Below are positions 1 through 25,609 of a stretch of DNA of 25,609 bases, piece by piece. How positions within the stretch are numbered: position 1 is the stretch's first letter; each line of letters opens with the position of its first letter. The translations under genes and the position numbers were made by a program. The notes under the pieces are model-generated. The model searched no databases. It worked only from the letters and a program-made list of their open reading frames with translations, and was not told the origin of the DNA. Location of the stretch: the IMG/VR virus record IMGVR_UViG_3300045988_034843; one strand, given 5' to 3'. Origin of the DNA: a virus. Taxonomy: Duplodnaviria > Heunggongvirae > Uroviricota > Caudoviricetes.

Positions 1-899
1 TAGATGACATTGTCATATACAAACGTTTTATCCTGCGTCCAGGCGTTGTACCACGGTGTATCTGTAATTTTAAATAACTCTCCCTGGATAAAATCTTCAG
101 AAGCATAAAAAAGAGGCTGGCCCGGTATTCTCTCAAATAAAAAACGAGCATTTTTAAATCGACTGACATCCGGAAGAGTTGATACTTTAAAAGTAAGCCC
201 TAATCCGTCAATTTTATAACCTGGAGATGAGGCTTCAAGGCACGCGCTTATTGCAGTGGAATCGTCATTTATACCATCACCAACAGCTCCAAAATCTTTG
301 GGGCTAATAGCATCACGCATTTTATCCTGGAACGTTCGGTACACAGCCCCAGAACCATACTGAATAAACCAACCAAAACCACCAACAACTCCGGCGATTG
401 CAGCATCGACATAATTACGCATTGAGCGATTATTTACAGCGTCCTGCTCAAATGATGGATCTGCAAGGTTAGAAATTTTGTTTTGCTTTGCATCGTAATA
501 TTTTGCAAGCAAAGATGGTTTCATCAATGCACGTCTGAACCACCCAAAACATTGCTGGATCAGCATCGTCAGGTAGTCAAAGGCATCTTCATGCACTTCG
601 GGGAAAAATTTTCCCTGATTGCGAAGGTCTGTGTCCTGCACTACATCAAGCACACGATCTATCGTAATTCGCCATCCAGTAGCAAGCGGAGACGGAAGAA
701 CCACAGAACCGCCACTATAAGTGCCCGCCCCAGTTACCGTATAACCGGTATCCAGGACCAATTCTGTTACGTTCCCGTTCAGGTCAGACACCTGAACAAC
801 CAGGTCTGATTTTCTGAAAATTCGAAAAGTATACGGAAACGATGTCGTAACGCCGTTACCGGTGTATTCGTTGTGGTCAACTTCGGTTGAGACCGTCAT
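1..899 (-). CDS. Tailspike / tail fibre, N-terminal ~299 aa only; gene continues past window start
   Basis: ATG at 899 preceded by GGAGA RBS; own translation of minus strand gives MTVSTEVDHNEYTGNGVTTSFPYTFRIF...DLVVQV (pattern like the T7 gp17 N-terminal tail-attachment domain) followed by DFGAVGDGINDDSTAI, a motif typical of pectate-lyase-fold tailspike depolymerases. Not in the ORF track because no stop lies inside the window. Confidence 0.8.
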   Translation of the reverse strand, partial: MTVSTEVDHNEYTGNGVTTSFPYTFRIFRKSDLVVQVSDLNGNVTELVLDTGYTVTGAGTYSGGSVVLPSPLATGWRITIDRVLDVVQDTDLRNQGKFFPEVHEDAFDYLTMLIQQCFGWFRRALMKPSLLAKYYDAKQNKISNLADPSFEQDAVNNRSMRNYVDAAIAGVVGGFGWFIQYGSGAVYRTFQDKMRDAISPKDFGAVGDGINDDSTAISACLEASSPGYKIDGLGLTFKVSTLPDVSRFKNARFLFERIPGQPLFYASEDFIQGELFKITDTPWYNAWTQDKTFVYDNVI

Positions 900-1004
900 G
901 TTAAATCTCCAGATAGTCGCAGCACCCGTTGCGCCGCATATCTGGTTATTCTATTACCTGAAAAACCATATATGGATAAAAAGACTATAAATACCAATAG
1001 ATAT

Positions 1005-1019
1005 TACCTTTCGGGTAAT
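1005..1019. promoter_or_regulatory. Dyad operator-like site TTACC-TTTCG-GGTAA (copy 1 of 6)
   Basis: Exact 5-bp inverted half-sites with 5-bp spacer, flanked A...T; 76 bp upstream of the ATG at 1095. Confidence 0.6.
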
Positions 1020-1055
1020 TTGCAAAACGTGCTGGATAGCAAACAAATTATTTGT

Positions 1056-1075
1056 TACTGTATAAACATACAGTT
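1056..1075. promoter_or_regulatory. LexA (SOS) box TACTGTATAAACATACAGTT
   Basis: CTGT-N8-ACAG with AT-rich spacer, close match to the E. coli LexA consensus TACTGTATATATATACAGTA; contains TATAAA (-10-like); 20 bp upstream of the ATG at 1095. Confidence 0.7.
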
Positions 1076-1094
1076 ATTGCATGGAGAAGATAAG

Positions 1095-1352
1095 ATGCAG
1101 CAGTATCACTATCCACTGGAAGACGGATTTACCGAAAGGATTCACACGCCGGGAGGCGTCAGGTCACTGGTGGAGGGATCGCACTTGATGAAATTACTCC
1201 GGGATCTCGATAAGGATGGATTTAATGTCGATGGCCCACTTGCCGAACTGACTGCACTGATTAACTACGTCACCAGCTCACAGATGTCTATGCAGGATCT
1301 GCAAACACATCTCGACTATTGTGCCGAACAATTACGAAAACAAACCCGGTAA
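1095..1352 (+). CDS. Small (85 aa) protein paralogous to the C-terminal domain of the Ant-like protein at 2503-3159; putative LexA-controlled antirepressor/induction factor
   Basis: Internal ATG of track ORF 972-1352 with GGAGAAG RBS 7 nt upstream; the 972 start would place the LexA box and dyad inside coding sequence; about 50 percent identity by eye to residues ~150-210 of the 218-aa Ant-like protein (IHTPGGV..LMKLL..DG..V.G..AELT...DLQTH). Confidence 0.6.
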   Translation: MQQYHYPLEDGFTERIHTPGGVRSLVEGSHLMKLLRDLDKDGFNVDGPLAELTALINYVTSSQMSMQDLQTHLDYCAEQLRKQTR

Positions 1353-1359
1353 ATTTAAA

Positions 1360-1375
1360 GGCCGCAAGAGCGGCC
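1360..1375. terminator. Hairpin GGCCGC-AAGA-GCGGCC between convergent genes
   Basis: 6-bp GC stem with 4-nt loop directly after the stop at 1352 and overlapping the minus-gene stop at 1375; T-rich on the minus-strand side. Confidence 0.5.
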
Positions 1376-2103
1376 TATCGTTTCGCTTTGTGCTCGTCCC
1401 AGCACGTTTTGCACCATGCCATTAAGCCATCCGCATTTTGATTATTAGGGTAAAAGCTTGTTCGTTTTCTGCGGACATTACAAATTGGGCACCACTTCAT
1501 ATGGCGTGTATTCTTTGGGCCATCGAGACACCTTGCACACCACTTAGTCAATCCATCTGGATTTTTTGACGATTTCCTGAATTTTTCATATGGTAGGTTT
1601 ATTCTGCATCGCAAGCACTGCTTGCTACCACTTGAAACTCTGTTAGCTGATTCTTCTTTTGGCGGCGATACAGAAGGTATTCTTGCTGGCTCTGATACTG
1701 CCTGAGGTGCTTTTTTAGATGACTGAGACGATATGTCATCACCAGGGAATCTTCCATGATATGCCGGACGCGTTGACACTCCAGGTGGAAGCTCAGCTGT
1801 AAACGGCTTTGGCTGAATCAGTTGCCTCTCTTTTGCTAACTCCTGCTGTTTATAATATGTCTGGATTACCGCACTATCATAAGCAGGAGGTGCGGAAATA
1901 TTAGGCGCATTACCTCCAGTTTTTTGAAACTGAGTAGAGGTGTGTTCTATCACCTGTGTACGATTAATCGTTATCTCCCCATCTTCGGTCTTTATCGTTT
2001 TGTTATGATTAACGACCGTACGATCAGAGATCTTAGTCTTGTTCTGGTTGATAACGTAAATAATCACCGCAACCACACCAACAACTATCCAGAAAACTTC
2101 CAT
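1375..2103 (-). CDS. Membrane-anchored protein with tandem C-x2-C-x22-C-x2-C zinc-ribbon-like repeats (242 aa); function unknown
   Basis: Track ORF; N-terminal hydrophobic helix (VFWIVVGVVAVIIYVI); C-terminus has two repeats CLRC...NPDGLTKWCARC and CPIC...NADGLMAWCKTC; GAGGAAAA RBS upstream of ATG at 2103. Confidence 0.7.
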   Translation of the reverse strand: MEVFWIVVGVVAVIIYVINQNKTKISDRTVVNHNKTIKTEDGEITINRTQVIEHTSTQFQKTGGNAPNISAPPAYDSAVIQTYYKQQELAKERQLIQPKPFTAELPPGVSTRPAYHGRFPGDDISSQSSKKAPQAVSEPARIPSVSPPKEESANRVSSGSKQCLRCRINLPYEKFRKSSKNPDGLTKWCARCLDGPKNTRHMKWCPICNVRRKRTSFYPNNQNADGLMAWCKTCWDEHKAKR

Positions 2104-2123
2104 TGCTTTTCCTCACAATAACA

Positions 2124-2138
2124 TTACCTTAAAGGTAA
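2124..2138. promoter_or_regulatory. Dyad operator-like site TTACC-TTAAA-GGTAA (copy 2)
   Basis: Centre 28 bp upstream of the minus-strand ATG at 2103; overlaps a candidate TTGATC-N17-TACCTT promoter on the minus strand. Confidence 0.6.
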
Positions 2139-2216
2139 TATCTTGCTTTCAGGTGATCAAGCGTTAAACGCAATCAACCAAATACGGTTGATTTTAATAT
2201 TTCTTCGCGTTTATCA

Positions 2217-2231
2217 TTACCTTTGCGGTAA
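2217..2231. promoter_or_regulatory. Dyad operator-like site TTACC-TTTGC-GGTAA (copy 3)
   Basis: Same half-sites and spacing; lies in the 400-bp intergenic region between the divergent genes at 2103 and 2503. Confidence 0.55.
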
Positions 2232-2321
2232 ATTTACATTGCACTCCTCTTGTGCCATAGTAATCGGGCACTGGCAAAATCCAGTGCCGGGATTGGTCTC
2301 CCGGATTACTAAGTGGCGCAT

Positions 2322-2344
2322 ACCACGCCAGACGTGGTTTTTTT
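2322..2344 (+). terminator. Rho-independent terminator-like hairpin in the leader upstream of the Ant-like gene
   Basis: ACCACG-CCAGA-CGTGGT stem-loop followed by TTTTTT(T); preceded by two further hairpins at 2267-2288 and 2287-2304. Confidence 0.5.
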
Positions 2345-2502
2345 ATGCGTATAGCACAGTCATGCCAGAATTATGGTGGGCTGAATGGGGGTCCGAAAGG
2401 ACGCCGGTACCACTTAGGCCGGTAAGACCAACTCCGTTCAGTTCACCACCATCTGATTGGTCTCAGCGGTGGTGATGTAATTCGCTAAGTGGAGACGCCA
2501 TC

Positions 2503-3159
2503 ATGAACGCTCAACTCATCCCCGTATTCAACGGCACTATATCTAACGAAACAGCCCTACTTTGTAATGCCCGCGATCTGCACGCTTTTTTAGGTGTTAA
2601 AAAGGTGTTTGCAGCATGGATTACAAATCGCATATCAGAATACGAATTCATTGAAAATCAAGACTATATTTTGCTTTCCAATTTGGGAAAGCAAACATCT
2701 GGTAGAGGCGGCCACAACCGCAAAGAGTACCACCTCACCCTTGATACAGCCAAAGAGCTGGCGATGGTCGAGCGTAACGAAAAAGGTCGCCAGGTGCGAC
2801 GCTACTTCATTGAATGCGAGAAACGTTTAAGACAACAAGAAACAAAAGTGGAGAAGGTCTTGTCAGGCTTCATGCCCGCCATTATGGAGGCGATCAAGCT
2901 GGAAGACAAAAAAGAATACAGCGCCCCACTGAAGCCCGGCTACCGCAGCCTGATTCACTCGCCGTCTGGTGTTCTCGGCCTGACTGAGAACTCACTGCTG
3001 ATGAATCTGCTGAACCAGTTACAGGAAGACGGGCACGATGTATCTGGCGCGGCGGCGGAGCTGACCACCATGTTCTGCTACATCGTTGGTGTGAGCAAAT
3101 GCCTGCGTGATATCCAGACCCACGCGGAGTACATCAACGACAAGGCAGGGTTCTTCTGA
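2503..3159 (+). CDS. Antirepressor-like protein, AntA-type N-terminal domain (218 aa)
   Basis: Track ORF; GGAGA RBS 7 nt upstream; N-terminus IPVFNG...[10 protein letters not shown]...F..W...RI.EYEF.EN.DY resembles the AntA/AntB antirepressor domain as I recall it; C-terminal third is paralogous to the 85-aa protein at 1095-1352. Confidence 0.7.
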
Positions 3160-3244
3160 CGAGCGGCGGCACATGGATGTGCCTACAATTATCAATAATT
3201 GTTTACACTCGTTGCAGTTAAAAGCATTATACTCATGTTTAAAA

Positions 3245-3259
3245 TTACCCGATTGGTAA
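3245..3259. promoter_or_regulatory. Dyad operator-like site TTACC-CGATT-GGTAA (copy 4)
   Basis: Centre 29 bp upstream of ATG 3281, downstream of a TTATACT -10-like element. Confidence 0.6.
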
Positions 3260-3280
3260 AGTCGATTGGTTGAGGTTCAT

Positions 3281-3607
3281 ATGAGCAGAAGATATGTCAA
3301 GGAGCTGGCTATAGAGTCTGGCACCCCTTTGGGTATCGTTCCTGGCTCCAACTATGCCAAGGCTTTAAACCGAGACTCTGTCGTCAAAGTTATATCAAGA
3401 GACATGAATATGGTCGGAGACGATCTCAGACGGTCAGAAAATCGTGTTTATGCTGAATATATAGTAAAGAACGGAAAAAAAATTGCAGCGCCTGCTGGCG
3501 GAAAATGGGCAATAGTGACAGGGAAAAACTCAAATGCAAGAGGAAAACCAGAAGCTAAAGGAATGTCCTTCGACAAATATGCAAAAATCTATTGGGCAAC
3601 CAAGTGA
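3281..3607 (+). CDS. Hypothetical protein (108 aa)
   Basis: ATG 3281 with GAGG 7 nt upstream (track ORF 3266-3607 trimmed to this ATG); AT-rich, lysine-rich; no motif I recognise. Confidence 0.55.
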   Translation: MSRRYVKELAIESGTPLGIVPGSNYAKALNRDSVVKVISRDMNMVGDDLRRSENRVYAEYIVKNGKKIAAPAGGKWAIVTGKNSNARGKPEAKGMSFDKYAKIYWATK

Positions 3608-4082
3608 TAACGAAGAAACTGAGTTCGAGGAAGTTGAGGAAGGGCTAAGTAACGAGATCATTCAACACCCAGATGCCTTCACAAGAGTTCTTGATCGCCC
3701 TGAAATTCAGGAGATAGTTGTCGCTCACCATGCGTTTCAGGGGCCGCTTCCTCCCCCCTATCTGCTTCGCGGGTATCAGGATATTTTACCTGATGCCCCC
3801 GAACGCATCTTCCAGTTGACGGAGAAGGAGTTTGCTCACCGCCAGAAAATGGAGGAAAAGGCACTTGACGGGGCTATTAATAGAGATAAACGTGGGCAGT
3901 GGTTTGGCCTGAGTGCAACTATTTTTACAGTAGCTTGTGCAACATTATTAGGTTTAACAGGTCATGAAGTTCTAGCTGGCACAGTGATCGGTACAGTTGT
4001 TGCAGTGGCTGGTATTTTCGTTCTTAGACAAAAACCAAGCATCAAGAAGAAATCTGAAGACAACAAACCTGAAGAAAAGTAA
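3534..4082 (+). CDS. Membrane protein with two C-terminal TM helices, possibly DUF2335-like (182 aa; alternative start 3579 gives 167 aa)
   Basis: Track ORF; overlaps the 3' end of the previous gene in another frame; conserved-looking stretch PLPPPYLLRGYQDILPDAPERIF...HRQ then hydrophobic segments FGLSATIFTVACATLLGL and VIGTVVAVAGIFVL; followed immediately by a terminator. Confidence 0.6.
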   Translation: MQEENQKLKECPSTNMQKSIGQPSDNEETEFEEVEEGLSNEIIQHPDAFTRVLDRPEIQEIVVAHHAFQGPLPPPYLLRGYQDILPDAPERIFQLTEKEFAHRQKMEEKALDGAINRDKRGQWFGLSATIFTVACATLLGLTGHEVLAGTVIGTVVAVAGIFVLRQKPSIKKKSEDNKPEEK

Positions 4083-4103
4083 GCCCGCGCTGCGGGCTTT
4101 TTT
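4082..4103 (+). terminator. Rho-independent terminator AGCCCGC-GCT-GCGGGCT + T6
   Basis: 7-bp GC-rich stem, 3-nt loop, T-run 4098-4103, directly after the stop at 4080-4082. Confidence 0.75.
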
Positions 4104-4175
4104 GTGGACGAAACAAAAGTCAGTGCTACACTCATTGACGCCACATTGAGGTGGCTTATAGATGGAAATTTCACA

Positions 4176-4337
4176 ATGAAAAAAGCATTTGCTGCACTGT
4201 TCGTTTTGTTGTCTCTGGTAGCTTCAACTCAGGCCTTTGCCGGTCGTTGTCAGCACGACAGCGACACTGCTGCTGACGGCTCCCGCTGCGGTGGGCGTTC
4301 TGCGGATTCCCGCCCGGGTGGCGGTGGCATTCGTTAA
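4176..4337 (+). CDS. Small predicted secreted peptide (53 aa) with N-terminal signal sequence
   Basis: Internal ATG of track ORF 4104-4337; MKKAFAALFVLLSLVASTQAFA looks like a Sec signal peptide with AFA cleavage motif; mature part Cys/Gly/Asp-rich; weak RBS. Confidence 0.4.
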   Translation: MKKAFAALFVLLSLVASTQAFAGRCQHDSDTAADGSRCGGRSADSRPGGGGIR

Positions 4338-4342
4338 AAACA

Positions 4343-4358
4343 AGGCCGCGAAAGCGGC
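4343..4358. terminator. Hairpin GGCCGC-GAAA-GCGGCC shared by convergent genes
   Basis: 6-bp GC stem with GAAA loop; the minus-strand reading is followed by TTGTTTTT, so it most plausibly terminates the minus-strand lipoprotein gene. Confidence 0.55.
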
Positions 4359-4360
4359 CT

Positions 4361-4372
4361 GTGACATGTCAC
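4361..4372. repeat. 12-bp perfect palindrome GTGACATGTCAC (copy 1 of 3)
   Basis: Exact palindrome abutting the hairpin at 4343-4358; overlaps the stop codon of the lipoprotein gene. Confidence 0.6.
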
Positions 4373-4749
4373 GCAACGCAATTATTACCGCGCCATGTAA
4401 CATTTTTAATAATCTTATCAGCACCAAACTCAACGTAAACAGAGCAACTGAAATGGAGTGTATAACCGCCATCAGTTGTTGCGTATGTGTTTGAATATAT
4501 AGTATTACCAATTAGATTAGACGTAGTATTATACGTTGTGGTTTGTGGTACGTTATAACTACCAGAGCTTGAGTAAACATACACTCTGTTTCCATCTGGA
4601 GATGTAAGCTCTCCCTGAGGATACCCCCACTGCTGAACCATTGCGTCTATACTCTGCCCGCGCCACGTAAGCATATTTCTTTCAAACTGTGCAGCTGACT
4701 GGCATCCAACGAGAAGCATAAATCCAAAAATCAAAAATACTTTTCTCAT
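4369..4749 (-). CDS. Putative lipoprotein (126 aa)
   Basis: Internal ATG of track ORF 4369-4785 with AGGGG RBS; MRKVFLIFGFMLLVGCQSA has a lipobox (LVGC); mature part Thr/Ser/Tyr/Asn-rich. Confidence 0.7.
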   Translation of the reverse strand: MRKVFLIFGFMLLVGCQSAAQFERNMLTWRGQSIDAMVQQWGYPQGELTSPDGNRVYVYSSSGSYNVPQTTTYNTTSNLIGNTIYSNTYATTDGGYTLHFSCSVYVEFGADKIIKNVTWRGNNCVA

Positions 4750-4834
4750 AATTACCCCTATCATGGAAAAACAGCACCAATCCACAAATTAACTAGTTAT
4801 TTTATTATTCTTCCGAACAATACAATTCCGAATA

Positions 4835-4960
4835 CTACAAAGCCGAACCATGCCGCTGCACGCAACAGAGATTCCAATTGAAACCCATTTTTATCAAAAT
4901 GTATGAATAGCATAAAAACGCTGCACATATTAGTACAATAAAAGTTATTTGAACCATCAT
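4835..4960 (-). CDS. Small hydrophobic peptide (41 aa), uncertain
   Basis: Own translation: AAGGAG RBS 4 nt before ATGATG at 4960, MMVQITFIVLICAAFLCYSYILIKMGF...; the track lists a different frame (4797-4985) for the same stretch, which lacks an RBS at its internal ATGs; only one of these, or neither, is real. Confidence 0.3.
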   Translation of the reverse strand: MMVQITFIVLICAAFLCYSYILIKMGFNWNLCCVQRHGSAL

Positions 4961-4968
4961 ATCTCCTT

Positions 4969-7443
4969 TTATTGCGGAGTGACATCCTGTGGTCGCCACC
5001 AGTATGTCTGGTTAAACTCTTTCTTCGAACGTTGCTCCATTTTACGCAAATAGCCTGGTGAAAAATACTCCTGCATCTGGTTAAAGATCATGTGATCGAG
5101 AGCCGCCTTCAAGTACCAGAGATTCGCACCAGGCATCAAACCTTTCCCCAGCTTCACCAGATCACCACCAGTCTGCTCACTCTTCCCTTCCACAGCATTT
5201 AACGGTATGCCCTGAGCAATCTTCACTACGTCATCAACCAGACCAGCTACCGGGCCAAGCATCGACGCCAGCGCGCCGCTTCCGTACCTAGTGTGATCTG
5301 ACAATAAAAAGTCACCGTAAAGGCCAAGACCACCACCTTTCAGTAGAGCACCAAGCCAGAATTTTGCGGCATCTTCTCCTGTCATCTCTCGAGGATTACG
5401 ACCAGACGCAAGGTCGTTAAGTTGCTGCGACAAAGCGCCAAGAATGGTCGTACTGGCAATAAACGTCGCAATATATGCCGCACGCCCACCAGCAGACGGC
5501 ATACCCATAGCGCGTGACCAGTGACGCATAACAACCGAGATAGGGAACGATTTAAACAGGAAAACACTTCTCGTTAATTCACCTTTCCATGTTCCACGCT
5601 GAATACCAGAACCGGTTATCAGTTGCTCACGTGCTCCCGGTGTAATAACAGCCATATCAACTTCTTCAGTTACGGCACCGAGCAGTTTACGCATTGCCTC
5701 AAATTTCACGCGTTCAGGCTCACCAAGATGTTTAACTGCTGAATCAGGGATACGCATAATGCTTTCCGGTGTCAGCATCGTATTATTACCGTTCCCCCAG
5801 TCCTCCTGTTTCGCCAGCTTCCATACGCTCCAGTCTGTGTCAGTAATCCCTTTGCTTTTCAGGATACGAAAATCAGAGTCATCGAGGCTACGAAGGTCTG
5901 GTGTCCGTGACACTACTTCTCCCAGGCTTCCCATCATGGTTACGCCATAGGCGCGCTTGTGCGCATCTGACCATGCTGTAAGCCCACTGGCACGCATTAC
6001 CGCCGTTGCCGCCCAACGAGACACTGACGGCCCCATATTATCCATCGCCCAGCGGTTAACGCTGCCAAGTAGAGATTCCATCGCCAGACCAGCGCGGCGC
6101 GCCCGCGCAAGTTCTGTACGGTTCGTTGGGTCCATAGCTTCAAGCTGGTTGCGGAATAACTGGTTCATTGGAAGGTTGGTAACCTTCGCAGACAGATACA
6201 TGGTTCCAAGATCAGAGAACGATGACAGCAACGCGGATCCGAGTCTGCTGGCAACCAGCCAGTTGCGGATATTGTCAGACCATCGCGCGATGTGCGGATT
6301 CGCTACAGGCTGTGTCTTTCCGGAAATAAAGTTGTACAGATTCTCTGTGTTGTTCGCCAGCCGCTCGACTTTACCGGTTTTACTCGGGTTAGCTGTTGCC
6401 GTTTCTGCCTTCACCTGATCAAGAAGAGAGCGGAAAACATGATCGGGGTTTGGGCCATATGTTTCCACCAGTGCAATATCTTTACTGATACCTTCCAGGT
6501 GACCGACCATGATTTCCCATAGAGAGCGATCGCCATAAAGTTGCTGATATTGCAGATAGGAATCTGCATCTTTGAAATGTATCTGTCGTGATGCATTACC
6601 ACGGTTAGCACGTGCGCCGGAAATTCGCATTCCGGTATCAGTAAGCTTATTCAGCCCACCAGTAGCGATCGTGTTATAAGCCTCTCCAAGAAATGAAGAC
6701 AACTCGGCATCGTTCATCAGTTGTCCATCGGCTCGGATATAATATTTGCGATCCAGCTTACCTATAACATCGCTAACCCACTTATCCTTTGATACTGCCC
6801 CAACCTTTTCCATAGAATGATGTTGAGGGATCCCCCAGTTTTCGAGATAGCCAATGTCCCCACCAGCATCATTAAACCGGCGGCGCAGCAGCTCTGTAAC
6901 TTCTCTCCACGCCTTAGCACCGTTTCTTGCTTTAGCATTGCCAGTATTTTGCCCCCGCATTTCATATACCAGGTCACGTACGCCCGCTTCATCTTCAAAC
7001 AGACCAAAAAAGCGAGGATCAACTGCTTCGAATGCCTCCTGCAATTGACTCAATGCATAATCACGGGTGGCTTTTGTTCTGGATTCAACAGAGAGGAAAT
7101 TAGATTTACCGTCTGCATTAAAAGCTATAGTACGGTTAAGAGCGCCAAGTTTCCCATCAGCCCCTTGATAGCTATTGATAAATTTATCCAATCTCTGACG
7201 CGCGGCTATAGTGAGAGCCACACGACGTTTCTTTAATGCCGCTTCTCGCTGTAATTCTTCAGATGCCAATTGTGCTGCTCGATATAGCCGCTCTGATTCG
7301 GAAAGTTGTCGCCACGACATAGGGTCATCACGAGCAATGGAGCGCATATTTCGATAAATGCGGTCTTCAATGTTCTGTATTTCTCGCGCCGTTAACATGC
7401 GCTGCGCCGCCTGCTGAACCGCTTGTATACATTCCTGTCTCAT
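4969..7443 (-). CDS. Large internal virion / DNA-ejection protein (824 aa), gp16-like by position
   Basis: Track ORF; last gene of the structural operon before the accessory island; size and position consistent with a podovirus ejection protein. Confidence 0.6.
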   Translation of the reverse strand: MRQECIQAVQQAAQRMLTAREIQNIEDRIYRNMRSIARDDPMSWRQLSESERLYRAAQLASEELQREAALKKRRVALTIAARQRLDKFINSYQGADGKLGALNRTIAFNADGKSNFLSVESRTKATRDYALSQLQEAFEAVDPRFFGLFEDEAGVRDLVYEMRGQNTGNAKARNGAKAWREVTELLRRRFNDAGGDIGYLENWGIPQHHSMEKVGAVSKDKWVSDVIGKLDRKYYIRADGQLMNDAELSSFLGEAYNTIATGGLNKLTDTGMRISGARANRGNASRQIHFKDADSYLQYQQLYGDRSLWEIMVGHLEGISKDIALVETYGPNPDHVFRSLLDQVKAETATANPSKTGKVERLANNTENLYNFISGKTQPVANPHIARWSDNIRNWLVASRLGSALLSSFSDLGTMYLSAKVTNLPMNQLFRNQLEAMDPTNRTELARARRAGLAMESLLGSVNRWAMDNMGPSVSRWAATAVMRASGLTAWSDAHKRAYGVTMMGSLGEVVSRTPDLRSLDDSDFRILKSKGITDTDWSVWKLAKQEDWGNGNNTMLTPESIMRIPDSAVKHLGEPERVKFEAMRKLLGAVTEEVDMAVITPGAREQLITGSGIQRGTWKGELTRSVFLFKSFPISVVMRHWSRAMGMPSAGGRAAYIATFIASTTILGALSQQLNDLASGRNPREMTGEDAAKFWLGALLKGGGLGLYGDFLLSDHTRYGSGALASMLGPVAGLVDDVVKIAQGIPLNAVEGKSEQTGGDLVKLGKGLMPGANLWYLKAALDHMIFNQMQEYFSPGYLRKMEQRSKKEFNQTYWWRPQDVTPQ

Positions 7444-7448
7444 TTAAT

Positions 7449-9251
7449 TTAACCTCTCAAGAAACACGCCACAGCGACATCAAACAGGCTGGAATCCTGT
7501 ATTGCCTGCTCACTTTCCCTGTTCGCTTCATCCAGTGCTTCACGCGCACTGCGCGATTGTGGATTACCATCATCATCCAGCACGGTGATTATCATGTCCG
7601 GAGATTCAAGCAGCGAGTCTTCAGCTATACGCAGATCAATATCTCCTGCCGGATCTGCCATCATTTTTTGTTCTGTCTGTTGCAATATCTTACCGGGCTC
7701 AAAAGGAGCTACTTCGTCTGGCGTCCTGACCTCTGCTGTTTTATAGAATGAAACAGCCTGAGTATTAAGTTCACTTTCAGCCTGCTGTCTCCGTGCCAGT
7801 TCTGCTCGAGCTTCAAAAAACTGACCGCCAGGCTCATGCGGTGCCAACGCGTTACGAGAAAATTCCAGGCGTTCTTGTGCCTGCCGGATTCGTTGGTCAA
7901 TATCGCGAAGTCTGGCCTGTTTATCTGATCGAGCACGAGATAAAGCCTTACCGCTACCGGCTGGATCTTCTGCAAGAATTTGTGCGCGCTGTTCAGTGAG
8001 ATTTTCAATAATTCGTTGGCTATTAGCGATTTCAGACTGGTAAACCTGTCTATCGCCACGCGGCAAAAGCTGCGCGGCCTGTTCTTCAAGCAACCGATTT
8101 TCTATAGCGCGCGCCGTTACTCCATCATCTACAGATGACAGAGCCTCATTAACTGCCTGAGACAGCAGACTCTTGCGTCCAGGAATTTCACTGAAAGATG
8201 CAGACTCAACAATGCTGGCAACGTCTACAGGTCTCCCCTGGCTAACATCAGACATGGCTTTTCGCAGAGCCTGAATGTGCGAATTACGCGAAAGCACGTT
8301 GATCGGCACGCCGGGAGCAATATCAATTTCAGCATGATGAGCGGCATTCGCCGCCAGTGCAGCATCGATATCAACTGGTGAAAAATTTGGTGCGCTTGTA
8401 GACTCGCCGCGAGAGTTAATAAATCTGCCGACACCACCAAACGCCACCCCAAGAACAGCATCAATAGCAATTGCCTGTCGATCCAACACATCATACTGGT
8501 TAGCCATTTCGCTATAGCCACCATCACGAAGCGTTTTTGCAGTAAGCCCACGCTGTGCCATACCGAACGCAATATTTGTACCTGCGGCATAGGCAATATC
8601 TGGCGTTGCACGTACTGCTGTTGCTGCGGCGCGTCGCACTGAACTTTCACCCGTCCGCGCAAGCTGAGCCGCCACACCTTCCGCCAGCGCACCACCAGCA
8701 CGTAACCCGAGGCTCATAGGGATCAGTGTTCCGGCACCAGCAGTAATACCCTGCACTAATCCCGCTTCCTGCGCCGTCCTGAAATCAACACCCTGTGCTG
8801 TCAGCCGTTCAAACTCAGAAAAACCCTGTAGAGAAGTTACCGCCGCAGCACCTCCGACCGGACCACCGAGCGTTGTACCGACAACAGCCTGCCCGCCCAT
8901 ATCGAACAACCCATAAAGAACCTGCCCGGCGGTTCCGGTTGTCGCGGCATCAGGCGTCAGCCGCTTAACCTGCTGTTCTGCTAGTTTTCTCTGCTCGGCA
9001 ATGTATGAAACTGAAGTATCATTGAGCGAGGTGTTTTCGTTAATAAACTGAGCAATCGGGGATACGATTTTATCCATCCCTGCCCATAGCAACTGATCTG
9101 GCTTTGCCACCAGCCCGGAGTACAAACCAGACAATGCCGCTCCTACAGCATTGTCGAAAAAACCAACATCGCTGTTAAAGCCCGCTGGATTTGATGCTGC
9201 TTCGTCAAGCTGCTGATTCTGGTTTACTGGATTAAGGCCAAAGTAACTCAT
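7449..9251 (-). CDS. Internal virion / ejection protein (600 aa)
   Basis: Track ORF; Ala/Gly-rich, start overlaps the upstream stop (translational coupling). Confidence 0.6.
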   Translation of the reverse strand: MSYFGLNPVNQNQQLDEAASNPAGFNSDVGFFDNAVGAALSGLYSGLVAKPDQLLWAGMDKIVSPIAQFINENTSLNDTSVSYIAEQRKLAEQQVKRLTPDAATTGTAGQVLYGLFDMGGQAVVGTTLGGPVGGAAAVTSLQGFSEFERLTAQGVDFRTAQEAGLVQGITAGAGTLIPMSLGLRAGGALAEGVAAQLARTGESSVRRAAATAVRATPDIAYAAGTNIAFGMAQRGLTAKTLRDGGYSEMANQYDVLDRQAIAIDAVLGVAFGGVGRFINSRGESTSAPNFSPVDIDAALAANAAHHAEIDIAPGVPINVLSRNSHIQALRKAMSDVSQGRPVDVASIVESASFSEIPGRKSLLSQAVNEALSSVDDGVTARAIENRLLEEQAAQLLPRGDRQVYQSEIANSQRIIENLTEQRAQILAEDPAGSGKALSRARSDKQARLRDIDQRIRQAQERLEFSRNALAPHEPGGQFFEARAELARRQQAESELNTQAVSFYKTAEVRTPDEVAPFEPGKILQQTEQKMMADPAGDIDLRIAEDSLLESPDMIITVLDDDGNPQSRSAREALDEANRESEQAIQDSSLFDVAVACFLRG

Positions 9252-11761
9252 TGCGGAATATCTCCGGAGAATCTCTGACGCTTCTGTGTCAGATCAAGAA
9301 CAACGGGAGAACCATCATCTTTTAGCAGATAACCAGTACCAAGTTTCACCAGGTACTGACTATCGCCGTAACTTTGCAAACCATACTGACCAGGCGGTGT
9401 TTTTATCCCTGTGCCAACAACTTGTTCATTCCAAGCCTGATTAACCTGCTTATCGAATTGCTCTGCAGACATTCCCCACGGCAAAAGAACATTCCCCATT
9501 CCGTTATAGTCATGCACGCCACCTGTAGCTACGTTAACAGCCTGTTTCCAGATATCATTGTCAATTTCGCCTGATACCACGCCTTTTTTCGCCATCACAC
9601 CAGCGTAATAGTCCTTTGCGATCTCGTATGCCATTGATGCCCCCTGAGCATCACCAGCAAATGCATCCTTAACCATGTCAGAAAACTCAAGGCGGAGATC
9701 AGCATCTTTAGGCATCGGAATACCTTTCGCGTCATCAGTACCTTTACGAGCCGCCGCGCCAGCAAGAATTGTCTGCGCAGCGGTTTCAGGAGACACGGAA
9801 ACATCCGGATTAAACCAGTTTTTTTCTGCCAAAATACCACCTGGCTTATCCATCAGTATCCCGGCAACGGCAGCAGATGGAGCGTTGGCACTGATCTGCT
9901 GTAGTGCTGACATATACACCTGCCCACCACCAGTGCTCTGCCTGATGGTATCGAGATATGCTGCCTGTTGGGAAACGGGCGCATCACGAAAGAAAACACC
10001 GATCTGATTGGCCTCGTCTTTGGAAAAGAACGTCAGTGGAGTGCCATATGACTTAGCAAGGTCACTGACCTGAGCAGCACGCAAGGCAACGCTCTGTCCA
10101 AAGTTATCCTTATTGCTCATGTCGATAGGCTTTGTCTGTCCTGCGGCAAGAGAGAACTGTACAGGATCAGCCTGTCGCTGCTTTATCACCTGACTTGCAG
10201 CCGACACAACGTTGTCATAAAGAGCGGCTCGTGCCGCATAACCCTCCCCTGTCTCACCAGTATCCGGGCGTAATTGCTCAACATATGCTGTAATGCTGCT
10301 TGTCGGCATGTTGCGGAAAGAGCCTATATACTGTCCGGCGATTTGCGTATTTCTGAACTCGGTATATCGCAGGTTTCCTTCTCTTACTCCATAAGCTGCA
10401 ATAAAATCAGCCTCACCAGGTGGGTTAGGAAATTCAACGCCACGCATATACGCAGCTGTCGCATCGCGAACCTGGCTGTCAATCATCGTTTTATATTCAG
10501 CCTGCTGCTGCCGACGCAGTTGATCCGCCTGTCGCATAAAACTTGCCTGCGCCTCAGGAGATGCCGCATCGAATGCTGCATTACCGGTATAGCGTTTGGT
10601 GTTGGTTGGAATTGTTGATAAACCAAGTGCTGCACTGACACCAGCAGTTAACTGCTGATCACTGTATGGCTGGCTACCGTTCTCATGATGGATAATGGCT
10701 GCACAAAGCGCCTTCAGGGTATCAGGATTAGATGCATCGAGAGGCTCATCAGCAGAAACGCCAAGTTGTTCGCACACTGCTTTGATATACGACATAGTGT
10801 CATTTTTATCAGCAGGCGGTGCCCAGCGATTAATTATCTCGCTGACGGTATCAATACCCTGCCTCTGATACGACATCAGGTTCCGCCCTAATGCACGAAT
10901 CCCGTGTTCAGGTGTTTCGAATTTAGCAAATCGACCATCATCACCGGTCTGGCCTACCCACGGATTAGTTTTGCTGTATTCGAGATTTCCTGGGTTATTG
11001 TTGCGTATGCCACGGGCACGCTCGGAAGAGTCACTATCTGCTACAGCACGGCGAGCTCCAGCAGCAGTATCACTTAACTCGCCATTACTTTGGATGAATG
11101 CGGTCGCATTGTTTGCCGACCACTGGGACAATGCAGCATCAGCAACCTTCTCTTTAAACTCGATTTTCTTGGCCTGGATTTGCTCGTTGCTCCAGCCATG
11201 TGCAACACCGTACTCCTCAATTTGCTGGAAAGTTTGTTTGTTAGCCAATACGTATGCGGCGTTGTCGCCATACAATGCTGCGGCATTTTTACCATTGTTC
11301 AGCAGTGTCGCCTGAAACTGGCCTTCTTCGTAGGCATTAATTTGCCCTATCTCGTGTCGCCCGGCCTGCGTAGTGAACTGAATGCGCTGCTGCTGCGCCT
11401 GCTGCATGAAAGCATTACGAGCCTGTTCATCCGGCAGCGACATAGCCAGTTGTTCGACCTGAGCATCAAACTGCTGCGTATACTCATGGCCTTTTCCAAT
11501 AGCATTTTTCCCTTTCAGGTTAAGCAATCCTGTTTCAGGATTATTCAGCAGATCGCTGCTTATCTGACTGAGGTTAAGAGATGCCTCCTGAGCCAGAGCA
11601 ATATTGGCACGCTGTTTTGCCTGCCCCAAAACATCAATTGCCTCTGTCCCTGCCCGAACAAAAGCATCACCAATACCTTGCTGAGAAAACGTCTGCAAGC
11701 CTGCTGACTGAACTCCACGACTCTCAACCTGACGTCCGGATACTGTTGGTACGACTGGCAT
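9248..11761 (-). CDS. Internal virion protein with possible cell-wall-hydrolase motif (837 aa from ATG 11761)
   Basis: Track ORF 9248-11836 trimmed to the ATG at 11761, which has a GGAGG RBS and overlaps the upstream stop as TAATG; contains GIRNNNPGNLEYSKTNPWVG...FETPEHGIRALGRNLMSY, which I recall as typical of phage virion-associated muralytic domains (unverified). Confidence 0.6.
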   Translation of the reverse strand: MPVVPTVSGRQVESRGVQSAGLQTFSQQGIGDAFVRAGTEAIDVLGQAKQRANIALAQEASLNLSQISSDLLNNPETGLLNLKGKNAIGKGHEYTQQFDAQVEQLAMSLPDEQARNAFMQQAQQQRIQFTTQAGRHEIGQINAYEEGQFQATLLNNGKNAAALYGDNAAYVLANKQTFQQIEEYGVAHGWSNEQIQAKKIEFKEKVADAALSQWSANNATAFIQSNGELSDTAAGARRAVADSDSSERARGIRNNNPGNLEYSKTNPWVGQTGDDGRFAKFETPEHGIRALGRNLMSYQRQGIDTVSEIINRWAPPADKNDTMSYIKAVCEQLGVSADEPLDASNPDTLKALCAAIIHHENGSQPYSDQQLTAGVSAALGLSTIPTNTKRYTGNAAFDAASPEAQASFMRQADQLRRQQQAEYKTMIDSQVRDATAAYMRGVEFPNPPGEADFIAAYGVREGNLRYTEFRNTQIAGQYIGSFRNMPTSSITAYVEQLRPDTGETGEGYAARAALYDNVVSAASQVIKQRQADPVQFSLAAGQTKPIDMSNKDNFGQSVALRAAQVSDLAKSYGTPLTFFSKDEANQIGVFFRDAPVSQQAAYLDTIRQSTGGGQVYMSALQQISANAPSAAVAGILMDKPGGILAEKNWFNPDVSVSPETAAQTILAGAAARKGTDDAKGIPMPKDADLRLEFSDMVKDAFAGDAQGASMAYEIAKDYYAGVMAKKGVVSGEIDNDIWKQAVNVATGGVHDYNGMGNVLLPWGMSAEQFDKQVNQAWNEQVVGTGIKTPPGQYGLQSYGDSQYLVKLGTGYLLKDDGSPVVLDLTQKRQRFSGDIPQ

Positions 11762-12306
11762 TATAATCCTCCGGGTAATCTGGTTCCTGCTGCTGCCCCG
11801 ATTGGCGCAGGAGTGCTTTGAGTAAACGGACTCCACGTCCCACCAAACATCTGGTACGCACCGTATGCCTTCAGAGGCGCAGTGAGCAATGTTGTTGCTG
11901 CTCCCACATTCCCCTGTTTACGGGCTGAACTGGCTTCTGCTTTATAGTTGGCAGCCTGAACCTGATAACCGTAAGCCTCGCGTTGCGCGTTATTCACCGT
12001 CGTCAGCGAATCAAGAGCGCCAAACTGGGCAGTGTCGCCAAATATATCCAGCGCGTTACCTGTAGATAAATCAGCGCCGGTAGCCCCCATTGTCGCCGCC
12101 TGTGTACCAAGCCGCTGTCGGGTCTCTCTGCGTCGTTGCTCAGCTTCAGCGTTACCTCTGTTTATTGCATCATTTGCCTGAGCTGTGGCTATATCTGCGT
12201 TCGCTTCTGCAACCTTCGAGGCATACTTTCCCTGTTGGTACTGGGTGTATGCCTGAATGCCACTCATGGCGAGCATTGCGCCACCAGCAATAACCGGATC
12301 GCACAT
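11761..12306 (-). CDS. Internal virion protein B-like, T7 gp14-like (181 aa)
   Basis: Track ORF; N-terminus MCDPVIAGGAMLAMSGIQAYTQYQ resembles the T7 gp14 N-terminus (MC..A.....SG.QA) as I recall it; TAATG coupling at both ends. Confidence 0.55.
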   Translation of the reverse strand: MCDPVIAGGAMLAMSGIQAYTQYQQGKYASKVAEANADIATAQANDAINRGNAEAEQRRRETRQRLGTQAATMGATGADLSTGNALDIFGDTAQFGALDSLTTVNNAQREAYGYQVQAANYKAEASSARKQGNVGAATTLLTAPLKAYGAYQMFGGTWSPFTQSTPAPIGAAAGTRLPGGL

Positions 12307-12770
12307 TATTTTCTCTCCATGTGAAATCTGTGGAAATTAAGACCAAGAGCACCATAAGGCGCGGCTTCTTCAAGCCTGAATCCAAGCCAGTGCAGCCATG
12401 CTTTGGCAACATGGTTTCGCTCGTCGACGTAGTTTTCCAGGCGCGGATAAACTGCCAGCATCTGCTGCAATACAGGGCGGCAGTGGCGCAGAAATGTCTT
12501 CTGATATTTTTCAATACGGCTGGTTCCTACCAGCCAGGGCGTACCATTGCCACCGATCATTGACGCCGGAGATACACCAAACATGGTTACCAGTTCTCCG
12601 TTCGCGAACCCTGACCAGGCCATAGTCGCAGTGCGAAGACCAACGCGCAGCGCATCTTCGGTAGTCATCAGCGATACCGCATACAGTTCGTCAATATCAG
12701 CCTGACGAACATCCGGCAAAATCATCTGAAGATGCTCTTCGGTAGCGGGAATAATTTGAACATCGATCAT
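12306..12770 (-). CDS. Internal virion protein A-like, gp13-like by position (154 aa)
   Basis: Track ORF; ATGA overlap with upstream gene; assignment by synteny only. Confidence 0.5.
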   Translation of the reverse strand: MIDVQIIPATEEHLQMILPDVRQADIDELYAVSLMTTEDALRVGLRTATMAWSGFANGELVTMFGVSPASMIGGNGTPWLVGTSRIEKYQKTFLRHCRPVLQQMLAVYPRLENYVDERNHVAKAWLHWLGFRLEEAAPYGALGLNFHRFHMERK

Positions 12771-15241
12771 CAGAATCCCCCAACAGTAAGGCGAGGAATA
12801 ACGGCAAGAACAGACAGCGGCAACGGGTCAAGCTGACGGATTTTTACACGCCCGTTTTTGCCCCAGTTACTGTCCAGTTTCACTTCTACTTTTCCGGTAG
12901 CATCATCAACAGGATCATCGTAGAACTCGAATTCACGCTGTGGATATTCGTGCCATTTACCGCCGGGCGTAGTCGCCCAGATGCCGCGACTGGCATTCAC
13001 AACCAGAGTAACGGACGGGATCACCTGTTTTTTGTCCAGCAGCGTTTCCTGTCCGCTAATGTTGATATCCAGTGTTTCGAATTCAGCAGTTATTGGCAGG
13101 CCGATGTGCACTACAGCCCCCGGAGATTCCAGCGTGACGGCACCTCCGGAAACAACTTTCTGTGGTTCCACGTTCGCATCAGAGAGAATGTTTACGGTCT
13201 GGCCTTCAAGATGAGACAGGCCTCCAAATGTCCGGCGCGCCATCTGCCAGTTCGTGGTGGCCACATTCCTGAGGGATGATGGGACGTTCCTGTTAGGACG
13301 AACCACTACAGCGGTATTGCTGGTTACAGAAATAATGTCGCAACGTAATTCTTTTGACACTTCATCGCCAGTATCAGGATCAGTTCCGGTATAAGGGAAT
13401 TGTAGTTGCGCACCGACATCACTACTGGTGAAGTACGCACCACCAGAAATACTGATTGTATATTCCGCGCGGTAATCCCATTCACCAGAACCACCAGTGA
13501 TGGTCATCGTTCTGTCAGACGTATTTCTTCCATCATAGCTAAGGCCAGAATCAACAAAGAAAGCATCTTCATCGCTGGTAAATAAACGGCTGGACAGTCG
13601 CTCGATGTATCTCACTGTTTGCCCGTTAACGGTTCGGTTAACGACGAAATACACCGCATCTTCATTTCCTTCGCTGATACTGCATGTGCTTTCATATTTT
13701 CCGGTACTGGATTGTGGTGCCCATGCAAAAACCTGCTGATCACGCAAATAGGTCATCACCAGTAATTTACCGTCATCACGAATGCAGAAGGCGCTGGAGT
13801 AAGGGACAATAGAGAAGCACCAGTCAACAATACTGTGCTTCTGAAAAAGATGATTGGCAAGGATGGTCAGGTCGTTCCCCTGATAGCCGTCAACATCGAA
13901 TGAGTAGGCCAGATCACGGACAACACTGCCTTTCTCCTGGACGAACAGAGCAATATTCGCCACGGCAATTGGTGGGACATTGCTCGAGCCATTTGATCCC
14001 TGAGAGCTGAATGCAAATGATGATGGGGTAAGCACTTTGTTCTGGTCGCCAGTGATGACGTACTCACCTCCGGAAGTCAGCGCCACCAGCGAACCAACAT
14101 CAATCAGGTGACGGATCTCATTAACCTGACGCCCGGCATAGGTGTAGATAATTCTGTCGTCATCCTGCGTAGGATTGCTTTTGCCAAAATCCTTATAATC
14201 CCCGGTACGGCTGGCCCAGATAGTCTGAGGAAACGCAGTCGATGCGGCGAAGTAAAGACGTTGTTGATAATAAACAACAGTGCCAGGATAACCATTAACA
14301 CTGTTCCAGGCATATTTAGCCCATTTATAGCTGGCATTATCCTCGCCAACTACCTGCGAAGGGATATAGGAAATCACCTCGGCAGTTGCAGTAGTTCCAT
14401 TTGCAGCAGTGATACGGGCAATGCCAAAACCACTGTGCAGATATTCCCACTCAATGCCAGTATCATCATCACCGGATCCGCCCCAGCCATCCCATGATGT
14501 GCCTTCTGTATGCGAAGGGCGCAAAGTACCTGTTTTGCCTGCTTTAACGGCGCGATAGTAGTTACTGTCTGCTCGGCGAATATCGCCAATCGACGTACTC
14601 TTACTGGTTTCCCATACCGGCACAGAATCCACTGCAGGCTGTTCCAGATAGAACAATTTGCCTACCTGCTCCGCGCCAAAAATAGAGGCGCTTGCCGTTA
14701 GCGTAATTGTCCCGGTGCTGGCGCTGGCATAAACCGTCACTGACTCGTCAATATTGATATCTTCAAATGGCCCGTTCTTCGTTACCACATCAACCAGTTG
14801 CCAGTTGTCATGCGCATAGCGGCGCAACTCTTTCGGCGGGTATGCCGGATGAACCAGCGTAAGCACGTCTGCGCTTTGCGTGAATTTAATTCGGAACAGA
14901 TCGGCTTCAGTATATGGCGTGGAAATTTCATAAATAACATTGCTGCTGTTCAGCACCAACGCACCATCTTTGATAACGCGCATGTACTGGTGTCCGAACT
15001 CCAGAGCATAAGTCTGAACCGTCGAGAACTGGAACGGGATCAGGCGGCATTTCCGATTTGGATATTTGGCGGCACCGACAAAACGCGTACCAGGTCGATT
15101 CTCAACGCCGCCATACTGCCGCACGATAAAGTTATCGCACTTGCGCAATGCCACCTGGTACTTCGCCATGTCGATACGTCCGTACAACGACGGTCCAATC
15201 TCACCACCAGCAAAGCTGGGCTGGATCCAACTGATAGCCAT
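12770..15241 (-). CDS. Tail tubular protein B-like (nozzle), gp12-like (823 aa)
   Basis: Track ORF; size and position immediately after the gp11-like gene; ATGA overlap. Confidence 0.55.
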   Translation of the reverse strand: MAISWIQPSFAGGEIGPSLYGRIDMAKYQVALRKCDNFIVRQYGGVENRPGTRFVGAAKYPNRKCRLIPFQFSTVQTYALEFGHQYMRVIKDGALVLNSSNVIYEISTPYTEADLFRIKFTQSADVLTLVHPAYPPKELRRYAHDNWQLVDVVTKNGPFEDINIDESVTVYASASTGTITLTASASIFGAEQVGKLFYLEQPAVDSVPVWETSKSTSIGDIRRADSNYYRAVKAGKTGTLRPSHTEGTSWDGWGGSGDDDTGIEWEYLHSGFGIARITAANGTTATAEVISYIPSQVVGEDNASYKWAKYAWNSVNGYPGTVVYYQQRLYFAASTAFPQTIWASRTGDYKDFGKSNPTQDDDRIIYTYAGRQVNEIRHLIDVGSLVALTSGGEYVITGDQNKVLTPSSFAFSSQGSNGSSNVPPIAVANIALFVQEKGSVVRDLAYSFDVDGYQGNDLTILANHLFQKHSIVDWCFSIVPYSSAFCIRDDGKLLVMTYLRDQQVFAWAPQSSTGKYESTCSISEGNEDAVYFVVNRTVNGQTVRYIERLSSRLFTSDEDAFFVDSGLSYDGRNTSDRTMTITGGSGEWDYRAEYTISISGGAYFTSSDVGAQLQFPYTGTDPDTGDEVSKELRCDIISVTSNTAVVVRPNRNVPSSLRNVATTNWQMARRTFGGLSHLEGQTVNILSDANVEPQKVVSGGAVTLESPGAVVHIGLPITAEFETLDINISGQETLLDKKQVIPSVTLVVNASRGIWATTPGGKWHEYPQREFEFYDDPVDDATGKVEVKLDSNWGKNGRVKIRQLDPLPLSVLAVIPRLTVGGF

Positions 15242-15846
15242 CAGGACAACCTCGCAATGGTAAACTCGTCAACCGGTGGCTGTGGTTCCTGTGATTCATT
15301 CTGGCTATGCGAGCCAGCACTAAGAATCACGCGATTGTACATATTGAGGGCAAACGTACCGAGGTCTGCATTCCCAGTCAGCGCCATGTTAATAGCTGCC
15401 GCAAGACGCCAGGCCAACGCCTCCATAAAAATGGCATCAAACATGTTCACATCTGTAACGCGAGAGACATACTTGAGCCATGCCTGAGGCTGGTCTGTGT
15501 AGATCAACTTTCCTGTTCCGTTGGTGTCTGCACCAACTTCGTACTGAACGCGCATTGCTGCTGTTGGATTGCGTACACCAGGAAGCATAATTTCAGTAAT
15601 GCGCAGACAATCTGACGGGTACTGGTACGCATATTCCCAGTCAGGCGGTGGATTGCTCGTATCTGCAAGCGCCACGCGTTTGGTAGCAAAGTTCCAGTCA
15701 AAATCAGAAAGCACAGTATCACGGCAGGCCTCAAAGTGCAGCGAACATTCCCCCGCTTCCTTGCTGGCTTCCGTCAGGCTGTTAATGCTGCGGCTGTTGC
15801 CAATATTGGACAGCGCACGATTACAGATCTCTACTACAGAGGCCAT
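15241..15846 (-). CDS. Tail tubular protein A-like (adaptor), gp11-like (201 aa)
   Basis: ATG at 15846 (track ORF begins at a GTG one codon upstream); N-terminus MASVVEICNRALSNIG resembles T7 gp11 (..VNDILASIG..) as I recall it; GGAGGTGA RBS. Confidence 0.55.
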   Translation of the reverse strand: MASVVEICNRALSNIGNSRSINSLTEASKEAGECSLHFEACRDTVLSDFDWNFATKRVALADTSNPPPDWEYAYQYPSDCLRITEIMLPGVRNPTAAMRVQYEVGADTNGTGKLIYTDQPQAWLKYVSRVTDVNMFDAIFMEALAWRLAAAINMALTGNADLGTFALNMYNRVILSAGSHSQNESQEPQPPVDEFTIARLS

Positions 15847-16169
15847 CACTCACCTCCGTTACCGTACAGAGTTTCAGCCGCTGATTTTTCTACATCCCCG
15901 GAAACAGGAGCGATCGCCATATCAGTGATCTGCAGATCGGCGCTGCGATTAACGCCATCGTCAGTTTCTCTGGCAGACAGGCCTCGAATAACAGCCTTTG
16001 CAGTTATCATCACTTCCGTTCCGACGCCCTTAGGTTGCGCCTTCAGCTTATTCAATGTGTCGTTATTCAGCGTGATGCACAGCCCCCACGGGTATTCATC
16101 GCGAGTTCTGGTTTCTCCGCTCTCATCCTGGTAGCTGTCAGTGCCGGTTTTGAGGTTTACGAGTTCCAT
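15846..16169 (-). CDS. Small structural protein (107 aa), possible head-tail connector component
   Basis: ATG at 16169 with GGAG RBS (track ORF 15846-16175 starts at an upstream GTG); first gene after the intercistronic terminator. Confidence 0.5.
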   Translation of the reverse strand: MELVNLKTGTDSYQDESGETRTRDEYPWGLCITLNNDTLNKLKAQPKGVGTEVMITAKAVIRGLSARETDDGVNRSADLQITDMAIAPVSGDVEKSAAETLYGNGGE

Positions 16170-16187
16170 ATACACTCCTGCAATAAA

Positions 16188-16201
16188 GGGGCCGAAGCCC
16201 C
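16188..16201 (-). terminator. Intercistronic terminator-like hairpin GGGGC-TTCG-GCCCC + TTTATTG (minus-strand reading)
   Basis: GC stem with tetraloop followed by a T-rich tract on the minus strand, between the stop at 16220 and the next start at 16169. Confidence 0.5.
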
Positions 16202-16219
16202 TTGTCTGATCCGCGAGGC

Positions 16220-16555
16220 TTACACGCCCAGTTCTTTACGCTTATCTGCGATCTTCTCGCGGAGCGTTTCGGCTTTGGCGTTATGGTGTGGCTTCTCGTT
16301 AAAGAGCAATTCGTACTCTTCACGGAGCTTATCCAGTTCACCATCATCTGACACATCGTTGATGATTTTGGTGCTGGTTGCTGCCATTGACACCTTTCCT
16401 GCAACTTTTGCTTTTGCCTGTCTGGCTGCATCGTTAACAGGTTCCAGTGCGCTACCAGGCTCACCTTCGTATTCGATTTCTGCCCCCTCCGGCCACAGAG
16501 TGTTATGGATATGAGAGAGGCGCAGAACGCGGTATCTTGGTTTCTCACCTGACAT
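16220..16555 (-). CDS. Small head-associated protein (111 aa), unknown function
   Basis: ATG at 16555 with AAGGTGA RBS directly after the upstream stop (track ORF 16220-16564). Confidence 0.5.
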   Translation of the reverse strand: MSGEKPRYRVLRLSHIHNTLWPEGAEIEYEGEPGSALEPVNDAARQAKAKVAGKVSMAATSTKIINDVSDDGELDKLREEYELLFNEKPHHNAKAETLREKIADKRKELGV

Positions 16556-16565
16556 CAATATCACC

Positions 16566-17003
16566 TTAACCAGTTACTTTTGAGCGGATCGGATACGGCG
16601 TATTGGCATCAACATCAAGATTGATACCCGCAGTGAATTTGCCAGCCGTTAGTGGGCCAGTTGCGACGGAGTAGTTAACACGCAGATATCGCTGAACACC
16701 GGCTGGCACCTTTGCAGAAACAACTCGCTTACCTGCTGTCAGGGTGGCCTTTGCCAGTGCGCCACTATCATAAATAGTGGACCATGAGCTGTTATTATCA
16801 CTCGTCTGCAACTGGATGTTTACAGTTGCCTCACCACTTGCCGTGGCGGCTTCGTTAACCAGCACCCAAAACTCAAGCGGATAACCCACGCCGATATCGC
16901 GACGGTTTCCATCAATTGGACCGAGATCGATTACGTCAGTAGAAGCCGCGGTATTCGTAACCGCCTGAGCTTCGGAGAACATCAACAGTTTGTCGGTGAT
17001 CAT
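16566..17003 (-). CDS. Putative head decoration / capsid accessory protein (145 aa)
   Basis: Track ORF; GGAGA RBS; immediately downstream of the major capsid gene; Thr/Ala/Gly-rich. Confidence 0.45.
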   Translation of the reverse strand: MITDKLLMFSEAQAVTNTAASTDVIDLGPIDGNRRDIGVGYPLEFWVLVNEAATASGEATVNIQLQTSDNNSSWSTIYDSGALAKATLTAGKRVVSAKVPAGVQRYLRVNYSVATGPLTAGKFTAGINLDVDANTPYPIRSKVTG

Positions 17004-17054
17004 CTTCTTTCTCCATTAGTGGGCCTGTTGCGGCCCACAGGTTAATAACAGGCG

Positions 17055-18047
17055 TTACACCACGCGGGCTTCTGTTTCCAGAAGTGCGTCAGTTTCGCGA
17101 ATCGGCACACCACGAATTTCTGTCCACCATTCGCCTTCTGTCTCTTTCACGCTGATCGCCAGAGAACTCTTCTCCAGAGATTGCAGGTCAAGCACTTCGT
17201 TAATGGTTCTGTTCATGTAGAAAATAGGACGTCCCATCCCACGATTTGGGATTCGATGAAGGGCACGAATCATCAGTTTTGCGATATTCGCAGCAGTAGA
17301 AGGAGCGTCAAGATTGCTGACATCGATGTTTGCAATGCGAACAACATAGCGCCAGTCACGCAATGTCAGCCCGTTGTCCCACTTATAATGGGTACGATAA
17401 CCTTCGTACTTGCCGCCATTAGCATCTTCCAGTGTCACCTGGCCTTTATCTTCCATCTGGATGCCAGCCTTCTGCCCTTTCGGGAAGATGCCATGCACGG
17501 TGTTTTCGCCCCACACCACTAACCAGATTGAAGTGTTATCTGTACCCGTGCCACCAGCATCAATGATGTTCTGAGCATTACCCGCAGACAGGCTGGAATA
17601 GCGGGAGGACAGTCCCATAAACTGCTGAGGGTTAACGCTGGAATCACCGTAAAACAGCGTCTGCGCCATCGCCTGATTCATCGCTTCAATAAATGCTCGG
17701 TCTTCAGACAGGCGGAATTCGGCAGTATTACCGTTCAGATCAGCCAGAGACTTATCGACTTCAGCATAGGTTTCCAGCATGCCAATGGAATCAGTGACCT
17801 GCACCGTTGTTGATTTGCTCGGTTGTACGCCATAGTTCAGCAAACGCCAAGTAGCGGAAGGCAAACCAGAACGAATGGTGGTTCGGTGTCCGGTAGGAAG
17901 GTTTCCTTCAACAAAAGGCATATCCTGAAGGATTGGGTTGGTTTGACTGAGAAGCTCGATAATCTTATCGACTTTCCCGTTTGGATCGACGCGCTTACCC
18001 CAGTCAGCCAGCGTTAGCGCAGTTAAGCCTTTAACAGCCATTGTCAT
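17055..18047 (-). CDS. Major capsid protein (330 aa; start may be the second ATG at 18041)
   Basis: Track ORF; directly downstream of an acidic scaffold-like gene and upstream of the decoration-like genes; size typical for podovirus capsid proteins; GAGAGGAA RBS. Confidence 0.6.
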   Translation of the reverse strand: MTMAVKGLTALTLADWGKRVDPNGKVDKIIELLSQTNPILQDMPFVEGNLPTGHRTTIRSGLPSATWRLLNYGVQPSKSTTVQVTDSIGMLETYAEVDKSLADLNGNTAEFRLSEDRAFIEAMNQAMAQTLFYGDSSVNPQQFMGLSSRYSSLSAGNAQNIIDAGGTGTDNTSIWLVVWGENTVHGIFPKGQKAGIQMEDKGQVTLEDANGGKYEGYRTHYKWDNGLTLRDWRYVVRIANIDVSNLDAPSTAANIAKLMIRALHRIPNRGMGRPIFYMNRTINEVLDLQSLEKSSLAISVKETEGEWWTEIRGVPIRETDALLETEARVV

Positions 18048-18055
18048 TTCCTCTC

Positions 18056-18751
18056 TTATTTTCCATAGAGCACTTCGGCCGCACTACGCTGGCCTTCATT
18101 ACCACCGGTGACCATGCCATCTTCAGACATCGCCTTTCCGATTTTCACGAACGTTTTGACCAGATCAGGGTGATTACCCAGCCCGGTGGTGTTCAGATAT
18201 TCTTTGAGTTCAGGTGTCCCGAACTGGTCAAGCGCACGCTGTGCGGCGCTAAGGTTAGAAATCAACTTGTCGCCACCGATTTCTTTGTCAGCTTTTACAT
18301 CCGCAGCCCACTGCTCGGTTGTTTTCTGCCAGGCTTCTGCCTGGCGCTGCTGAACACCTGCCAGAATCTTCGGATAAGCATCAACCAGCTTTTGCGCTTG
18401 CTCGTTGGTCAGGTTTAGTTCTCGCGCCACCGGCTCGAACTCCTTCAACGCTTCTGTATCCAGCTCTACGCCTTCGGCAGCCTGAAACTCGTACTTTTCA
18501 GGCGCACCCTCTGGTTTATCGCCGTCCTTTTTTTCATCCTGCTTATCGTTTTCAGGCTTTTTGTCATCAGCAGGTTTATCGCCATCAGCAACAGGTTGTG
18601 GCTTATCACCTTCCTGTTGTGATGGATCACCAACTGGAGCAGGGTTATCACCTGCAGGCGCTGACGGTTCTGACGCAGCCGGAGCTGCTCCACCATCGAC
18701 TGGTTGCTCATTGCAAAGACGGCGATACAGCAAACGCTCAAATAAATTCAT
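18056..18751 (-). CDS. Scaffolding-like protein (231 aa)
   Basis: ATG at 18751 (track ORF 18056-18757); strongly acidic, Pro/Ala/Asp/Lys-rich low-complexity N-terminal half; position between portal and capsid. Confidence 0.55.
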   Translation of the reverse strand: MNLFERLLYRRLCNEQPVDGGAAPAASEPSAPAGDNPAPVGDPSQQEGDKPQPVADGDKPADDKKPENDKQDEKKDGDKPEGAPEKYEFQAAEGVELDTEALKEFEPVARELNLTNEQAQKLVDAYPKILAGVQQRQAEAWQKTTEQWAADVKADKEIGGDKLISNLSAAQRALDQFGTPELKEYLNTTGLGNHPDLVKTFVKIGKAMSEDGMVTGGNEGQRSAAEVLYGK

Positions 18752-18753
18752 GA

Positions 18754-19050
18754 TCACTCCTGTTCACTGGCCTCTTTGGCCATCTTCAAATACTGTTCAG
18801 GGCAATGCGCCATAACGCGCTGAAACAGTTCCAGCGCCAGATTGCGTTGCCCCTCATTAAATGCCATTGCCATAGCGTCCATCGGTGAGATAGCGGAAAA
18901 CACACGGCCTTTCTCCAGCACCGACCAGACAACGCGACGCCCCTGTTCACTGCTCATGACAAAGCAAATGTCATCAATTTCACGCTGTGCCATGTCACGT
19001 TGCTTACGGGCGTTTTCTTCTTTCAGTTGATCGTCTTCGTAATCTGTCAT
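18754..19050 (-). CDS. Hypothetical protein (98 aa)
   Basis: Track ORF; ATGA overlap with the portal stop; charged, no motif recognised. Confidence 0.5.
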   Translation of the reverse strand: MTDYEDDQLKEENARKQRDMAQREIDDICFVMSSEQGRRVVWSVLEKGRVFSAISPMDAMAMAFNEGQRNLALELFQRVMAHCPEQYLKMAKEASEQE

Positions 19051-20726
19051 TGTGATTGCCCACCCTGACCACTAACTGCATTCGCCATAGCTGACAAAAC
19101 ACTCGGATCCGAAGTTTTAGCTTCGCTTAGCGTCTTGGCACCCTGTGCCGCCGCCATCCCCATCGCCATCATTTGTTGCTGCTGTTGTTGCTGTGCCCGT
19201 TGCTGGCGAGCCTGCTCAACCTGTTCCTGCGGAACAATGACGGTTGGAGACACTCCGGACATATCAGCGAATGCATCGATCGCCTGATCAACGTTGAGTT
19301 TGTCGAGAGCTTCTGGTTTCGCTTGCGCAAGTTGACCAATGAAGTTGACCGTAGACACCAGACTGGACAGGCCGATAGACTTCTGCGCCTGAGCCATGAC
19401 GGAAATGTATTCGACCTTCAGGGGCATACCTTCCATCGCGTCAGGCGGTGGCGGCAGCATGTTTTTACGCACCATCATCGAGAAAGCGCGGTCAATGAGA
19501 GGATTAAGACATTCGTCGTTCAGACGCTCCAGAACCGGCCCCAACATCAGAAGTTTTTCTTCTTTCATTTCGATCACCGCTTCAACAGGCATCGAGCGGG
19601 TATTGATGTTCTGCAACATCATGAACAGATCGACAAAGTAGGCGCTGTTAATGATTTGACGGGTGTCCTGAATGTCTGCCACCAAATCTGCTGTACTGGG
19701 GTTAACCAGATAAGCAGGCCTGAAACCATCCTGACCAGTAATCTGATCGATATACGTGATGTCGCCAGGAAGAAGGGAGGCACGCTGATTCTTGAGGGAA
19801 GTCGGAGCAACCATCGGCGGATTGGTGGCTTTATCAATCAACTGCGACTTGCGCTTCTGGAGAAGCTGCAATGCCTTAACAGGTCCAAGCGCCAGCATAC
19901 CCGGGCATGATGATCCATAAACATCTTCGCCGTTAACTTCCCAGCGCGGAGCCATAATTGGAAACTCATCGAATCCGGACTCACGCAACAACTTGTCGTT
20001 ATCGCCACCAACCTCGTAATAAACCGATTTGAATGGCTTGTTCTTGCTATCCAGCTTCGATGTATCGCGGTCAATGTTCGGGTAAACCGAATGCATCACT
20101 TCAATCCACTTCTCGTAGGTTCCGCTTTCCCACATGCTTTTTACGGATTCGCTGACGTTATTTAGCCCGAACTCCTGAACAAGCTGACGAACAGTCATAG
20201 AGAACTTGCGAAAACAGGTGTCCACACTGCCACGAGGTGAGTTAGCCAGGTAGTAACTGCCTATCGGGAATGGCATTGTGCGAATGATGTCCTCGTCATC
20301 CTCCAGCACTGCCATTGCACCAGTGCTGTATGTGCCGAGGCTTCCGTATAACTGCGGCAGCGACTGATAGAGATTCGACTTATTGAACATATCGTTCATG
20401 CGGTTCTGCACCGCCTCAAGCCACAACTTAACAGGGCCATAATCCATCATTTCAGGATCTGGCGTAGCCAGGCGAAACCACGGACGCGCGGGGCTTGTGA
20501 TGCCTGACATCATGCCGCTGGCGAGAGTGCGCGCCGCCATAGTCCCGGTCGAATCAATAATGCGTGTATTGCGTCGATCGTTACGGTTAACCTCAGAAGT
20601 CAGAAAGCGGGAACCACGCGGGTTGATGTAATCACTCAACTCGCGCCAGTGCGGCTCGAACGACTGACGCTCGCTTTCAAGTTGTGCGAACTGTTTGTTC
20701 AATCGCTCTTTAGTTGTTTCCGCCAT
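19047..20726 (-). CDS. Portal protein (559 aa)
   Basis: Track ORF; position between terminase and scaffold/capsid, size appropriate; Gln-rich C-terminal tail; GGAGTCATTGAAATG initiation region. Confidence 0.6.
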   Translation of the reverse strand: MAETTKERLNKQFAQLESERQSFEPHWRELSDYINPRGSRFLTSEVNRNDRRNTRIIDSTGTMAARTLASGMMSGITSPARPWFRLATPDPEMMDYGPVKLWLEAVQNRMNDMFNKSNLYQSLPQLYGSLGTYSTGAMAVLEDDEDIIRTMPFPIGSYYLANSPRGSVDTCFRKFSMTVRQLVQEFGLNNVSESVKSMWESGTYEKWIEVMHSVYPNIDRDTSKLDSKNKPFKSVYYEVGGDNDKLLRESGFDEFPIMAPRWEVNGEDVYGSSCPGMLALGPVKALQLLQKRKSQLIDKATNPPMVAPTSLKNQRASLLPGDITYIDQITGQDGFRPAYLVNPSTADLVADIQDTRQIINSAYFVDLFMMLQNINTRSMPVEAVIEMKEEKLLMLGPVLERLNDECLNPLIDRAFSMMVRKNMLPPPPDAMEGMPLKVEYISVMAQAQKSIGLSSLVSTVNFIGQLAQAKPEALDKLNVDQAIDAFADMSGVSPTVIVPQEQVEQARQQRAQQQQQQQMMAMGMAAAQGAKTLSEAKTSDPSVLSAMANAVSGQGGQSQ

Positions 20727-20740
20727 TTCAATGACTCCGG

Positions 20741-20947
20741 TTACTGACCAAGCAGCGTTTTACCGCTGGTATTAGCAGTTGATGTGTCGCCCTGAGAACC
20801 GGTAAGCAGCGTAGAACTACGACCAGCAGCAGCGCGACGGCGACGAGTTTCTTCGTCGCGGGCATCAACAACGGCGGCATCCTGCTCCTGTGGTGCTGCC
20901 TGAACTTCTGGTGTTGCAGGCACTGATGGTGAGCTACCCATGCACAT
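20741..20947 (-). CDS. Small hypothetical protein (68 aa) upstream of portal
   Basis: Track ORF; initiation region GGAGTCATTGATATG nearly identical to that of the portal gene; the overlapping alternative frame 20728-20967 was not preferred. Confidence 0.4.
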   Translation of the reverse strand: MCMGSSPSVPATPEVQAAPQEQDAAVVDARDEETRRRRAAAGRSSTLLTGSQGDTSTANTSGKTLLGQ

Positions 20948-21036
20948 ATCAATGACTCCGTACGCAATTAAATTATTACCAATTTAACCACATATGATTT
21001 ATTTATCGTAGACAGTTGACATTTAACGCGCGAATT

Positions 21037-21051
21037 ATTACCTTTCAGGTA
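21037..21051. promoter_or_regulatory. Dyad operator-like site TTACC-TTTCA-GGTAA (copy 5)
   Basis: Same half-sites and spacing; preceded by TTGACA (21016-21021) 17 bp before TACCTT; lies between the 20947 minus-strand start and the plus-strand tRNA. Confidence 0.6.
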
Positions 21052-21374
21052 ACCAAAGAGTTCATTCCGGTTACTAACCTGACTGGCTTGTCGTTAAATT
21101 GAACAGGTGGAGTGAGCTTTTATTTTGAGCAGTACGGCGTATGGCACATGCGCCGATAGCGGTCTGGATGCGTTTAAGGGGCACCCTCCCTGGCTGTGGC
21201 AAACGAACCAGGTAGCCGGAATGTGCAAGTCGAGCGGTTTTATTCCGCGCACGGGGATTCACCATCCCGGCGATTCGGTGTGACGCCTCGGAAGAGACGA
21301 GGGTACAACGATGAGAGCATTTATGGAGCCGCGACAAAGTGTGGCGCCTTAACAGGCTAAGTGCTCTCAGCGTT

Positions 21375-21451
21375 GTGGCATTAGCTCAGTTGGACAGAGC
21401 AACCGCCTTCTAAGCGGTTGGTCGCAGGTTCGAATCCTGCATGCCACGCCA
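21375..21451 (+). tRNA. tRNA-Arg (anticodon UCU), 77 nt with encoded CCA
   Basis: Hand-folded cloverleaf: acceptor GTGGCAT/ATGCCAC, D-arm GCTC-AGTTGGACA-GAGC, anticodon stem ACCGC/GCGGT with loop CTTCTAA, T-arm GCAGG-TTCGAAT-CCTGC, discriminator G, CCA; close to but not identical with E. coli argU as I recall it. Confidence 0.85.
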
Positions 21452-21494
21452 GAATCACGCCTAAGGACCGTGATGCCAGAAGTTCCAGGGGCTT

Positions 21495-21536
21495 GGCGGT
21501 GATGGTTTCCCTTGAAGGACTATCACCGCCCTTTTT
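21495..21536 (+). terminator. Rho-independent terminator after the tRNA
   Basis: GGCGGTGAT...ATCACCGCC 9-bp stem followed by CTTTTT. Confidence 0.65.
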
Positions 21537-21614
21537 ACAGCAGGGCGCCATTGCGATGGCTTCATGCTGTAAACCAGTACAGCCACGGAAGGCATAACTC
21601 ATTGCTTCCAGTTC

Positions 21615-21638
21615 GCCCGGTTCGCCGGGCATTTTTTT
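21615..21638 (+). terminator. Rho-independent terminator-like hairpin abutting the RBS of the 140-aa gene
   Basis: GCCCGG-TTCG-CCGGGC followed by ATTTTTTT, then AAGGTGA RBS and ATG at 21650. Confidence 0.6.
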
Positions 21639-21649
21639 AAGGTGAGATC

Positions 21650-22072
21650 ATGAAAACAGCCGACATGCTAGCTAAATATCTAAATGAATGGCCGTGCAAA
21701 TATGTACGCATTGTTCAGGGTGATGATTCAATTTTTTATGGTGTTTTTGCAGGAAATGAAATGCTTTGTGAAGCAATTCCAGGTGAGCGACTTGCCGGGT
21801 TAACGCTTAGCGATGACCATGGAATAGGAGTTACTTGCCATGACTGGATTTCAGCGCAGAAAACTGAAATGGAAAAAGGCAATGTGTTTGATATTTCTCG
21901 CGCTGTATACGCCAAAGAAAAAAGTGATGATGATTACATGCGCGAAAACTTATACAACATGAAGTTACAATGCCTGGCTGAAGTGCTTAGTAAAAGATCT
22001 TTACTTGATGTGGTTGGTGCTGAGCAGGACGCCAAGGCAATCAACGCCGCATTCGATAAAATAACCTTCTAA
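21650..22072 (+). CDS. Hypothetical protein (140 aa), opposite-strand insert (moron) between terminase and portal
   Basis: Track ORF; AAGGTGA RBS; AT-rich relative to flanking structural genes; bracketed by terminators; no motif recognised. Confidence 0.65.
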   Translation: MKTADMLAKYLNEWPCKYVRIVQGDDSIFYGVFAGNEMLCEAIPGERLAGLTLSDDHGIGVTCHDWISAQKTEMEKGNVFDISRAVYAKEKSDDDYMRENLYNMKLQCLAEVLSKRSLLDVVGAEQDAKAINAAFDKITF

Positions 22073-22076
22073 CGCC

Positions 22077-22088
22077 GTGACATGTCAC
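22077..22088. repeat. 12-bp perfect palindrome GTGACATGTCAC (copy 2)
   Basis: Identical 16-mer context (CGTGACATGTCACAAT) to copy 3; sits between the stop at 22072 and the terminator at 22093. Confidence 0.6.
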
Positions 22089-22092
22089 AATC

Positions 22093-22117
22093 AGCCCGCC
22101 GATTCGCGGGCTTTTTT
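22093..22117 (+). terminator. Rho-independent terminator AGCCCGC-CGATTC-GCGGGCT + T6
   Basis: 7-bp stem and T-run; the T-run overlaps the last codons of the minus-strand terminase gene. Confidence 0.7.
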
Positions 22118-23591
22118 ATGCAAAAGGATCATAGTCTGTGATGGCTTTGCCTTGCTGGTTCTGCTGCCCGGGAATTCGCAGACGCTTCGACACAGGGAAC
22201 GCAAACGTCAGCAGTAGCGCATCGCCTTTACCAGGAGAACGCCCAAGTCGCTCTTTGATATCTTCCTTCGGTTCGATAACGATTTTACCGTCCACGCGAA
22301 CTTTGTACTCTGCCGTCGACAGGTCGTCCGCTGTTTCCTGGTCATCCAGCATGCCGCCGAGCCTCAGCCATGTCTTGCATGAGTTGAACATCTCCCCACG
22401 CTTGTTGAGCATCTGCGGGTCAGTAGACGCGCCACCGAACGGAACAAGTTGCCATGTACGACCCCAGCCGTCACCGATTGACTTCAAACCGGTTCCGTAA
22501 CCGAAGTCGATGAACACCGCGTCAGCCTGATACTGGTCTTCAAAGTCAGCGATACGCTTCGCCATAATCAGATCGTCGGTAGTCTTGTTGCCAGTCCACA
22601 GCACCTTACTGTGTAGCCCCTGCCGCAGGTATATCACCGCGTCATCAACGCCTGAATATGCCGGGTCAACACCGATTATCACCGGAGCATGTGCAACCTG
22701 CGCAGCGGTTACCACCCGTTTCATTGCCTCGTCAGTAAGACCGGTAGGGATAAACTGCAATTCAGATGCATCAGGGAATATGCCACGCACACGGATTTTA
22801 ACGAAGTCGCTATCTTCCCCGTAGTCATCAACCCATTTCTGCAACTGCTGTTTGTTGGTGCCTTCCACCGTCCTGCTGTCAATCTGCGCAGTTTTCCAGC
22901 GGTGTTTGTATTTGCGGAAACATTCACGGAAACGCCCGGTGTTACGTGTAGGGTTTCCGAAAGCCACCCAGATAATCTCAGTGTCTTCGTCCGTTAGCGC
23001 ACCCTCGGCAACTTCCCACACCAGATCCGCAATGTTCGACGCTTCATCAAATACCACGATGATGCGTTTACGCTCGTTGTGTAGTCCGGCGAATGCCTCA
23101 GTGTTGTGCTCAGACCAGGGGATTGCGTCAGCTCGCCACCGCTTGTCGTGCCCAGGGTCATTGCTGTACATCGCGGTAGCGGTACAGGTAAACCAGTCTT
23201 TCGTGATAGCAAGGTTTGACCACTTGATAATTTCCGGCCAGGTCTTCGTTCGTAGCTGGTTGTCGGTGTTGGCGGTCACCACGACCTTACAATCCTCGCA
23301 AGTGGACATGCCCCAGTTGATCAGCATTGAGATGAATGCGGATTTACCAATACCGTGACCAGAAGCACGTGCCAGCATAAGCGGCTGATATCGCGTCTCT
23401 GGATTCTGCAGGTGATCACGTATCTCTCGGAACGCATCAGCCTGCCACTGACGTGGGCCGGTGGCATGTGCCAGTTCAGTCCCCTCTTCCCCCCATGGGA
23501 ACGCATAGAGGGCATAGCCAAGCGGATCGTGAGTGAACCCTGCAATATCCTCGATTAACTGCTCTTCAGGAGATAACGCTGTATCTGTCAC
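22116..23591 (-). CDS. Terminase large subunit (491 aa)
   Basis: Track ORF; Walker A-like GHGIGKS, Walker B-like IIVVFDEAS, C-terminal acidic nuclease-like region (GVDPAYSGVDD); ATGA overlap with the upstream small subunit. Confidence 0.8.
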   Translation of the reverse strand: MTDTALSPEEQLIEDIAGFTHDPLGYALYAFPWGEEGTELAHATGPRQWQADAFREIRDHLQNPETRYQPLMLARASGHGIGKSAFISMLINWGMSTCEDCKVVVTANTDNQLRTKTWPEIIKWSNLAITKDWFTCTATAMYSNDPGHDKRWRADAIPWSEHNTEAFAGLHNERKRIIVVFDEASNIADLVWEVAEGALTDEDTEIIWVAFGNPTRNTGRFRECFRKYKHRWKTAQIDSRTVEGTNKQQLQKWVDDYGEDSDFVKIRVRGIFPDASELQFIPTGLTDEAMKRVVTAAQVAHAPVIIGVDPAYSGVDDAVIYLRQGLHSKVLWTGNKTTDDLIMAKRIADFEDQYQADAVFIDFGYGTGLKSIGDGWGRTWQLVPFGGASTDPQMLNKRGEMFNSCKTWLRLGGMLDDQETADDLSTAEYKVRVDGKIVIEPKEDIKERLGRSPGKGDALLLTFAFPVSKRLRIPGQQNQQGKAITDYDPFA

Positions 23592-24187
23592 TGATTGCCA
23601 TCCTGACGTTCTTTCAGTCTCTTCCTGGCTGCCGCTATGCGATCAGCAATTGTCACATTCACATTAACATCCAGGCGTTCTTTGAATGCGTTGACGTCGA
23701 CGTGCTTACCAATCAGTTCGAGGTTCTTCACCTTGTCAGGCCATTTAATTTTTTTGAGGATGCCAACCAGCTCTTTCTCGTCTCCACGGCCTTCGAACAT
23801 GTCGGCCAGTTCGAAACCTGTCAGGTACTGCCGCCAGACCTTAGGCCATTCCGAGACCGGCTTGATGCTCATATCGTCGTTGAGAATGTCAATCACGTCC
23901 ATCTGGTCGATCTCCACCAGGCGCATGAGAACGTAATCAGCACTGACGCGCATTCGTTTGTTGCGCTCCTCCATCAACTCGGCAATCCGTTTCTGAATGC
24001 GTTCATCGCGCATCATGACACTGGCTTTAACTGCCGCTGTATTTGGGGAGAATCCTGCATTAATCGCAGCCTGAGTCTGGTTTTCAGGCGTTTTGATGTA
24101 TGACTGGCAATAAGCCTCCTGCATTGCTGTTAGTGGCTTAAATTGCGTTGATTTGCGTTTATAGGTTTTAGGTTCAGCAGGCATCAT
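23588..24187 (-). CDS. Terminase small subunit (199 aa from ATGATG at 24187)
   Basis: Track ORF 23588-24265 begins at a TTG; the in-frame ATGATG at 24187 is preferred; helix-turn-helix-like TAMQEAYCQSYIKTPENQTQAAINAGFSP; directly upstream of and overlapping the large subunit. Confidence 0.55.
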   Translation of the reverse strand: MMPAEPKTYKRKSTQFKPLTAMQEAYCQSYIKTPENQTQAAINAGFSPNTAAVKASVMMRDERIQKRIAELMEERNKRMRVSADYVLMRLVEIDQMDVIDILNDDMSIKPVSEWPKVWRQYLTGFELADMFEGRGDEKELVGILKKIKWPDKVKNLELIGKHVDVNAFKERLDVNVNVTIADRIAAARKRLKERQDGNQ

Positions 24188-24204
24188 AACCACCGTGGTA
24201 ATAG

Positions 24205-24219
24205 TTACCGTTGTGGTAA
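24205..24219. promoter_or_regulatory. Dyad operator-like site TTACC-GTTGT-GGTAA (copy 6), embedded in GGTAA-TAG-TTACC-GTTGT-GGTAA-TAG-TACC
   Basis: Centre 25 bp upstream of the terminase small-subunit ATG; extra half-sites on both sides form a tandem GTGGTAATAG(T)TACC direct repeat. Confidence 0.55.
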
Positions 24220-24230
24220 TAGTACCATGC

Positions 24231-24256
24231 AAAATAAAGCCGCCATAGTTGGCGGC
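24231..24256 (-). terminator. Rho-independent terminator (minus-strand reading GCCGCCA-ACTA-TGGCGGC + TTTATTTT)
   Basis: 7-bp GC stem followed by a T-rich run on the minus strand, upstream of the terminase genes. Confidence 0.65.
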
Positions 24257-24297
24257 AGTATTCAAAACCCATCAAATTCATCATGCATAACCCACTC

Positions 24298-24309
24298 GTG
24301 ACATGTCAC
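24298..24309. repeat. 12-bp perfect palindrome GTGACATGTCAC (copy 3)
   Basis: Overlaps the stop codon of the gene at 24306-24644 and lies about 40 bp from the terminator at 24231-24256. Confidence 0.6.
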
Positions 24310-24644
24310 AATATTAATTTCGTTTCATGCCAGCCTTTAGTCACCCAGCATTGCGAGTCACCATTACACGGGCATGAATTCACAGGAACGCTCTCGCCGC
24401 ACTTACCGCAACGTTTTCTGCTGATCGATTTTATACGCCCGCGCACGCGTGCATCATCCTGGCGGATCAGTAACGCTATATACTCACCAAATTCGTAAGG
24501 CGCACGCCCGGGGCGACGCGTGGCACAGTTACGCTCAAGCATTTCAATTTCCTGAGCATCAAGCACAATCTCCAGCTTACGCACACCAGATGCAGCTTGT
24601 CTGGCTCTCTGAGCGGCTTTGCGCTCTGCTGCTGATTTAGCCAT
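24306..24644 (-). CDS. Small basic protein with C-terminal Cys cluster (112 aa)
   Basis: Internal ATG of track ORF 24306-24722 with AAGG 9 nt upstream; basic N-terminus MAKSAAERKAAQRARQAASGVRK; C-terminus CGKCGESVP...CPC...C resembles C4 zinc-finger regulators of the TraR/DksA type (tentative). Confidence 0.5.
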   Translation of the reverse strand: MAKSAAERKAAQRARQAASGVRKLEIVLDAQEIEMLERNCATRRPGRAPYEFGEYIALLIRQDDARVRGRIKSISRKRCGKCGESVPVNSCPCNGDSQCWVTKGWHETKLIL

Positions 24645-24670
24645 TGATTTAACCTTTATTGCGAACATAT

Positions 24671-24892
24671 TTATCTGTGTGTTGCCGATGTGCGGTGATT
24701 CTCTTCTATCAATTCCACGCATTCTGACCGACGAACAAATAATTCTTCTCCGTTATGAATTACGACATAGCCGTAAGCGGTTTTACGCATCACATCGAAC
24801 TCATCCCATACGGAAATACCACACTCTGCTAACGAGCAATCCAAATAATCTTCCGGATGCTTGTCGGTGTTATTAATGATGCGAATCCTCAA
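24671..24892 (-). CDS. Hypothetical protein (73 aa), TTG start
   Basis: Track ORF; AAGGTG RBS about 7 nt before a TTG start; an internal ATG start is an alternative. Confidence 0.4.
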   Translation of the reverse strand: MRIRIINNTDKHPEDYLDCSLAECGISVWDEFDVMRKTAYGYVVIHNGEELFVRRSECVELIEENHRTSATHR

Positions 24893-24922
24893 ATATTTTC
24901 ACCTTTGACGGCAAGTTGCAGG

Positions 24923-25501
24923 TTAGCCACGGTTAACCTCCTGCGGCGGTTCTGGCAGCGGCATCCAGTGGGTTACCTCCTTGAGATACAGGTCTTCGCC
25001 ACCACCGTCATCCCAAGTGGGCTTGCCATCATTAAACCAGTCGCCATATACGCCGACCTGAGTGTTGGGGATGCTTGGTGGGTAGTTGTTTTTAAAGTCA
25101 GCAGCTAACACATAGCATTGTCGCTCTCCCATTTCTGGCATTCGCTCACTACAGCTTATCCAACTATCCGGAGTTACCGGAGAGTTGCGCATTGCGACCT
25201 TTAATGCCTCATAGAAGCAACCTTTCAGATTGTTGAACTGACGCCCATTTAGCGGGCCATGTTCAGTCAGCATGTCGTGTAATTTCCATGCCGCGTCGTT
25301 TACTTCGTTGGATGACAGGGGAGGCAACTTGTAAGTTTGGCTTACAGGTTCTGCACTATCAGCTTCGCGCAGCTTCTGTAGCTCTGCTGCCATCGCTCTC
25401 ACGACTTCAACTGGTGCCCTTGCAGCAAACTCTATGTTGGTGATTAGCTCATTAAGATATTGCTCGCCTGGATACTGTTTCTTATCGGTTATAGTGGTCA
25501 T
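24923..25501 (-). CDS. DUF551-like phage protein (192 aa)
   Basis: Track ORF; GGAGAG RBS; C-terminal WISCSERMPEMGE...VTHWMPLPEPPQ matches the DUF551 pattern common in lambdoid prophage early regions, as I recall it. Confidence 0.65.
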   Translation of the reverse strand: MTTITDKKQYPGEQYLNELITNIEFAARAPVEVVRAMAAELQKLREADSAEPVSQTYKLPPLSSNEVNDAAWKLHDMLTEHGPLNGRQFNNLKGCFYEALKVAMRNSPVTPDSWISCSERMPEMGERQCYVLAADFKNNYPPSIPNTQVGVYGDWFNDGKPTWDDGGGEDLYLKEVTHWMPLPEPPQEVNRG

Positions 25502-25502
25502 A

Positions 25503-25609
25503 TCACTCTCCTTTGATGCGAATGCCAGTGGTACTCATTCTCCTGATTTCCCAGAGCACACGAGGAACACCACCGTTTCCGACCGGATCGCGTTTACTCC
25601 GCAGGGCGA
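25503..25609 (-). CDS. 3' end of an upstream gene (partial), unknown product
   Basis: Open minus-strand frame entering from the window edge and ending ...MSTTGIRIKGE at a TGA (25503-25505) that overlaps the RBS/ATG of the next gene. Confidence 0.35.
   Translation of the reverse strand, partial: ALRSKRDPVGNGGVPRVLWEIRRMSTTGIRIKGE

Follow-up and report, generated by a model that had tools for sequence, protein, structure and literature searches.

What does a small add-on operon, encoding one soluble and one membrane protein, contribute to an E. coli prophage of the epsilon15/phiV10 type (Uetakevirus), and when is it expressed? We analysed the 25,609-nt stretch of IMG/VR record IMGVR_UViG_3300045988_034843 (hereafter, the window). 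A first-pass annotation described the unit as an operator-controlled, terminator-delimited pair of genes in a prophage accessory slot, and our analysis bears this description out: a sigma-70-like promoter, one operator, the overlapping genes A and B, and an intrinsic terminator follow one another in that order, and each feature lies where it had been placed (Table 1). The additional suggestion that the pair has an abortive-infection, exclusion or toxin-antitoxin-like function is a plausible guess. DUF2335 (PF10097, "predicted membrane protein"), the family to which the product of gene B belongs, is a sizeable family of phages and bacteria that has no assigned function. We found no functional literature on DUF2335, nor any account of the partner gene that obligatorily precedes it; two type VI secretion papers that speak of a "DUF2335 phospholipase" very probably mean DUF2235 and have no bearing here. 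In the window, the A-B operon is convergent with the virion operon and the lysis cassette is located elsewhere. In other strains, the slot adjoining A-B in the same prophage carries a YafO toxin-antitoxin module.

Table 1. Features of the A-B operon and its upstream region (positions are those of the window).
Feature	Position	Strand	Basis and remarks
Hairpin GGCACAT-GG-ATGTGCC	3168..3183	+	Read directly; just 3' of the ant stop codon (3157-3159); without a T-run
Perfect 18-bp palindrome ACAATTATCAATAATTGT	3185..3202		Single copy in the window; abuts the upstream promoter-like -35
Promoter region, two overlapping sigma-70-like candidates	3202..3245	+	Consensus scan
Operator ATTACC-CGATT-GGTAAA	3244..3260		Covers -10/+1 of the promoter; core dyad TTACCCGATTGGTAA at 3245-3259
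Gene A Shine-Dalgarno GAGG	3272..3275	+	Read directly; 5 nt before ATG 3281; conserved in all relatives
Gene A, 108 aa, soluble basic protein	3281..3607	+	phrog_10654; member of an unnamed family of small proteins paired with downstream DUF2335 genes
Gene B Shine-Dalgarno-like AGGGA	3520..3524	+	Read directly; inside gene A; relatives have AAGGAAGG there
Gene B, 182-aa DUF2335 inner-membrane protein	3534..4082	+	PF10097; phrog_3996 "membrane protein"; WP_001154803.1
A/B out-of-frame overlap, 74 nt	3534..3607	+	Last 24 codons and stop of A, first 24 codons of B
Intrinsic terminator AAGCCCGC-GCT-GCGGGCTT then TTTTGT	4081..4105	+	Terminator scan; overlaps the B stop codon (4080-4082)

Two symmetrical sequences separate the ant gene from the A-B promoter. 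The hairpin, the stem of which is altered on both arms in relatives (GGCGC...GCGCC in L012 and L003, for example), may form the 3' end of the ant transcript. L012 and L017 retain the palindrome; it has degenerated in L022 and L003 and is absent from L023. Of the two promoter candidates, the upstream one consists of TTTACA (3202-3207) and CATTAT (3225-3230) separated by a 17-nt spacer, and the downstream one of TTAAAA (3218-3223) and TAAAAT (3240-3245) separated by a 16-nt spacer. The layout of the latter, in which the -10 hexamer ends in the first T of TTACC, recurs in L012 (TTCAAA-16-TGAAAT), L023 (TTGACG-16-TAAGAT), the Rahnella locus L040 (TTGCAA-16-TATTAT) and L044 (TTGATA-17-TACATT). The dyad does, as initially noted, sit between a -10-like element and the ribosome-binding site of gene A. 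The terminator first described is also present, with a stem-loop at 4081-4099 that has an 8-bp stem containing 6 G-C pairs, a 3-nt loop and a TTTTTTGT tail; it is found in all relatives, where the stem is conserved and the loop varies.

Gene A encodes a protein that is soluble, as had been claimed, without any hydrophobic segment by hydropathy, and strongly basic (pI 10.0, net charge +10.5). It has no match among Pfam, NCBIfam or PADLOC profiles, in which we also detected no DNA-binding domain and no toxin or antitoxin family for it. Its AlphaFold2 model is poor (pLDDT 53), and its database relatives are few: close relatives form only 19 clusters, all from Enterobacterales where named, and an exhaustive phmmer search yielded three distant small homologues (matches to giant repeat proteins were judged to be repeat-summed artefacts). 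The lack of a Pfam family, the low-confidence model and the scarcity of relatives could be taken to mean that gene A is spurious, the overlap an annotation artefact and the dyad a chance palindrome, leaving the DUF2335 gene as the only functional element. That explanation is almost certainly wrong. Purifying selection acts on gene A (dN/dS 0.18-0.36 in comparison with four diverged relatives), the constraint within the overlap falls on its frame, and its ribosome-binding site and ATG are conserved. Taken together with the excess of dyads in the window, the hhalign comparison and the scan of partners at 61 loci, all described below, the dN/dS values refute it. The idea that A is a relative of Rep or Cro was likewise rejected, as there is no similarity. 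Sequence searches of solved structures with profiles of A, of its partner family and of DUF2335 returned nothing credible.

Gene B starts inside gene A in another frame, and the overlap of up to 74 nt proposed for the pair is confirmed; the genes overlap with either B start, by 74 nt from ATG 3534 or by 29 nt from ATG 3579. ATG 3534 and the Shine-Dalgarno-like stretch upstream of it are retained in all Uetakevirus-borne relatives, ATG 3579 is missing in three lineages, and the coordinates of RefSeq WP_001154803.1 are identical to those of gene B as listed in Table 1. Every Uetakevirus-borne relative has an overlap of 74-77 nt, and the cassettes of Rahnella, L043 and L044 have one of 32 nt. Within the overlap, dN/dS is 0.29-0.49 in the A frame and 0.6-3.7 in the B frame, and selection acts on the A frame, which encodes a conserved FDKYAKLYWATK tail. 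Codons 1-24 of B are near-neutral in their own frame, and residues 69-182 are strongly conserved. No significant RNA structure was found around the B start (z = +0.68), so sequestration of that start is unsupported, and nothing in the mRNA fold would force translation of B to depend on that of A.

The first-pass assignment of B to DUF2335 was confirmed by HMM search: B scores 57.2 bits against PF10097 (gathering cut-off 25, E = 1.6e-15), with residues 73-122 matching profile positions 1-50 of 50. Its core, GPLPPP...ILPDAPERIF...HRQKME, is followed by hydrophobic helices that form a two-helix membrane hairpin. The helices lie at about 123-141 and 148-166 (19-residue windows with a mean Kyte-Doolittle value of at least 1.6) and correspond to the two C-terminal transmembrane helices predicted earlier. 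Residues G70, P71, L72, P73, P75, Y81, H102 and R120 (B numbering) are invariant in 22 homologues. The N-terminal part (residues 1-120) is helical and acidic (pI 4.75) and the C-terminal tail short and basic; as B has no signal peptide and basic residues lie on either side of the hairpin, the N-terminal part is likely cytoplasmic and the topology N-in/C-in. As with A, the AlphaFold2 model is poor (pLDDT 60). DUF2335 is the sole match of the A-B pair among Pfam and NCBIfam profiles. B matches no known toxin, toxin-antitoxin or DNA-binding family in the Pfam, NCBIfam or PADLOC profiles and no holin in Pfam, and its one match in PADLOC-DB v2, to a methyltransferase model, is sub-threshold with a chance-level E of 0.039. 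Neither A nor B is a member of a defence system in PADLOC-DB v2.

The dyad bears on when the operon is expressed. The sequence at 3244-3260, ATTACCCGATTGGTAAA, agrees with 11 of the 12 specified bases of ATTACC-N5-GGTAAT, the pattern of the repressor sites annotated in epsilon15. Allowing up to one mismatch, the window contains 7 matches to this pattern, of which 6 are exact; chance would give 0.34, and none of 100 shuffled sequences reached 7. Exact copies number 10 in phiv142-3, 10 in ZX5, 8 in phiV10 and 11 in epsilon15, in which identical sequences are annotated "protein_bind: repressor" in RefSeq, the one annotation from which we take the identity of the operator. Every epsilon15-like (Uetakevirus) genome checked has the dyad dispersed across it. 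This holds for phiV10, a phage without A-B, three of whose sites are in the repressor/cro intergenic region; copies are located at many transcription units, among them terS, the ant operon, early promoters and the rep/cro region. In relatives, the half-sites are invariant and the spacer is variable. An RNA hairpin was rejected as an explanation of the dyad: its loop varies but its stems show no co-variation, the left arm is probably untranscribed because the -10 hexamer extends into it, and the folding of 3160-3290 is not unusual (z = -1.25). Judged by sequence, the dyad belongs to the dispersed set of Uetakevirus repressor (Rep) operators, with Rep as in epsilon15 and SPC32H, and we infer that Rep binds there. 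The first-pass view of the dyad as a control element stands, but it is not an autoregulatory site private to this pair. The C1 operators of phage P1 provide an analogy, being scattered over the P1 genome as Rep sites are over Uetakeviruses, and the ant operon next to A-B carries a C4 antisense RNA, as does P1 immI.

Because the operator is a copy of a dispersed repressor site, expression of the A-B operon is probably shut off in the lysogen and begins upon infection or induction. In ZX5, an isolated E. coli phage with the exact A-B cassette and operator, overexpression of the repressor reduced holin transcription by 99.97 % (PMC9782041).

The pair itself extends far beyond this group of phages. 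Profile comparisons place A in a previously unnamed family of small proteins encoded upstream of DUF2335 genes in phages and in bacteria of several phyla. A and B are adjacent in every close relative, and in 61 of 61 diverse loci a member of the A family is encoded immediately upstream of the DUF2335 gene, usually overlapping it, such that the two genes co-occur wherever this was checked. The partner profile matches the ORF directly upstream at E < 1e-3 in 54 of these loci and has its best match at the same position in the other 7; elsewhere, only one significant match was found among 6451 ORFs. The A family aligned by hhalign with 26 partners of distant DUF2335 genes (95.6 %, E = 1.2e-8) over 47 columns corresponding to A residues 13-59, and with the A-family HMM the upstream ORFs ranked first among 555 ORFs of distant loci. 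The partner family shares the motif G-x-x-L...P...Y...D-[WM]-x-x-[VIL]-G-x-D. Across 41 pairs, the charges of partners and of DUF2335 N-termini showed no significant complementarity (rho = -0.25, p = 0.12), a comparison confounded by the DNA shared in the A/B overlap. A-B thus belongs to a gene pair that is widespread and unstudied.

The pair moves as a cassette and was found in four phage contexts. Uetakeviruses carry it between ant and their virion genes, and a Rahnella lambdoid prophage has it between the Q antiterminator and the lysis (holin/lysozyme) genes. In a Mu-like prophage it is embedded in the baseplate cluster, and in low-GC phage contigs it is flanked by a late-regulator-like gene and by the terminase genes, with terS/terL directly after it. 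Three of these four contexts place the cassette in a late operon or at its head, on the same strand, which fits expression during lytic growth. It is missing from the sister phages phiV10 and epsilon15, indicating that it is accessory cargo, and is present in 81 of 5426 complete E. coli genomes.

Positions next to lysis, terminase and baseplate genes would also suit a late-function accessory of lytic growth with no part in conflict. B might, for example, regulate when lysis occurs, as an antiholin- or holin-like protein with two membrane helices and A as its cytoplasmic partner, or it might anchor DNA packaging or assembly to the membrane. Class II holins have a two-helix, N-in/C-in topology, the one likely for B. 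We consider this explanation improbable, however, since B is far larger than class II holins and matches no holin family, and since endolysin-side adjacency is confined to the Rahnella prophage; the location of the lysis cassette elsewhere in these phages and, in the window, the convergence with the virion operon also speak against it. Moreover, the pair is dispensable, as phiV10 and epsilon15 are viable without it, and its position differs among phage types, as expected of cargo and not of a core late function.

The same dyad is found with diverged cassettes in phages that lack Rep-type immunity. In the Rahnella lambdoid prophage it is the only site in 13.8 kb, a stretch that includes an S24-type cI/cro region; in the group of Mu-like prophages the cassette dyad is the only exact site in 14-19 kb; and it accompanies the diverged cassette of L044 as well. 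In these non-Uetakevirus cassettes the half-sites alone are conserved and the flanks are scrambled. Some low-GC cassettes have palindromes of their own 33-57 nt upstream of the partner gene, although palindromes in such AT-rich loci of other lineages may be due to chance. Rep control alone leaves the dyad of the non-Uetakevirus cassettes unexplained, and in this respect A-B differs from the Rep and C1 regulons, in neither of which do we know of a counterpart of an operator that accompanies a cassette into unrelated phages.

These observations argue for a self-regulated toxin-antitoxin-like or abortive-infection pair. A, or A together with B, would bind the dyad, and B would be a membrane-damaging effector restrained by A. 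Loss of A, or its titration by an infecting phage, would set the module to work in the lysogen or carrier cell. The operator of the Uetakevirus cassettes would coincide with, or have been tuned to, the Rep site. The arrangement of a small, basic, soluble first protein whose gene overlaps that of a membrane protein, the promoter palindrome and the mobility among prophages resemble type II toxin-antitoxin systems, and the YafO module in the neighbouring slot of other strains is compatible with such a role. We regard it as rather unlikely. A has no detectable DNA-binding domain and no similarity to Rep or Cro, and its model is too poor to reveal a fold; B lacks similarity to any known toxin family; at 74 nt the overlap exceeds the few nt typical of type II pairs; and no DNA-binding fold in A or known toxin fold in B is recognisable. 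In addition, phiV10 and epsilon15 keep all of their dyads without A-B, such that the Uetakevirus sites are independent of A, and the palindrome that would point to autoregulation is explained by Rep in Uetakeviruses.

A bolder reading, in our judgement a long shot, is that the small partner and the DUF2335 protein form a new, widespread two-component phage membrane module, possibly a new class of phage-conflict system, whose promoter in Enterobacterales carries a Rep-type operator even where Rep is absent. Either a product of the cassette itself would recognise the operator, or the cassette would listen to the repressor of a co-resident or incoming Uetakevirus.

Our preferred explanation, held tentatively and with slightly less than even confidence, is that A-B is a mobile accessory ("moron") operon that is repressed by Rep in the lysogen, is translationally coupled, and serves conflict during lytic development, with A controlling the membrane protein B. 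Rep bound to the operator would hold the operon off in the stable lysogen, and A-B would be turned on along with the other Rep-controlled units, either at infection or when antirepressor inactivates Rep. Ribosomes ending A would begin B inside A, and B would thus be produced only along with A. A may bind the cytoplasmic part of B and govern its action in the inner membrane; given the poor AlphaFold2 models of both proteins, this binding and the action of B are guesses. The pair would then serve phage-phage or phage-host conflict, for example by preventing a second phage from entering or by perturbing the membrane, and would have neither a housekeeping nor a virion role. A membrane-acting conflict module of lytic growth is our best guess as to what A-B is.

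Classic prophage-borne exclusion genes are expressed in lysogens, and repression in the lysogen fits poorly with them. Since the operator is a Uetakevirus repressor site, the pair can be argued to be off in the lysogen, which makes it a poor fit for a classic prophage-expressed exclusion or toxin-antitoxin role. The comparison with lambda RexA/RexB illustrates this point. RexA and RexB, a soluble and a membrane protein that exclude other phages, are encoded by genes transcribed with cI in the lysogen. Like rexAB, A-B is two-gene prophage cargo that encodes a soluble protein first and a multi-helix inner-membrane protein second. However, the two pairs share no sequence similarity, B is predicted to have two membrane helices and a large cytoplasmic domain, unlike RexB, and A-B lies far from the immunity region, apart from the lysogenic transcript, with its own promoter and a repressor operator over -10/+1. 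HK97 gp15 and T4 Imm and Sp are small membrane proteins that block DNA entry by superinfecting phages. A-B resembles them in being a promoter-to-terminator unit between core genes that encodes an inner-membrane protein, and, if Rep-controlled, its expression would be similarly early to that of the T4 exclusion genes. It differs in lacking homology to them and in being a two-protein module with a conserved cytoplasmic partner.

Together, these data add one more transcription unit to the map of the dispersed repressor regulon of epsilon15-like phages, and the conserved, unannotated, overlapping partner turns the orphan DUF2335 domain into a defined two-component module. This module can be cloned for direct tests of toxicity, exclusion, lysis timing and A-B binding, for which ZX5, with the exact cassette, is a possible test system. 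Should an exclusion or abortive-infection role be demonstrated for A-B, the pair would represent a new family that is missing from the PADLOC v2.0.0 (2023) catalogue. Why the operator travels with the cassette into unrelated phages is a concrete, testable question. If a product of the cassette does recognise the Uetakevirus operator, the cassette might disturb the immunity switch of Uetakeviruses; if instead the cassette listens to the repressor of another Uetakevirus, this would constitute regulatory eavesdropping across phages.

Gene A and gene B are carried by a window whose matches are to the epsilon15/phiV10 group (genus Uetakevirus), both isolated phages and prophages of E. coli; EC.W1-9, vB_EcoP_ZX5 (ZX5) and phiv142-3 match it at 98-99 %. 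The 911-bp A-B unit is present in 81 of 5426 complete E. coli genomes, chromosomal every time, and RefSeq labels its products 'hypothetical protein' (A) and 'DUF2335 domain-containing protein' (B). It occupies an accessory stretch with the antirepressor gene ant on one side and opposite-strand virion and ejection genes on the other. Because the sister phages phiV10 and epsilon15 lack A-B, we regard it as optional cargo.

The first-pass annotation had described an operator-controlled pair in which a gene for a small soluble protein overlaps one for a DUF2335 membrane protein, delimited by a terminator. This promoter-operator-A-B-terminator anatomy is now established, as is the membrane nature of B, which scores 57.2 bits against DUF2335 (cut-off 25) and ends in two hydrophobic helices (residues about 123-141 and 148-166) and a short basic tail. 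Hydropathy analysis of A found no hydrophobic segment. Between ant and the promoter lie a hairpin, whose stem is altered on both sides in relatives, and a perfect 18-bp palindrome that is single-copy in the window.

Features of the A-B unit and of other regions of the window
Feature	Position	Description
Exact dyads (n=6)	1004, 2124, 2217, 3245, 21038, 24205	TTACC-N5-GGTAA
Single-mismatch dyad	24187	
Rep operator	1003-1019	ATTACCTTTCGGGTAAT, perfect, 17 bp
LexA box	1058-1073	CTGTATAAACATACAG, perfect
85-aa gene	1095-1352	starts with ATG
242-aa gene	1375-2103 (-)	phrog_6762
isrK	2268-2344	Hfq-binding sRNA; terminator 2322-2338
C4	2369-2453	antisense RNA
ant	2503-3159	AntA domain
Hairpin	3168-3183	between ant stop and A-B promoter
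Palindrome	3185-3202	ACAATTATCAATAATTGT
Promoter	3218-3223; 3240-3245	TTAAAA; -10-like TAAAAT; 16 nt apart
Dyad	3245-3259	TTACCCGATTGGTAA, between -10-like TAAAAT and GAGG/ATG of gene A
Gene A	3281-3607	108 aa; pI 10.0, net charge +10.5, very basic
Gene B	3534-4082	ATG 3534, other frame than A, 74-nt overlap
Terminator	4081-4099	strong
53-aa gene	4176-4337	phrog_14503
Hairpin	4343-4360	terminator-like
Likely lipoprotein gene	4369-4785 (-)	apparent lipobox (LLVGC); phrog_3716
Region with a long non-coding gap	21038-21582	LexA-box-like CTGT-N8-ACAG at 21567
tRNA-Arg(tct)	21375-21451	inside the gap
Paired dyads	24187-24219	18 bp apart

In an alignment with relatives sharing 78-92 % identity in B but only 50-70 % in A, several elements of the unit are kept throughout: the ATG and GAGG of A, the ATG of B, the Shine-Dalgarno-like stretch preceding this ATG, and the stem of the terminator. 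The alternative in-frame ATG of B (3579) is TAC in three lineages, so B must begin at the first ATG there, with an overlap of 77 nt. The dN/dS of A residues 1-84 is 0.18-0.36; where the genes overlap, constraint falls on the A frame (0.29-0.49) and the B frame is near-neutral (0.6-3.7), and conservation of B is strong over residues 69-182. Both genes are therefore coding, and this pattern of conservation and dN/dS indicates that A is a genuine gene, that the overlap is set by the conserved FDKYAKLYWATK at the C-terminus of A, and that the first ~24 residues of B are a passenger leader.

Close relatives of A form only 19 clusters, from Enterobacterales wherever named, each with a DUF2335 gene directly downstream. 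A broader set of about 60 diverse DUF2335 loci was drawn from two metagenome-assembled genomes and from viral contigs. Nearly all have a same-strand ORF of 58-110 aa that ends inside or just ahead of the DUF2335 gene, and these partner ORFs have in common the motif F/L-x-x-G...(D/E)-x-x-A-L-x-x-D-W-x-x-V-G-x-D. Comparison of the A-family profile with that of 26 partners gave 95.6 % probability (E = 1.2e-8, A residues 13-59). In 54 of 61 loci the partner profile had a significant match to the ORF directly preceding the DUF2335 gene; in the other 7 its best match had the same position, and only one significant match fell elsewhere among 6451 ORFs. The pairing is thus obligate across all close relatives of A and the 61 diverse loci. 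Since partner ORFs recur upstream of diverse DUF2335 genes, A-B represents locally a two-gene module that is widespread and conserved and seems not to have been described; long out-of-frame overlaps of tens of nucleotides are the rule in it. What is new here is a conserved family of partners, pairing and overlap that are universal, and an operator that travels. Searches for a Pfam model and a solved relative of the partner family found neither, and a literature search found no functional work on DUF2335; two type VI secretion papers name a 'DUF2335 phospholipase', by which DUF2235 is very likely meant. Locus L112 has a second partner-like ORF (2854-3087; E = 1e-8 with the partner profile) immediately downstream of its DUF2335 gene, a possible sign of a tandem or rearranged cassette.

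The dyad TTACC-N5-GGTAA has seven matches in the window with at most one mismatch, against 0.34 expected, and exact copies are dispersed across the complete genomes of phiv142-3 (10), ZX5 (10), phiV10 (8) and epsilon15 (11). Three lie in the repressor/cro intergenic region, pairs lie at early promoters, and others precede terS, ant, oac and int. The full set is present in phiV10, which lacks A-B, so the sites are independent of A. In the epsilon15 RefSeq record, precisely these 17-mers (ATTACC-N5-GGTAAT) carry the annotation 'protein_bind: repressor', which establishes the motif's identity. In all Uetakevirus-borne cassettes the half-sites are invariant, the 5-nt spacer varies, and the first T of TTACC is the last base of the -10 hexamer; this geometry is kept in the L023 group despite its otherwise unrelated promoter (TTGACG-16-TAAGAT), and recurs at one early promoter of phiv142-3. 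Given the motif set, the RefSeq annotation and the -10 geometry, we read 3244-3260 as a putative operator for the Uetakevirus repressor, Rep, that covers the -10/+1 positions of the A-B promoter. The unit does have an operator, as first annotated, but not a private one. The cassette and operator of ZX5 are identical to those of the window; the ZX5 repressor is identical to those of phiV10 and phiv142-3, and its overexpression lowered holin transcription by 99.97 % (PMC9782041).

Rep-type dyads also accompany other features of the window. The pair at 24187-24219 is immediately upstream of the likely minus-strand terS start, suggesting that the packaging/virion operon could likewise be under direct repressor control. 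Both a Rep operator and a LexA box precede the 85-aa gene, whose product is, by eye, similar to the C-terminal half of Ant (218 aa) and is probably a small antirepressor under SOS control, which we take to be of the SPC32H type. Rfam matches above the gathering score place isrK and C4 between the operator at 2217-2231 and ant, resembling in a podovirus prophage the c4-ant arrangement of phage P1 immI. The dyad at 2124 is 20 nt before the start of the 242-aa gene, whose product has an N-terminal membrane helix, C-terminal zinc-ribbon/HNH-like repeats and weak endonuclease VII and Lar-like matches; in other strains this slot holds a YafO toxin gene and an upstream hypothetical gene (L001, 3909-4848). 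The region with the tRNA gene, which sits in a long non-coding gap, has a dyad at 21038.

The same dyad, abutting a -10 hexamer, also precedes diverged A-like genes by 28-38 nt in non-Uetakevirus phages, where conservation is limited to the half-sites. A Rahnella lambdoid prophage with an S24-type cI has one dyad in 13.8 kb and none in its cI/cro region; in a group of Mu-like prophages the dyad at the cassette has no other exact copy within 14-19 kb, and contig L044 likewise has one at its cassette. Because the dyad accompanies cassettes outside Uetakeviruses, an autoregulated toxin-antitoxin-like pair stays a live alternative. The travelling dyad could be used by the cassette's own product or by a host factor, or the cassette could respond to another phage's Rep. 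Sequence comparison of A with Rep and with Cro found no relationship.

As with morons, placement of the cassette differs between phages: between ant and virion genes in Uetakeviruses, between the Q antiterminator and lysis genes in the Rahnella prophage, within the baseplate cluster of the Mu-like prophage, between a late-regulator-like gene and terS/terL in low-GC phage contigs, and beside an integrase or repressor in some Pseudomonas-like loci. In a Geobacteraceae genome it adjoins a gene whose N-terminus by eye resembles, we presume, a DUF262 (GmrSD-type) domain. In several contexts the cassette has the same strand and placement as late operons, consistent with expression in lytic growth. 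The 53-aa gene after the terminator encodes a signal peptide and a mature peptide of 31 residues, two of them cysteines; a copy about 72 % identical follows the Rahnella cassette (L040, 5316-5477), so a larger block moved between phage types, and this secreted-peptide gene may travel with the pair. phiv142-3 matches just part of the ant-to-lipoprotein region; it retains the Rep dyad (L039, 6153) and the 53-aa gene (Orf11), and its slot downstream of ant (6100-6700) holds only two short annotated ORFs, Orf9 and Orf10, so that the cassette may be disrupted there. The likely lipoprotein gene, of unassigned function in PHROG, converges on the accessory cluster and has a terminator-like hairpin on its own strand.

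Repression by Rep would keep the operon silent in the lysogen and let it be expressed on infection or induction. B would be translated by ribosomes that have read A; folding found no RNA structure enforcing such coupling. A (net charge +10.5) may bind the acidic cytoplasmic part of B (-11), a complementarity that is not significant across the wider partner/DUF2335 family, where it is confounded by the overlap. Neither protein matched PADLOC defence models or toxin, antitoxin, holin or DNA-binding families, and their predicted structures were too weak to inform. The first-pass annotation had raised abortive infection, exclusion or a toxin-antitoxin-like pair; we propose a role for the module at the inner membrane, in conflict between phages or between phage and host. 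The first-pass reading is supported in part: A-B is a mobile two-gene unit under operator control that includes a DUF2335 membrane protein, and its sequence features point to a repressor-gated moron, a soluble-plus-membrane pair whose operator would be the phage's global repressor site.

Follow-up and report, generated by a model that had tools for sequence, protein, structure and literature searches.

In an Escherichia coli prophage, a variable accessory zone lies between the genes for internal virion and ejection proteins and the tailspike side of the genome. Two unrelated cassettes, exchanged independently of each other, meet there at the terminator of the late operon. One encodes a 53-aa secreted-type peptide and the other a 126-aa lipoprotein; the two are not a pair but separate, swappable accessory genes. 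The locus is a hotspot for envelope proteins, and is an ordinary but useful lead to phage-exclusion factors.

The window, meaning the whole stretch of 25,609 nucleotides analysed here, is an E. coli prophage of the epsilon15/phiV10 type (Uetakevirus). Prophages in E. coli CE10 and in other complete genomes match it at 100% identity, APEC O1 at 99.9% and phage vB_EcoP_ZX5 (genus Uetakevirus) at 99.6%. Its late operon, on the minus strand, encodes terminase, portal, major head, tail and internal virion proteins, with products of 862, 600 and 824 aa, and the 862-aa internal virion protein has matches to endolysin and tail-injection transglycosylase families. The final large gene of the operon, upstream of the cassette slot, is that of the 824-aa virion structural (ejection-type) protein (4969-7443, minus strand; phrog_684, 'virion structural protein'), the equivalent of phiV10p20. 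Related phages carry tailspike-type receptor-binding proteins. A spanin reading of the locus was dropped because a complete Rz/Rz1 pair, in the lysis cassette, is present elsewhere in relatives. The neighbouring upstream gene encodes a DUF2335 membrane protein, which was considered as a relative of SieA and set aside when tblastn against phages gave no SieA-annotated match. The vB_EcoP_ZX5 paper does not discuss the peptide or the lipoprotein gene, and nothing was found in the literature on the accessions, the PHROG ids, 'transmembrane anchored protein' or Uetakevirus with lipoprotein.

The peptide gene and its Cys-loop domain

The two convergent open reading frames of the earlier note, one for a signal-peptide protein and one for a lipoprotein, are both annotated in RefSeq, and are judged from their conservation and purifying selection to be real genes. 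The peptide gene occupies 4176-4337 on the plus strand (ATG 4176, TAA 4335-4337; WP_000708858.1) and its 53-aa product reads MKKAFAALFVLLSLVASTQAFA followed by GRCQHDSDTAADGSRCGGRSADSRPGGGGIR. It belongs to phrog_14503 (E 2e-40), an uncharacterised cluster, and has 57 homologues at the 90% cluster level. Its dN/dS is 0.16 against the Pectobacterium copy; against Klebsiella phage BUCT711 the synonymous sites are saturated and the ratio is not computable.

A rule-based reading gives a 22-aa signal peptide (4176-4241), with K2K3 in the n-region, an 11-residue window from residue 5 at KD 2.9, and A-F-A before G23. The predicted cleavage would leave a mature 31-aa Cys-loop peptide (4242-4334). Such a small-x-small site stands ahead of G-x-C in 54 of the 57 homologues, and a conserved export signal of the SPase I type (Sec) is supported. 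It is improbable that the peptide instead stays uncleaved in the inner membrane as an MgrB-type small regulator of a sensor kinase or transporter. The name of its NCBI family, 'transmembrane anchored protein', would suit such a regulator, as would the direct attachment of the Cys-loop domain to transmembrane segments in some larger proteins. However, the A-x-A site just before the invariant G-x-C follows the classical signal peptidase I pattern and is also kept where the domain is N-terminal, and neither Pfam nor NCBIfam related it to MgrB or to another small regulator already known.

The peptide is one copy of a Cys-loop mini-domain with the consensus G-N-C-x2-P-x-D-x-A-x-DGSRCG-x-R-[SA]-A-x2-RPGG. 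Across 27 homologues C25 and C38 are invariant, residues 34-49 (DGSRCGGRSADSRPGG) are invariant or at least 90% conserved, and T31 and A33 are variable. The mini-domain appears to be uncatalogued, with no Pfam or NCBIfam model, and occurs in 471 representative clusters at E<=1e-3. The motif regex was matched by 94 of the best 146 representatives, in which the domain is stand-alone (37), N-terminal (20), C-terminal (32) or internal (5). Outside the stand-alone peptides it belongs to larger proteins, as an extracytoplasmic module at the N- or C-terminus, with fusions to SH3_3, NucA/NucB DNase and a pilus N domain. AlphaFold2 confidence for the mature peptide (pLDDT about 45-62) is too low for fold inference, and a sequence-profile search of the PDB returned nothing. 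Scans of Pfam, NCBIfam and PADLOC with the peptide, the lipoprotein and seven alternative proteins of the slot found nothing significant, the weak matches, all far from the cut-offs, being HxsA3 (E 0.07), MarB, LPAM_1 and adenylate cyclase; PADLOC gave no defence match for either the peptide or the lipoprotein.

Terminators lie on either side of the peptide gene, at 4081-4099 and 4343-4360. The first, the intrinsic terminator of the upstream DUF2335 gene (plus strand; 8-bp stem with 6 GC pairs, then TTTTTGTGG), sets the peptide gene apart as a unit. For the earlier description of the gene as a moron there are these flanks and, as for a promoter of its own, a candidate extended -10 (TGCTACACT, 4121-4129, plus strand), which the promoter scan left unflagged and which is suggested by a GCTACACTC block kept in the Klebsiella (TACAAT) and Pectobacterium copies. 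The putative 5' leader may hold a small hairpin, GCCAC-ATTGAG-GTGGC (4140-4155, plus strand), read by eye from the alignment; in Pectobacterium it becomes GCCGC...GCGG, a two-sided change that is weak with four sequences only. Rfam gave a sub-threshold Trp_leader match alone (3992-4105), due to the upstream terminator.

The lipoprotein gene and the late-operon terminator

The lipoprotein gene faces the peptide gene from the minus strand, at 4749-4369 (ATG 4749, TGA 4371-4369; 126 aa; WP_157905739.1). A rule-based lipoprotein signal, MRKVFLIFGFMLLVG (4749-4705), precedes the lipid-attachment residue C16 (codon 4704-4702) in the lipobox L-V-G-C16. This lipobox is kept in 24 of 24 aligned homologues, and of 118 full-length relatives 103 have, under a strict regex, the cysteine behind a hydrophobic segment; the ten listed among the 15 that it missed have relaxed lipoboxes, e.g. 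LPGC, SAGC and LQGC. Next to the lipid cysteine, at position +2, stands A or Q, never D (Gln in the window), and the protein is predicted to be an outer-membrane lipoprotein. The rule-based signals support envelope targeting of both products, as first proposed. Two further conserved cysteines, C102 and C124, probably form a periplasmic disulfide. The protein falls in phrog_3716 (E 5e-64), an uncharacterised cluster for which 'Membrane associated protein' is annotation only, and whose profile begins at Met11, so that the signal peptide is truncated. There are 37 homologues at the 90% cluster level and 259 relatives in a profile search; the family is widespread in diderm bacteria of many phyla. 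Its dN/dS is 0.05 against Klebsiella and 0.28 against Proteus, and not computable against Salmonella, where synonymous sites are saturated. A match in Burkholderia phage vB_E332 (28% identity, E 7e-4), on the strand opposite to the virion genes, is too weak for use.

The stop codons of the peptide and lipoprotein genes are 5 nt and 8 nt, respectively, from the GC-rich hairpin between them, AGGCCGC-GAAA-GCGGCCT, which has a 7-bp stem and a GAAA loop. The earlier note had placed this hairpin at 4343-4358, and its extent is corrected here to 4343-4360. In a 61-nt context its folding energy is -20 kcal/mol on the plus strand (z -2.2) and -21.5 kcal/mol on the minus strand (z -3.1). The earlier note had the genes share this one hairpin. 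By position they do, but a T-run (TGTTTTTAAC) follows it on the minus strand and none on the plus strand; a bidirectional intrinsic terminator would carry a U-tract on both, so the hairpin reads as a canonical terminator for the lipoprotein/late-operon transcript only. It is an annotated terminator in phiV10, and is invariant in five phages with differing flanking genes. In Klebsiella phage BUCT711, GTTTGTTGG is inserted at the plus side of the hairpin.

Adjoining the hairpin is a 12-bp palindrome, GTGACATGTCAC (4361-4372), which holds the lipoprotein TGA and is invariant while the flanks change. The window has further exact copies at 22077 and 24298, and phiV10 has copies at 2262 and 19493. 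The palindrome beside the hairpin marks the cassette-exchange junction.

In Salmonella the lipoprotein gene starts 10 nt past the 824-aa gene, the last ejection-type virion gene. It keeps its same-strand slot after the last large virion gene in IMG/VR contigs as well as in prophages of Salmonella, Proteus and Klebsiella, though the large proteins differ (824, 928, 1127 and 650 aa). Because of this slot conservation and the 10-nt gap, we take the lipoprotein gene to close the late operon. A sigma-70 promoter scan of 3400-5200 gave four sites against 3.0 expected by chance, none usefully placed, with no convincing promoter ahead of the lipoprotein gene and no lysogenic promoter. The gene lies in an accessory region of the prophage and has a moron-like low GC content (35-44%; the virion genes have about 50%). 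A moron with its own promoter is not supported, since the scan revealed none for it and the gene reads as the end of the late operon. Upstream of it, at 4835-4960 on the minus strand, is a candidate ORF for a single-pass membrane protein of 40/41 aa (MMVQITFIVLICAAFLCYSYILIK...; KD maximum 3.18), with an AAGGAG Shine-Dalgarno directly 3' of the 824-aa gene stop. It has no family match, and its place in phiV10 and phiv142-3 is taken by small 2-TM ORFs.

A late-operon position raises the alternative of a role for the lipoprotein in the lytic cycle of the phage itself, by sparing progeny from lysing cells and debris, by tuning the envelope before lysis, or by inhibiting the phage's own ejection transglycosylase until release. 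Its place as the terminator-bounded end of an operon that encodes an internal virion protein with a transglycosylase-type region is in keeping with this, as is the fact that BLIP-like folds, which the predicted structure resembles (see below), are often enzyme inhibitors. Yet phiV10, phiv142-3 and BUCT711 have nearly identical virion genes and unrelated genes in place of the lipoprotein, the lysis cassette with its spanins is complete elsewhere, and the lipoprotein family is also found without any phage genes. We consider a lytic function rather unlikely.

Two independently exchanged cassettes

The distribution of the two genes separates them. Among 5426 complete E. coli genomes, the peptide gene is present in 445, the lipoprotein gene in 34 and both in 29. 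In 76 IMG/VR contigs with an identical peptide and hairpin, the peptide faces at least eight unrelated genes: an Ant-type gene (17 contigs) and genes for a 98-aa polytopic membrane protein (about 18), a 137-aa lipoprotein (10), a 283-aa signal-peptide protein (7), a 149-aa protein (7), a 186-aa signal-peptide protein (6), the 126-aa lipoprotein (5) and a 46-aa 2-TM protein (2). Most of these alternatives are lipoproteins, signal-peptide proteins or small membrane proteins, and every PHROG in the slot is annotated 'unknown function'; the alternative slot genes include phrog_8691, phrog_6118, phrog_11983, phrog_3075 and phrog_8772. The stop codon of the lipoprotein gene is the exact point at which homology ends. 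The link between the two genes that the earlier note had drawn is not supported by these observations.

It is very improbable that peptide and lipoprotein form a functional pair, as ligand and receptor or toxin and immunity, held by the shared hairpin. The genes are adjacent and both products exported, 29 of the 34 E. coli genomes with the lipoprotein gene have the peptide gene beside it, and nine of 11 identical IMG/VR copies of the lipoprotein face the peptide. However, all of this co-occurrence comes from a single, nearly clonal prophage lineage of E. coli, whose lipoprotein copies are all at least 99% identical, and it covers few of the genomes with the peptide. The peptide never stands opposite the diverged lipoprotein copies of Salmonella, Klebsiella and Proteus prophages, and it also occurs in an unrelated Pectobacterium prophage with a tail tip.

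The lipoprotein family and a possible role in phage exclusion

The AlphaFold2 model of the lipoprotein (pLDDT 85) suggests a BamE/BLIP-like alpha-beta fold with long beta-hairpins. Foldseek matches in the PDB have E >= 0.1 and indicate a generic fold-class resemblance only; phage proteins annotated SmpA/OmlA are among the matches in BFVD. There was no match to Pfam SmpA_OmlA at E<=1, and a sequence-profile search of the PDB gave two non-significant matches only. As modelled, the protein resembles BamE/SmpA_OmlA and BLIP-like proteins (OsmE, YjgB/DUF4309 and BtiO) in being a lipoprotein in which a short helical segment packs against an antiparallel sheet, and differs from them in its identity of about 10-20%, its much longer beta-hairpins and its two extra conserved cysteines.

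The family travels as prophage cargo and as cargo of at least one integron cassette. A distant member in Marinobacter lies inside an integron-type array, in which an integrase (Phage_int_SAM_4 and Phage_integrase) is followed by small same-strand genes. The lipoprotein ORF stands between TAACAAGTGC...GCAAGCGTTAG and CTAACCAGTGC...GCAAGCGTTAAA, attC sites read by eye with the pattern TAAC-AGTGC...GCAAGCGTTA, and these features mark it as an integron gene cassette. Another copy is in an integrase-linked island of a deltaproteobacterium. Distant members in gut alphaproteobacteria, their ORFs read by eye, are in stable chromosomal synteny near rsmD, an ftsB-like gene, smpB and uvrB, which argues for a cellular envelope role, perhaps merely borrowed by the phage.

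The chromosomal homologues, together with the low GC typical of acquired cargo, are also what would be expected of morons that serve host fitness or virulence in the manner of lambda Bor/Lom, altering serum resistance, adhesion, envelope stress tolerance or colonisation and not phage sensitivity. The lipoprotein cassette is found in the extraintestinal pathogens CE10 (neonatal meningitis), APEC O1 and IAI39. The association with K1 pathogens can, however, follow from phage host range, the CE10 prophage encoding an endosialidase tailspike; the cassette is in only 34 of the 5426 complete genomes, Pfam and NCBIfam gave no match to Bor/Iss, Lom/Ail or another virulence family, and many unrelated envelope proteins beside ejection genes better suit conflict between phages. 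A host-fitness role is unlikely on balance, though it carries some weight. The lambda-type morons are similar in being accessory prophage envelope genes of deviating GC bounded by terminators (the peptide gene lying between two); there is no homology, the lipoprotein gene is apparently co-transcribed with late genes, and the peptide promoter is a candidate only.

Exclusion of phages at the envelope, by the lipoprotein and with the peptide as a separate module, is the reading we favour, though in our view it falls a little short of an even chance. Superinfection exclusion had been proposed earlier by analogy with Cor and Llp, and is plausible on position and context rather than on that resemblance. 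Llp and Cor act on FhuA for siphoviruses. The lipoprotein has a lipobox cysteine in common with T5 Llp and phi80/N15 Cor, and no family, profile or fold match to them; its gene adjoins ejection-protein genes, not the gene of the receptor-binding protein.

The closer parallel is positional. In P22, sieA lies between gene 16 and the immI region with the tailspike gene. The order in the window is similar: ejection-type proteins, small envelope proteins, a terminator and Ant-type gene(s), with the tailspike beyond, as seen in related prophages. In both, an envelope-protein gene directly follows the genes for ejection proteins, with the anti-repressor region and the tailspike after it. The analogy is one of position only, with no sequence or fold relation detected and with the window belonging to Uetakevirus rather than to the P22-like phages. 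SieA is a polytopic inner-membrane protein, whereas the lipoprotein has one N-terminal hydrophobic segment with a lipobox and a soluble beta-rich domain. From its place in the envelope, SieA blocks DNA injection by superinfecting phages, and escape mutations map to the ejection proteins gp16 and gp20 (PMC10883804).

Given a slot filled by at least eight mostly envelope genes, and the position of P22 sieA, we read the lipoprotein as a probable obstacle to envelope crossing. It would most likely be a binding protein, placed in the periplasm or the outer membrane, that hinders incoming phages. Its target may be the trans-periplasmic ejection conduit, the peptidoglycan-cutting step of that conduit, or an outer-membrane component needed by phages. 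The peptide would most likely be a separate periplasmic binding module with a target of its own, the two not working together. If the lipoprotein were transcribed only with the late genes, it would not protect the lysogen.

A bolder version is doubtful: that the slot is a dedicated, fast-exchanged arsenal of envelope entry blockers, the lipoprotein a new class of outer-membrane exclusion protein jamming the podovirus ejection conduit, and the 28-aa Cys-loop a new and widespread periplasmic binding domain. If true, at least eight unrelated, uncharacterised factors would be swapped at a terminator-plus-palindrome junction, and one of the families involved, that of the lipoprotein, would also be integron-borne.

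If neither gene affects phage infection, they are merely two hypothetical prophage genes. Two families without a Pfam or NCBIfam model are in any case flagged here, the BamE/BLIP-like lipoprotein, also carried by an integron, and the Cys-loop mini-domain. To our knowledge, P22 SieA is essentially the only protein for which the exclusion of short-tailed phages at the envelope is understood at the molecular level, and the locus offers a compact set of small, easily cloned candidates that share an exchangeable slot in common E. coli, Salmonella, Klebsiella and Proteus prophages. Exclusion factors help to determine whether a therapeutic or typing phage can infect K1 and other pathogenic strains.

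Two accessory genes at one terminator hairpin

Two conserved, exported and mutually independent accessory proteins are encoded at a recombination-prone terminator junction of this epsilon15/phiV10-type prophage (genus Uetakevirus), with the lipoprotein gene closing the ejection-protein operon. The surrounding 701 bases are 100% identical to prophages of E. coli CE10 and of further complete genomes; identity is 99.9% with APEC O1 and 99.6% with phage vB_EcoP_ZX5. As the earlier note had placed them, a 53-aa peptide ORF (4176-4337, plus strand) and a 126-aa lipoprotein ORF (4749-4369, minus strand) converge on a hairpin; both are listed in RefSeq as hypothetical proteins. Judged by low non-synonymous change, both are real genes: the peptide has a dN/dS of 0.16 (against the Pectobacterium copy) and the lipoprotein one of 0.05 (Klebsiella) and 0.28 (Proteus), with synonymous sites saturated and no dN/dS computable for the peptide against Klebsiella phage BUCT711 and the lipoprotein against Salmonella.

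The two genes do not form a unit, and the hairpin between them does not couple them: among 5426 complete E. coli genomes, 445 carry the peptide gene, 34 the lipoprotein gene and 29 the joined arrangement. The hairpin is present in 76 of 80 IMG/VR contigs with an identical peptide, and the gene ending there on the opposite strand varies: an Ant-type anti-repressor (17 contigs), a 98-aa polytopic membrane protein (about 18), a 137-aa lipoprotein with the lipobox LISAC (10), a 283-aa signal-peptide protein (7), a 149-aa protein neighbouring a 146-aa signal-peptide protein (7), a 186-aa signal-peptide protein (6), the window-type lipoprotein (5) or a 46-aa two-helix protein (2). The diverged copies of the lipoprotein in prophages of Salmonella, Klebsiella and Proteus are never opposite the peptide. 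A functional peptide-lipoprotein pair is unlikely, since this distribution speaks against it.

The hairpin (AGGCCGC-GAAA-GCGGCCT, 4343-4360) lies between the two stop codons. It is the late-operon terminator, since a T-run follows it on the minus strand only and the terminator behind the last late gene is annotated here in the phiV10 record; on the peptide transcript it forms a stable 3' stem with no U-tract. Together with the adjoining 12-bp palindrome GTGACATGTCAC it is unchanged in five phages with differing genes on both flanks. The palindrome contains the lipoprotein TGA stop, the identical TGA serves the unrelated 98-aa membrane protein in phiv142-3 and BUCT711, and DNA homology with most relatives ends at this point; the element is therefore a cassette-exchange junction.

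Exact copies of GTGACATGTCAC occur three times in the window: beside the late-operon terminator (4361-4372); 4 nt past a stop codon and immediately ahead of another terminator, adjoining the large terminase gene (22077-22088); and 33 nt upstream of a small terminase-like ORF, overlapping a minus-strand TGA stop (24298-24309). A one-mismatch copy lies at 18987-18998. In phiV10, copies stand at equivalent places (2262-2273, 19493-19504), and three sites have at most one mismatch, against 0.07 expected by chance. The palindrome looks like a boundary element of the late region or a site for a regulator to bind.

A predicted exported peptide with a Cys-loop domain

Peptide homologues form 57 clusters in Enterobacterales, and one copy lies within an unrelated Pectobacterium prophage with a Phage_Tail_Tip-type gene. 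Their alignment is consistent with the start at 4176 and not with a 77-aa GTG-extended version. The N-terminus has K2K3, a hydrophobic core and A-F-A preceding Gly23, and a small-x-small site stands immediately before the invariant G-x-C in 54 of the 57 homologues; from such rules and conservation we infer export and processing. A rival account is that of an uncleaved, membrane-anchored regulatory peptide. Upstream of the gene (4121-4155, plus strand) is a conserved GCTACACTC block with a possible extended -10, TGCTACACT, followed by a 5-bp hairpin (GCCAC/GTGGC) that is changed on both sides, to GCCGC/GCGG, in the Pectobacterium copy.

The mature peptide (31 residues) is a single copy of a small domain with two Cys 13 apart (12 residues between) and the consensus G-N-C-x2-P-x-D-x-A-x-DGSRCG-x-R-[SA]-A-x2-RPGG. 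Searched by profile against 1.84 billion representatives, the domain turned up in 471 proteins at E<=1e-3, and 94 of the best 146 representatives satisfy the motif. Among these 94, it makes up stand-alone signal-peptide proteins (37), directly follows the signal peptide of a larger protein (20), or lies C-terminally (32, several inspected ones with a hydrophobic, membrane segment directly before it) or mid-protein (5). Fusion partners include SH3_3, NucA/NucB DNase and a pilus N-terminal domain. Scans of the window peptide and of relatives that have the domain (20 against Pfam, 10 against NCBIfam) gave no match over it, and the predicted structure was uninformative. We read the domain as a probable extracytoplasmic binding or anchoring module.

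An old and mobile lipoprotein family

The lipoprotein has homologues in 37 clusters, and 259 by profile search. The start at 4749 fits their alignment; the 138-aa GTG-extended version and the phrog_3716 Met11 version do not. The lipobox (L-V-G-C16 in the window) is found by strict regex in 103 of 118 full-length relatives, with relaxed lipoboxes in the misses displayed; processing is deduced from rules and conservation. In E. coli, lipoproteins with a residue other than Asp at +2 are sorted to the outer membrane; as this residue is A or Q in the family, never D, outer-membrane localisation is predicted. Two further Cys, kept in 96 of 103 mature domains, suggest a periplasmic disulfide. The two can fairly be described as envelope-targeted prophage accessory genes; membership of the lipoprotein in the Cor/Llp type of superinfection-exclusion lipoproteins, the comparison drawn in the earlier note, fails.

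In the AlphaFold2 model (pLDDT 85), a pair of short helices leads into five long antiparallel strands. Foldseek matched it to SmpA/OmlA-annotated phage proteins in BFVD and reached only E 0.1 against the PDB, and Pfam SmpA_OmlA did not match the sequence. As modelled, the lipoprotein shares a fold class frequent in protein binding, a resemblance that does not place it in a known family.

Old as well as mobile, the lipoprotein family has members in Gamma-, Alpha-, Delta- and Epsilon-proteobacteria, Planctomycetes, Nitrospirota, Bacteriovoracaceae and Bacteroidetes. A homologue with 46% identity in Marinobacter sp. F3R08 (5880-6480 of that locus) is a gene cassette with attC-like sites on both sides, within an array of small genes on one strand (acetyltransferases, glyoxalase, ABM) adjoining an integron-type integrase. 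A deltaproteobacterial homologue lies on an integrase-linked island, and in gut alphaproteobacteria the gene is in conserved chromosomal synteny. A host-fitness or virulence role is a rival explanation. Phage defences have recently been reported in integron cassettes (bioRxiv 10.1101/2024.07.02.601719), which is context only and no evidence on this family.

The slot behind the ejection genes

The late operon occupies the minus strand, in the order terminase, portal, major head protein, tail proteins and internal virion proteins, continuing with an 862-aa protein, a 600-aa protein and a virion structural protein of 824 aa. Across the enterobacterial prophages examined, the lipoprotein gene always lies on the same strand, 3' of the last large virion/ejection-type gene: after a 10-nt gap in Salmonella, behind a 99-aa ORF in Proteus, behind a 928-aa large-protein variant in Klebsiella, and after a 219-nt AT-rich spacer in the window (GC 35-44% over 4400-5000 against about 50% in virion genes). 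A promoter scan of the region found none convincing for the lipoprotein gene. A rival reading is that the protein serves the phage's own lytic cycle as a late gene product.

Within this spacer, directly past the 824-aa gene stop, is an unannotated candidate membrane ORF of 40/41 aa (4835-4960, minus strand) that has a strong AAGGAG ribosome-binding site and would encode a single hydrophobic helix. A 62-aa ORF overlaps it in another frame, and small two-helix ORFs occur at the equivalent place in phiV10 (46 aa) and phiv142-3 (57 aa).

At four other loci (L081, L086, L091, L107; about 4190-5100), preceded by differing large ejection-type proteins (824, 849, 1021 and 1002 aa), the slot holds other genes: a 137-aa lipoprotein (phrog_8691) and signal-peptide proteins of 186 (phrog_11983), 283 (phrog_6118) and 146 aa (phrog_8772). 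The alternative slot proteins are mostly envelope-targeted, all in PHROG families annotated 'unknown function'.

A 182-aa DUF2335 membrane protein (phrog_3996, 'moron' category; 3534-4082, plus strand; own terminator 4081-4099) is another envelope protein of the accessory zone, directly opposite the lipoprotein in Salmonella prophages without the peptide. A 218-aa AntA-type anti-repressor (2503-3159) and a 126-aa ORF upstream of it (972-1352), both on the plus strand, have the C-terminal families phrog_450 and phrog_15539 in common, which suggests that part of the gene was duplicated or that an anti-repressor C-terminal module was swapped; Ant-type genes opposite the peptide in 17 IMG/VR contigs end in this C-terminus as well. 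A 242-aa protein (1375-2103, minus strand; phrog_6762, unknown function) has two zinc-finger-like stretches matching endonuclease VII, HNH and Lar-like restriction-alleviation families.

In the gene order of P22, sieA stands at the same relative position as the lipoprotein gene. The SieA protein of the P22 prophage acts in the envelope against the injection of DNA, and mutations that escape it map to ejection proteins (PMC10883804). The 862-aa internal virion protein (9248-11836, minus strand), which matches endolysin and 'tail injection transglycosylase' families, is likely a cell-wall-cutting ejection protein and conceivably a target of a periplasmic inhibitor. The function of the accessory proteins would be envelope-level interference with incoming phages, a tentative reading to which we give somewhat less than an even chance. 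Both proteins were already in databases as hypothetical; what is added is their hotspot context and two uncatalogued families.

What the first reader, a model, noticed from the sequence alone, without database searches (positions are those of the whole stretch)
4361..24309. 12-bp perfect palindrome GTGACATGTCAC repeated three times, each beside a terminator hairpin
Copies at 4361-4372, 22077-22088 and 24298-24309; the latter two share the identical 16-mer CGTGACATGTCACAAT. Each lies within a few to ~40 bp of a GC-rich terminator hairpin and at the edge of an inserted or accessory unit (lipoprotein gene, tRNA/140-aa moron, small Cys-cluster gene). Three exact copies of a 12-mer are not expected by chance. 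It could be a second regulator's binding site, a boundary element for module exchange, or a processing signal.
Basis: seen in the sequence. Interest (0 to 1): 0.65.

Follow-up and report, generated by a model that had tools for sequence, protein, structure and literature searches.

The report
Phage regulator's palindromic binding-site candidate
The repeated 12-base palindrome is real and is most likely the DNA docking site of a small, uncharacterised phage protein whose own gene ends inside one copy; this gene-plus-site unit recurs in many unrelated phages.

Summary
GTGACATGTCAC occurs exactly three times (4361, 22077, 24298), with none in 100 shuffles, and each copy lies 0-41 nt from an intrinsic terminator.

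The window is an epsilon15/phiV10-like (Uetakevirus) E. coli prophage. The same palindrome sits at the same three syntenic places in epsilon15, phiV10, SPN1S, Tyrion and Enterobacter phage BUCT554, and at two of them in Klebsiella phage BUCT711, although the flanks diverge.

The TGA stop codon of the gene at 24306-24644(-) lies inside copy 3. This gene is an epsilon15 gp49 homologue of 112 aa (phrog_536, no Pfam). Its model has a ribbon-helix-helix-like N-terminal half and a Cys4 cluster.

This gene family is the only ORF shared by seven unrelated phage types, and all of them carry the general motif Y-GTGAC-N2-GTCAC-R. In 13 sequences I counted 35 copies against 0.5 expected, and none in lambda, P2 or P22. 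In 22 of 30 bacterial loci found through the protein alone, the stop codon sits at the same position in a site.

Best reading: the palindrome is the operator of this protein. A role as a transcription-unit boundary or roadblock is only inferred, and binding itself is untested. The half-sites equal matS, but the spacing is one base shorter. I found no prior description.

The parts
24298..24309 (.). Palindrome copy 3 (S3). It contains the TGA stop codon of the gp49-family gene and lies 41 nt upstream of the terminator that precedes terS.
   Evidence: same arrangement in epsilon15, SPN1S, Tyrion, BUCT711, BUCT554, N15 and AH07, and in 22 of 30 bacterial loci
24306..24644 (-). gp49-family gene (112 aa plus stop). 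The predicted protein has an RHH-like N-terminal half and a C-terminal Cys4 cluster. It is the candidate protein that binds the palindrome.
24239..24256 (-). Intrinsic terminator hairpin between the gp49-family gene and terS.
22077..22088 (.). Palindrome copy 2 (S1). It lies 4 nt after the stop of the 140-aa accessory gene and 4 nt before the terminator hairpin shared with terL.
22093..22112 (+). Terminator hairpin between the convergent 140-aa gene (+) and terL (-). The T-run is on the + strand.
21650..22072 (+). 140-aa accessory ('moron') gene, phrog_4846, that ends just before copy 2.
   Evidence: different genes occupy this slot in relatives
4361..4372 (.). Palindrome copy 1 (S2). It contains the TGA stop of ORF 4369-4785 (-), the last gene of the structural operon, and abuts the terminator.
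4343..4360 (-). Intrinsic terminator of the structural (tail/ejection) operon, directly abutting copy 1.
4369..4785 (-). Terminal ORF of the structural operon (phrog_3716). Its stop codon lies in copy 1.

Best explanation
The palindrome is the core of a 14-bp element, Y-GTGAC-N2-GTCAC-R. It is most likely the double-stranded DNA recognition site of the small protein encoded at 24306-24644 (-). This protein belongs to the epsilon15 gp49 / N15 gp46 family. Its model has a ribbon-helix-helix-like N-terminal half and a Cys4 zinc-type module.

The gene and one site form a compact cassette in which the stop codon lies inside the site. This cassette has spread among unrelated temperate phages, and extra sites are scattered in each genome.

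What is shown:
- The motif is non-random.
- Its positions are conserved.
- It co-inherits exclusively with this gene family.
- The stop-codon overlap is conserved.
- The protein model resembles an RHH fold.

What is inferred:
- A dimer of this protein binds the site.

What is more speculative (my probability about 0.3 given binding):
- In this prophage the three sites mark the 3' ends of three transcription units: the early-right operon, the accessory gene facing terL, and the structural operon.
- Bound protein would act there as a boundary or roadblock. It would limit read-through between units, alongside the intrinsic terminators, and might feed back on its own gene's 3' end.
For: (1) Non-randomness. 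Three exact copies in the window and none in 100 shuffles.

(2) Phylogenetic footprint. The 12-mer is exact at the three syntenic positions in epsilon15, SPN1S, Tyrion and BUCT554, and at two of them in phiV10 and BUCT711, while the flanks differ. A degenerate fourth copy lies at the Rz stop in epsilon15 and SPN1S.

(3) Spacing and half-site specificity. GTGAC-N2-GTCAC occurs 35 times in 13 sequences totalling 515 kb, against 0.5 expected. Spacings 0, 1 and 3-7 give 0-1 copies. GTGAC is the top half-site among all N2-spaced 5-mer inverted repeats, 34 against 8 for the next.

(4) Controls. Lambda, P2 and P22 have no copies.

(5) Exclusive co-occurrence. Among epsilon15, ZF40, Chlobot, AH07, N15, YenM_42.18 and Vibrio K308, the gp49 family is the only ORF cluster present in all seven. 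All seven carry the motif.

(6) Ascertainment through the protein only. In 22 of 30 bacterial loci the gene's TGA forms bases 2-4 of a site, and in 4 more the site starts 5-7 nt after the first base of the stop codon. There are 42 sites in 539 kb against 0.5 expected.

(7) Ascertainment through the motif only. 46 of 120 IMG/VR loci hold the gene, and in 42 of these its 3' end lies within 30 nt of a site.

(8) The position just outside the searched pattern is a pyrimidine in 96% of 73 distinct sites.

(9) Symmetric recognition. Half-sites are invariant from Vibrio to E. coli phages, only the centre varies, and asymmetric centres occur in either orientation relative to the gene.

Against: - No binding experiment exists, and the link is correlative.
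- RHH operators normally lie at promoters. Here the conserved site is at the gene's 3' end, so classical autorepression does not apply.
- The extra sites have no common context across phages. They sit next to terminators in Uetakeviruses, inside coding sequences in ZF40, N15 and AH07, and before start codons in K308, so no single downstream mechanism is evident.
- A roadblock placed upstream of an efficient terminator looks redundant.
- Host-genome frequency of the motif was not measured.
Confidence: 0.62

Rival explanations
1. RNA-level element. The transcribed palindrome forms a small hairpin at stop codons or in 3' UTRs. It would be recognised in mRNA, possibly by the same zinc-module protein, to control stability, processing, termination or translation of the adjacent gene.
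For: The site overlaps or follows stop codons and lies 5' of terminators on the terminated transcript in Uetakeviruses. In N15 and Chlobot the Shine-Dalgarno sequence of the next gene begins right after the site. Zinc modules can bind RNA (general knowledge).
Against: The hairpin has only a 4-bp stem at -1.2 kcal/mol and folds no better than shuffles. The stem is invariant, with no compensatory substitutions across very divergent phages. Asymmetric centres occur in both orientations relative to transcription. The RHH-like fold points to duplex DNA.
Confidence: 0.1
2. Recombination or module-boundary sequence. The conserved 12-mer plus terminator would act as a short homology 'linker' at which accessory genes are swapped between related prophages.
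For: In Uetakeviruses different genes end at S1 and S2 while the site and terminator stay constant. The gp49 gene plus its site is found in many genomic contexts with no conserved downstream partner.
Against: Twelve bases are far too short for homologous exchange. No dedicated recombinase tracks with the motif. Sites also lie inside conserved coding sequences such as N15 repA, the ZF40 cII-like gene and the AH07 antiterminator gene. Strict spacing, strict half-sites and the flanking Y/R preference are features of protein recognition.
Confidence: 0.1
3. Host-factor site. The sites would be bound by a host protein, for example MatP, whose matS site GTGACRNYGTCAC has identical half-sites. The phage would exploit host nucleoid organisation.
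Against: The spacing is 2, not 3, in 35 of 37 occurrences. The motif is absent from lambda, P2 and P22, which share these hosts. It tracks a phage gene across hosts from Vibrio to Escherichia.
Confidence: 0.07
4. Late-promoter and antitermination architecture at S3. GTGACA would serve as a -35 element of a promoter that fires into the nearby terminator, as with lambda PR'-tR'. The upstream zinc-containing gene would act as a Q-like antiterminator.
For: The gene is the last early-right gene and is followed by the site, then a terminator, then terS. There are promoter-like matches: GTGACA-17-TAAATT in epsilon15 read, and GTGACA-18-CATGAT in the window.
Against: The promoter match is at chance level, 4 found against 5.1 expected. 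S1 and S2 have no -10 partner. Family members occur in phages that have their own Q-like gene and sit elsewhere in them: the PL operon in Chlobot and AH07, among right-arm genes in N15. There is no similarity to Q families. Late operons carry main-repressor operators.
Confidence: 0.06

Closest known systems
Ribbon-helix-helix repressors and antitoxins with palindromic operators (CopG/RepB-RCR_reg/YbfE, Arc, Mnt, MazE, TacA, ParD)
   Different: The protein carries an extra C-terminal Cys4 module. The conserved site lies at the gene's stop codon, not at its promoter. There is no toxin or other conserved partner gene. No sequence-level membership in any curated family was found.
MatP / matS (E. 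coli Ter macrodomain organiser)
   Same: The half-sites GTGAC and GTCAC are identical. MatP is an RHH-containing protein. Sites are few and dispersed rather than clustered at a promoter.
   Different: matS is 13 bp (GTGACRNYGTCAC) and the phage site is 12 bp, with spacing 2 against 3. There is no detectable sequence homology to MatP. The phage protein has no four-helix bundle or coiled coil in the model. The system is phage-borne.
Mycobacteriophage L5/Bxb1 'stoperators' (repressor gp71 sites dispersed at gene ends that block elongation; from my own knowledge, Brown et al. 1997)
   Same: Several copies of one short site are dispersed through a temperate phage genome, typically in short intergenic gaps at or over stop codons, away from promoters. 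This is the functional model adopted here.
   Different: Stoperators are asymmetric and orientation-dependent, number about 20-30, and are bound by the immunity repressor. Here the site is a palindrome with 3-4 copies, and the main repressor has a different operator. Elongation block is untested.
Lambda Q / qut / tR' late control
   Same: In Uetakeviruses a small zinc-containing protein gene is the last early gene, followed by the site, a terminator and then the late genes.
   Different: There is no homology to Q families. The same gene family sits elsewhere in phages that already have Q. There are three sites rather than one.

Membership tests
RHH (CopG/Arc/MetJ-type) DNA-binding proteins | beta-alpha-alpha fold of about 45 residues | tested here: met
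RHH (CopG/Arc/MetJ-type) DNA-binding proteins | Significant sequence match to a curated RHH family | tested here: inconclusive
   All hits are sub-threshold: PF10723 RepB-RCR_reg E 0.034 on homologue P0158 and NCBIfam PRK11675 E 0.066. Nothing was found against PDB sequences.
RHH (CopG/Arc/MetJ-type) DNA-binding proteins | Dimer binds a symmetric or repeated operator | not testable with these tools
   Only the symmetry of the site and co-occurrence with the gene are available.
RHH (CopG/Arc/MetJ-type) DNA-binding proteins | Operator overlaps the regulator's own promoter (autorepression) | tested here: not met
   The conserved site overlaps the stop codon at the 3' end of the gene in 22 of 30 loci.
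MatP/matS | 13-bp site GTGACRNYGTCAC | tested here: not met
   The spacing is 2 in 35 copies. Spacing 3 occurs once, in K308. The consensus is taken from PMC6907758.
MatP/matS | Protein homologous to MatP (four-helix bundle + RHH + coiled coil) | tested here: not met
Stoperator-type elongation blocks (L5 gp71) | Multiple dispersed sites at gene ends, away from promoters | tested here: met
   The window's three sites lie at or after stop codons. The same holds in six relatives.
Stoperator-type elongation blocks (L5 gp71) | Sites bound by the prophage immunity repressor; asymmetric and orientation-dependent | tested here: not met
   The epsilon15-type repressor operators are TTACC-N5-GGTAA. The element is a palindrome.
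Stoperator-type elongation blocks (L5 gp71) | Bound protein stops RNA polymerase | not testable with these tools
   Needs in vitro transcription or Term-seq.
Lambda-type Q antiterminators | Homology to a Q family and a single qut site at the late promoter | tested here: not met
   No Pfam match. There are three sites. The family is also present in phages with their own Q-like gene.
cos/pac packaging site | Virion DNA ends or packaging series start at the site | tested here: not met
   The phiV10 and Tyrion records break inside S3 only because they were opened at, or 2 nt after, the last gene's stop codon. Tyrion is circularly permuted and terminally redundant (PMC5754475). The family also occurs in cos phages far from terS.
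Intrinsic terminator | The palindrome is part of the GC-rich hairpin plus U-run | tested here: not met
   It folds as a separate, marginal 4-bp hairpin beside the terminator stems.

The most novel reading that the evidence does not exclude
A widespread, undescribed phage regulator-site cassette. It would consist of an RHH-plus-zinc-module protein whose matS-like operator (Y-GTGAC-N2-GTCAC-R) is built into its own stop codon. The protein would use a handful of dispersed copies to insulate or shut off transcription units by blocking elongation, a palindromic 'stoperator' system of Gram-negative phages. Alternatively it could cross-talk with the host MatP/matS system.
Probability: 0.3. Interest if true: 0.75.

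Novelty: new variant of a known kind. Interest (0 to 1): 0.6.

Why it matters
Uetakeviruses such as epsilon15, phiV10 and SPN1S are model and applied phages, used in cryo-EM work, O157 and Salmonella detection, and serotype conversion. Their gene regulation beyond the repressor and antirepressor is largely unknown.

This work gives a testable pairing of an uncharacterised protein family with a defined 14-bp DNA element. My searches found hundreds of homologues of this family in Enterobacterales and Vibrio prophages, all unnamed or labelled hypothetical. The element is present in podo-, myo- and siphoviruses, including N15-type telomere phages and P2-like phages.

The operator-in-stop-codon arrangement is unusual for ribbon-helix-helix regulators. 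If the protein blocks elongation at unit boundaries, it would extend the stoperator idea beyond mycobacteriophages. The identity of the half-sites with matS makes a simple binding experiment informative about possible interference with host chromosome organisation.

In practice, the motif is also a compact marker for this gene cassette in prophage annotation.

Tried and rejected
- Packaging site. The phiV10 and Tyrion GenBank records break inside the S3 palindrome, which looked like a physical end. Both were simply opened at, or 2 nt after, the last gene's stop codon, and Tyrion is circularly permuted. Rejected.
- Main repressor operator. The annotated epsilon15 repressor sites are a different motif. 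Rejected.
- Chance or low complexity. Rejected by shuffles and by the spacing and half-site controls.
- MatP homology and Mnt homology by hhalign. Nothing found.
- First AF2 model from a shallow alignment (pLDDT 67), with Foldseek against PDB. Uninformative. A deeper alignment was needed.
- PDB profile search, Pfam on all family members, PADLOC and BFVD. No informative hits.
- Literature searches for the 12-mer, for generalised forms, for N15 gp46 and for TTHA0139. No relevant description in phages. The ZX5 paper deals with repressor, antirepressor and integrase only.
- Conserved downstream partner gene, to test a toxin-antitoxin or operon idea. None found.
- The afdb50 fold library was unavailable.
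- A host-wide count of the 12-mer could not be done with the tools, because a collection scan needs 14 specified bases and BLAST cannot find 12-mers.


Full report
**Observation**

GTGACATGTCAC occurs exactly three times in the window, at 4361-4372, 22077-22088 and 24298-24309. None of 100 dinucleotide-preserving shuffles contained even one copy. The last two copies share CGTGACATGTCACAAT.

Each copy is beside a terminator-like hairpin:
- 4343-4360 on the minus strand abuts copy 1.
- 22093-22112 on the plus strand is 4 nt from copy 2.
- 24239-24256 on the minus strand is 41 nt from copy 3.

A one-mismatch copy at 18987 lies in a coding sequence and is not conserved in epsilon15.

**What the window is**

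The right-hand 4.6 kb of the window matches phiV10, TL-2011b, PAS61 and ZX5 at about 95-96% identity, and epsilon15 and SPN1S more distantly. It also matches many E. coli prophages.

So the window is an epsilon15-like (Uetakevirus) prophage with its structural genes on the minus strand. A 99.6% identical copy of that stretch lies in a prophage next to guaA in E. coli SY033. That prophage has the same three sites and no others in its early region or in 8.9 kb of host flank.

**Conservation**

The 12-mer is exact at the three syntenic places in epsilon15 (2142, 19517, 39612), SPN1S, Tyrion and Enterobacter phage BUCT554. BUCT554's third copy has centre CT. It is exact at two of the three places in phiV10 and in Klebsiella phage BUCT711. 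In phiV10 the third copy has one mismatch and spans the record ends. BUCT711 lacks the terL-side copy. The flanking intergenic DNA differs between these genomes.

The three places are:
- S3, after the last early-right gene (epsilon15 gp49) and before terS.
- S1, between terL and a convergent accessory gene.
- S2, at the end of the long structural operon.

A degenerate fourth copy overlaps the Rz stop codon in epsilon15 and SPN1S.

The epsilon15 and phiV10 records annotate promoters, terminators, IHF sites and repressor sites, but nothing at these positions. The annotated repressor operators are a different motif, ATTACC-N4/5-GGTAAT. The window has six of these, matched as TTACC-N5-GGTAA.

**The link to a gene**

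In the window the TGA stop of ORF 24306-24644(-) forms bases 2-4 of copy 3, read on the gene's strand. This ORF is the epsilon15 gp49 homologue. It matches phrog_536 at E 3e-54 and has no Pfam family. Its homologues are uniformly 112 aa and named 'hypothetical protein'.

A tblastn search found homologues outside Uetakevirus:
- Pectobacterium myovirus ZF40 gp22 (68% identity)
- the lambda-like phage Chlobot
- Pantoea myovirus AH07
- P2-like Yersinia phages (about 40%)
- N15 gp46 and phiKO2 (about 35%)
- Vibrio K-series phages (31%)

Every one of these that I fetched carries the motif:
- ZF40 has three exact copies, one of them 3 nt after gp22's stop.
- Chlobot has one, right after the gene.
- In N15 the gp46 stop lies in GTGACTGGTCAC, and the same 12-mer recurs twice: between gene 33 and a terminator, and inside repA.
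- In AH07 the stop lies in GTGACCTGTCAC, and there is one exact copy elsewhere.
- K308 has three GTGAC-N2-GTCAC copies.
- YenM_42.18 has one exact copy.

**Statistics**

In these 13 sequences (515 kb) GTGAC-N2-GTCAC occurs 35 times against 0.5 expected. Spacings 0, 1 and 3-7 occur 0-1 times. Among all 5-mer half-sites in N2 inverted repeats, GTGAC scores 34 against 8 for the runner-up. Lambda, P2 and P22 have none.

An all-against-all ORF comparison of the seven unrelated phage types shows that the gp49 family is the only cluster shared by all seven. The next cluster, the CI-like repressors, is in five.

I also ascertained loci through the protein alone, using one conserved peptide pattern in GTDB genomes. 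This gave 30 loci in Citrobacter, Pantoea, Klebsiella, Enterobacter, Erwinia, Xenorhabdus, Yersinia and other genera. In 22 of them the TGA stop is at exactly the same register in a site. In 4 more the site starts 5-7 nt after the first base of the stop codon. There are 42 sites in 539 kb against 0.5 expected.

Ascertaining through the motif alone gives the converse. A scan of IMG/VR with one 14-mer was stopped at 120 loci. Of these, 58 are Uetakevirus-like by blastn. 46 hold the gene in the DNA available, and in 42 its 3' end is within 30 nt of a site.

The base just outside the searched pattern is a pyrimidine in 96% of 73 distinct sites. The element is therefore Y-GTGAC-(A)(T)-GTCAC-R. The centre varies by clade: AT, GC, AG/CT, AC, CA/TG. 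Asymmetric centres occur in either orientation relative to the gene. This fits recognition of duplex DNA by a symmetric dimer.

**The protein**

Family alignments show these features:
- a basic N-terminal arm
- an extended segment
- two helices with an RRPGR.PY turn between them
- three invariant cysteines (C79, C82, C99) and a fourth that is nearly invariant (C91)

A first AF2 model from a shallow alignment was poor (pLDDT 67), and Foldseek gave nothing significant. After adding N15-type and Vibrio-type homologues the model reached pLDDT 83.9 and pTM 0.62.

The weak sequence signals agree with this:
- PF10723 RepB-RCR_reg, E 0.034
- NCBIfam 'LexA regulated protein', E 0.066

There is no significant match to PDB sequences, Pfam, PADLOC or BFVD. 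I therefore treat 'RHH-like DNA-binding domain plus Cys4 module' as moderately supported. DNA binding itself is inferred.

**Mechanism**

Three things are shown. There is a conserved, symmetric 14-bp element. It is inherited with one gene family across unrelated phage backbones. One copy is built into that gene's stop codon. The inference is that the protein binds the element.

What binding achieves is not determined. The family has no conserved downstream partner. The next feature after the gene-linked site differs between phages:
- terS, behind a terminator, in Uetakeviruses
- an excisionase-like gene in AH07-type prophages
- a Shine-Dalgarno sequence and start codon in N15 and Chlobot
- a TTGACT-17-TATACT promoter with a perfect LexA box in BUCT711 and BUCT554

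In this prophage all three sites lie at the 3' ends of transcription units that abut differently regulated units. S3 separates the early operon from the late operon. S1 separates an accessory gene from terL. S2 separates the structural operon from a lipoprotein-like gene.

The closest functional precedent I know is the mycobacteriophage 'stoperator', a dispersed repressor site at gene ends that blocks elongation (from my own knowledge). I therefore commit to a boundary or roadblock role, at about 0.3 probability given binding. That role may include feedback on the regulator's own 3' end.

The late operons carry main-repressor operators. A Q-like antitermination role is therefore not needed, and it is not supported.

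**Rivals**

An RNA element is disfavoured. The hairpin is only -1.2 kcal/mol with z -0.03, there is no compensatory change in the stem, and orientation is not fixed.

A recombination boundary fits the variable genes next to S1 and S2. It does not fit sites inside conserved genes, nor the strict spacing and flank preferences.

A host-factor site is suggested by the identity of the half-sites with matS, GTGACRNYGTCAC (PMC6907758). However, the spacing is one base shorter, the motif is missing from lambda, P2 and P22, and it follows the phage gene across hosts.

A packaging site is excluded. The two GenBank records that break inside S3 were opened at, or 2 nt after, the last gene's stop codon, and Tyrion is circularly permuted.

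**Novelty and limits**

I found no paper holding the 12-mer in a phage context. I found none on this protein family. Database names are 'hypothetical protein' or a generic 'transcriptional regulator'.

It is best filed as a new variant of a known kind: a ribbon-helix-helix-type regulator with a dyad operator, but with an unusual operator placement and an added zinc module.

The main gaps are these:
- There are no binding data.
- Fold confidence is modest.
- There is no genome-wide host count of the motif.
- There is no evidence on when the gene is expressed.

Noticed in passing
window 1004-1018, 2124-2138, 2217-2231, 3245-3259, 21038-21052, 24205-24219: Six copies of TTACC-N5-GGTAA, the motif annotated as the prophage repressor operator in epsilon15. 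They lie upstream of terS, upstream of the gp3-like gene, and in the antirepressor/accessory region. This suggests the late operons are directly controlled by the repressor.
   Followed up: partly
L124 (BUCT711) about 380-430, reverse strand; the equivalent region of L125 (BUCT554): Right after the S3 site these phages have a TTGACT-17-TATACT promoter overlapped by a perfect LexA box (TACTGT-N8-ACAGTA). It drives a gene of about 110 aa inserted between the gp49-like gene and terS.
   Followed up: no
window 18987-18998: One-mismatch copy GTGCCATGTCAC inside the Bbp19-like gene. It is conserved in phiV10 (5306) but absent at that place in epsilon15, so it is probably coding coincidence.
   Followed up: partly
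L132 (Vibrio phage K308) 19491-19503: A 13-bp GTGACACCGTCAC that fits the host matS consensus, in a phage that also has three 12-bp sites and a ParA-like gene.
   Followed up: no
L133 (lambda) and L128:34832 (Chlobot): Lambda has two GTGAC-N1-GTCAC sequences and Chlobot has one (GTGACGGTCAC). The spacing differs from the motif studied, and the meaning is unknown.
   Followed up: no
IMG/VR loci L021, L040, L050, L069, L107: Unrelated viral contigs in which the 12-mer sits within arrays of GTGAC(G/A)C or GTCAC repeats. These look like iterons and may belong to a different GTGAC-reading protein.
   Followed up: no
window 24645-24922: A gap of about 280 nt between the DUF551 gene and the gp49-family gene. 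In epsilon15 the upstream gene overlaps gp49. The gap could hold a promoter or a small ORF.
   Followed up: no
window 21375-21451: tRNA-Arg (anticodon TCT) on the plus strand, upstream of the 140-aa accessory gene and opposite in direction to the late genes.
   Followed up: partly
L001 (phiV10) 39101-39104 + 1-8: The S3 copy of phiV10 is degenerate (GTGACATGTTAC) and is split by the record ends. The other two copies are exact.
   Followed up: yes
L129 (N15) 33237-33248: One of the three N15 sites lies inside the replication gene repA. It is conserved at the same distance in a Pseudocitrobacter N15-like element (L163) but not in L164.
   Followed up: partly

Follow-up and report, generated by a model that had tools for sequence, protein, structure and literature searches.

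The open reading frame (ORF) at 9248–11761 of the window, the whole stretch of 25,609 nucleotides analyzed here, encodes an 837-aa protein that is best explained, with a probability of about 0.85, as a modular, virion-borne and most likely ejected protein of an epsilon15/phiV10-like podovirus in which an Enc34-type glycosidase is embedded. This joint explanation includes the identity of the phage itself, a temperate podovirus of this type (Uetakevirus). Family membership, fold and an intact residue signature support the assignment of the embedded segment as an Enc34-endolysin-type peptidoglycan-degrading domain with predicted activity, and its most likely role is to cleave the cell wall as the DNA enters.

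Gene Boundaries, Neighbors and Relatives

The first-pass annotation had listed an 837-aa ORF at these positions; the ORF is present but lies on the minus strand, running from an ATG at 11761–11759 to a TGA at 9250–9248 (Table 1). Coding of 9248–11761 on the plus strand was ruled out, as that translation is full of stops. The program-made ORF list extends the frame to a GTG at 11836 (862 aa); the ATG at 11761 is preferred because it is preceded by a ribosome-binding site and agrees with the annotated PhiV10p18. This ATG overlaps the TAA of the upstream gp14-like gene (TAATG), which suggests translational coupling of the two genes, and the stop codon overlaps the start of the downstream 600-aa gene (ATGA), whose product displays a single hydrophobic segment near aa 260.

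Table 1. Features of the 837-aa gene and its neighbors, in window coordinates
Feature	Positions	Strand	Basis or remark
837-aa ORF (stop included)	9248..11761	minus	PhiV10p18 / epsilon15 gp15 homologue; virion / putative ejection protein
T7 gp14-family internal virion protein, 181 aa	11761..12306	minus	upstream neighbor; Pfam PF24072, phrog_418
600-aa protein, epsilon15 gp16 homologue	7449..9251	minus	downstream neighbor; candidate gp16-like ejection protein
Shine-Dalgarno GGAGG	11768..11772	minus	6 nt 5' of ATG; sequence inspection
N-terminal helical module, aa 1-242	11036..11761	minus	AF2 model; common to several PHROGs
Linker / module junction, aa 243-248	11018..11035	minus	AF2 model; low-confidence, disordered
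Enc34-type (PHA02564) muralytic domain, aa 249-380	10622..11017	minus	sequence and fold matches; predicted activity
C-terminal mostly helical modules, aa 399-837	9251..10567	minus	AF2 model; candidate channel-forming or assembly part
W313 codon TGG	10823..10825	minus	aligns with Enc34 Trp79; RWAPP motif
Y325 codon TAT	10787..10789	minus	aligns with Enc34 Tyr95
E360 codon GAG	10682..10684	minus	aligns with proposed catalytic Glu131 of Enc34 endolysin; HENG motif

The 181-aa upstream neighbor matches the Pfam T7_gp14 family (E=2.5e-7, 31.2 bits against a cutoff of 27) as well as a PHROG labeled "internal virion protein", while BLASTP against T7 gp14 itself returned nothing significant. Together with the PHROG tail and internal-virion families and the annotation of phiV10 and epsilon15, this match places the 837-aa gene in a T7-type order: the tail tubular genes come first, gp13/gp14-like genes follow, and the 837-aa gene lies between these and a gp16-like gene.

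The protein is 99.8% identical to its phiV10 counterpart, shares 58.7% identity with epsilon15 gp15 over 97% of its length, and matches phrog_992 over its full length. Database labels for the gene are inconsistent, ranging from "hypothetical structural protein", "head protein", "structural protein P5" and "capsid and scaffold" to "putative lytic transglycosylase".

An Enc34-Type Muralytic Domain

A muralytic domain about 270–340 residues into the protein had been suggested on the basis of two strings, both of which are found: GIRNNNPGNL corresponds to aa 251-260 and FETPEHGIRALGRNLMSY to aa 281-298. The motif is thus real but sits slightly more N-terminal than proposed (approximately aa 250–300, within a domain spanning approximately 249–380), and sequence matches run on to aa 398 (nt 10568). 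The reading of this segment as a peptidoglycan hydrolase gained support from sequence matches, fold matches and a conserved Trp/Tyr/Glu signature. A phmmer search of the protein against PDB sequences retrieved 9vvp_L (E=5.6e-38) and 7q47 (E=2.9e-17), and a profile search strengthened both matches (E=8.2e-56 and E=5e-36, respectively); the resemblance is far beyond chance. Foldseek matches of the model revealed an all-helical domain fold that, like 7Q47, recalls the alpha-lobe of lysozyme.

Scans of the full 837-aa protein against Pfam-A and NCBIfam retrieved no relevant family, and the same held when 40 short relatives carrying the domain were run against Pfam, because neither resource has a model for this family and not because homology is absent. 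A hydrolase-family search, with the lack of a hit counting against the idea, had been put forward in the first-pass annotation; Pfam and NCBIfam alone, which have no model for the family, would have made that outcome misleading, whereas the PDB sequence searches did return matches. The epsilon15 record carries a transglycosylase label that stems from an HHpred match to SltB 4anr. Assignment as a GH23/SLT lytic transglycosylase is not supported, as Pfam and NCBIfam gave no such match, and no lytic transglycosylase appeared among the PDB sequence matches or the Foldseek matches of the domain.

The initial homologue search yielded solely near-identical E. coli prophage proteins, a set unsuitable for a deep alignment; the domain alignment was instead drawn from an exhaustive search of cluster representatives, which retrieved 13,214 with a domain match at E<=1e-3. 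In the Enc34 endolysin, Trp79, Tyr95 and Glu131 line the substrate groove, with Glu131 proposed as catalytic (PMC8943055), and the phmmer alignment places W313, Y325 and E360 of the 837-aa protein at these positions. Among 149 diverse representatives, E360 is conserved in 100%, Y325 in 99% and W313 in 86%.

Could the domain instead be an inactive structural or peptidoglycan-binding remnant in a protein that serves solely as a scaffold or part of a channel? The family's catalytic residues are proposed ones and the activity of this protein is predicted from its sequence, which leaves some room for such a remnant. It is nevertheless very improbable given that all three signature residues are kept, that the Glu is invariant in the 149 relatives and that 29 domain positions are at least 90% conserved in the same set. 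Moreover, the domain is 83% identical between the phiV10-like and epsilon15 proteins, compared with 58.7% for the whole proteins, an indication that the domain is more strongly constrained than the sequence on either side of it.

Peptidoglycan-degrading activity has been demonstrated experimentally for Enc34 ORF39 (PMC8943055) and for M4Lys (PMC7143992), the ORF39deltaC and M4LysdeltaTMD constructs being the only family members with activity shown in vitro. By the arguments made for these two enzymes, the bond specificity of the present domain is probably N-acetylglucosaminidase-like.

Modules Outside the Domain

The N-terminal module begins with a stretch predicted to be disordered (aa 1-43) followed by long helices in the AF2 model, is common to phrog_19141, phrog_36437 and phrog_10475, and is present in 31 of 150 domain-bearing representatives. 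Model confidence falls below a pLDDT of 50 over aa 233-255, around the linker. In P0011-type prophage homologues of 935 aa, an extra ~100 aa are inserted at the linker, exactly where the N-terminal module ends; searches of Pfam and PDB sequences found no match for this insert, which gave only a weak match to a PHROG of unknown function. The C-terminal modules, with a small beta region near their end in the AF2 model, have no match among PDB sequences, although aa 637-837 match phrog_35810. Some relatives share aa 1-555 only, with the distal part swapped.

Probable Virion Role and Proposed Mechanism

Gene order and protein properties both point to an internal virion protein: the gene follows the T7_gp14 and PHROG "internal virion protein" genes, its product has no predicted signal peptide, transmembrane (TM) or hydrophobic segment, and phiV10 has a separate lysis cassette. 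On this basis, we infer that the protein is packaged in the virion, ejected and active during entry.

An active domain might alternatively reside in an external tail-hub or tail-tube component acting as a tail-tip lysin, like the tail-associated lysins of other phages. A secondary citation of Guichard et al. 2013 assigns epsilon15 gp15 and gp17/16 to the tail packaging/injection device, a review gives the epsilon15 core to gp17 alone, and related domains occur in PHROGs labeled "tail length tape measure protein" and "tail injection transglycosylase". Such a location is improbable, however, as gp11-like (phrog_394) and gp12-like (phrog_376) proteins, the adaptor and nozzle equivalents, are already encoded upstream, the epsilon15 record for gp11 cites T7 tail tubular protein A, and the 837-aa gene occupies the T7 internal-protein slot right after the T7_gp14 gene. 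Epsilon15 gp14/15/16-like proteins are additionally counted among the ejection proteins in a review. The secondary citations disagree on the placement of epsilon15 gp15 and gp17.

Action at the end of infection, as the lysis endolysin or a second one, is the least probable of the alternatives weighed. The best-characterized family members, Enc34 ORF39 and M4Lys, are lysis endolysins and several matching PHROGs carry the label "endolysin", but the present gene lies outside the lysis cassette, in a structural operon coupled to gp14-like and gp16-like genes, and its 837-aa product lacks the C-terminal TM domains of Enc34 and M4Lys. Furthermore, phiV10 possesses a complete separate lysis cassette comprising a holin, a GH19-like endolysin and Rz/Rz1.

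In the favored explanation, the chain comprises the helical module (aa 1-242), a flexible linker, the glycosidase domain (~249-380) and C-terminal helical modules (~400-837). After adsorption, internal proteins would exit the capsid via the tail, and the embedded domain would locally cut murein glycan strands, with E360 as the putative general acid and W313 and Y325 positioning the substrate. Cleavage of murein would then open the way to the inner membrane for the trans-envelope DNA conduit, a proposed role that parallels that of the gp16 N-terminal transglycosylase of T7.

A bolder and rather doubtful version holds that the enzyme fused mid-chain into a channel-forming ejection protein of the gp15 slot is an Enc34-type N-acetylglucosaminidase and that the linker is a recombination hot spot. 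Hydrolysis from inside the nascent conduit, and not a lytic transglycosylase of the T7 type, would in that case breach the murein. Additional modules that tune entry, the ~100-aa insert among them, would be taken up at the linker (aa 243-248), and a dual glycosidase/endopeptidase activity, as reported for M4Lys, would be possible.

Implications

An ejected protein bearing a wall-cutting domain is expected biology that public annotations already hint at, and the current understanding of podovirus entry is unchanged. The analysis nonetheless gives an inconsistently labeled gene a firm, structure-backed family assignment and names E360 as a residue for testing how epsilon15/phiV10-type phages cross murein. 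Because neither Pfam nor NCBIfam detects this very large muralytic family, which counts >13,000 clusters at 50% identity, routine HMM annotation will keep missing such virion-associated lysins. The isolated domain is also a candidate Gram-negative enzybiotic module.

Comparison with Known Systems

The domain joins the "PHA02564" family, which includes the Enc34 ORF39 catalytic domain (PDB 7Q47), M4Lys of Salmonella phage BSPM4 and PM2 P5. Enc34 ORF39 and M4Lys, which act in lysis and are encoded in lysis cassettes, are proteins of ~26 kDa that carry a TM domain at the C-terminus, whereas here the domain lies mid-chain in a large structural protein without TM segments, encoded among virion genes. 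The closest solved relative is Kayfunavirus Gp29 (PDB 9VVP chain L), a gp16-type "internal virion protein D with endolysin domain" for which a literature search found no describing publication. Gp29 belongs to the virion/ejectosome of an enterobacterial podovirus (a T7-like phage), the setting proposed for the 837-aa protein, but its domain forms the very start (aa 3-146) of a gp16-like protein of 1295 aa and not the middle of a protein in the gp15 slot, and PDB sequence and profile searches detected no similarity between the two beyond the domain. The literature search likewise found no publication with a zymogram of epsilon15 virions.

T7 gp15, the periplasmic tunnel protein (PDB 7K5C, 6YT5), has a like position after a gp14-like gene, a similar size and a largely helical structure, and the two top-ranking Foldseek matches of the full-length model are both T7 gp15 chains, a tentative similarity of fold. 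Pfam gave no gp15 match for the 837-aa protein, and comparison of the full-length family alignment with T7 gp15 by hhalign yielded a probability of 0.3%, which does not indicate homology; size and synteny are generally the sole basis for matching gp15-like proteins (PMC8954989, a review). T7 gp16 is a GH23/SLT-type lytic transglycosylase, mutants of which are defective on stationary-phase or low-temperature cells (Moak and Molineux 2000, cited in PMC8954989), whereas the present domain, without a Pfam SLT match, has the permuted all-helical Enc34 fold, which has been argued to be a glucosaminidase-like glycosidase. T7 gp16-N and the hydrolase domains of K1E/K1-5 gp35, phiKMV gp36 and A4 gp28 presumably serve the same purpose, as wall-cutting modules borne by internal or ejected proteins, and the protein that carries the module varies between lineages of short-tailed phages.

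Reading Frame and Domain Identity

The ORF proposed in the first-pass annotation at 9248-11761 proved genuine and encodes 837 aa, with the minus strand as its coding strand; a plus-strand reading of this interval was rejected, its translation being full of stops. The gene starts at ATG 11761, with a GGAGG six bases 5′ of this codon, and terminates at TGA (9250-9248). A mechanical ORF list includes a longer form from GTG 11836; the ATG was chosen because of its ribosome-binding site and because the annotated homologue PhiV10p18 of Escherichia phage phiV10 has the same start. The start codon shares bases with the stop of the gp14-like gene upstream (TAATG, 11759-11765), and the stop codon shares bases with the start of the 600-aa gene downstream (ATGA, 9248-9253), which suggests that the three genes are translationally coupled.

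The same annotation had suspected a muralytic domain from two motif strings; both are present, at aa 251-260 and aa 281-298, a little N-terminal of the range first given (270-340). [quoted passage not shown] With a profile built from 13 family sequences, these values improved to 8e-56 and 5e-36, respectively. The domain region also has matches to PHROGs named "endolysin" and "tail injection transglycosylase", and Pfam-A and NCBIfam searches of the 837-aa protein gave no match. The family was defined as PHA02564 in the study of Enc34, whose isolated domain is muralytic on permeabilised E. coli, P. aeruginosa, and Hafnia, adopts an all-helical fold like the alpha-lobe of lysozyme, and carries a presumed catalytic signature, Trp79/Tyr95/Glu131, common to GH73 and GH23 enzymes (PMC8943055). 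M4Lys, a relative, breaks down purified peptidoglycan, yielding products of glucosaminidase type and possibly of endopeptidase type (PMC7143992). PM2 P5 has been placed in the same fold as the Enc34 domain (PMC9502842), and the phiV10 record already notes a similarity to P5.

W313, Y325, and E360 of the 837-aa protein align with the Enc34 signature and are conserved in 86%, 99%, and 100%, respectively, of 149 diverse cluster representatives. Across this set, 29 domain positions are at least 90% conserved, including RNNNPGN, AP, Y, and ENG. The analysis shows that the domain is a member of the Enc34 family, with its fold and an intact active site; that it is an inactive remnant is highly improbable, being contradicted by this conservation pattern.

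Gene Neighbourhood and Probable Role at Entry

The surrounding genes follow the T7 order, in which the 837-aa gene occupies the gp15 slot.

Minus-strand gene series containing the 837-aa gene
Product	Position	Strand	Evidence or remark
gp11-like tail protein, 202 aa	15849-15241	-	phrog_394
gp12-like tail protein, 823 aa	15241-12770	-	phrog_376
"internal virion protein", 154 aa	12770-12306	-	phrog_308; weak Pfam T7 Gp13 match
T7_gp14 protein, 181 aa	12306-11761	-	Pfam T7_gp14 above gathering score; phrog_418
837-aa protein	11761-9248	-	ORF under study
epsilon15 gp16 homologue, 600 aa	9251-7449	-	one hydrophobic segment near aa 260
epsilon15 gp17 homologue, 824 aa	7443-4969	-	homology to epsilon15 gp17

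Annotations of the 154-aa gene conflict, its phrog_308 and T7 Gp13 matches standing against the 'acetyltransferase' label, from an HHpred match, of its epsilon15 counterpart gp13 (L003 4482-4946). The single strongly hydrophobic 19-residue window of the 600-aa protein (Kyte-Doolittle mean 1.74) fits a membrane-inserting gp16-like ejection protein. Such windows do not exceed a mean of 1.5 in the 837-aa, 824-aa, gp13-like, or gp14-like proteins, leaving the gp14-like protein unexpectedly without predicted TM helices.

No 19-residue window of the 837-aa protein itself lies above 1.02, indicating that it lacks a signal peptide or TM helix. That the domain acts in lysis is scarcely credible, as it is contradicted by this lack of a TM segment, by the gene context, and by a separate lysis cassette, which in phiV10 is complete (holin, GH19-like endolysin, and Rz/Rz1) and lies outside the window. 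Published placements of epsilon15 gp15 are mixed: one review, going by synteny, counts the gp14/15/16-like proteins among the ejection proteins, another states that the core was assigned to gp17, and a third source, citing genetic work, assigns gp15 and gp17/16 to the tail/injection device. An external tail location of the 837-aa protein was considered as a rival, and is unlikely. The best-supported reading, held with a confidence of about 0.85, is that of a virion-associated peptidoglycan glycosidase that acts during entry. Enzymatic activity of other family members is published; for the 837-aa protein we infer virion location, ejection, and bond specificity.

Relatives, Architecture, and Spread of the Domain

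The 837-aa protein and PhiV10p18 of phiV10 (genus Uetakevirus, epsilon15-like) share 99.8% identity. By megablast, the whole window shows ~97% identity to phiV10 and relatives (phiv142-3 and O157 typing phages 9 and 10 are named) over 80-86% of its length, which marks it as a close relative or prophage and not phiV10 itself. Both ends, 1-776 and 24305-25609, are uncovered by phiV10, and the window could represent either a prophage or a relative with another permutation. The homologue in Salmonella phage epsilon15 is gp15, whose identity is 58.7% across 97% of the protein but 83% across the domain alone.

Helices make up most of a full-length model (pLDDT 79.3), and aa 1-43 and 233-255 are disordered. 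A genuine junction between modules lies at the linker, aa 243-248 (window 11018-11035). The closely related E. coli prophage proteins are mostly 935 aa long, their main difference being ~100 extra residues exactly at this linker, before the muralytic domain. This insert (aa 243-346 of homologue P0011, containing …GNINLFNRPSVKNEDGTISTVRTISIG…) found no match in Pfam or PDB-sequence searches, its sole match being a weak one to phrog_19413 (unknown function).

Among the 150 best representatives, 104 have the domain alone in common with the 837-aa protein, 12 only aa 1 to ~555, and 14 the N module, the domain, and both C modules. The domain stands at the N-terminus of short proteins and mid-chain in 700-1000-aa proteins; three representatives (P0136, P0141, and P0224) comprise one 762-aa protein with four tandem copies and two proteins of 1337 and 1259 aa with two each. 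Given such varied position, copy number, and partners, the domain is a mobile module that has been joined to the backbones of many virion proteins. With clusters formed at 50% identity, an exhaustive HMMER search retrieved 13,214 representatives at E<=1e-3; under the stricter cutoff of E<=1e-10, the number was 6,910. Pfam-A searches of the window domain and 39 short domain-bearing relatives gave no relevant match; together with the NCBIfam result, this indicates that routine HMM annotation misses the family.

Comparison with Known Systems

A crystal structure and activity data for the family are published. Homologues in Kayfunavirus commonly bear the annotation "internal virion protein with endolysin domain", and the epsilon15 GenBank record names gp15 a "putative lytic transglycosylase" from an HHpred match to SltB. 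Added here are the reassignment of the domain from the SLT-type transglycosylases to the Enc34/PHA02564 type, its limits, and a putative catalytic residue.

In the proposed mechanism, the 837-aa protein would exit the particle either together with the DNA or before it, and local opening of the murein by the domain would allow the conduit to reach the inner membrane. In Kayfunavirus coliphages, the domain lies near the N-terminus (aa 3-146) of Gp29, a gp16-type "internal virion protein D / DNA ejectosome component". The same murein-opening job is ascribed to T7 gp16-N, and hydrolase domains of K1E/K1-5 gp35, A4 gp28, and PhiXacm4-11 gp34 have been proposed to share it.

Follow-up and report, generated by a model that had tools for sequence, protein, structure and literature searches.

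A stretch of 25,609 nucleotides (nt) of phage DNA (here, the window), whose source is a phiV10/epsilon15-like prophage, carries a structured RNA of about 245 nt on its plus strand, just upstream of a tRNA-Arg(UCU) gene. The reading that we favor, to which we assign a probability of roughly 45%, is that this RNA is an expanded put-like antiterminator that acts in cis and would carry RNA polymerase through two terminators, T1 and T2, into a downstream cargo gene; positions 21016-22117, on the plus strand between TerL and the gp3-like and portal genes, would then constitute one early transcription unit under the control of the phage repressor. The predicted order of this unit is an operator-overlapped promoter, the pseudoknotted RNA, the tRNA, T1 and T2, an exchangeable cargo gene, and a third terminator, T3 (Table 1). 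The tRNA and the 140-amino-acid (aa) cargo gene are by themselves ordinary, and the main result is the RNA upstream of them.

TABLE 1 Positions of the cargo unit, its predicted RNA elements, and the neighboring genes in the window
Feature	Position	Strand	Sequence or remarks
Portal	19047-20726	minus	neighbor
gp3-like gene	20741-20947	minus	neighbor
Alternative promoter pair	21009-21038	plus	TAGACA 21009-21014, 18 nt, AATTAT 21033-21038; consensus scan
Sigma-70-like promoter	21016-21044	plus	TTGACA 21016-21021, 17-nt spacer, TACCTT 21039-21044; read from sequence
Operator-like palindrome	21038-21052		TTACCTTTCAGGTAA; overlaps -10 hexamer and start region
5' leader	21053-21133	plus	predicted start site to RNA core; conserved among Uetakeviruses
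RNA core	21134-21304	plus	model R1 match 21132-21314, 155.7 bits
P1	21135-21139 with 21151-21155	plus
Possible pseudoknot	21144-21149 with 21221-21226	plus	GCACAT with ATGTGC
P2	21163-21166 with 21209-21212	plus	TCTG with CAGG
Invariant block	21211-21229	plus	GGTAGCCGGAATGTGCAAG
P4	21254-21257 with 21265-21268	plus	GGGA with TCCC; within hairpin 21253-21268
Pseudoknot PK2	21277-21280 (GGTG)	plus	loop CACC with GGTG
P5	21286-21302	plus	CCTCG-GAAGAGA-CGAGG
Closing helix	21305-21319 with 21362-21376	plus	ACAACGATGAGAGCA with TGCTCTCAGCGTTGT; surrounds hypervariable insert 21320-21361
tRNA-Arg(UCU)	21375-21451	plus	ARAGORN; Rfam RF00005
T1	21495-21538	plus	hairpin 21495-21530, GGCGGTGATGG...CTATCACCGCC then CTTTTTAC; consensus scan
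T2	21615-21638	plus	GCCCGGTTCGCCGGGC (21615-21630) then ATTTTTTT; T-run 21632-21638; abuts ribosome-binding site
Ribosome-binding site	21639-21645	plus	AAGGTGA
Cargo ORF, 140 aa	21650-22072	plus
T3	22093-22117	plus	AGCCCGCCGATTCGCGGGCT (22093-22112) then TTTTT; consensus scan; closes unit against TerL end
TerL	22116-23591	minus	neighbor
TerS	23588-24265	minus	neighbor

The original prediction had taken 21016-21375 as plain spacer, but most of this stretch, from 21134 onward, is occupied by the conserved structured RNA. The architecture of its core comprises six helices over about 180 nt. Among 60 distinct sequences of the RNA, 98.4% of cells were paired in the proposed pairing, compared with 26 to 50% in slid controls, and double (compensatory) changes were present at 10 of 28 pairs on A2 and at 12 of 18 nested pairs on A5; the observed covariation score was reached by none of 500 shuffles. 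The pseudoknot PK2 itself covaries, from C:G to A:U, and the CAUG sequence is invariant throughout the family. The closing helix (duplex energy of -23.1 kcal/mol, z of -5.1) was kept in 13 diverse family members with differing sequences and with inserts of 12 to 173 nt, and the two bases that end it also begin the tRNA. The hypervariable insert differs even between near-identical cores, such as those of the window and L037; the closing helix would tolerate, or display, this variable segment. Since the base pairs and PK2 covary, the G-U pairs are compatible with the plus strand only, and the closing helix is kept, comparative sequence analysis argues that the element at 21134-21376 is real and functions as an RNA.

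Other identities for this region were considered and rejected. A protein-coding reading of 21074-21360, which is annotated as PhiV10p04, mEp460_037, and Tyrion gp54, conflicts with indels that are not multiples of three and with the compensatory changes, and one of the ORFs annotated over this region also contains the tRNA. A small peptide within the insert, beginning with the ATG at GATGAGAGC, was discarded since the start codon is absent there in many members, and T-loop-like runs in the inserts of L106 and SPN1S that might denote a tRNA-like structure drew nothing from ARAGORN or from the Rfam tRNA model. With regard to retrons, DRT systems, and other RNAs linked to reverse transcriptases or recombinases, no gene for either enzyme adjoins the RNA; the genes beside it are cI, cII, and early-left genes, or TerL, portal, and cargo ORFs. 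None of the 4227 covariance models of Rfam 15 matched the RNA even at E values of up to 10, the tRNA being the only match in 20950-22150. The RNA is unannotated in all records listed, and we found no description of it in the literature on phiV10, HK639, put, Uetakevirus transcriptomes, the P1 ban region, and structured prophage RNAs, nor any literature description of its invariant 12-mer.

The RNA was detected in 1823 of 5426 complete Escherichia coli genomes, mostly without an adjacent tRNA, and it was found in repressor-controlled operons of three phage types (lambdoid, P1/P7, and Uetakevirus). In lambdoid prophages with about 20 distinct immunity regions, a cI-like repressor gene and its terminator are followed by operator repeats with a TTGACA-type promoter and then by the RNA core, which begins a few tens of bases from the predicted PL; in many of these prophages, the RNA opens the predicted PL transcript. 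One locus carries two tandem copies on the same strand, and no second copy was found downstream of PR in the lambdoid loci (compare putR). In P1 and P7, the RNA precedes ban within the C1-controlled ban operon and is directly adjoined by a tRNA; this version of the core has no closing helix, is not followed by T1, and does not lie at the 5' end of the operon. In epsilon15, the RNA, the tRNA, and the 5' half of T1 have been lost together.

In the window, transcription would be expected to start near the sigma-70-like promoter at 21016. A consensus scan of 20600-22400 returned the alternative hexamer pair (Table 1) and zero further promoter-like sites. The pattern of the operator-like palindrome, TTACCT-N3-AGGTAA, has 8 matches in the window versus 0.45 expected, including those at 1004, 2124, and 2217 in an immI-like region upstream of isrK, C4, and AntA. 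For epsilon15, a repressor site is marked in the database record at the equivalent place between gp3 and the cargo gene, ~100 bases downstream from where gp3 ends. BLAST matches to Tyrion, PAT1, and epsilon15 span the leader that separates the predicted start from the RNA core.

The tRNA had been described as complete and as having an encoded CCA, and both features were recovered. ARAGORN called a tRNA-Arg with anticodon tct at position 35 as the sole tRNA of the window, the Rfam tRNA model scored it at 73.3 bits against a gathering score of 29, and its 3' end (...ATGCCACGCCA) carries a discriminator G and a CCA encoded in the DNA, the sequence terminating in GCCACGCCA at 21451. RefSeq E. coli genomes and several phage records list it as tRNA-Arg. 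The phage genes of the window use AGA at 6.7 and AGG at 2.9 per 1000 codons, which is above what we take to be the usage of E. coli. Phage tRNA genes also occur in other transcripts that are antiterminated or early: Stx phages have ileZ-argN-argO upstream of stx, and P1 has tRNAs in its ban operon. The window may be comparable in that a rare-codon tRNA-Arg(UCU) is placed inside a regulated phage transcript, whereas here it shares two bases with the closing helix of the RNA and is followed by two terminators.

Three terminator-like hairpins, each followed by a T-run, lie on the plus strand of the window. The hairpin of T1 has an energy of -22 kcal/mol, and a GGCGGT...ACCGCC CTTTTTACA element follows the RNA in lambdoid and Uetakevirus loci, with compensatory changes in its stem. 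T2 is also kept in epsilon15, SPN1S, Tyrion, and a Stenotrophomonas phage, and the phiV10 record annotates T3 as a rho-independent terminator. The two terminators that the original prediction placed before the 140-aa gene are T1 and T2, and its contention that no room is left for a promoter agrees with what we found: immediately after T2 come AAGGTGAGATC and then the ATG at 21650, and a consensus scan, which is an insensitive method, detected no promoter-like site from T1 to the ORF. That the ORF depends on terminator readthrough fits this anatomy, and the upstream RNA is a candidate mechanism. Since epsilon15 retains T2 before its cargo gene and lacks the RNA, T2 may be leaky.

The cargo protein is acidic (pI 4.8), and its gene has a GC content of 40.9%, relative to 49.3% for the window. 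It is conserved, with 111 homologues in Enterobacteriaceae, full length down to ~40% identity and none of them named, and it corresponds to phrog_4846 (function unknown in that database). Profile and structure comparisons bore out the earlier remark that it has no recognized motif: there was no match in Pfam, NCBIfam, or PDB sequences, none to the PADLOC defense models at E values of up to 1, and no meaningful fold match for its AF2 model (pLDDT of 79). These results speak neither for nor against the host-modulating or anti-defense role first suggested for the protein. Homology of the window to phiV10 breaks off at 21650 and returns at 22070, and comparison of the sequences indicates that the cargo ORF is exchanged between relatives exactly from start codon to stop codon.

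The same arrangement was sought in relatives, and a plus-strand slot between TerL and gp3/portal was present in all six Uetakeviruses examined (epsilon15, phiV10, TL-2011b, SPN1S, Tyrion, and PAT1); its only variable component is the ORF, and at least six unrelated protein families fill it. The description of the unit as an opposite-strand insert therefore stands as regards its strand, tRNA, and terminators but not as regards insertion: because the slot was seen in every Uetakevirus examined, it appears to be ancestral to the genus and not a recent insertion. Its fixed site, varying content, and atypical composition are those of a moron or accessory cassette, and like moron slots, it holds an opposite-strand gene of lower GC content that is bounded by terminators and differs between close relatives. 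Unlike moron slots, however, it places a cargo gene for which no promoter directly upstream was found (again by the insensitive consensus scan) behind a shared RNA-tRNA-terminator cassette, with the exact start-to-stop exchange noted above.

The case for antitermination draws in part on resemblance to the put RNAs of HK022 and HK639. The RNA occupies in lambdoid prophages the position that putL occupies in these two phages; both lie just downstream of a repressor-controlled early promoter (predicted in the case of the new RNA) and are followed by terminators, and in the window the core starts ~80 nt after the predicted operator-overlapped promoter. The stem I hairpin of put, ACGGCG...CAUGCGUCG with a CAUG bulge, recurs in the first hairpin of the new RNA on both strands of the stem (ACGGCG...CAUGCGYCG). 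The motif ACGGCG-N5-20-CATGCGYCG is present at 21134-21155, with 0.01 occurrences expected per window, and each locus of either family, put or the new RNA, has a single copy. The cryo-electron microscopy structure of put with polymerase shows the U of CAUG inserted in the beta' zinc-binding domain, and this U is essential (PMC9378689). Shorter resemblances, identified by eye, match AGCGG to GGCGG and CCGGAAUG to CGGCAAUG and include a GGAAGAG loop like that of HK639.

In contrast, put spans ~70 nt and two stems, whereas the new RNA has a ~180-nt core with six helices and two pseudoknots, of which one covaries and the other is only possible, in addition to its long closing helix and hypervariable insert; its range also extends to phages of the P1-like and epsilon15-like types. 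Model R2, a covariance model derived from 14 put sequences, recovered HK022 putL (96 bits), HK639 putL (91.5 bits), and HK022 putR (32.6 bits) but, at E values of up to 10, matched the new RNA neither in the window nor in any of 8 related loci, and BLAST of the full elements against the HK022 immunity region revealed no homology. Since the put model fails to detect it, we have not assigned the new RNA to the put family. We put somewhat under even odds on its being the first member of a large, as yet undescribed class of phage RNAs that act in cis to reprogram the RNA polymerase of the host, either as an expanded relative of put or as a convergent analogue.

According to the antitermination model, derepression would allow RNA polymerase to transcribe the structured RNA first; the nascent RNA would fold and remain bound to its own polymerase, as the put RNA of HK022 does. 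The modified polymerase would resist T1 and T2 and reach the cargo ORF, while polymerases from other starts would halt at the terminators, and the tRNA would be excised from the same transcript and decode AGA for the phage. We infer the start site, polymerase binding, antitermination, and tRNA processing, and the mechanism as a whole is drawn from position and analogy. In its favor, the conserved T1, and often T2, separates the RNA from the first downstream gene in lambdoid and Uetakevirus loci alike, so that the early genes would need readthrough; the scan result between T1 and the ORF and the joint losses in epsilon15 point the same way. Weighing against it are the differences from put, the P1/P7 core with its lack of a closing helix and of T1, the T2 that epsilon15 keeps without the RNA, the antisense transcription into TerL that readthrough of T3 would cause, and the hypervariable insert, which the model does not explain.

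T1 as a conserved part of the module would also fit a discrete RNA gene that ends there. The transcript would then usually terminate at T1, nucleases including RNase P would free the tRNA and a stable RNA of ~320 nt, this RNA would act elsewhere in trans, for example, by binding or sequestering a host factor, and the cargo would be expressed only by leakage through T1 and T2. The conservation of T1 with the RNA across phage types, which would supply a 3' end, accords with such a gene, as do the highly conserved unpaired blocks, which suit a binding surface, and the overlap of the closing helix with the first two bases of the tRNA, where an RNase P cut would set the 3' end; in relatives, moreover, other RNA pieces take the place of the tRNA, mEp460 having a hairpin there and L106 an rRNA-like fragment. 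However, the lambdoid early-left operon lies wholly behind the RNA and T1, with the sole operator-controlled promoter upstream of both, so plain termination at T1 would silence essential early genes, and the P1/P7 core exists without T1. We regard a trans-acting RNA as unlikely but as the most probable of the rival readings.

Like lambda nutL, the new RNA precedes terminators as part of the PL leader, and its lambdoid members have a boxA-like GCTCTY run with a covarying hairpin after it. It might be a platform for a protein antiterminator or for host Nus factors, in which case a protein, and not the RNA alone, would modify polymerase; a boxA-like sequence, GTGCTCTC or GTGCTCTTT, is found on the 3' strand of the closing helix, and many lambdoid members have their hairpin at the place of boxB (GCGCA-GGCTGA-TGCGC, GCACA...TGTGC, or GGCGG...CCGCC). 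Yet covariation supports a helix in which the boxA-like bases are paired, and in the window the tRNA stands where the boxB-like hairpin would be. The first downstream ORFs, which follow T1, drew no N-like match from Pfam, and the lambdoid, P1, and Uetakevirus contexts have no protein family in common. A lambda-type nut site is defined by a boxA that is single stranded, together with a boxB hairpin and a gene for an N-like protein ahead of the first terminator; this combination was not found, and nut sites have no counterpart to the large structured core. These discrepancies make a nut-like platform improbable.

The layout is also one usual for riboswitches: a compact pseudoknotted fold with invariant junction bases lies in a 5' leader, and an intrinsic terminator comes after it. 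A sensor that adjusts readthrough of T1 in response to a host metabolite, an ion, or another signal could gate early lytic transcription. We consider such a sensor quite improbable, given that 180 to 600 nt of variable sequence, including the whole tRNA, separate the core from T1, that no overlap between an aptamer and the terminator stem is visible, and that T1 is absent in P1/P7. A simple accessory insert, in which a codon-compensating tRNA and a moron gene follow a promoter and mere spacer, would suit the AGA and AGG usage, the lower GC content of the ORF, and the varying content of the slot, but it is already contradicted by the covariation and the distribution of the supposed spacer, a structured RNA that is mostly tRNA free in E. 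coli, as well as by a slot that is ancestral to the genus, and it is the least probable of these readings by our estimate.

Processive antitermination by RNA alone is represented by the few put sequences described from HK022-like phages and is commonly regarded as a curiosity. If the new RNA acts in trans instead, it would be a widespread prophage RNA that is also worth knowing, and recognition of the element would correct several spurious ORF annotations that overlap it. If the larger RNA does the same job as put, the mechanism would be common and would control early expression in many prophages of E. coli and related enterobacteria, with a reach that includes Stx2c-converting phages and P1-like plasmids. 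It would also provide a second, structurally distinct RNA with which to study the modification of RNA polymerase by a nascent transcript, and it would account for the expression of phage genes that lie behind strong terminators.

The original prediction described tRNA-Arg(UCU), two terminators and a 140-aa gene, and all of these elements were found in the window by ARAGORN, Rfam, a hairpin and promoter scan and a homologue search. The tRNA, the only one that ARAGORN detects in the window, has its CCA end encoded in the DNA and passes covariance-model scoring (Rfam tRNA, 73.3 bits versus a gathering score of 29). AGA and AGG occur at 6.7 and 2.9 per 1,000 codons in the window's phage genes, above the roughly 2 and roughly 1 per 1,000 of E. 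coli, which would fit the usual codon-supply role of such tRNAs. The 140-aa ORF (hereafter, the cargo ORF) is a real gene; its acidic product (pI 4.8) has 111 homologues, full length down to ~40% identity, from Escherichia, Salmonella, Citrobacter, Klebsiella, Enterobacter and Hafnia, all of them unnamed, and its GC content is 40.9%, versus 49.3% for the window. The tRNA and this ORF, as a hypothetical one, were already known from public annotation.

The window is an E. coli prophage of the phiV10/epsilon15-like (Uetakevirus) type; its 20900-22200 region shares 99.6 to 99.8% identity with many E. coli chromosomes in RefSeq and 97 to 98% with phages phiV10 and PAS61. The unit had been taken for an insert, but the same plus-strand unit also lies between TerL and gp3/portal in six relatives (epsilon15, phiV10, TL-2011b, SPN1S, Tyrion, and PAT1), and only its protein-coding cargo varies. 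Since homology between the window and phiV10 ends at 21650 (the A of ATG) and restarts at 22070 (the stop codon), exactly at the limits of the cargo, exchange occurs via the conserved T2/ribosome-binding-site and T3 flanks. Among 41 representative loci, no fewer than six unrelated protein families were seen in the slot, including phrog_4846 (the family of the 140-aa ORF), PF13876 (N4 gp49/Sf6 gp66) and a coiled-coil membrane-like protein of 200 to 260 aa. Just upstream of the small terminase, a 138-aa protein (24306-24722, minus) matches phrog_536, "transcriptional regulator," and could be the late-gene regulator of the phage.

Features of the window and of related loci (L numbers; positions are those of each locus)
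Feature	Position	Strand	Remark
isrK	2268-2344		upstream of AntA gene
C4 antisense RNA	2369-2453		upstream of AntA gene
AntA antirepressor gene	2503-3159
Major capsid protein	17055-18047	minus
Portal	19047-20726	minus
gp3-like gene	20741-20947	minus
Predicted promoter of new-RNA unit	21016-21044		overlapped by palindrome TTACCTTTCAGGTAA
New RNA	21134-21376	plus
tRNA-Arg(UCU)	21375-21451
T1	21495-21530		terminator-like hairpin with T-run
T2	21615-21630		terminator-like hairpin with T-run
Cargo ORF	21650-22072	plus	140 aa
T3	22093-22112		terminator-like hairpin with T-run
Large terminase	22116-23591	minus
Small terminase	23588-24265	minus
Overlapping annotated ORF, L001	2982-3233
Overlapping annotated ORF, L003	2443-2811
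Overlapping annotated ORF, L009	2211-2372
Overlapping annotated ORF, L011	2462-2632

BLAST revealed that ~170 to 250 nt upstream of the tRNA recur at ~72 to 82% identity in quite different phages, namely, the lambdoid phages mEp460, cdtI, 2H10 and Stx2c-converting phages, P1, P7 and D6, and a Stenotrophomonas phage, where the matched stretches lack credible genes. Their alignment consists of invariant blocks, such as GGTAGCCGGAATGTGCAAG, between stems with compensatory changes. At least 120 IMG/VR loci contain an invariant 18-mer, and these were reduced to the 41 representatives at ~93% identity. In a six-helix structure for 23 diverse cores, 98.4% of cells pair, versus 89.3% in shuffles and 26 to 50% when the partners are slid, and double changes occur in 10 pairs. 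When 60 distinct sequences were gathered with R1, a covariance model of this new RNA (scores of 115 to 178 bits), 12 of 18 nested pairs showed double changes, and none of 500 shuffles reached the observed covariation score. A pseudoknot between the P4 loop CACC and GGTG also covaries (C:G to A:U). Another candidate pseudoknot (GCACAU with AUGUGC) shows no sequence variation, so covariation is uninformative for it. The frequent G-U pairs are compatible with the plus strand alone.

The core is followed by a closing helix (21305-21319 with 21362-21376; -23 kcal/mol, z -5) that is retained with differing sequences in 13 members and surrounds an insert of 12 to 173 nt, which varies even among near-identical cores. 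In L010 (2219-2330), L038, L039, L077 and L100, another conserved 3' module (ATATCAGCCATTCAC...GGTGCTTAGCGGGACTGGAAGAGTTACC...GGTCCYTTTAAATGTCCTGG) replaces this helix; the core thus recombines with alternative downstream modules. The new RNA is single-copy in every locus except the lambdoid L029, which has two tandem copies ~800 nt apart (3988-4155 and 4795-4960, minus).

No Rfam 15 family matched the new RNA, even at E values up to 10. At least 80% of the core is covered in 1,823 of 5,426 complete E. coli genomes, with 554 places on plasmids and no annotation of it among the matches listed, and it is present in many Enterobacteriaceae genera. The phage and RefSeq records inspected likewise carry no annotation of the new RNA, and we found no description in the literature searched; earlier mention of related sequences is possible. 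The hypothetical ORFs PhiV10p04, mEp460_037, Tyrion gp54 and SPN1S_0004, annotated in L001, L003, L009 and L011, respectively, which overlap the new RNA, the tRNA or the subsequent terminator stretch, are probably not genes. The tRNA-Arg is joined to the 3' end of the new RNA only in a subset of Uetakeviruses, and since no tRNA adjoins it in ~30 of 40 representatives, the new RNA is an independent module.

In all three settings, the new RNA lies within phage-repressor-controlled operons. Some 20 distinct lambdoid immunity regions are built alike. The gene for a cI-like repressor, with HTH and peptidase S24 domains, comes first together with its terminator; next are operator repeats that partly recur in the cI-cro region and a predicted promoter of the TTGACA type, and the core begins within a few tens of bases of this promoter. 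Encoded on the opposite strand are a member of the CII family and, at many of the loci, a short ORF at the cro position. The early-left (PL) transcript would thus begin with the new RNA. In L027 and L100, an extra conserved leader of ~300 nt (CATCAACAGCGAACAGGCAGGACGCC...), situated between the cI-like gene and the new RNA, separates the predicted PL from the core and may be another RNA element. In P1 and P7, the new RNA lies between trnI and ban, inside the C1-controlled ban operon. In the window, the pattern of the palindrome at the unit's promoter has 8 matches, versus 0.45 expected, and recurs at 1004, 2124 and 2217, adjoining the isrK/C4/AntA immunity module; a repressor site is annotated in the corresponding intergenic region of epsilon15. 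The copies at 2124 and 2217 are operator-like (TTACCT-N3-AGGTAA) and lie ahead of isrK, C4 and the AntA gene, and 2124-3159 gives this Uetakevirus prophage an immI module of the P1/P7 type.

Judged by its sequence, T1 is more than an ordinary terminator. Its GGCGGT...ACCGCC CTTTTTACA element stands 3' of the new RNA in lambdoid and Uetakevirus loci with compensatory stem changes, and T2 (GCCCGG...CCGGGC ATTTTTTTA) is likewise recurrent. In mEp460, T1 separates PL from the first early-left ORF, no N-like domain was found in the first ORFs after T1, and no protein family is common to the lambdoid, P1/P7 and Uetakevirus contexts; therefore, early genes sit behind a strong conserved T1 whose sole constant upstream companion is the new RNA. 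Within the window, AAGGTGA and the ATG directly follow T2, and the scan detected no promoter-like site between T1 and the cargo ORF. In L106, 47 nt between the new RNA and T1 (3971-4017), the position of tRNA-Arg in the window, match a model of small-subunit rRNA (33.4 bits, E = 1.4e-7), and this space may be an RNA-cargo slot. Epsilon15 (L006 2648-2830) is a deletion derivative: P1, the start of P2, T2 and a cargo ORF remain, but a single deletion removed everything else of the new RNA together with the tRNA and the 5' half of T1. This joint loss is consistent with the RNA and T1 being functionally linked, but the retention of T2 implies that T2 may be leaky.

Our leading reading, to which we assign a probability of about 45%, is that 21016-22117 forms one early unit whose nascent RNA would make the polymerase transcribing it insensitive to T1 and T2. 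This one transcript would also yield the mature tRNA, and only polymerases started at the unit's predicted promoter would reach the cargo ORF. The earlier guess of readthrough agrees with this proposal, which adds a putative mechanism. A stable RNA that ends at T1 and acts in trans is a less probable alternative. It is unlikely that the new RNA is a platform for a protein antiterminator, and slightly more unlikely still that it is a ligand sensor. A plain spacer is contradicted by the covariation data and is very improbable.

The antitermination reading has a precedent in put, the antiterminator RNA of HK022 and HK639. A "putL-like antiterminator RNA" is annotated right after PL in HK639, and HK022 putL occupies the same place. 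(In the right operon of HK639, an "M3-like RNA" is annotated downstream of the CII-like gene [L134 7911-7970]; no second put copy was found there.) Both strands of put stem I and its CAUG reappear in the hairpin that opens the new RNA, ACGGCG-UAUGGCA-CAUGCG(U/C)CG, and every put or new-RNA locus contains ACGGCG-N5-20-CATGCGYCG a single time, with 0.01 expected in the window. Cryo-EM of put with polymerase (PMC9378689) shows the U of CAUG, an essential base, inserted into a beta' zinc-binding-domain pocket; CAUG is invariant across the new-RNA family. We do not class the new RNA in the put family, because a covariance model from 14 put sequences finds HK022 putL, HK639 putL and HK022 putR but not the new RNA, BLAST found no homology to the HK022 immunity region, and the new architecture is much larger. 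By analogy, however, the new RNA likely works like put, as an expanded, put-like leader RNA.

What the first reader, a model, noticed from the sequence alone, without database searches (positions are those of the whole stretch)
24197..24226. Overlapping half-site array and tandem repeat directly upstream of the terminase small subunit
GGTAA-TAG-TTACC-GTTGT-GGTAA-TAG-TACC creates the N5 dyad plus two everted N3 dyads, which is also a direct repeat GTGGTAATAG(T)TACC x2. It sits between a minus-strand terminator (24231-24256) and the terminase start (24187). It could be a multi-dimer binding site controlling late/packaging gene expression, or part of the terminase recognition region.
Basis: seen in the sequence. 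Interest (0 to 1): 0.55.

Follow-up and report, generated by a model that had tools for sequence, protein, structure and literature searches.

The report
Prophage repressor operators at terminase promoter
The repeat array in front of the terminase gene is a pair of binding sites for the prophage's own immunity repressor, sitting on the likely promoter of the DNA-packaging genes; the same site is already annotated in the reference phage epsilon15, so the finding is real but ordinary.

Summary
The sequence is exactly as described. The window is a phiV10/epsilon15-like (Uetakevirus) E. coli prophage with its genes on the minus strand. The core of the array is the N5 dyad TTACC-N5-GGTAA (24205-24219). 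This is not a local oddity. It has 6 exact copies in the window (0.34 expected for matches with up to 1 mismatch) and 8-11 exact copies in each of five related phage genomes. All copies checked are intergenic. They include pairs on both sides of the repressor gene, which is a homologue of SPC32H Rep (PDB 5d50). The RefSeq record of epsilon15 already annotates the orthologous site upstream of terS as a repressor binding site. The 18-nt direct repeat is simply these two operators in tandem, and the "everted N3 dyads" are their junctions and are not conserved. The left arm of operator 1 abuts a conserved extended -10 element (TGnTAnnAT). The PL-like early promoter has the same layout, with TTGACA at 17 nt. 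Phages with a related terminase but lambda-type regulation lack the motif. The array is not coding, and the only RNA structure conserved across lineages is the operator dyad itself, with no compensatory changes. Verdict: a repressor-controlled late (packaging) promoter, already known in kind, low interest.

The parts
24205..24219 (.). Operator O1: exact palindrome TTACC-N5-GGTAA (minus strand TTACCACAACGGTAA). It is orthologous to the site annotated 'protein_bind, repressor, lysogeny' at 12..27 of the epsilon15 RefSeq record.
   Evidence: Both arms are invariant in all nine lineages aligned and in 19 E. coli haplotypes.
24187..24201 (.). Operator O2: a copy with one mismatch (minus strand TTACC-ACGGT-GGTTA), 18 bp centre-to-centre from O1. 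It covers the Shine-Dalgarno sequence and the first ATG. It is probably weaker than O1: it has one arm mismatch and a G at the spacer centre, whereas all 49 unique exact sites have A or T there.
   Evidence: One-mismatch counterparts occur in epsilon15, L007 and L079 (TTACT-TCGGT-GGTAA) and in BUCT554 (TTACT-CAGGT-GGTAA, offset 20). O2 is absent from the Klebsiella-type loci. Its arms are invariant in the E. coli haplotypes, while its second spacer base is the most variable column.
24219..24227 (-). Inferred extended -10 promoter element TGgTACTAT. The last T of the hexamer is the first T of O1. The predicted transcription start is about 24212 +/- 2, inside the O1 spacer.
   Evidence: The pattern TGnTAnnAT is invariant in nine lineages, while n and hexamer positions 3 and 4 vary. 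The PL-like promoter has the same hexamer/operator layout, with a perfect TTGACA at 17 nt in five genomes. No transcription start data are available, so this part is inferred.
24201..24206 (-). Second -10-like hexamer AACTAT, which abuts O2 in the same way as the first abuts O1. The 18-nt direct repeat is therefore a tandem copy of a '-10 hexamer + operator' module. It may be a second promoter with a very short leader.
   Evidence: BUCT554 has TAAAAT abutting its O2. A comparable module with an exact operator followed by 3 nt and then ATG sits at the DUF1064/gp43 gene.
24190..24194 (-). Shine-Dalgarno sequence GGTGG of terS, lying inside O2.
   Evidence: Annotated as a ribosome-binding site in phage Tyrion.
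23588..24184 (-). terS, the terminase small subunit (Pfam Terminase_2). The start is most likely the ATG at 24184; an alternative ATG lies at 24187.
24231..24256 (-). Intrinsic terminator that ends the upstream (early-right) transcription unit: GCCGCCAACTATGGCGGC followed by TTTATTTT.
   Evidence: Annotated as a terminator in the epsilon15 and phiV10 records. Absent from the Klebsiella/Enterobacter-type loci, which still keep the operator.
21038..21052 (.). Another exact copy of the operator in the late region, upstream of the gp3-like and portal genes. It is orthologous to the annotated epsilon15 repressor site 2931..2947.
3245..3259 (.). Exact operator copy 21 nt upstream of an ATG on the plus strand, with the hexamer TAAAAT abutting it.
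2217..2231 (.). Exact operator copy in the divergent intergenic region upstream of the Ant-like gene (2503-3159, plus strand). It pairs with the copy at 2124, 93 bp away.
2124..2138 (.). Exact operator copy 20 nt upstream of the ATG of the minus-strand gene 1375-2103.
1004..1018 (.). Exact operator copy upstream of a short Ant-C-terminus-like ORF.

Best explanation
The array is a pair of tandem operators for the prophage's immunity repressor. This repressor is a Rep protein of the SPC32H / epsilon15 gp38 family: an N-terminal helix-turn-helix domain, a tetramer, inactivated by an antirepressor. Each operator is the 15-bp palindrome TTACC-N5-GGTAA, or ATTACC-N5-GGTAAT in full. O1 (24205-24219) is a perfect copy. 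Its left arm begins at the last base of a conserved extended -10 element (TGgTACTAT), so a bound repressor would cover roughly -7 to +8 of a promoter that starts the terS-terL packaging operon. O2 (24187-24201) is a weaker copy 18 bp downstream, over the ribosome-binding site and start codon. In the lysogen, Rep would occupy O1 and probably O2, and one tetramer has two DNA-binding dimers available for this. That would block RNA polymerase. When the antirepressor inactivates Rep, this promoter would be freed together with the other Rep-controlled promoters. What is shown: the motif, its copy number, its positions, its conservation, its orthology to the annotated epsilon15 site, and the presence of a Rep homologue in a prophage carrying the identical sequence. 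What is inferred: that Rep itself is the binder, that TGnTAnnAT is an active promoter, and that O2 is occupied.
For: (1) The motif is multi-copy. There are 6 exact copies in the window and 8-11 in TL-2011b, phiV10, epsilon15, SPC32N and Kp4865-1, against 0.03-0.05 expected; 0 of 100 shuffles reach the observed counts. (2) The positions are classical for an immunity repressor. Pairs or triplets lie between rep and the cro-like gene and just downstream of rep (OR-like and OL-like). Others lie in front of int, of the genes downstream of the replication genes (gp43/DUF1064), of gp3/portal, and in the tailspike/ant and lysis-cassette regions. All 10 exact TL-2011b sites fall outside annotated CDSs, though two of them lie inside a pseudogene-like misc_feature. 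(3) The epsilon15 RefSeq record annotates seven of these palindromes as 'protein_bind: repressor, lysogeny', including 12..27 directly upstream of terS, which is the orthologue of O1. (4) An E. coli chromosome with a 100% identical copy of the finding region carries, 6 kb away in the same prophage, a 194-aa protein that is 42% identical to SPC32N Rep and flanked by the motif. The near-identical TL-2011b protein matches PDB 5d50 at E 6.6e-42. According to later papers that cite the original study, Rep binds palindromic sites as a tetramer. (5) The motif follows the regulatory module, not the packaging module. phiES15 (TerS 55-56% identical) and Pseudomonas phage PfDIW6 (TerS 56% identical, epsilon15-like structural genes) both use CI/Q-type regulation, have no exact copy, and have nothing of the kind upstream of terS. 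(6) The promoter layout recurs. The PL-like promoter is TTGACA-17-(A/G)AT(C/T)AT with the hexamer's last T as the first T of TTACC in five genomes, and TTGACT at 17 nt in Kp4865-1. At terS the TG and the T1, A2, A5 and T6 positions of TGnTAnnAT are invariant across nine lineages, while the degenerate positions vary. (7) Among 19 E. coli haplotypes, the variable columns between the terminator and the ATG fall only on the G before CATG, the n of TGn, hexamer position 3, the operator spacers and the middle of the inter-operator triplet. The arms of O1 and O2 never vary.
Against: No binding or transcription-start experiment on this site could be read. The primary SPC32H and epsilon15 papers are not held, so Rep as the binder rests on position, annotation and homology. 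The cro-like protein could share the sites. There is no recognisable -35, and the generic promoter scan did not call this site. O2 departs from the consensus in one arm position and has a G at the spacer centre, unlike all 49 exact sites. O2 is degenerate in SPC32N and missing from the Klebsiella-type loci, so it may be dispensable. Its right arm also overlaps Shine-Dalgarno/ATG constraints. Direct repressor control of a late operon leaves unexplained how late timing is achieved.
Confidence: 0.75

Rival explanations
1. Terminase recognition site (pac, or cosB-like). The repeats would be bound by the small terminase subunit to start DNA packaging, as with the lambda R elements or SPP1 pacL upstream of the terS gene.
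For: The repeats lie immediately upstream of terS. The phiV10, epsilon15, SPC32N and Tyrion records all start numbering within about 100 nt of this point. The precedent of lambda cosB and SPP1 pacL is from my own knowledge.
Against: The same palindrome occurs 8-11 times per genome, at promoters and around the repressor gene. A packaging start site is expected to be unique. The arms are invariant while TerS diverges to 73-77% identity. Phages with a related TerS (55-56% identical) but different regulation lack the motif. Record starts are conventions; from memory, epsilon15 DNA is reported to be circularly permuted.
Confidence: 0.05
2. RNA-level control. The palindromic array would fold in the mRNA leader into a hairpin that sequesters the Shine-Dalgarno sequence and AUG of terS, or act as a boxB-like antitermination hairpin.
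For: The window's 63-nt leader folds to -20.7 kcal/mol (z -3.5) and pairs ACCAC with GUGGU (the Shine-Dalgarno sequence) and UAU with AUG. The dyad would form a 5-bp stem with an A-rich pentaloop.
Against: Across nine lineages the only conserved structure is the operator dyad itself. It has 0 compensatory changes and a covariation term of 0.03, and the long Shine-Dalgarno-sequestering helix is not kept. Identical arms at more than 10 unrelated genomic sites point to sequence-specific DNA recognition. If transcription starts after the conserved -10, the 5' arm is not in the RNA. No Rfam family covers the array itself; the only hit overlapping it is ncr1175 at 16.9 bits against a gathering score of 60.
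Confidence: 0.04
3. Lambda PR'-like late promoter. The first repeat would be the -10 and the second a -10-like element in the early transcribed region. The second would cause a sigma70-dependent pause that lets a Q-type antiterminator load (the small regulator encoded just upstream).
For: Both repeats contain nAnnAT hexamers in which only positions 3 and 4 vary. Their start-to-start spacing is 18 nt. A gene annotated 'transcriptional regulator' (phrog_536), containing CxxC and CxC cysteine pairs, lies directly upstream.
Against: The A5 and T6 positions of each hexamer are also operator flank positions (A at -1 in 65% of sites), so their conservation is already explained. The regulator has no Pfam, NCBIfam or PDB match, so no link to Q. 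In phage Chlobot its homologue sits next to the excisionase and integrase genes, not next to late genes. The terminator is upstream of the promoter, not downstream.
Confidence: 0.04
4. The array is coding. terS would start at the upstream TTG (24265), as annotated in phiV10 and by PGAP, and the repeat would encode a Thr/Ile/Val-rich N-terminus.
For: The window has an uninterrupted ORF from TTG 24265. The phiV10 record and the RefSeq annotation of E. coli 50579417 use the long form.
Against: In-frame stop codons lie inside the orthologous array in L079, BUCT554 and Kp4865-1. The TTG lies just upstream of the terminator hairpin, so the extension would be read through the terminator. The Terminase_2 domain starts at residue 19 of the short form. 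A Shine-Dalgarno GGTGG precedes the ATG. The epsilon15, TL-2011b, Tyrion and SPC32N records use the ATG. Substitutions in the array are not spaced at 3-nt intervals.
Confidence: 0.02

Closest known systems
Repressor-binding sites annotated in Salmonella phage epsilon15 (NC_004775.2), together with the Rep/Ant immunity system of epsilon15-like phage SPC32H (PDB 5d4z, 5d50)
   Same: The palindrome ATTACC-N5-GGTAAT is the same. The position directly upstream of terS and after the same terminator is the same (epsilon15 12..27). The genome-wide distribution is the same. A Rep homologue is encoded in the same prophage type.
   Different: Here the site is in an E. coli phiV10-type prophage with spacer ACAAC instead of AAAAC. 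The second site (O2) and the overlap with an extended -10 are not annotated in epsilon15. I could not read any experiment showing Rep bound at this particular site.
Lambda CI/Cro operators (OR1-3, OL1-3)
   Same: Both are palindromic operators in tandem that overlap core promoters. Both flank the repressor gene on both sides, occur in pairs that suggest cooperative or looped binding, and serve a helix-turn-helix repressor (established knowledge; positions).
   Different: Lambda has operators only at PR/PRM and PL, and controls its late genes indirectly through Q antitermination. Here the same operator also sits in front of the packaging, head, tailspike/ant, lysis and integrase units. Rep is not an S24 self-cleaving repressor; it is inactivated by an antirepressor.
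Dispersed-operator repressors: P1 C1 (many operators around the genome) and mycobacteriophage L5 gp71 'stoperators'
   Same: One immunity repressor with 10 or more sites scattered over the genome silences many transcription units directly (from my own knowledge; not tested here).
   Different: Those sites are asymmetric. L5 stoperators act as roadblocks inside operons. Here the sites are symmetric and sit on promoters.
Lambda cosB R-elements and SPP1 pacL (TerS binding repeats upstream of terS)
   Same: Short repeats immediately upstream of the small terminase gene.
   Different: Those are unique to the packaging origin and are bound by TerS. The present motif is multi-copy and follows the immunity module.

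Membership tests
Rep (SPC32H / epsilon15 gp38-type) operator | Palindrome (A)TTACC-N5-GGTAA(T) with an A/T-rich spacer | tested here: met
   O1 is an exact match with an A at the spacer centre. All 49 unique exact sites have A or T at the centre. O2 meets this only partly: one arm mismatch and a G at the centre.
Rep (SPC32H / epsilon15 gp38-type) operator | Many copies per genome, intergenic, including both flanks of the rep gene | tested here: met
   There are 8-11 exact copies per genome against about 0.04 expected. OR-like and OL-like clusters are present in TL-2011b, phiV10, epsilon15, SPC32N, Kp4865-1 and E. coli 50579417.
Rep (SPC32H / epsilon15 gp38-type) operator | Cognate Rep gene present in the same phage | tested here: met
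   The window itself ends before the immunity region. A chromosome with a 100% identical copy of the finding region has Rep (42% identical to SPC32N Rep) 6 kb upstream. TL-2011b Rep matches PDB 5d50 at E 6.6e-42.
Rep (SPC32H / epsilon15 gp38-type) operator | Orthology to a site already assigned to the repressor | tested here: met
   The epsilon15 feature 'protein_bind 12..27, repressor, lysogeny' aligns column for column with O1.
Rep (SPC32H / epsilon15 gp38-type) operator | Physical binding of Rep and Rep-dependent repression | not testable with these tools
   This needs EMSA or footprinting, ChIP, or reporter assays. The primary papers are not held.
Sigma70 extended -10 promoter | TGnTATAAT-like element conserved at a fixed place upstream of the gene | tested here: met
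   TGgTACTAT is present. TG, T1, A2, A5 and T6 are invariant in nine lineages, and the variable positions are n, 3 and 4. The same hexamer/operator layout is found at the PL-like promoter, which has a consensus -35.
Sigma70 extended -10 promoter | Mapped transcription start about 7 nt downstream | not testable with these tools
   No 5'-end data are available.
Terminase recognition site (pac/cos) | Unique site at the packaging origin, specific to the TerS type | tested here: not met
   The motif is multi-copy. It is invariant across TerS proteins 73-100% identical and absent where the TerS is related but regulation differs.
Terminase recognition site (pac/cos) | Virion DNA ends or the first headful cut map here | not testable with these tools
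   No sequencing-read or restriction data are available.
Structured regulatory RNA (leader hairpin or boxB-like) | Conserved pairing supported by compensatory changes | tested here: not met
   0 of 10 consensus pairs show changes on both sides, and the covariation term is 0.03. No Rfam match covers the array except ncr1175 at 16.9 bits against a gathering score of 60.
Lambda PR'/Q late promoter | Q-family antiterminator gene upstream and a terminator downstream of the promoter | tested here: not met
   The upstream regulator has no Pfam, NCBIfam or PDB hit. The terminator lies upstream of the -10.

The most novel reading that the evidence does not exclude
In this phage group the immunity repressor may gate the packaging operon directly, through a tandemly duplicated '-10 hexamer + operator' module whose second copy holds the terS ribosome-binding site. 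In that case there would be no dedicated late-gene switch of the lambda Q type. Late timing would then come from something else, perhaps read-through control at the upstream terminator together with the conserved terminator-associated palindrome GTGACATGTCAC. This would be a one-tier regulatory architecture for a temperate podovirus.
Probability: 0.25. Interest if true: 0.4.

Novelty: already known. Interest (0 to 1): 0.15.

Why it matters
It matters little beyond annotation. It shows that the packaging operon of phiV10/epsilon15-like prophages, which are present in about 9% of complete E. coli genomes, carries the immunity repressor's operator on its likely promoter. This suggests that late genes are silenced directly in the lysogen, not only through an early-gene cascade. 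It corrects the over-long terS start used in the phiV10 record and by PGAP. It also gives a clean operator consensus that could be used to map the Rep regulon in these prophages and in engineered phiV10 reporter phages.

Tried and rejected
(1) The generic -35/-10 promoter scan gave nothing at the array, because it requires a -35. I relied on comparative evidence instead. (2) I considered a sigma70 pause / Q-like reading of the two -10-like hexamers and dropped it: the regulator shows no Q homology, the terminator is on the wrong side, and hexamer conservation is largely explained by the operator flank. (3) RNA folding gave a stable window-specific hairpin, but it is not conserved and shows no covariation. 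(4) Rfam gave only a sub-threshold rseX hit over the terminator region (29.9 bits against a gathering score of 50) and nothing meaningful on the array. (5) I tried five times to open the primary papers (epsilon15 genome PMC2698709; SPC32H PMC3807360 and PMC4983836) and none is held, so I could not check whether they name this site or its sequence. (6) The vB_EcoP_ZX5 paper discusses the repressor and antirepressor but defines no operator. (7) A literature search on epsilon15 packaging and pac sites gave nothing usable. (8) I looked for a third operator upstream of O1 and found only a half-site-like GGTAC, which is the non-conserved part of the TGn-TAC element.

Full report
WHAT THE WINDOW IS. 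The region matches phiV10/epsilon15-like temperate podoviruses (genus Uetakevirus) at 95-98% identity; these include TL-2011b, phiV10, the O157 typing phages 9 and 10, and ZX5. The genes run on the minus strand. terS (Pfam Terminase_2, E 2e-29) is at 23588-24184/24187, followed by terL. Upstream lie a 112-aa 'transcriptional regulator' (phrog_536), an intrinsic terminator, and then the array. A 221-nt stretch around the array is present in 502 of 5,426 complete E. coli genomes.

OBSERVATION. The repeat finder reports an exact 11-nt repeat spaced 18 nt. On the coding (minus) strand the region reads: terminator GCCGCCAACTATGGCGGC-TTTATTTT, then GCA-TGgTACTAT-TACC-ACAAC-GGTAA-CTA-TTACC-ACGGT-GGTTA-TG-ATG.

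THE KEY RESULT: THE N5 DYAD IS A GENOME-WIDE MOTIF.
- TTACC-N5-GGTAA has 6 exact copies in the window (1004, 2124, 2217, 3245, 21038, 24205), plus a one-mismatch copy at 24187-24201. The expected number for matches with up to 1 mismatch is 0.34, and 0 of 100 shuffles reach 7.
- Complete relatives carry 8-11 exact copies plus 4-8 one-mismatch copies, against about 0.04 exact copies expected.
- In TL-2011b the copies lie upstream of int, as a pair just downstream of the helix-turn-helix repressor gene gp10, as a pair between gp10 and the divergent cro-like gene, as a pair after the replication genes, upstream of terS, upstream of the gp3/portal genes, and in the ant/tailspike region. None of the 10 exact sites lies in an annotated CDS, though two lie inside a pseudogene-like misc_feature.
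- This is the layout expected for an immunity repressor's operators.
- TL-2011b gp10 matches the solved Rep repressor of the epsilon15-like phage SPC32H (PDB 5d50) at E 6.6e-42. Later papers describe Rep as a tetramer that binds palindromic sites and is released by the antirepressor Ant.
- SPC32N has the same motif at the same places, including 12-26 upstream of terS. From memory, SPC32N differs from SPC32H by two nucleotides.

ALREADY ANNOTATED. The RefSeq record of epsilon15 carries seven 'protein_bind: repressor, lysogeny' features. All are ATTACC-N5-GGTAAT palindromes. One is at 12..27, directly upstream of terS (47..643) and just after the same terminator. In the alignment it corresponds column for column to O1 of the window. 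The centre of the finding is therefore the orthologue of a site already assigned to the repressor in the type phage.

SAME PROPHAGE, SAME SYSTEM. The window stops short of the immunity region. However, E. coli 50579417 has a 100% identical copy of the finding region in a prophage next to guaA. That prophage encodes a 194-aa Rep homologue (42% identical to SPC32N Rep, with the NLVNRW helix conserved) 6 kb upstream. It is flanked by operators on both sides, and there are 8 exact and 3 one-mismatch copies in 26 kb.

ANATOMY OF THE ARRAY.
- O1 (24205-24219) is a perfect operator.
- O2 (24187-24201; TTACC-ACGGT-GGTTA on the minus strand) lies 18 bp downstream and covers the Shine-Dalgarno sequence GGTGG and the first ATG.
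- The 18-nt direct repeat is O1 and O2 in tandem. The perfect 'everted N3 dyad' is the right arm of O1, then CTA, then the left arm of O2.
- That junction is not a conserved unit. In BUCT554 the gap is 5 nt (O1-TAAAA-O2, offset 20). The upstream 'dyad' GGTA-CTA-TTACC changes to GTTA or GATA in relatives.
- O2 is near-consensus in several lineages, but the mismatch differs between them: TTACC..GGTTA in E. coli, and TTACT..GGTAA in epsilon15, L007, L079 and BUCT554. It has two mismatches in SPC32N and is absent from the Klebsiella-type loci.
- O2 has a G at the spacer centre, whereas all 49 unique exact sites have A or T there. I therefore rate it as a weaker auxiliary site.
- Closely spaced operators (17 bp apart) also occur between rep and cro in epsilon15, SPC32N and Kp4865-1. 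Pairs about 62 bp apart recur elsewhere. Both arrangements fit a repressor with two DNA-binding dimers.

PROMOTER.
- Across nine lineages whose flanks have diverged (three have no terminator at all), the pattern TG-n-TA-n-n-AT immediately before TACC is invariant. The n of TGn and hexamer positions 3 and 4 vary.
- Among 68 E. coli-type loci (19 haplotypes), the variable columns between the terminator and the ATG are only these: the G before CATG, the n of TGn, hexamer position 3, two O1 spacer bases, the middle base of the CTA between the operators, and the second O2 spacer base. No arm position varies.
- The same layout, with the last T of the -10 hexamer serving as the first T of TTACC, is found at the PL-like promoter downstream of rep. 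There a perfect TTGACA sits exactly 17 nt upstream in five genomes (TTGACT at 17 nt in Kp4865-1). It is also found at the DUF1064/gp43 promoter (TTGATC-17-TTTAAT), where an exact operator is followed by 3 nt and then the ATG.
- I therefore read TGgTACTAT (24227-24219) as an extended -10 promoter for terS. The start would be near 24212, and O1 would cover about -7 to +8.
- The second repeat (AACTAT abutting O2) copies the module and may be a second promoter with a very short leader.
- All of this is inferred. No transcription-start data were available, and the generic scan, which needs a -35, did not call the site.

TESTS OF THE RIVALS.
- Terminase recognition. A multi-copy motif around the repressor gene is not what a pac site looks like. 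In addition, phiES15 (TerS 55-56% identical, lambda-like CI/Q regulation) and Pseudomonas phage PfDIW6 (epsilon15-like structural module, TerS 56% identical, CI/cII/Q regulation, terS abutting the preceding gene with an 8-nt gap) have no exact copy anywhere and none at terS. The motif follows the immunity module, not the packaging module.
- Coding. In-frame stop codons lie within the orthologous array in three lineages. The Terminase_2 domain starts at residue 19 of the short protein. The TTG start at 24265 used by phiV10 and PGAP is therefore very unlikely.
- RNA structure. The window's leader can fold stably (-20.7 kcal/mol, z -3.5). However, the consensus fold of nine lineages keeps only the operator dyad, with no compensatory change.
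- Q-type pause promoter. There is no Q-like protein, the terminator is on the wrong side, and a homologue of the regulator sits elsewhere in phage Chlobot.

MECHANISM (best estimate). In the lysogen the Rep tetramer occupies O1, probably with O2, and blocks RNA polymerase at the terS promoter, just as it does at the PL-like, PR-like and other promoters. When Ant sequesters Rep, the promoter is freed. That the site is a Rep-family operator: confidence about 0.85. That it overlaps an active terS promoter: about 0.6. That O2 is functionally occupied: about 0.5. The timing of late expression relative to early genes remains unexplained.

NOVELTY AND SCORE. This is the orthologue of a site already annotated in epsilon15, belonging to a repressor family that has been solved structurally. 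The incremental points are: the second operator over the ribosome-binding site, the shared -10/operator layout, the reinterpretation of the N3 dyads, and the correction of the terS start. Interest is low (0.15).

SIDE OBSERVATION. A different 12-bp palindrome, GTGACATGTCAC, occurs 3 times exactly in the window (4361, 22077, 24298) and 2-3 times in every complete Uetakevirus genome examined. It always lies close to an intrinsic terminator at the end of a transcription unit, adjacent to it at two of the three window copies and 41 nt upstream of it at the third. At three different gene ends (the regulator gene upstream of terS, the epsilon15 gp18 gene and the window ORF 4369-4785) the TGA stop codon lies inside the palindrome. 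It is absent from the two control phages, is not annotated in epsilon15, and is not found in any searchable paper. Its function is unknown. It may bear on how transcription crosses the terminator just upstream of the array.

Noticed in passing
window 24298-24309, 22077-22088, 4361-4372 (one-mismatch copy at 18987-18998); also epsilon15 L086 2142, 19517, 39612 and SPC32N L087 2145, 19634, 38629: A second multi-copy perfect palindrome, GTGACATGTCAC, has 3 exact copies in the window (about 0.002 expected) and 2-3 in every complete Uetakevirus genome examined. It has none in phiES15 or PfDIW6. It always lies close to an intrinsic terminator at the end of a transcription unit: adjacent to it at two window copies and 41 nt upstream of it at the third. 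At three different gene ends the TGA stop codon is part of the palindrome. It is not annotated in epsilon15, and no searchable paper contains the string. It could be a protein site or an antitermination/processing signal.
   Followed up: partly
window 24265 (TTG) versus 24187/24184 (ATG); phiV10 NC_007804.2 41..715; E. coli NZ_CP033884.1 EGM66_RS05495: The phiV10 record and PGAP annotate terS from the upstream TTG, so the reading frame runs through the terminator. In-frame stops in the orthologous arrays, the Pfam domain start and the Shine-Dalgarno sequence all indicate the ATG (probably 24184). The long form is likely a misannotation.
   Followed up: yes
window 24309-24644 (minus strand): The 112-aa gene immediately upstream of the terminator (phrog_536 'transcriptional regulator', an epsilon15 gp49 homologue) contains C-terminal CxxC and CxC cysteine pairs. 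It has no Pfam, NCBIfam or PDB match. In phage Chlobot a truncated homologue lies next to the excisionase and integrase genes. Its role in late expression is unknown.
   Followed up: partly
window 24232-24317 (minus strand): There is a sub-threshold Rfam match to the Hfq-binding sRNA rseX (29.9 bits against a gathering score of 50, E about 0.04-0.09 for the small region searched). It spans the end of the regulator gene through the terminator. The score comes mostly from the terminator and U-rich parts, so it is probably not significant.
   Followed up: partly
Operator pairs: TL-2011b L084 5172/5234 and 8227/8289; epsilon15 L086 32555/32617 and 35907/35969; Kp4865-1 L088 9526/9588; E. coli L092 16866/16928 and 19971/20033: Operator pairs recur at a centre-to-centre distance of 62 bp (about six helical turns). 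Closely spaced pairs 17 bp apart lie between rep and cro. Both patterns would suit a tetrameric repressor that bridges two palindromes.
   Followed up: partly
Klebsiella phage Kp4865-1, L088 about 12710-12770: In the Klebsiella-type relatives an extra gene lies between the regulator gene and terS. It is preceded by a TTGACT/TATACT promoter-like pair that overlaps a LexA-box-like CTGT-N8-ACAG. This may be an SOS-controlled antirepressor, as described for SPC32H.
   Followed up: no
window 972-1352 and 2503-3159 (plus strand): The 218-aa protein at 2503-3159 looks, from my reading of its sequence, like an Ant/Bro-type antirepressor; its orthologous region is annotated Bro-N in TL-2011b and phiV10, and I did not run a domain search on it. 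The short ORF downstream of the operator at 1004 resembles only its C-terminal part and looks like a truncated paralogue. Four operator copies cluster in this accessory region.
   Followed up: no
epsilon15 L086 26882-26896; TL-2011b L084 135-149; E. coli L092 25585-25599: The conserved one-mismatch operator upstream of int (TTACC-N5-GGTAT) turns its right arm into the start of a -10-like hexamer: GGTATAAT in epsilon15 and GGTATACT in E. coli. The 'mismatch' therefore looks selected, making an operator fused to the int promoter.
   Followed up: partly

Follow-up and report, generated by a model that had tools for sequence, protein, structure and literature searches.

Gene order and repeated elements at the early-to-late junction

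The window, by which we mean the whole stretch of 25,609 nucleotides analysed, derives from an epsilon15/phiV10-type (Uetakevirus) prophage of E. coli, and its segment 23500-25609 matched phiV10, TL-2011b, ZX5, epsilon15 and their relatives in a megablast search. Phages of this type are used for O157 detection and are common prophages of E. coli and Salmonella. The gene of interest closes the early-right operon and is followed across the junction by the terminase genes (Table 1), the TerS start at 24184 agreeing with the 594-bp annotation in phage TL-2011b. Its reading frame extends from an ATG at 24644, with AAGG 9-12 nt upstream, to a TGA at 24306-24308 and specifies a protein of 112 aa (MAKSAAERKAAQRARQ...CGKCGESVPVNSCPCNGDSQCWVTKGWHETKLIL), a length shared by most homologues among the matches listed. 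A longer reading of 138 aa from an ATG at 24722 would run into the upstream ORF. The name NinX was set aside because in phage ZX5 that label belongs to the neighbouring gene.

Table 1. Coordinates of genes, palindromes and other elements in the window and of palindrome copies in related genomes
Genome	Feature	Position	Strand	Remarks
Window	DUF551 gene	24923-25501	minus	
Window	73-aa ORF	24671-24892	minus	
Window	Gene for the 112-aa protein, predicted RHH plus C4 zinc knuckle (epsilon15 gp49 / N15 gp46 family)	24306-24644	minus	Last gene of the early-right operon
Window	Palindrome copy 1, proposed cognate site	24298-24309		Holds the TGA of the 112-aa gene
Window	Intrinsic terminator, early operon / TerS boundary	24230-24256	minus	Stem-loop 24256-24239 GCCGCCAACTATGGCGGC, then TTTATTTTG
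Window	Two adjacent operator dyads, ATTACC-N5-GGTAAT	24186-24202, 24204-24220		One mismatch each; overlap the TerS ribosome-binding site
Window	Small terminase subunit, TerS	23588-24184	minus	First gene past the junction; Terminase_2, E=3e-29
Window	Large terminase, TerL, then structural genes	22116-23591	minus	
Window	Palindrome copy 2	22077-22088		Convergent junction of the TerL stop (22116-22118) and plus-strand ORF 21650-22072
Window	Palindrome copy 3	4361-4372		Holds the TGA of minus-strand ORF 4369-4785
Window	Other ATTACC-N5-GGTAAT copies	1003-1019, 2123-2139, 2216-2232, 3244-3260, 21037-21053		
Window	Palindrome, all copies	24298, 22077, 4361		3 exact
epsilon15	Palindrome	2142, 19517, 39612		3 exact
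TL-2011b	Palindrome			2 exact, plus one 1-mismatch copy
N15 (L249)	Palindrome	28550, 33237, 39269		3 exact; 33237 inside repA
phiKO2 (L376)	Palindrome	5510, 10390, 16267		3 exact; relative positions as in N15
Pantoea phage AH07	Palindrome			2 exact
Vibrio phage K308	Palindrome, GTGACACGTCAC			2 in 8.7 kb; one 19 nt upstream of the TerS ATG
P2-like Yersinia phage	Palindrome			1, plus a 1-mismatch neighbour
Aeromonas phage 13AhydR10PP (L375)	Asymmetric variant GTGACCGGACAC	116, 809, 2563		0 exact; variant present three times

An earlier note, written from the DNA alone, had pictured a small basic protein with a C-terminal cluster of cysteines, whose stop codon overlapped a palindrome and was followed by a terminator and by a dyad array in front of terminase, and this description was borne out in its entirety. 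The basic N-terminus and the Cys cluster are both present in the 112-aa product, the Cys pattern recurring in 62 of 62 aligned family members, and the TGA codon is contained in the 12-nt palindrome GTGACATGTCAC (24298-24309), which has the form (C)GTGAC-NN-GTCAC(G). A minus-strand stem-loop with a T tract was found 3' of the gene, the hairpin at 24256-24239 forms in RNA folding, and the epsilon15 record annotates the equivalent element as a rho-independent terminator. Repeats of GTGGTAATAGT (24195-24205 and 24213-24223) lie directly upstream of the TerS start.

The further idea that the dyad array is a target of the Cys-cluster protein was not supported. The array holds two copies of ATTACC-N5-GGTAAT, of which there are seven in the window at one mismatch or fewer and none in shuffled sequences, and the epsilon15 record annotates the same motif as a repressor binding site at seven places, three of them in the immunity region and one directly before terminase. 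Because the dyads carry a motif that is labelled in this way, they are probably not the site of the 112-aa protein, and they most likely belong to the prophage-repressor regulon. Copies in the window are located in the AntA antirepressor region, before a gp3-like gene and before the terminase gene, and segments of the late operon may be under direct repressor control. Three RNA hairpins with ACUAU loops were also considered as an antiterminator target and discarded when two of the three turned out to be operator-type dyads.

In 25.6 kb a lone 12-nt palindrome would attract no notice, but three exact copies of the same 12-mer are remarkable. When up to one mismatch was allowed, five matches were found in the window against 0.72 expected, a number reached in 0 of 100 shuffles. 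Three accessory ORFs without a Pfam family all terminate at or beside a palindrome-terminator pair: one of 140 aa (21650-22072, plus), which separates the large terminase from the structural genes and runs in the opposite direction to them, a short one that begins like a signal peptide (4177-4337, plus) and one of 138 aa that begins like a lipoprotein (4369-4785, minus).

Family and predicted fold of the 112-aa protein

The protein matched PHROG 536 over its full length (E=2.5e-54; residues 1-111 on profile positions 2-114 of 115), the PHROG's label of 'transcriptional regulator' being itself a prediction, and scans against Pfam, NCBIfam and PADLOC assigned no family. We counted 155 family clusters at 50% identity among 1.84 billion proteins, and the phage records with members comprise phages of Escherichia, Salmonella, Klebsiella, Yersinia, Enterobacter, Citrobacter, Pectobacterium, Pantoea, Aeromonas and Vibrio. 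Among the members are epsilon15 gp49, N15 gp46 and phiKO2 gp45; identity to the 112-aa protein is 79% for the epsilon15 homologue and 34% for N15 gp46, and the epsilon15 record itself remarks on the similarity of gp49 to N15 gp46. Literature searches on N15 gp46 and the family found no functional study, and no relevant paper came up when full texts were searched for the 12-mer.

In an alignment of 62 diverse members R13, C79, C82 and C99 are invariant, R8, E54, L59, P87 and G95 are nearly so, and every aligned member has four cysteines in the pattern CxxC-x7-10-C-x7-9-C. An AlphaFold model of the monomer computed from this alignment (pLDDT 91.7) places helices at residues 5-19, 30-42, 52-74 and 100-108, an extended segment at 20-29 and the Cys knuckle at 79-99, and contains the strand-helix-helix arrangement of the ribbon-helix-helix (RHH) fold. 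Curated sequence models gave weaker signals: RHH_5, RepB-RCR_reg and RHH_1 were matched at E=0.013-0.07 in one or two of the 62 members and a CopG-type LexA-regulated protein of NCBIfam at E=0.05, with no significant match to any curated RHH model in the Pfam scan of the 62 members. In the PDB, phmmer returned no match for the single sequence, a Foldseek search of the PDB returned one RHH-like match only, and the sole Foldseek match among viral structures was a fragment of the same family. The product is very probably an RHH-type DNA-binding protein. With its RHH-like modelled fold, basic N-terminal helix, C4 zinc site and PHROG 536 label it looks like a small nucleic-acid-binding regulator, and we infer that it dimerises and binds zinc.

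We compared the family with the RHH regulators CopG, Arc, Mnt, ParD and the TacA antitoxins, and with the R1 CopB/YbfE type, which has a basic N-terminal extension. It differs from them in its long inter-helix loop (RRPGRxPY), in carrying a C4 zinc knuckle and a short helix where a C-terminal partner or oligomerisation domain is usual, and in having its putative sites at the 3' ends of operons, not at promoters. Specificity in RHH proteins is usually determined by residues of the beta-strand. These residues vary across the family while the half-site of the palindrome is invariant, which counts against the palindrome as the protein's site; reading of it would then fall mostly to the conserved N-terminal helix.

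A palindrome that accompanies the gene

To follow the palindrome beyond the window we took the post-stop sequence from about 250 loci encoding relatives (designated L with a number), which gave 184 distinct contexts. Exact GTGACNNGTCAC was present at the stop codon or no more than 48 nt past it in 168 of the 184; the TGA lies inside the left arm of the palindrome in 158 of these 168 contexts, and in 10 there is a separate stop codon with the palindrome 5-9 nt on. Since just one of the 12 palindrome bases is coding, coding constraint does not account for the conservation. Even N15 gp46, at 34% identity, and phiKO2 gp45 have the palindrome at their stop. The sequence past the palindrome is unlike between relatives and holds, in different loci, terminase behind a terminator, a small inserted gene, a gene with a LexA-box-like promoter or an AlpA/xis-like gene. 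The extra small gene between palindrome and terminase is seen in near-identical Uetakevirus relatives (L025, L029, L023 and others), and the LexA-box-like TACTGT-N8-ACAGTA is in the promoter of the gene 3' of the palindrome in L221, L223, L160 and L232. What is new here is a 12-mer palindrome that travels with an uncharacterised RHH and zinc-knuckle gene across very different phages.

Whole genomes conformed to this picture, with two or three exact copies in most of those listed in Table 1, against a chance expectation of about 0.04 exact copies per 40 kb. The central dinucleotide is constant within each genome, being AT in Uetakeviruses, TG in N15 and phiKO2 and AC in the Vibrio phage. More than 60 related loci have a second copy 2.2-2.45 kb past the stop of the gene, a distance that in the window corresponds to the end of TerL, and the epsilon15 copy at 2142 is the counterpart of this second copy. 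Further sites in related loci number 70 in 1.16 Mb against 1.1 expected, though these loci are not independent, and their shared ancestry means that such counts overstate the independent support. The N15 and phiKO2 palindromes are of the CGTGAC(TG/CA)GTCACG type, with the repA copy about 620 nt from the repA start. An identification of the N15 palindromes with SopB centromere sites was rejected, as the SopB-type repeats are TGCGACCNNGGTCGCA at 33480, 35931, 41125 and 45562. In the Aeromonas phage one copy of GTGACCGGACAC lies 13 nt before the ATG of the homologue; behind two of its three copies stands a near-identical ribosome-binding stretch, GARRGGTTAAAT, and then an ATG, one of which is the homologue's start.

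For 96 of 126 sites among the matches listed in a database-wide scan with the 14-mer CGTGACATGTCACG, the 1-15 kb fragment held no family gene. These may be short fragments, chance matches of the kind expected in a large collection, or palindromes without the gene; for at least one such fragment (L303) the parent contig has a family gene elsewhere (L149). Because the fragments are short and chance matches are expected, the scan is uninformative on the association. Two recurrent palindrome contexts were also compared with the phage collection by BLAST, with no useful result. In nine contigs, mostly GC-rich (L270, L278, L292, L308, L325, L329, L340, L346 and L347), the 14-mer is surrounded by dense GTGAC/GTCAC arrays that look like iterons or operators of another GTGAC-reading protein. 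In two diverged members (E about 1e-8 to 1e-9; L296 at 11693 and L304 at 5281) the 14-mer falls within the coding sequence, about 120 nt ahead of the stop codon and just upstream of the Cys cluster.

The palindrome usually stands between a stop codon and an intrinsic terminator, in that order. In the window, 42 nt separate copy 1 from its terminator; read along the plus strand, the surroundings of copy 2 are the ORF 21650-22072 stop, 4 nt, the palindrome, 4 nt, a hairpin (22094-22111) and a T tract; and at copy 3, on the minus strand, the hairpin GGCCGC-TTTC-GCGGCC (4359-4344) and TTGTTTTT come directly after the palindrome. The gp18 and gp49 stops of epsilon15 are likewise within palindromes, and the annotated terminators are 2 and 22 nt beyond. 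A strict terminator was present within 75 nt at 50% of the distinct sites in gene loci and at 7 of 13 sites in whole genomes, compared with about 1% of random positions and 4% of positions after ORF stops.

Taken with the predicted fold, the co-occurrence of gene and palindrome on which this link rests suggests that the palindrome is probably the DNA site of the 112-aa protein. The chief rival, which we regard as rather unlikely, is that the palindrome is an independent gene-boundary element unbound by the protein (a hairpin at mRNA 3' ends, a piece of a mobile cassette of stop and terminator, or a hot-spot where phage modules recombine) and that the protein is an RHH regulator that controls something else, for instance its own promoter or genes of the host. 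Such an element would agree with the divergence of relatives exactly at the palindrome, with the frequent placement of a stop codon in one arm and a ribosome-binding site directly after, and with the capacity of the palindrome's RNA to fold into a small hairpin. It would also agree with the palindromes at the gpM-gpL junction of phi80-like tail operons and with the many sites whose fragment carries no family gene. The variants, however, carry single uncompensated changes, and the Aeromonas form GTGACCGGACAC is unable to pair as a hairpin and yet is present three times. That the arms are kept as sequence, that changes are uncompensated and that a non-pairing variant is retained favours a duplex-DNA site read by a symmetric protein. 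Against an independent element we also count the joint presence of gene and site in phages of hosts ranging from Escherichia to Vibrio, with proteins that are 31-34% identical; the repA-internal site, which is in the same place in N15 and phiKO2 and is not a module boundary; and P22 and phi80, the two gene-negative genomes examined, in which gene and exact site are both absent. In the phi80-like operons the stop of minor tail gene M falls within CGTGACATGTCACG, a terminator follows 8 nt on and gene L comes next (L293, 1119-1132; similarly L250, L258, L279, L297, L299, L300, L303, L310, L326, L332 and L349); phi80 itself has the terminator after gene M and lacks the palindrome.

Possible roles at operon ends

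Our best reading, whose prospects we judge to be about even, is that the protein is a sequence-specific binder of double-stranded DNA with the palindrome as its cognate site, and that it would modulate transcription at operon ends, the early-to-late junction included. It would bind as an RHH dimer, with the arginine-rich N-terminal helices (R8, R13) and the ribbon reading the GTGAC half-sites, and the zinc knuckle would either support oligomerisation or contact RNA polymerase. RHH proteins bind as interlocked dimers that insert a two-stranded ribbon into the major groove of repeated or palindromic operators, and the 12-mer is a candidate site of that kind. The protein, a product of the last early-right gene, would sit on the palindromes that closely precede terminators and, once bound, would change the behaviour of RNA polymerase at operon boundaries. 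An action on termination or read-through specifically is a tentative proposal. The favoured direction would be for transcription of the early operon to read through, with a delay, into the late genes, and the alternative would be stronger termination, that is, insulation.

Delayed read-through is favoured by the gene's position, last in the early operon and directly before the early/terminase terminator. It is favoured as well by two negative results, in that no Q-like or Ogr-like late regulator is annotated in TL-2011b or epsilon15 and no promoter-like site was found between the terminator and the terminase start. Insulation fits better where a copy closes a unit, as do the TL-2011b copy after ant and copy 3 of the window, which have nothing downstream on the same strand. 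In Uetakeviruses the protein may regulate read-through into terminase, and it would then work via the 12-mer and not the dyads. The Q-type antiterminators of lambda provide a working analogy only: they too come last in an early-right operon and have a DNA site just upstream of the terminator that precedes the late genes. No sequence similarity of the 112-aa protein to them was detected, and lambda Q loads at a promoter-proximal pause; the likeness is one of position.

Late-gene timing in epsilon15/phiV10-type phages is not annotated, and one protein with one 12-bp site makes a concrete candidate pair. Operon ends carry the palindrome in several phage types that are unrelated to one another, and it is found also in telomere phage-plasmids, in the latter with one copy inside repA. 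If the protein binds the site, the two would constitute a new regulatory module that works at terminators rather than promoters, and a conserved sequence at phage gene boundaries would be explained.

The earlier note had proposed a different regulator, an Ogr-like zinc-finger activator of the late genes, which would reach a terminase promoter by way of the dyad array, the 12-mer or the two together. We consider this improbable, even though the gene is the last of the early genes and adjoins terminase, TL-2011b and epsilon15 have no other annotated late regulator, a weak sigma-70-like -35 element (GTGACA) falls within the palindrome and the Vibrio phage has its palindrome 19 nt before the small-terminase ATG. 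The dyads are labelled repressor sites in the epsilon15 record, the stretch from the terminator to the terminase start has no promoter-like site, and the single sigma-70-like site in the region compares with 2.8 expected by chance and is not significant. No match to PF04606 (Ogr_Delta) was found among the first 25 of 27 families listed in the Pfam scan of the 62 members, so the comparison with Ogr was not upheld. The homologues in N15, phiKO2 and AH07 are far from terminase, each of these phages having its own Q-type late regulator, and in the P2-like Yersinia phage the homologue comes after replication gene A and not beside the late genes. Because N15, phiKO2 and AH07 have Q homologues, the common role of the family is probably not that of the late activator, and late activation as a family-wide role is unlikely. 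The sigma-70-like site itself (24280-24309, minus) has its -35 inside copy 1 and CATGAT as its -10, is about 25 nt before the terminator and loosely resembles lambda pR'-tR'.

The palindrome also resembles matS, the 13-bp site GTGAC[AG]N[TC]GTCAC that is bound by MatP in E. coli and that, in its true form, is avoided by phage genomes (PMC3603311); MatP contacts matS via an RHH domain (PMC12756933). The half-sites of the two are identical, and the spacer is 2 bp in the phage palindrome versus 3 bp in matS. The proteins differ: MatP, which organises the Ter macrodomain, combines a four-helix bundle, an RHH domain and a coiled coil, and the 112-aa protein has one N-terminal helix and a zinc knuckle, with no four-helix bundle and no coiled coil. 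The MatP Pfam models PF06303 and PF17414 had no match in the family, an hhalign comparison of the family with MatP gave a probability of 0.8%, by which sequence homology was rejected, and a search for MatP homologues recovered near-identical MatPs only. The likeness to matS suggests how the site may be read, as a resemblance and not as membership of the MatP family, and the identity of the half-sites is a possible tie to host chromosome organisation.

Two bolder versions of the proposed role follow from these resemblances, and we think it improbable that either is right. In one, the protein would be a DNA-site-loaded modifier of RNA polymerase, loaded by the matS-like palindrome and gripping polymerase through a TraR-related zinc knuckle, and wherever an operon of the phage ends it may turn termination off (or on), as a device for timing the late genes that is unrelated to lambda Q or N. 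In the other, the protein may compete with or mimic host MatP at the chromosome terminus, given that the half-sites equal those of matS.

The profile and structure searches that the earlier note had recommended yielded PHROG 536 and an RHH-like fold, with no Ogr match, and the similarity to TraR/DksA that they showed was weak and confined to the zinc finger. Searched against the PDB, the family profile gave YbiI (E=0.012) and TraR (E=0.022-0.025) as its best sequences, and hhalign aligned residues 47-106 with TraR at a probability of 49.6% (E=1.7e-4), the two having C-x2-C-G-x2-(I/V/L)-P...G...C in common. TraR, DksA, YbiI and the family are alike in size and in having a helix followed by C-x2-C-G-x2-hydrophobic-P...G...C. 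The Cys spacing departs from this likeness, with C-x2-C-x17-C-x2-C in DksA and TraR versus C-x2-C-x7-10-C-x7-9-C in the family, so that the fourth ligand is displaced; none of the 62 members matched PF01258 at E<0.1; and no TraR or DksA structure was among the fold-search results. In TraR and DksA a free N-terminal helix or coiled coil extends its acidic tip to the polymerase active site. In the model, the helix aligned to the N-terminal helix of TraR is the second helix of the family's RHH-like core, and the residues just before the aligned stretch are the basic loop RRPGR, in contrast to the acidic N-terminus of TraR. A TraR/DksA-like secondary-channel factor that reprograms host transcription on RNA polymerase without binding DNA, for which the YbiI and TraR profile matches and the shared motif would speak, is highly improbable given the absence of PF01258 and of TraR or DksA folds, the displaced ligand, the basic loop and the placement of the aligned helix within the RHH-like core. 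Membership of the TraR/DksA family is not supported, and a distant kinship of the zinc module alone is possible.
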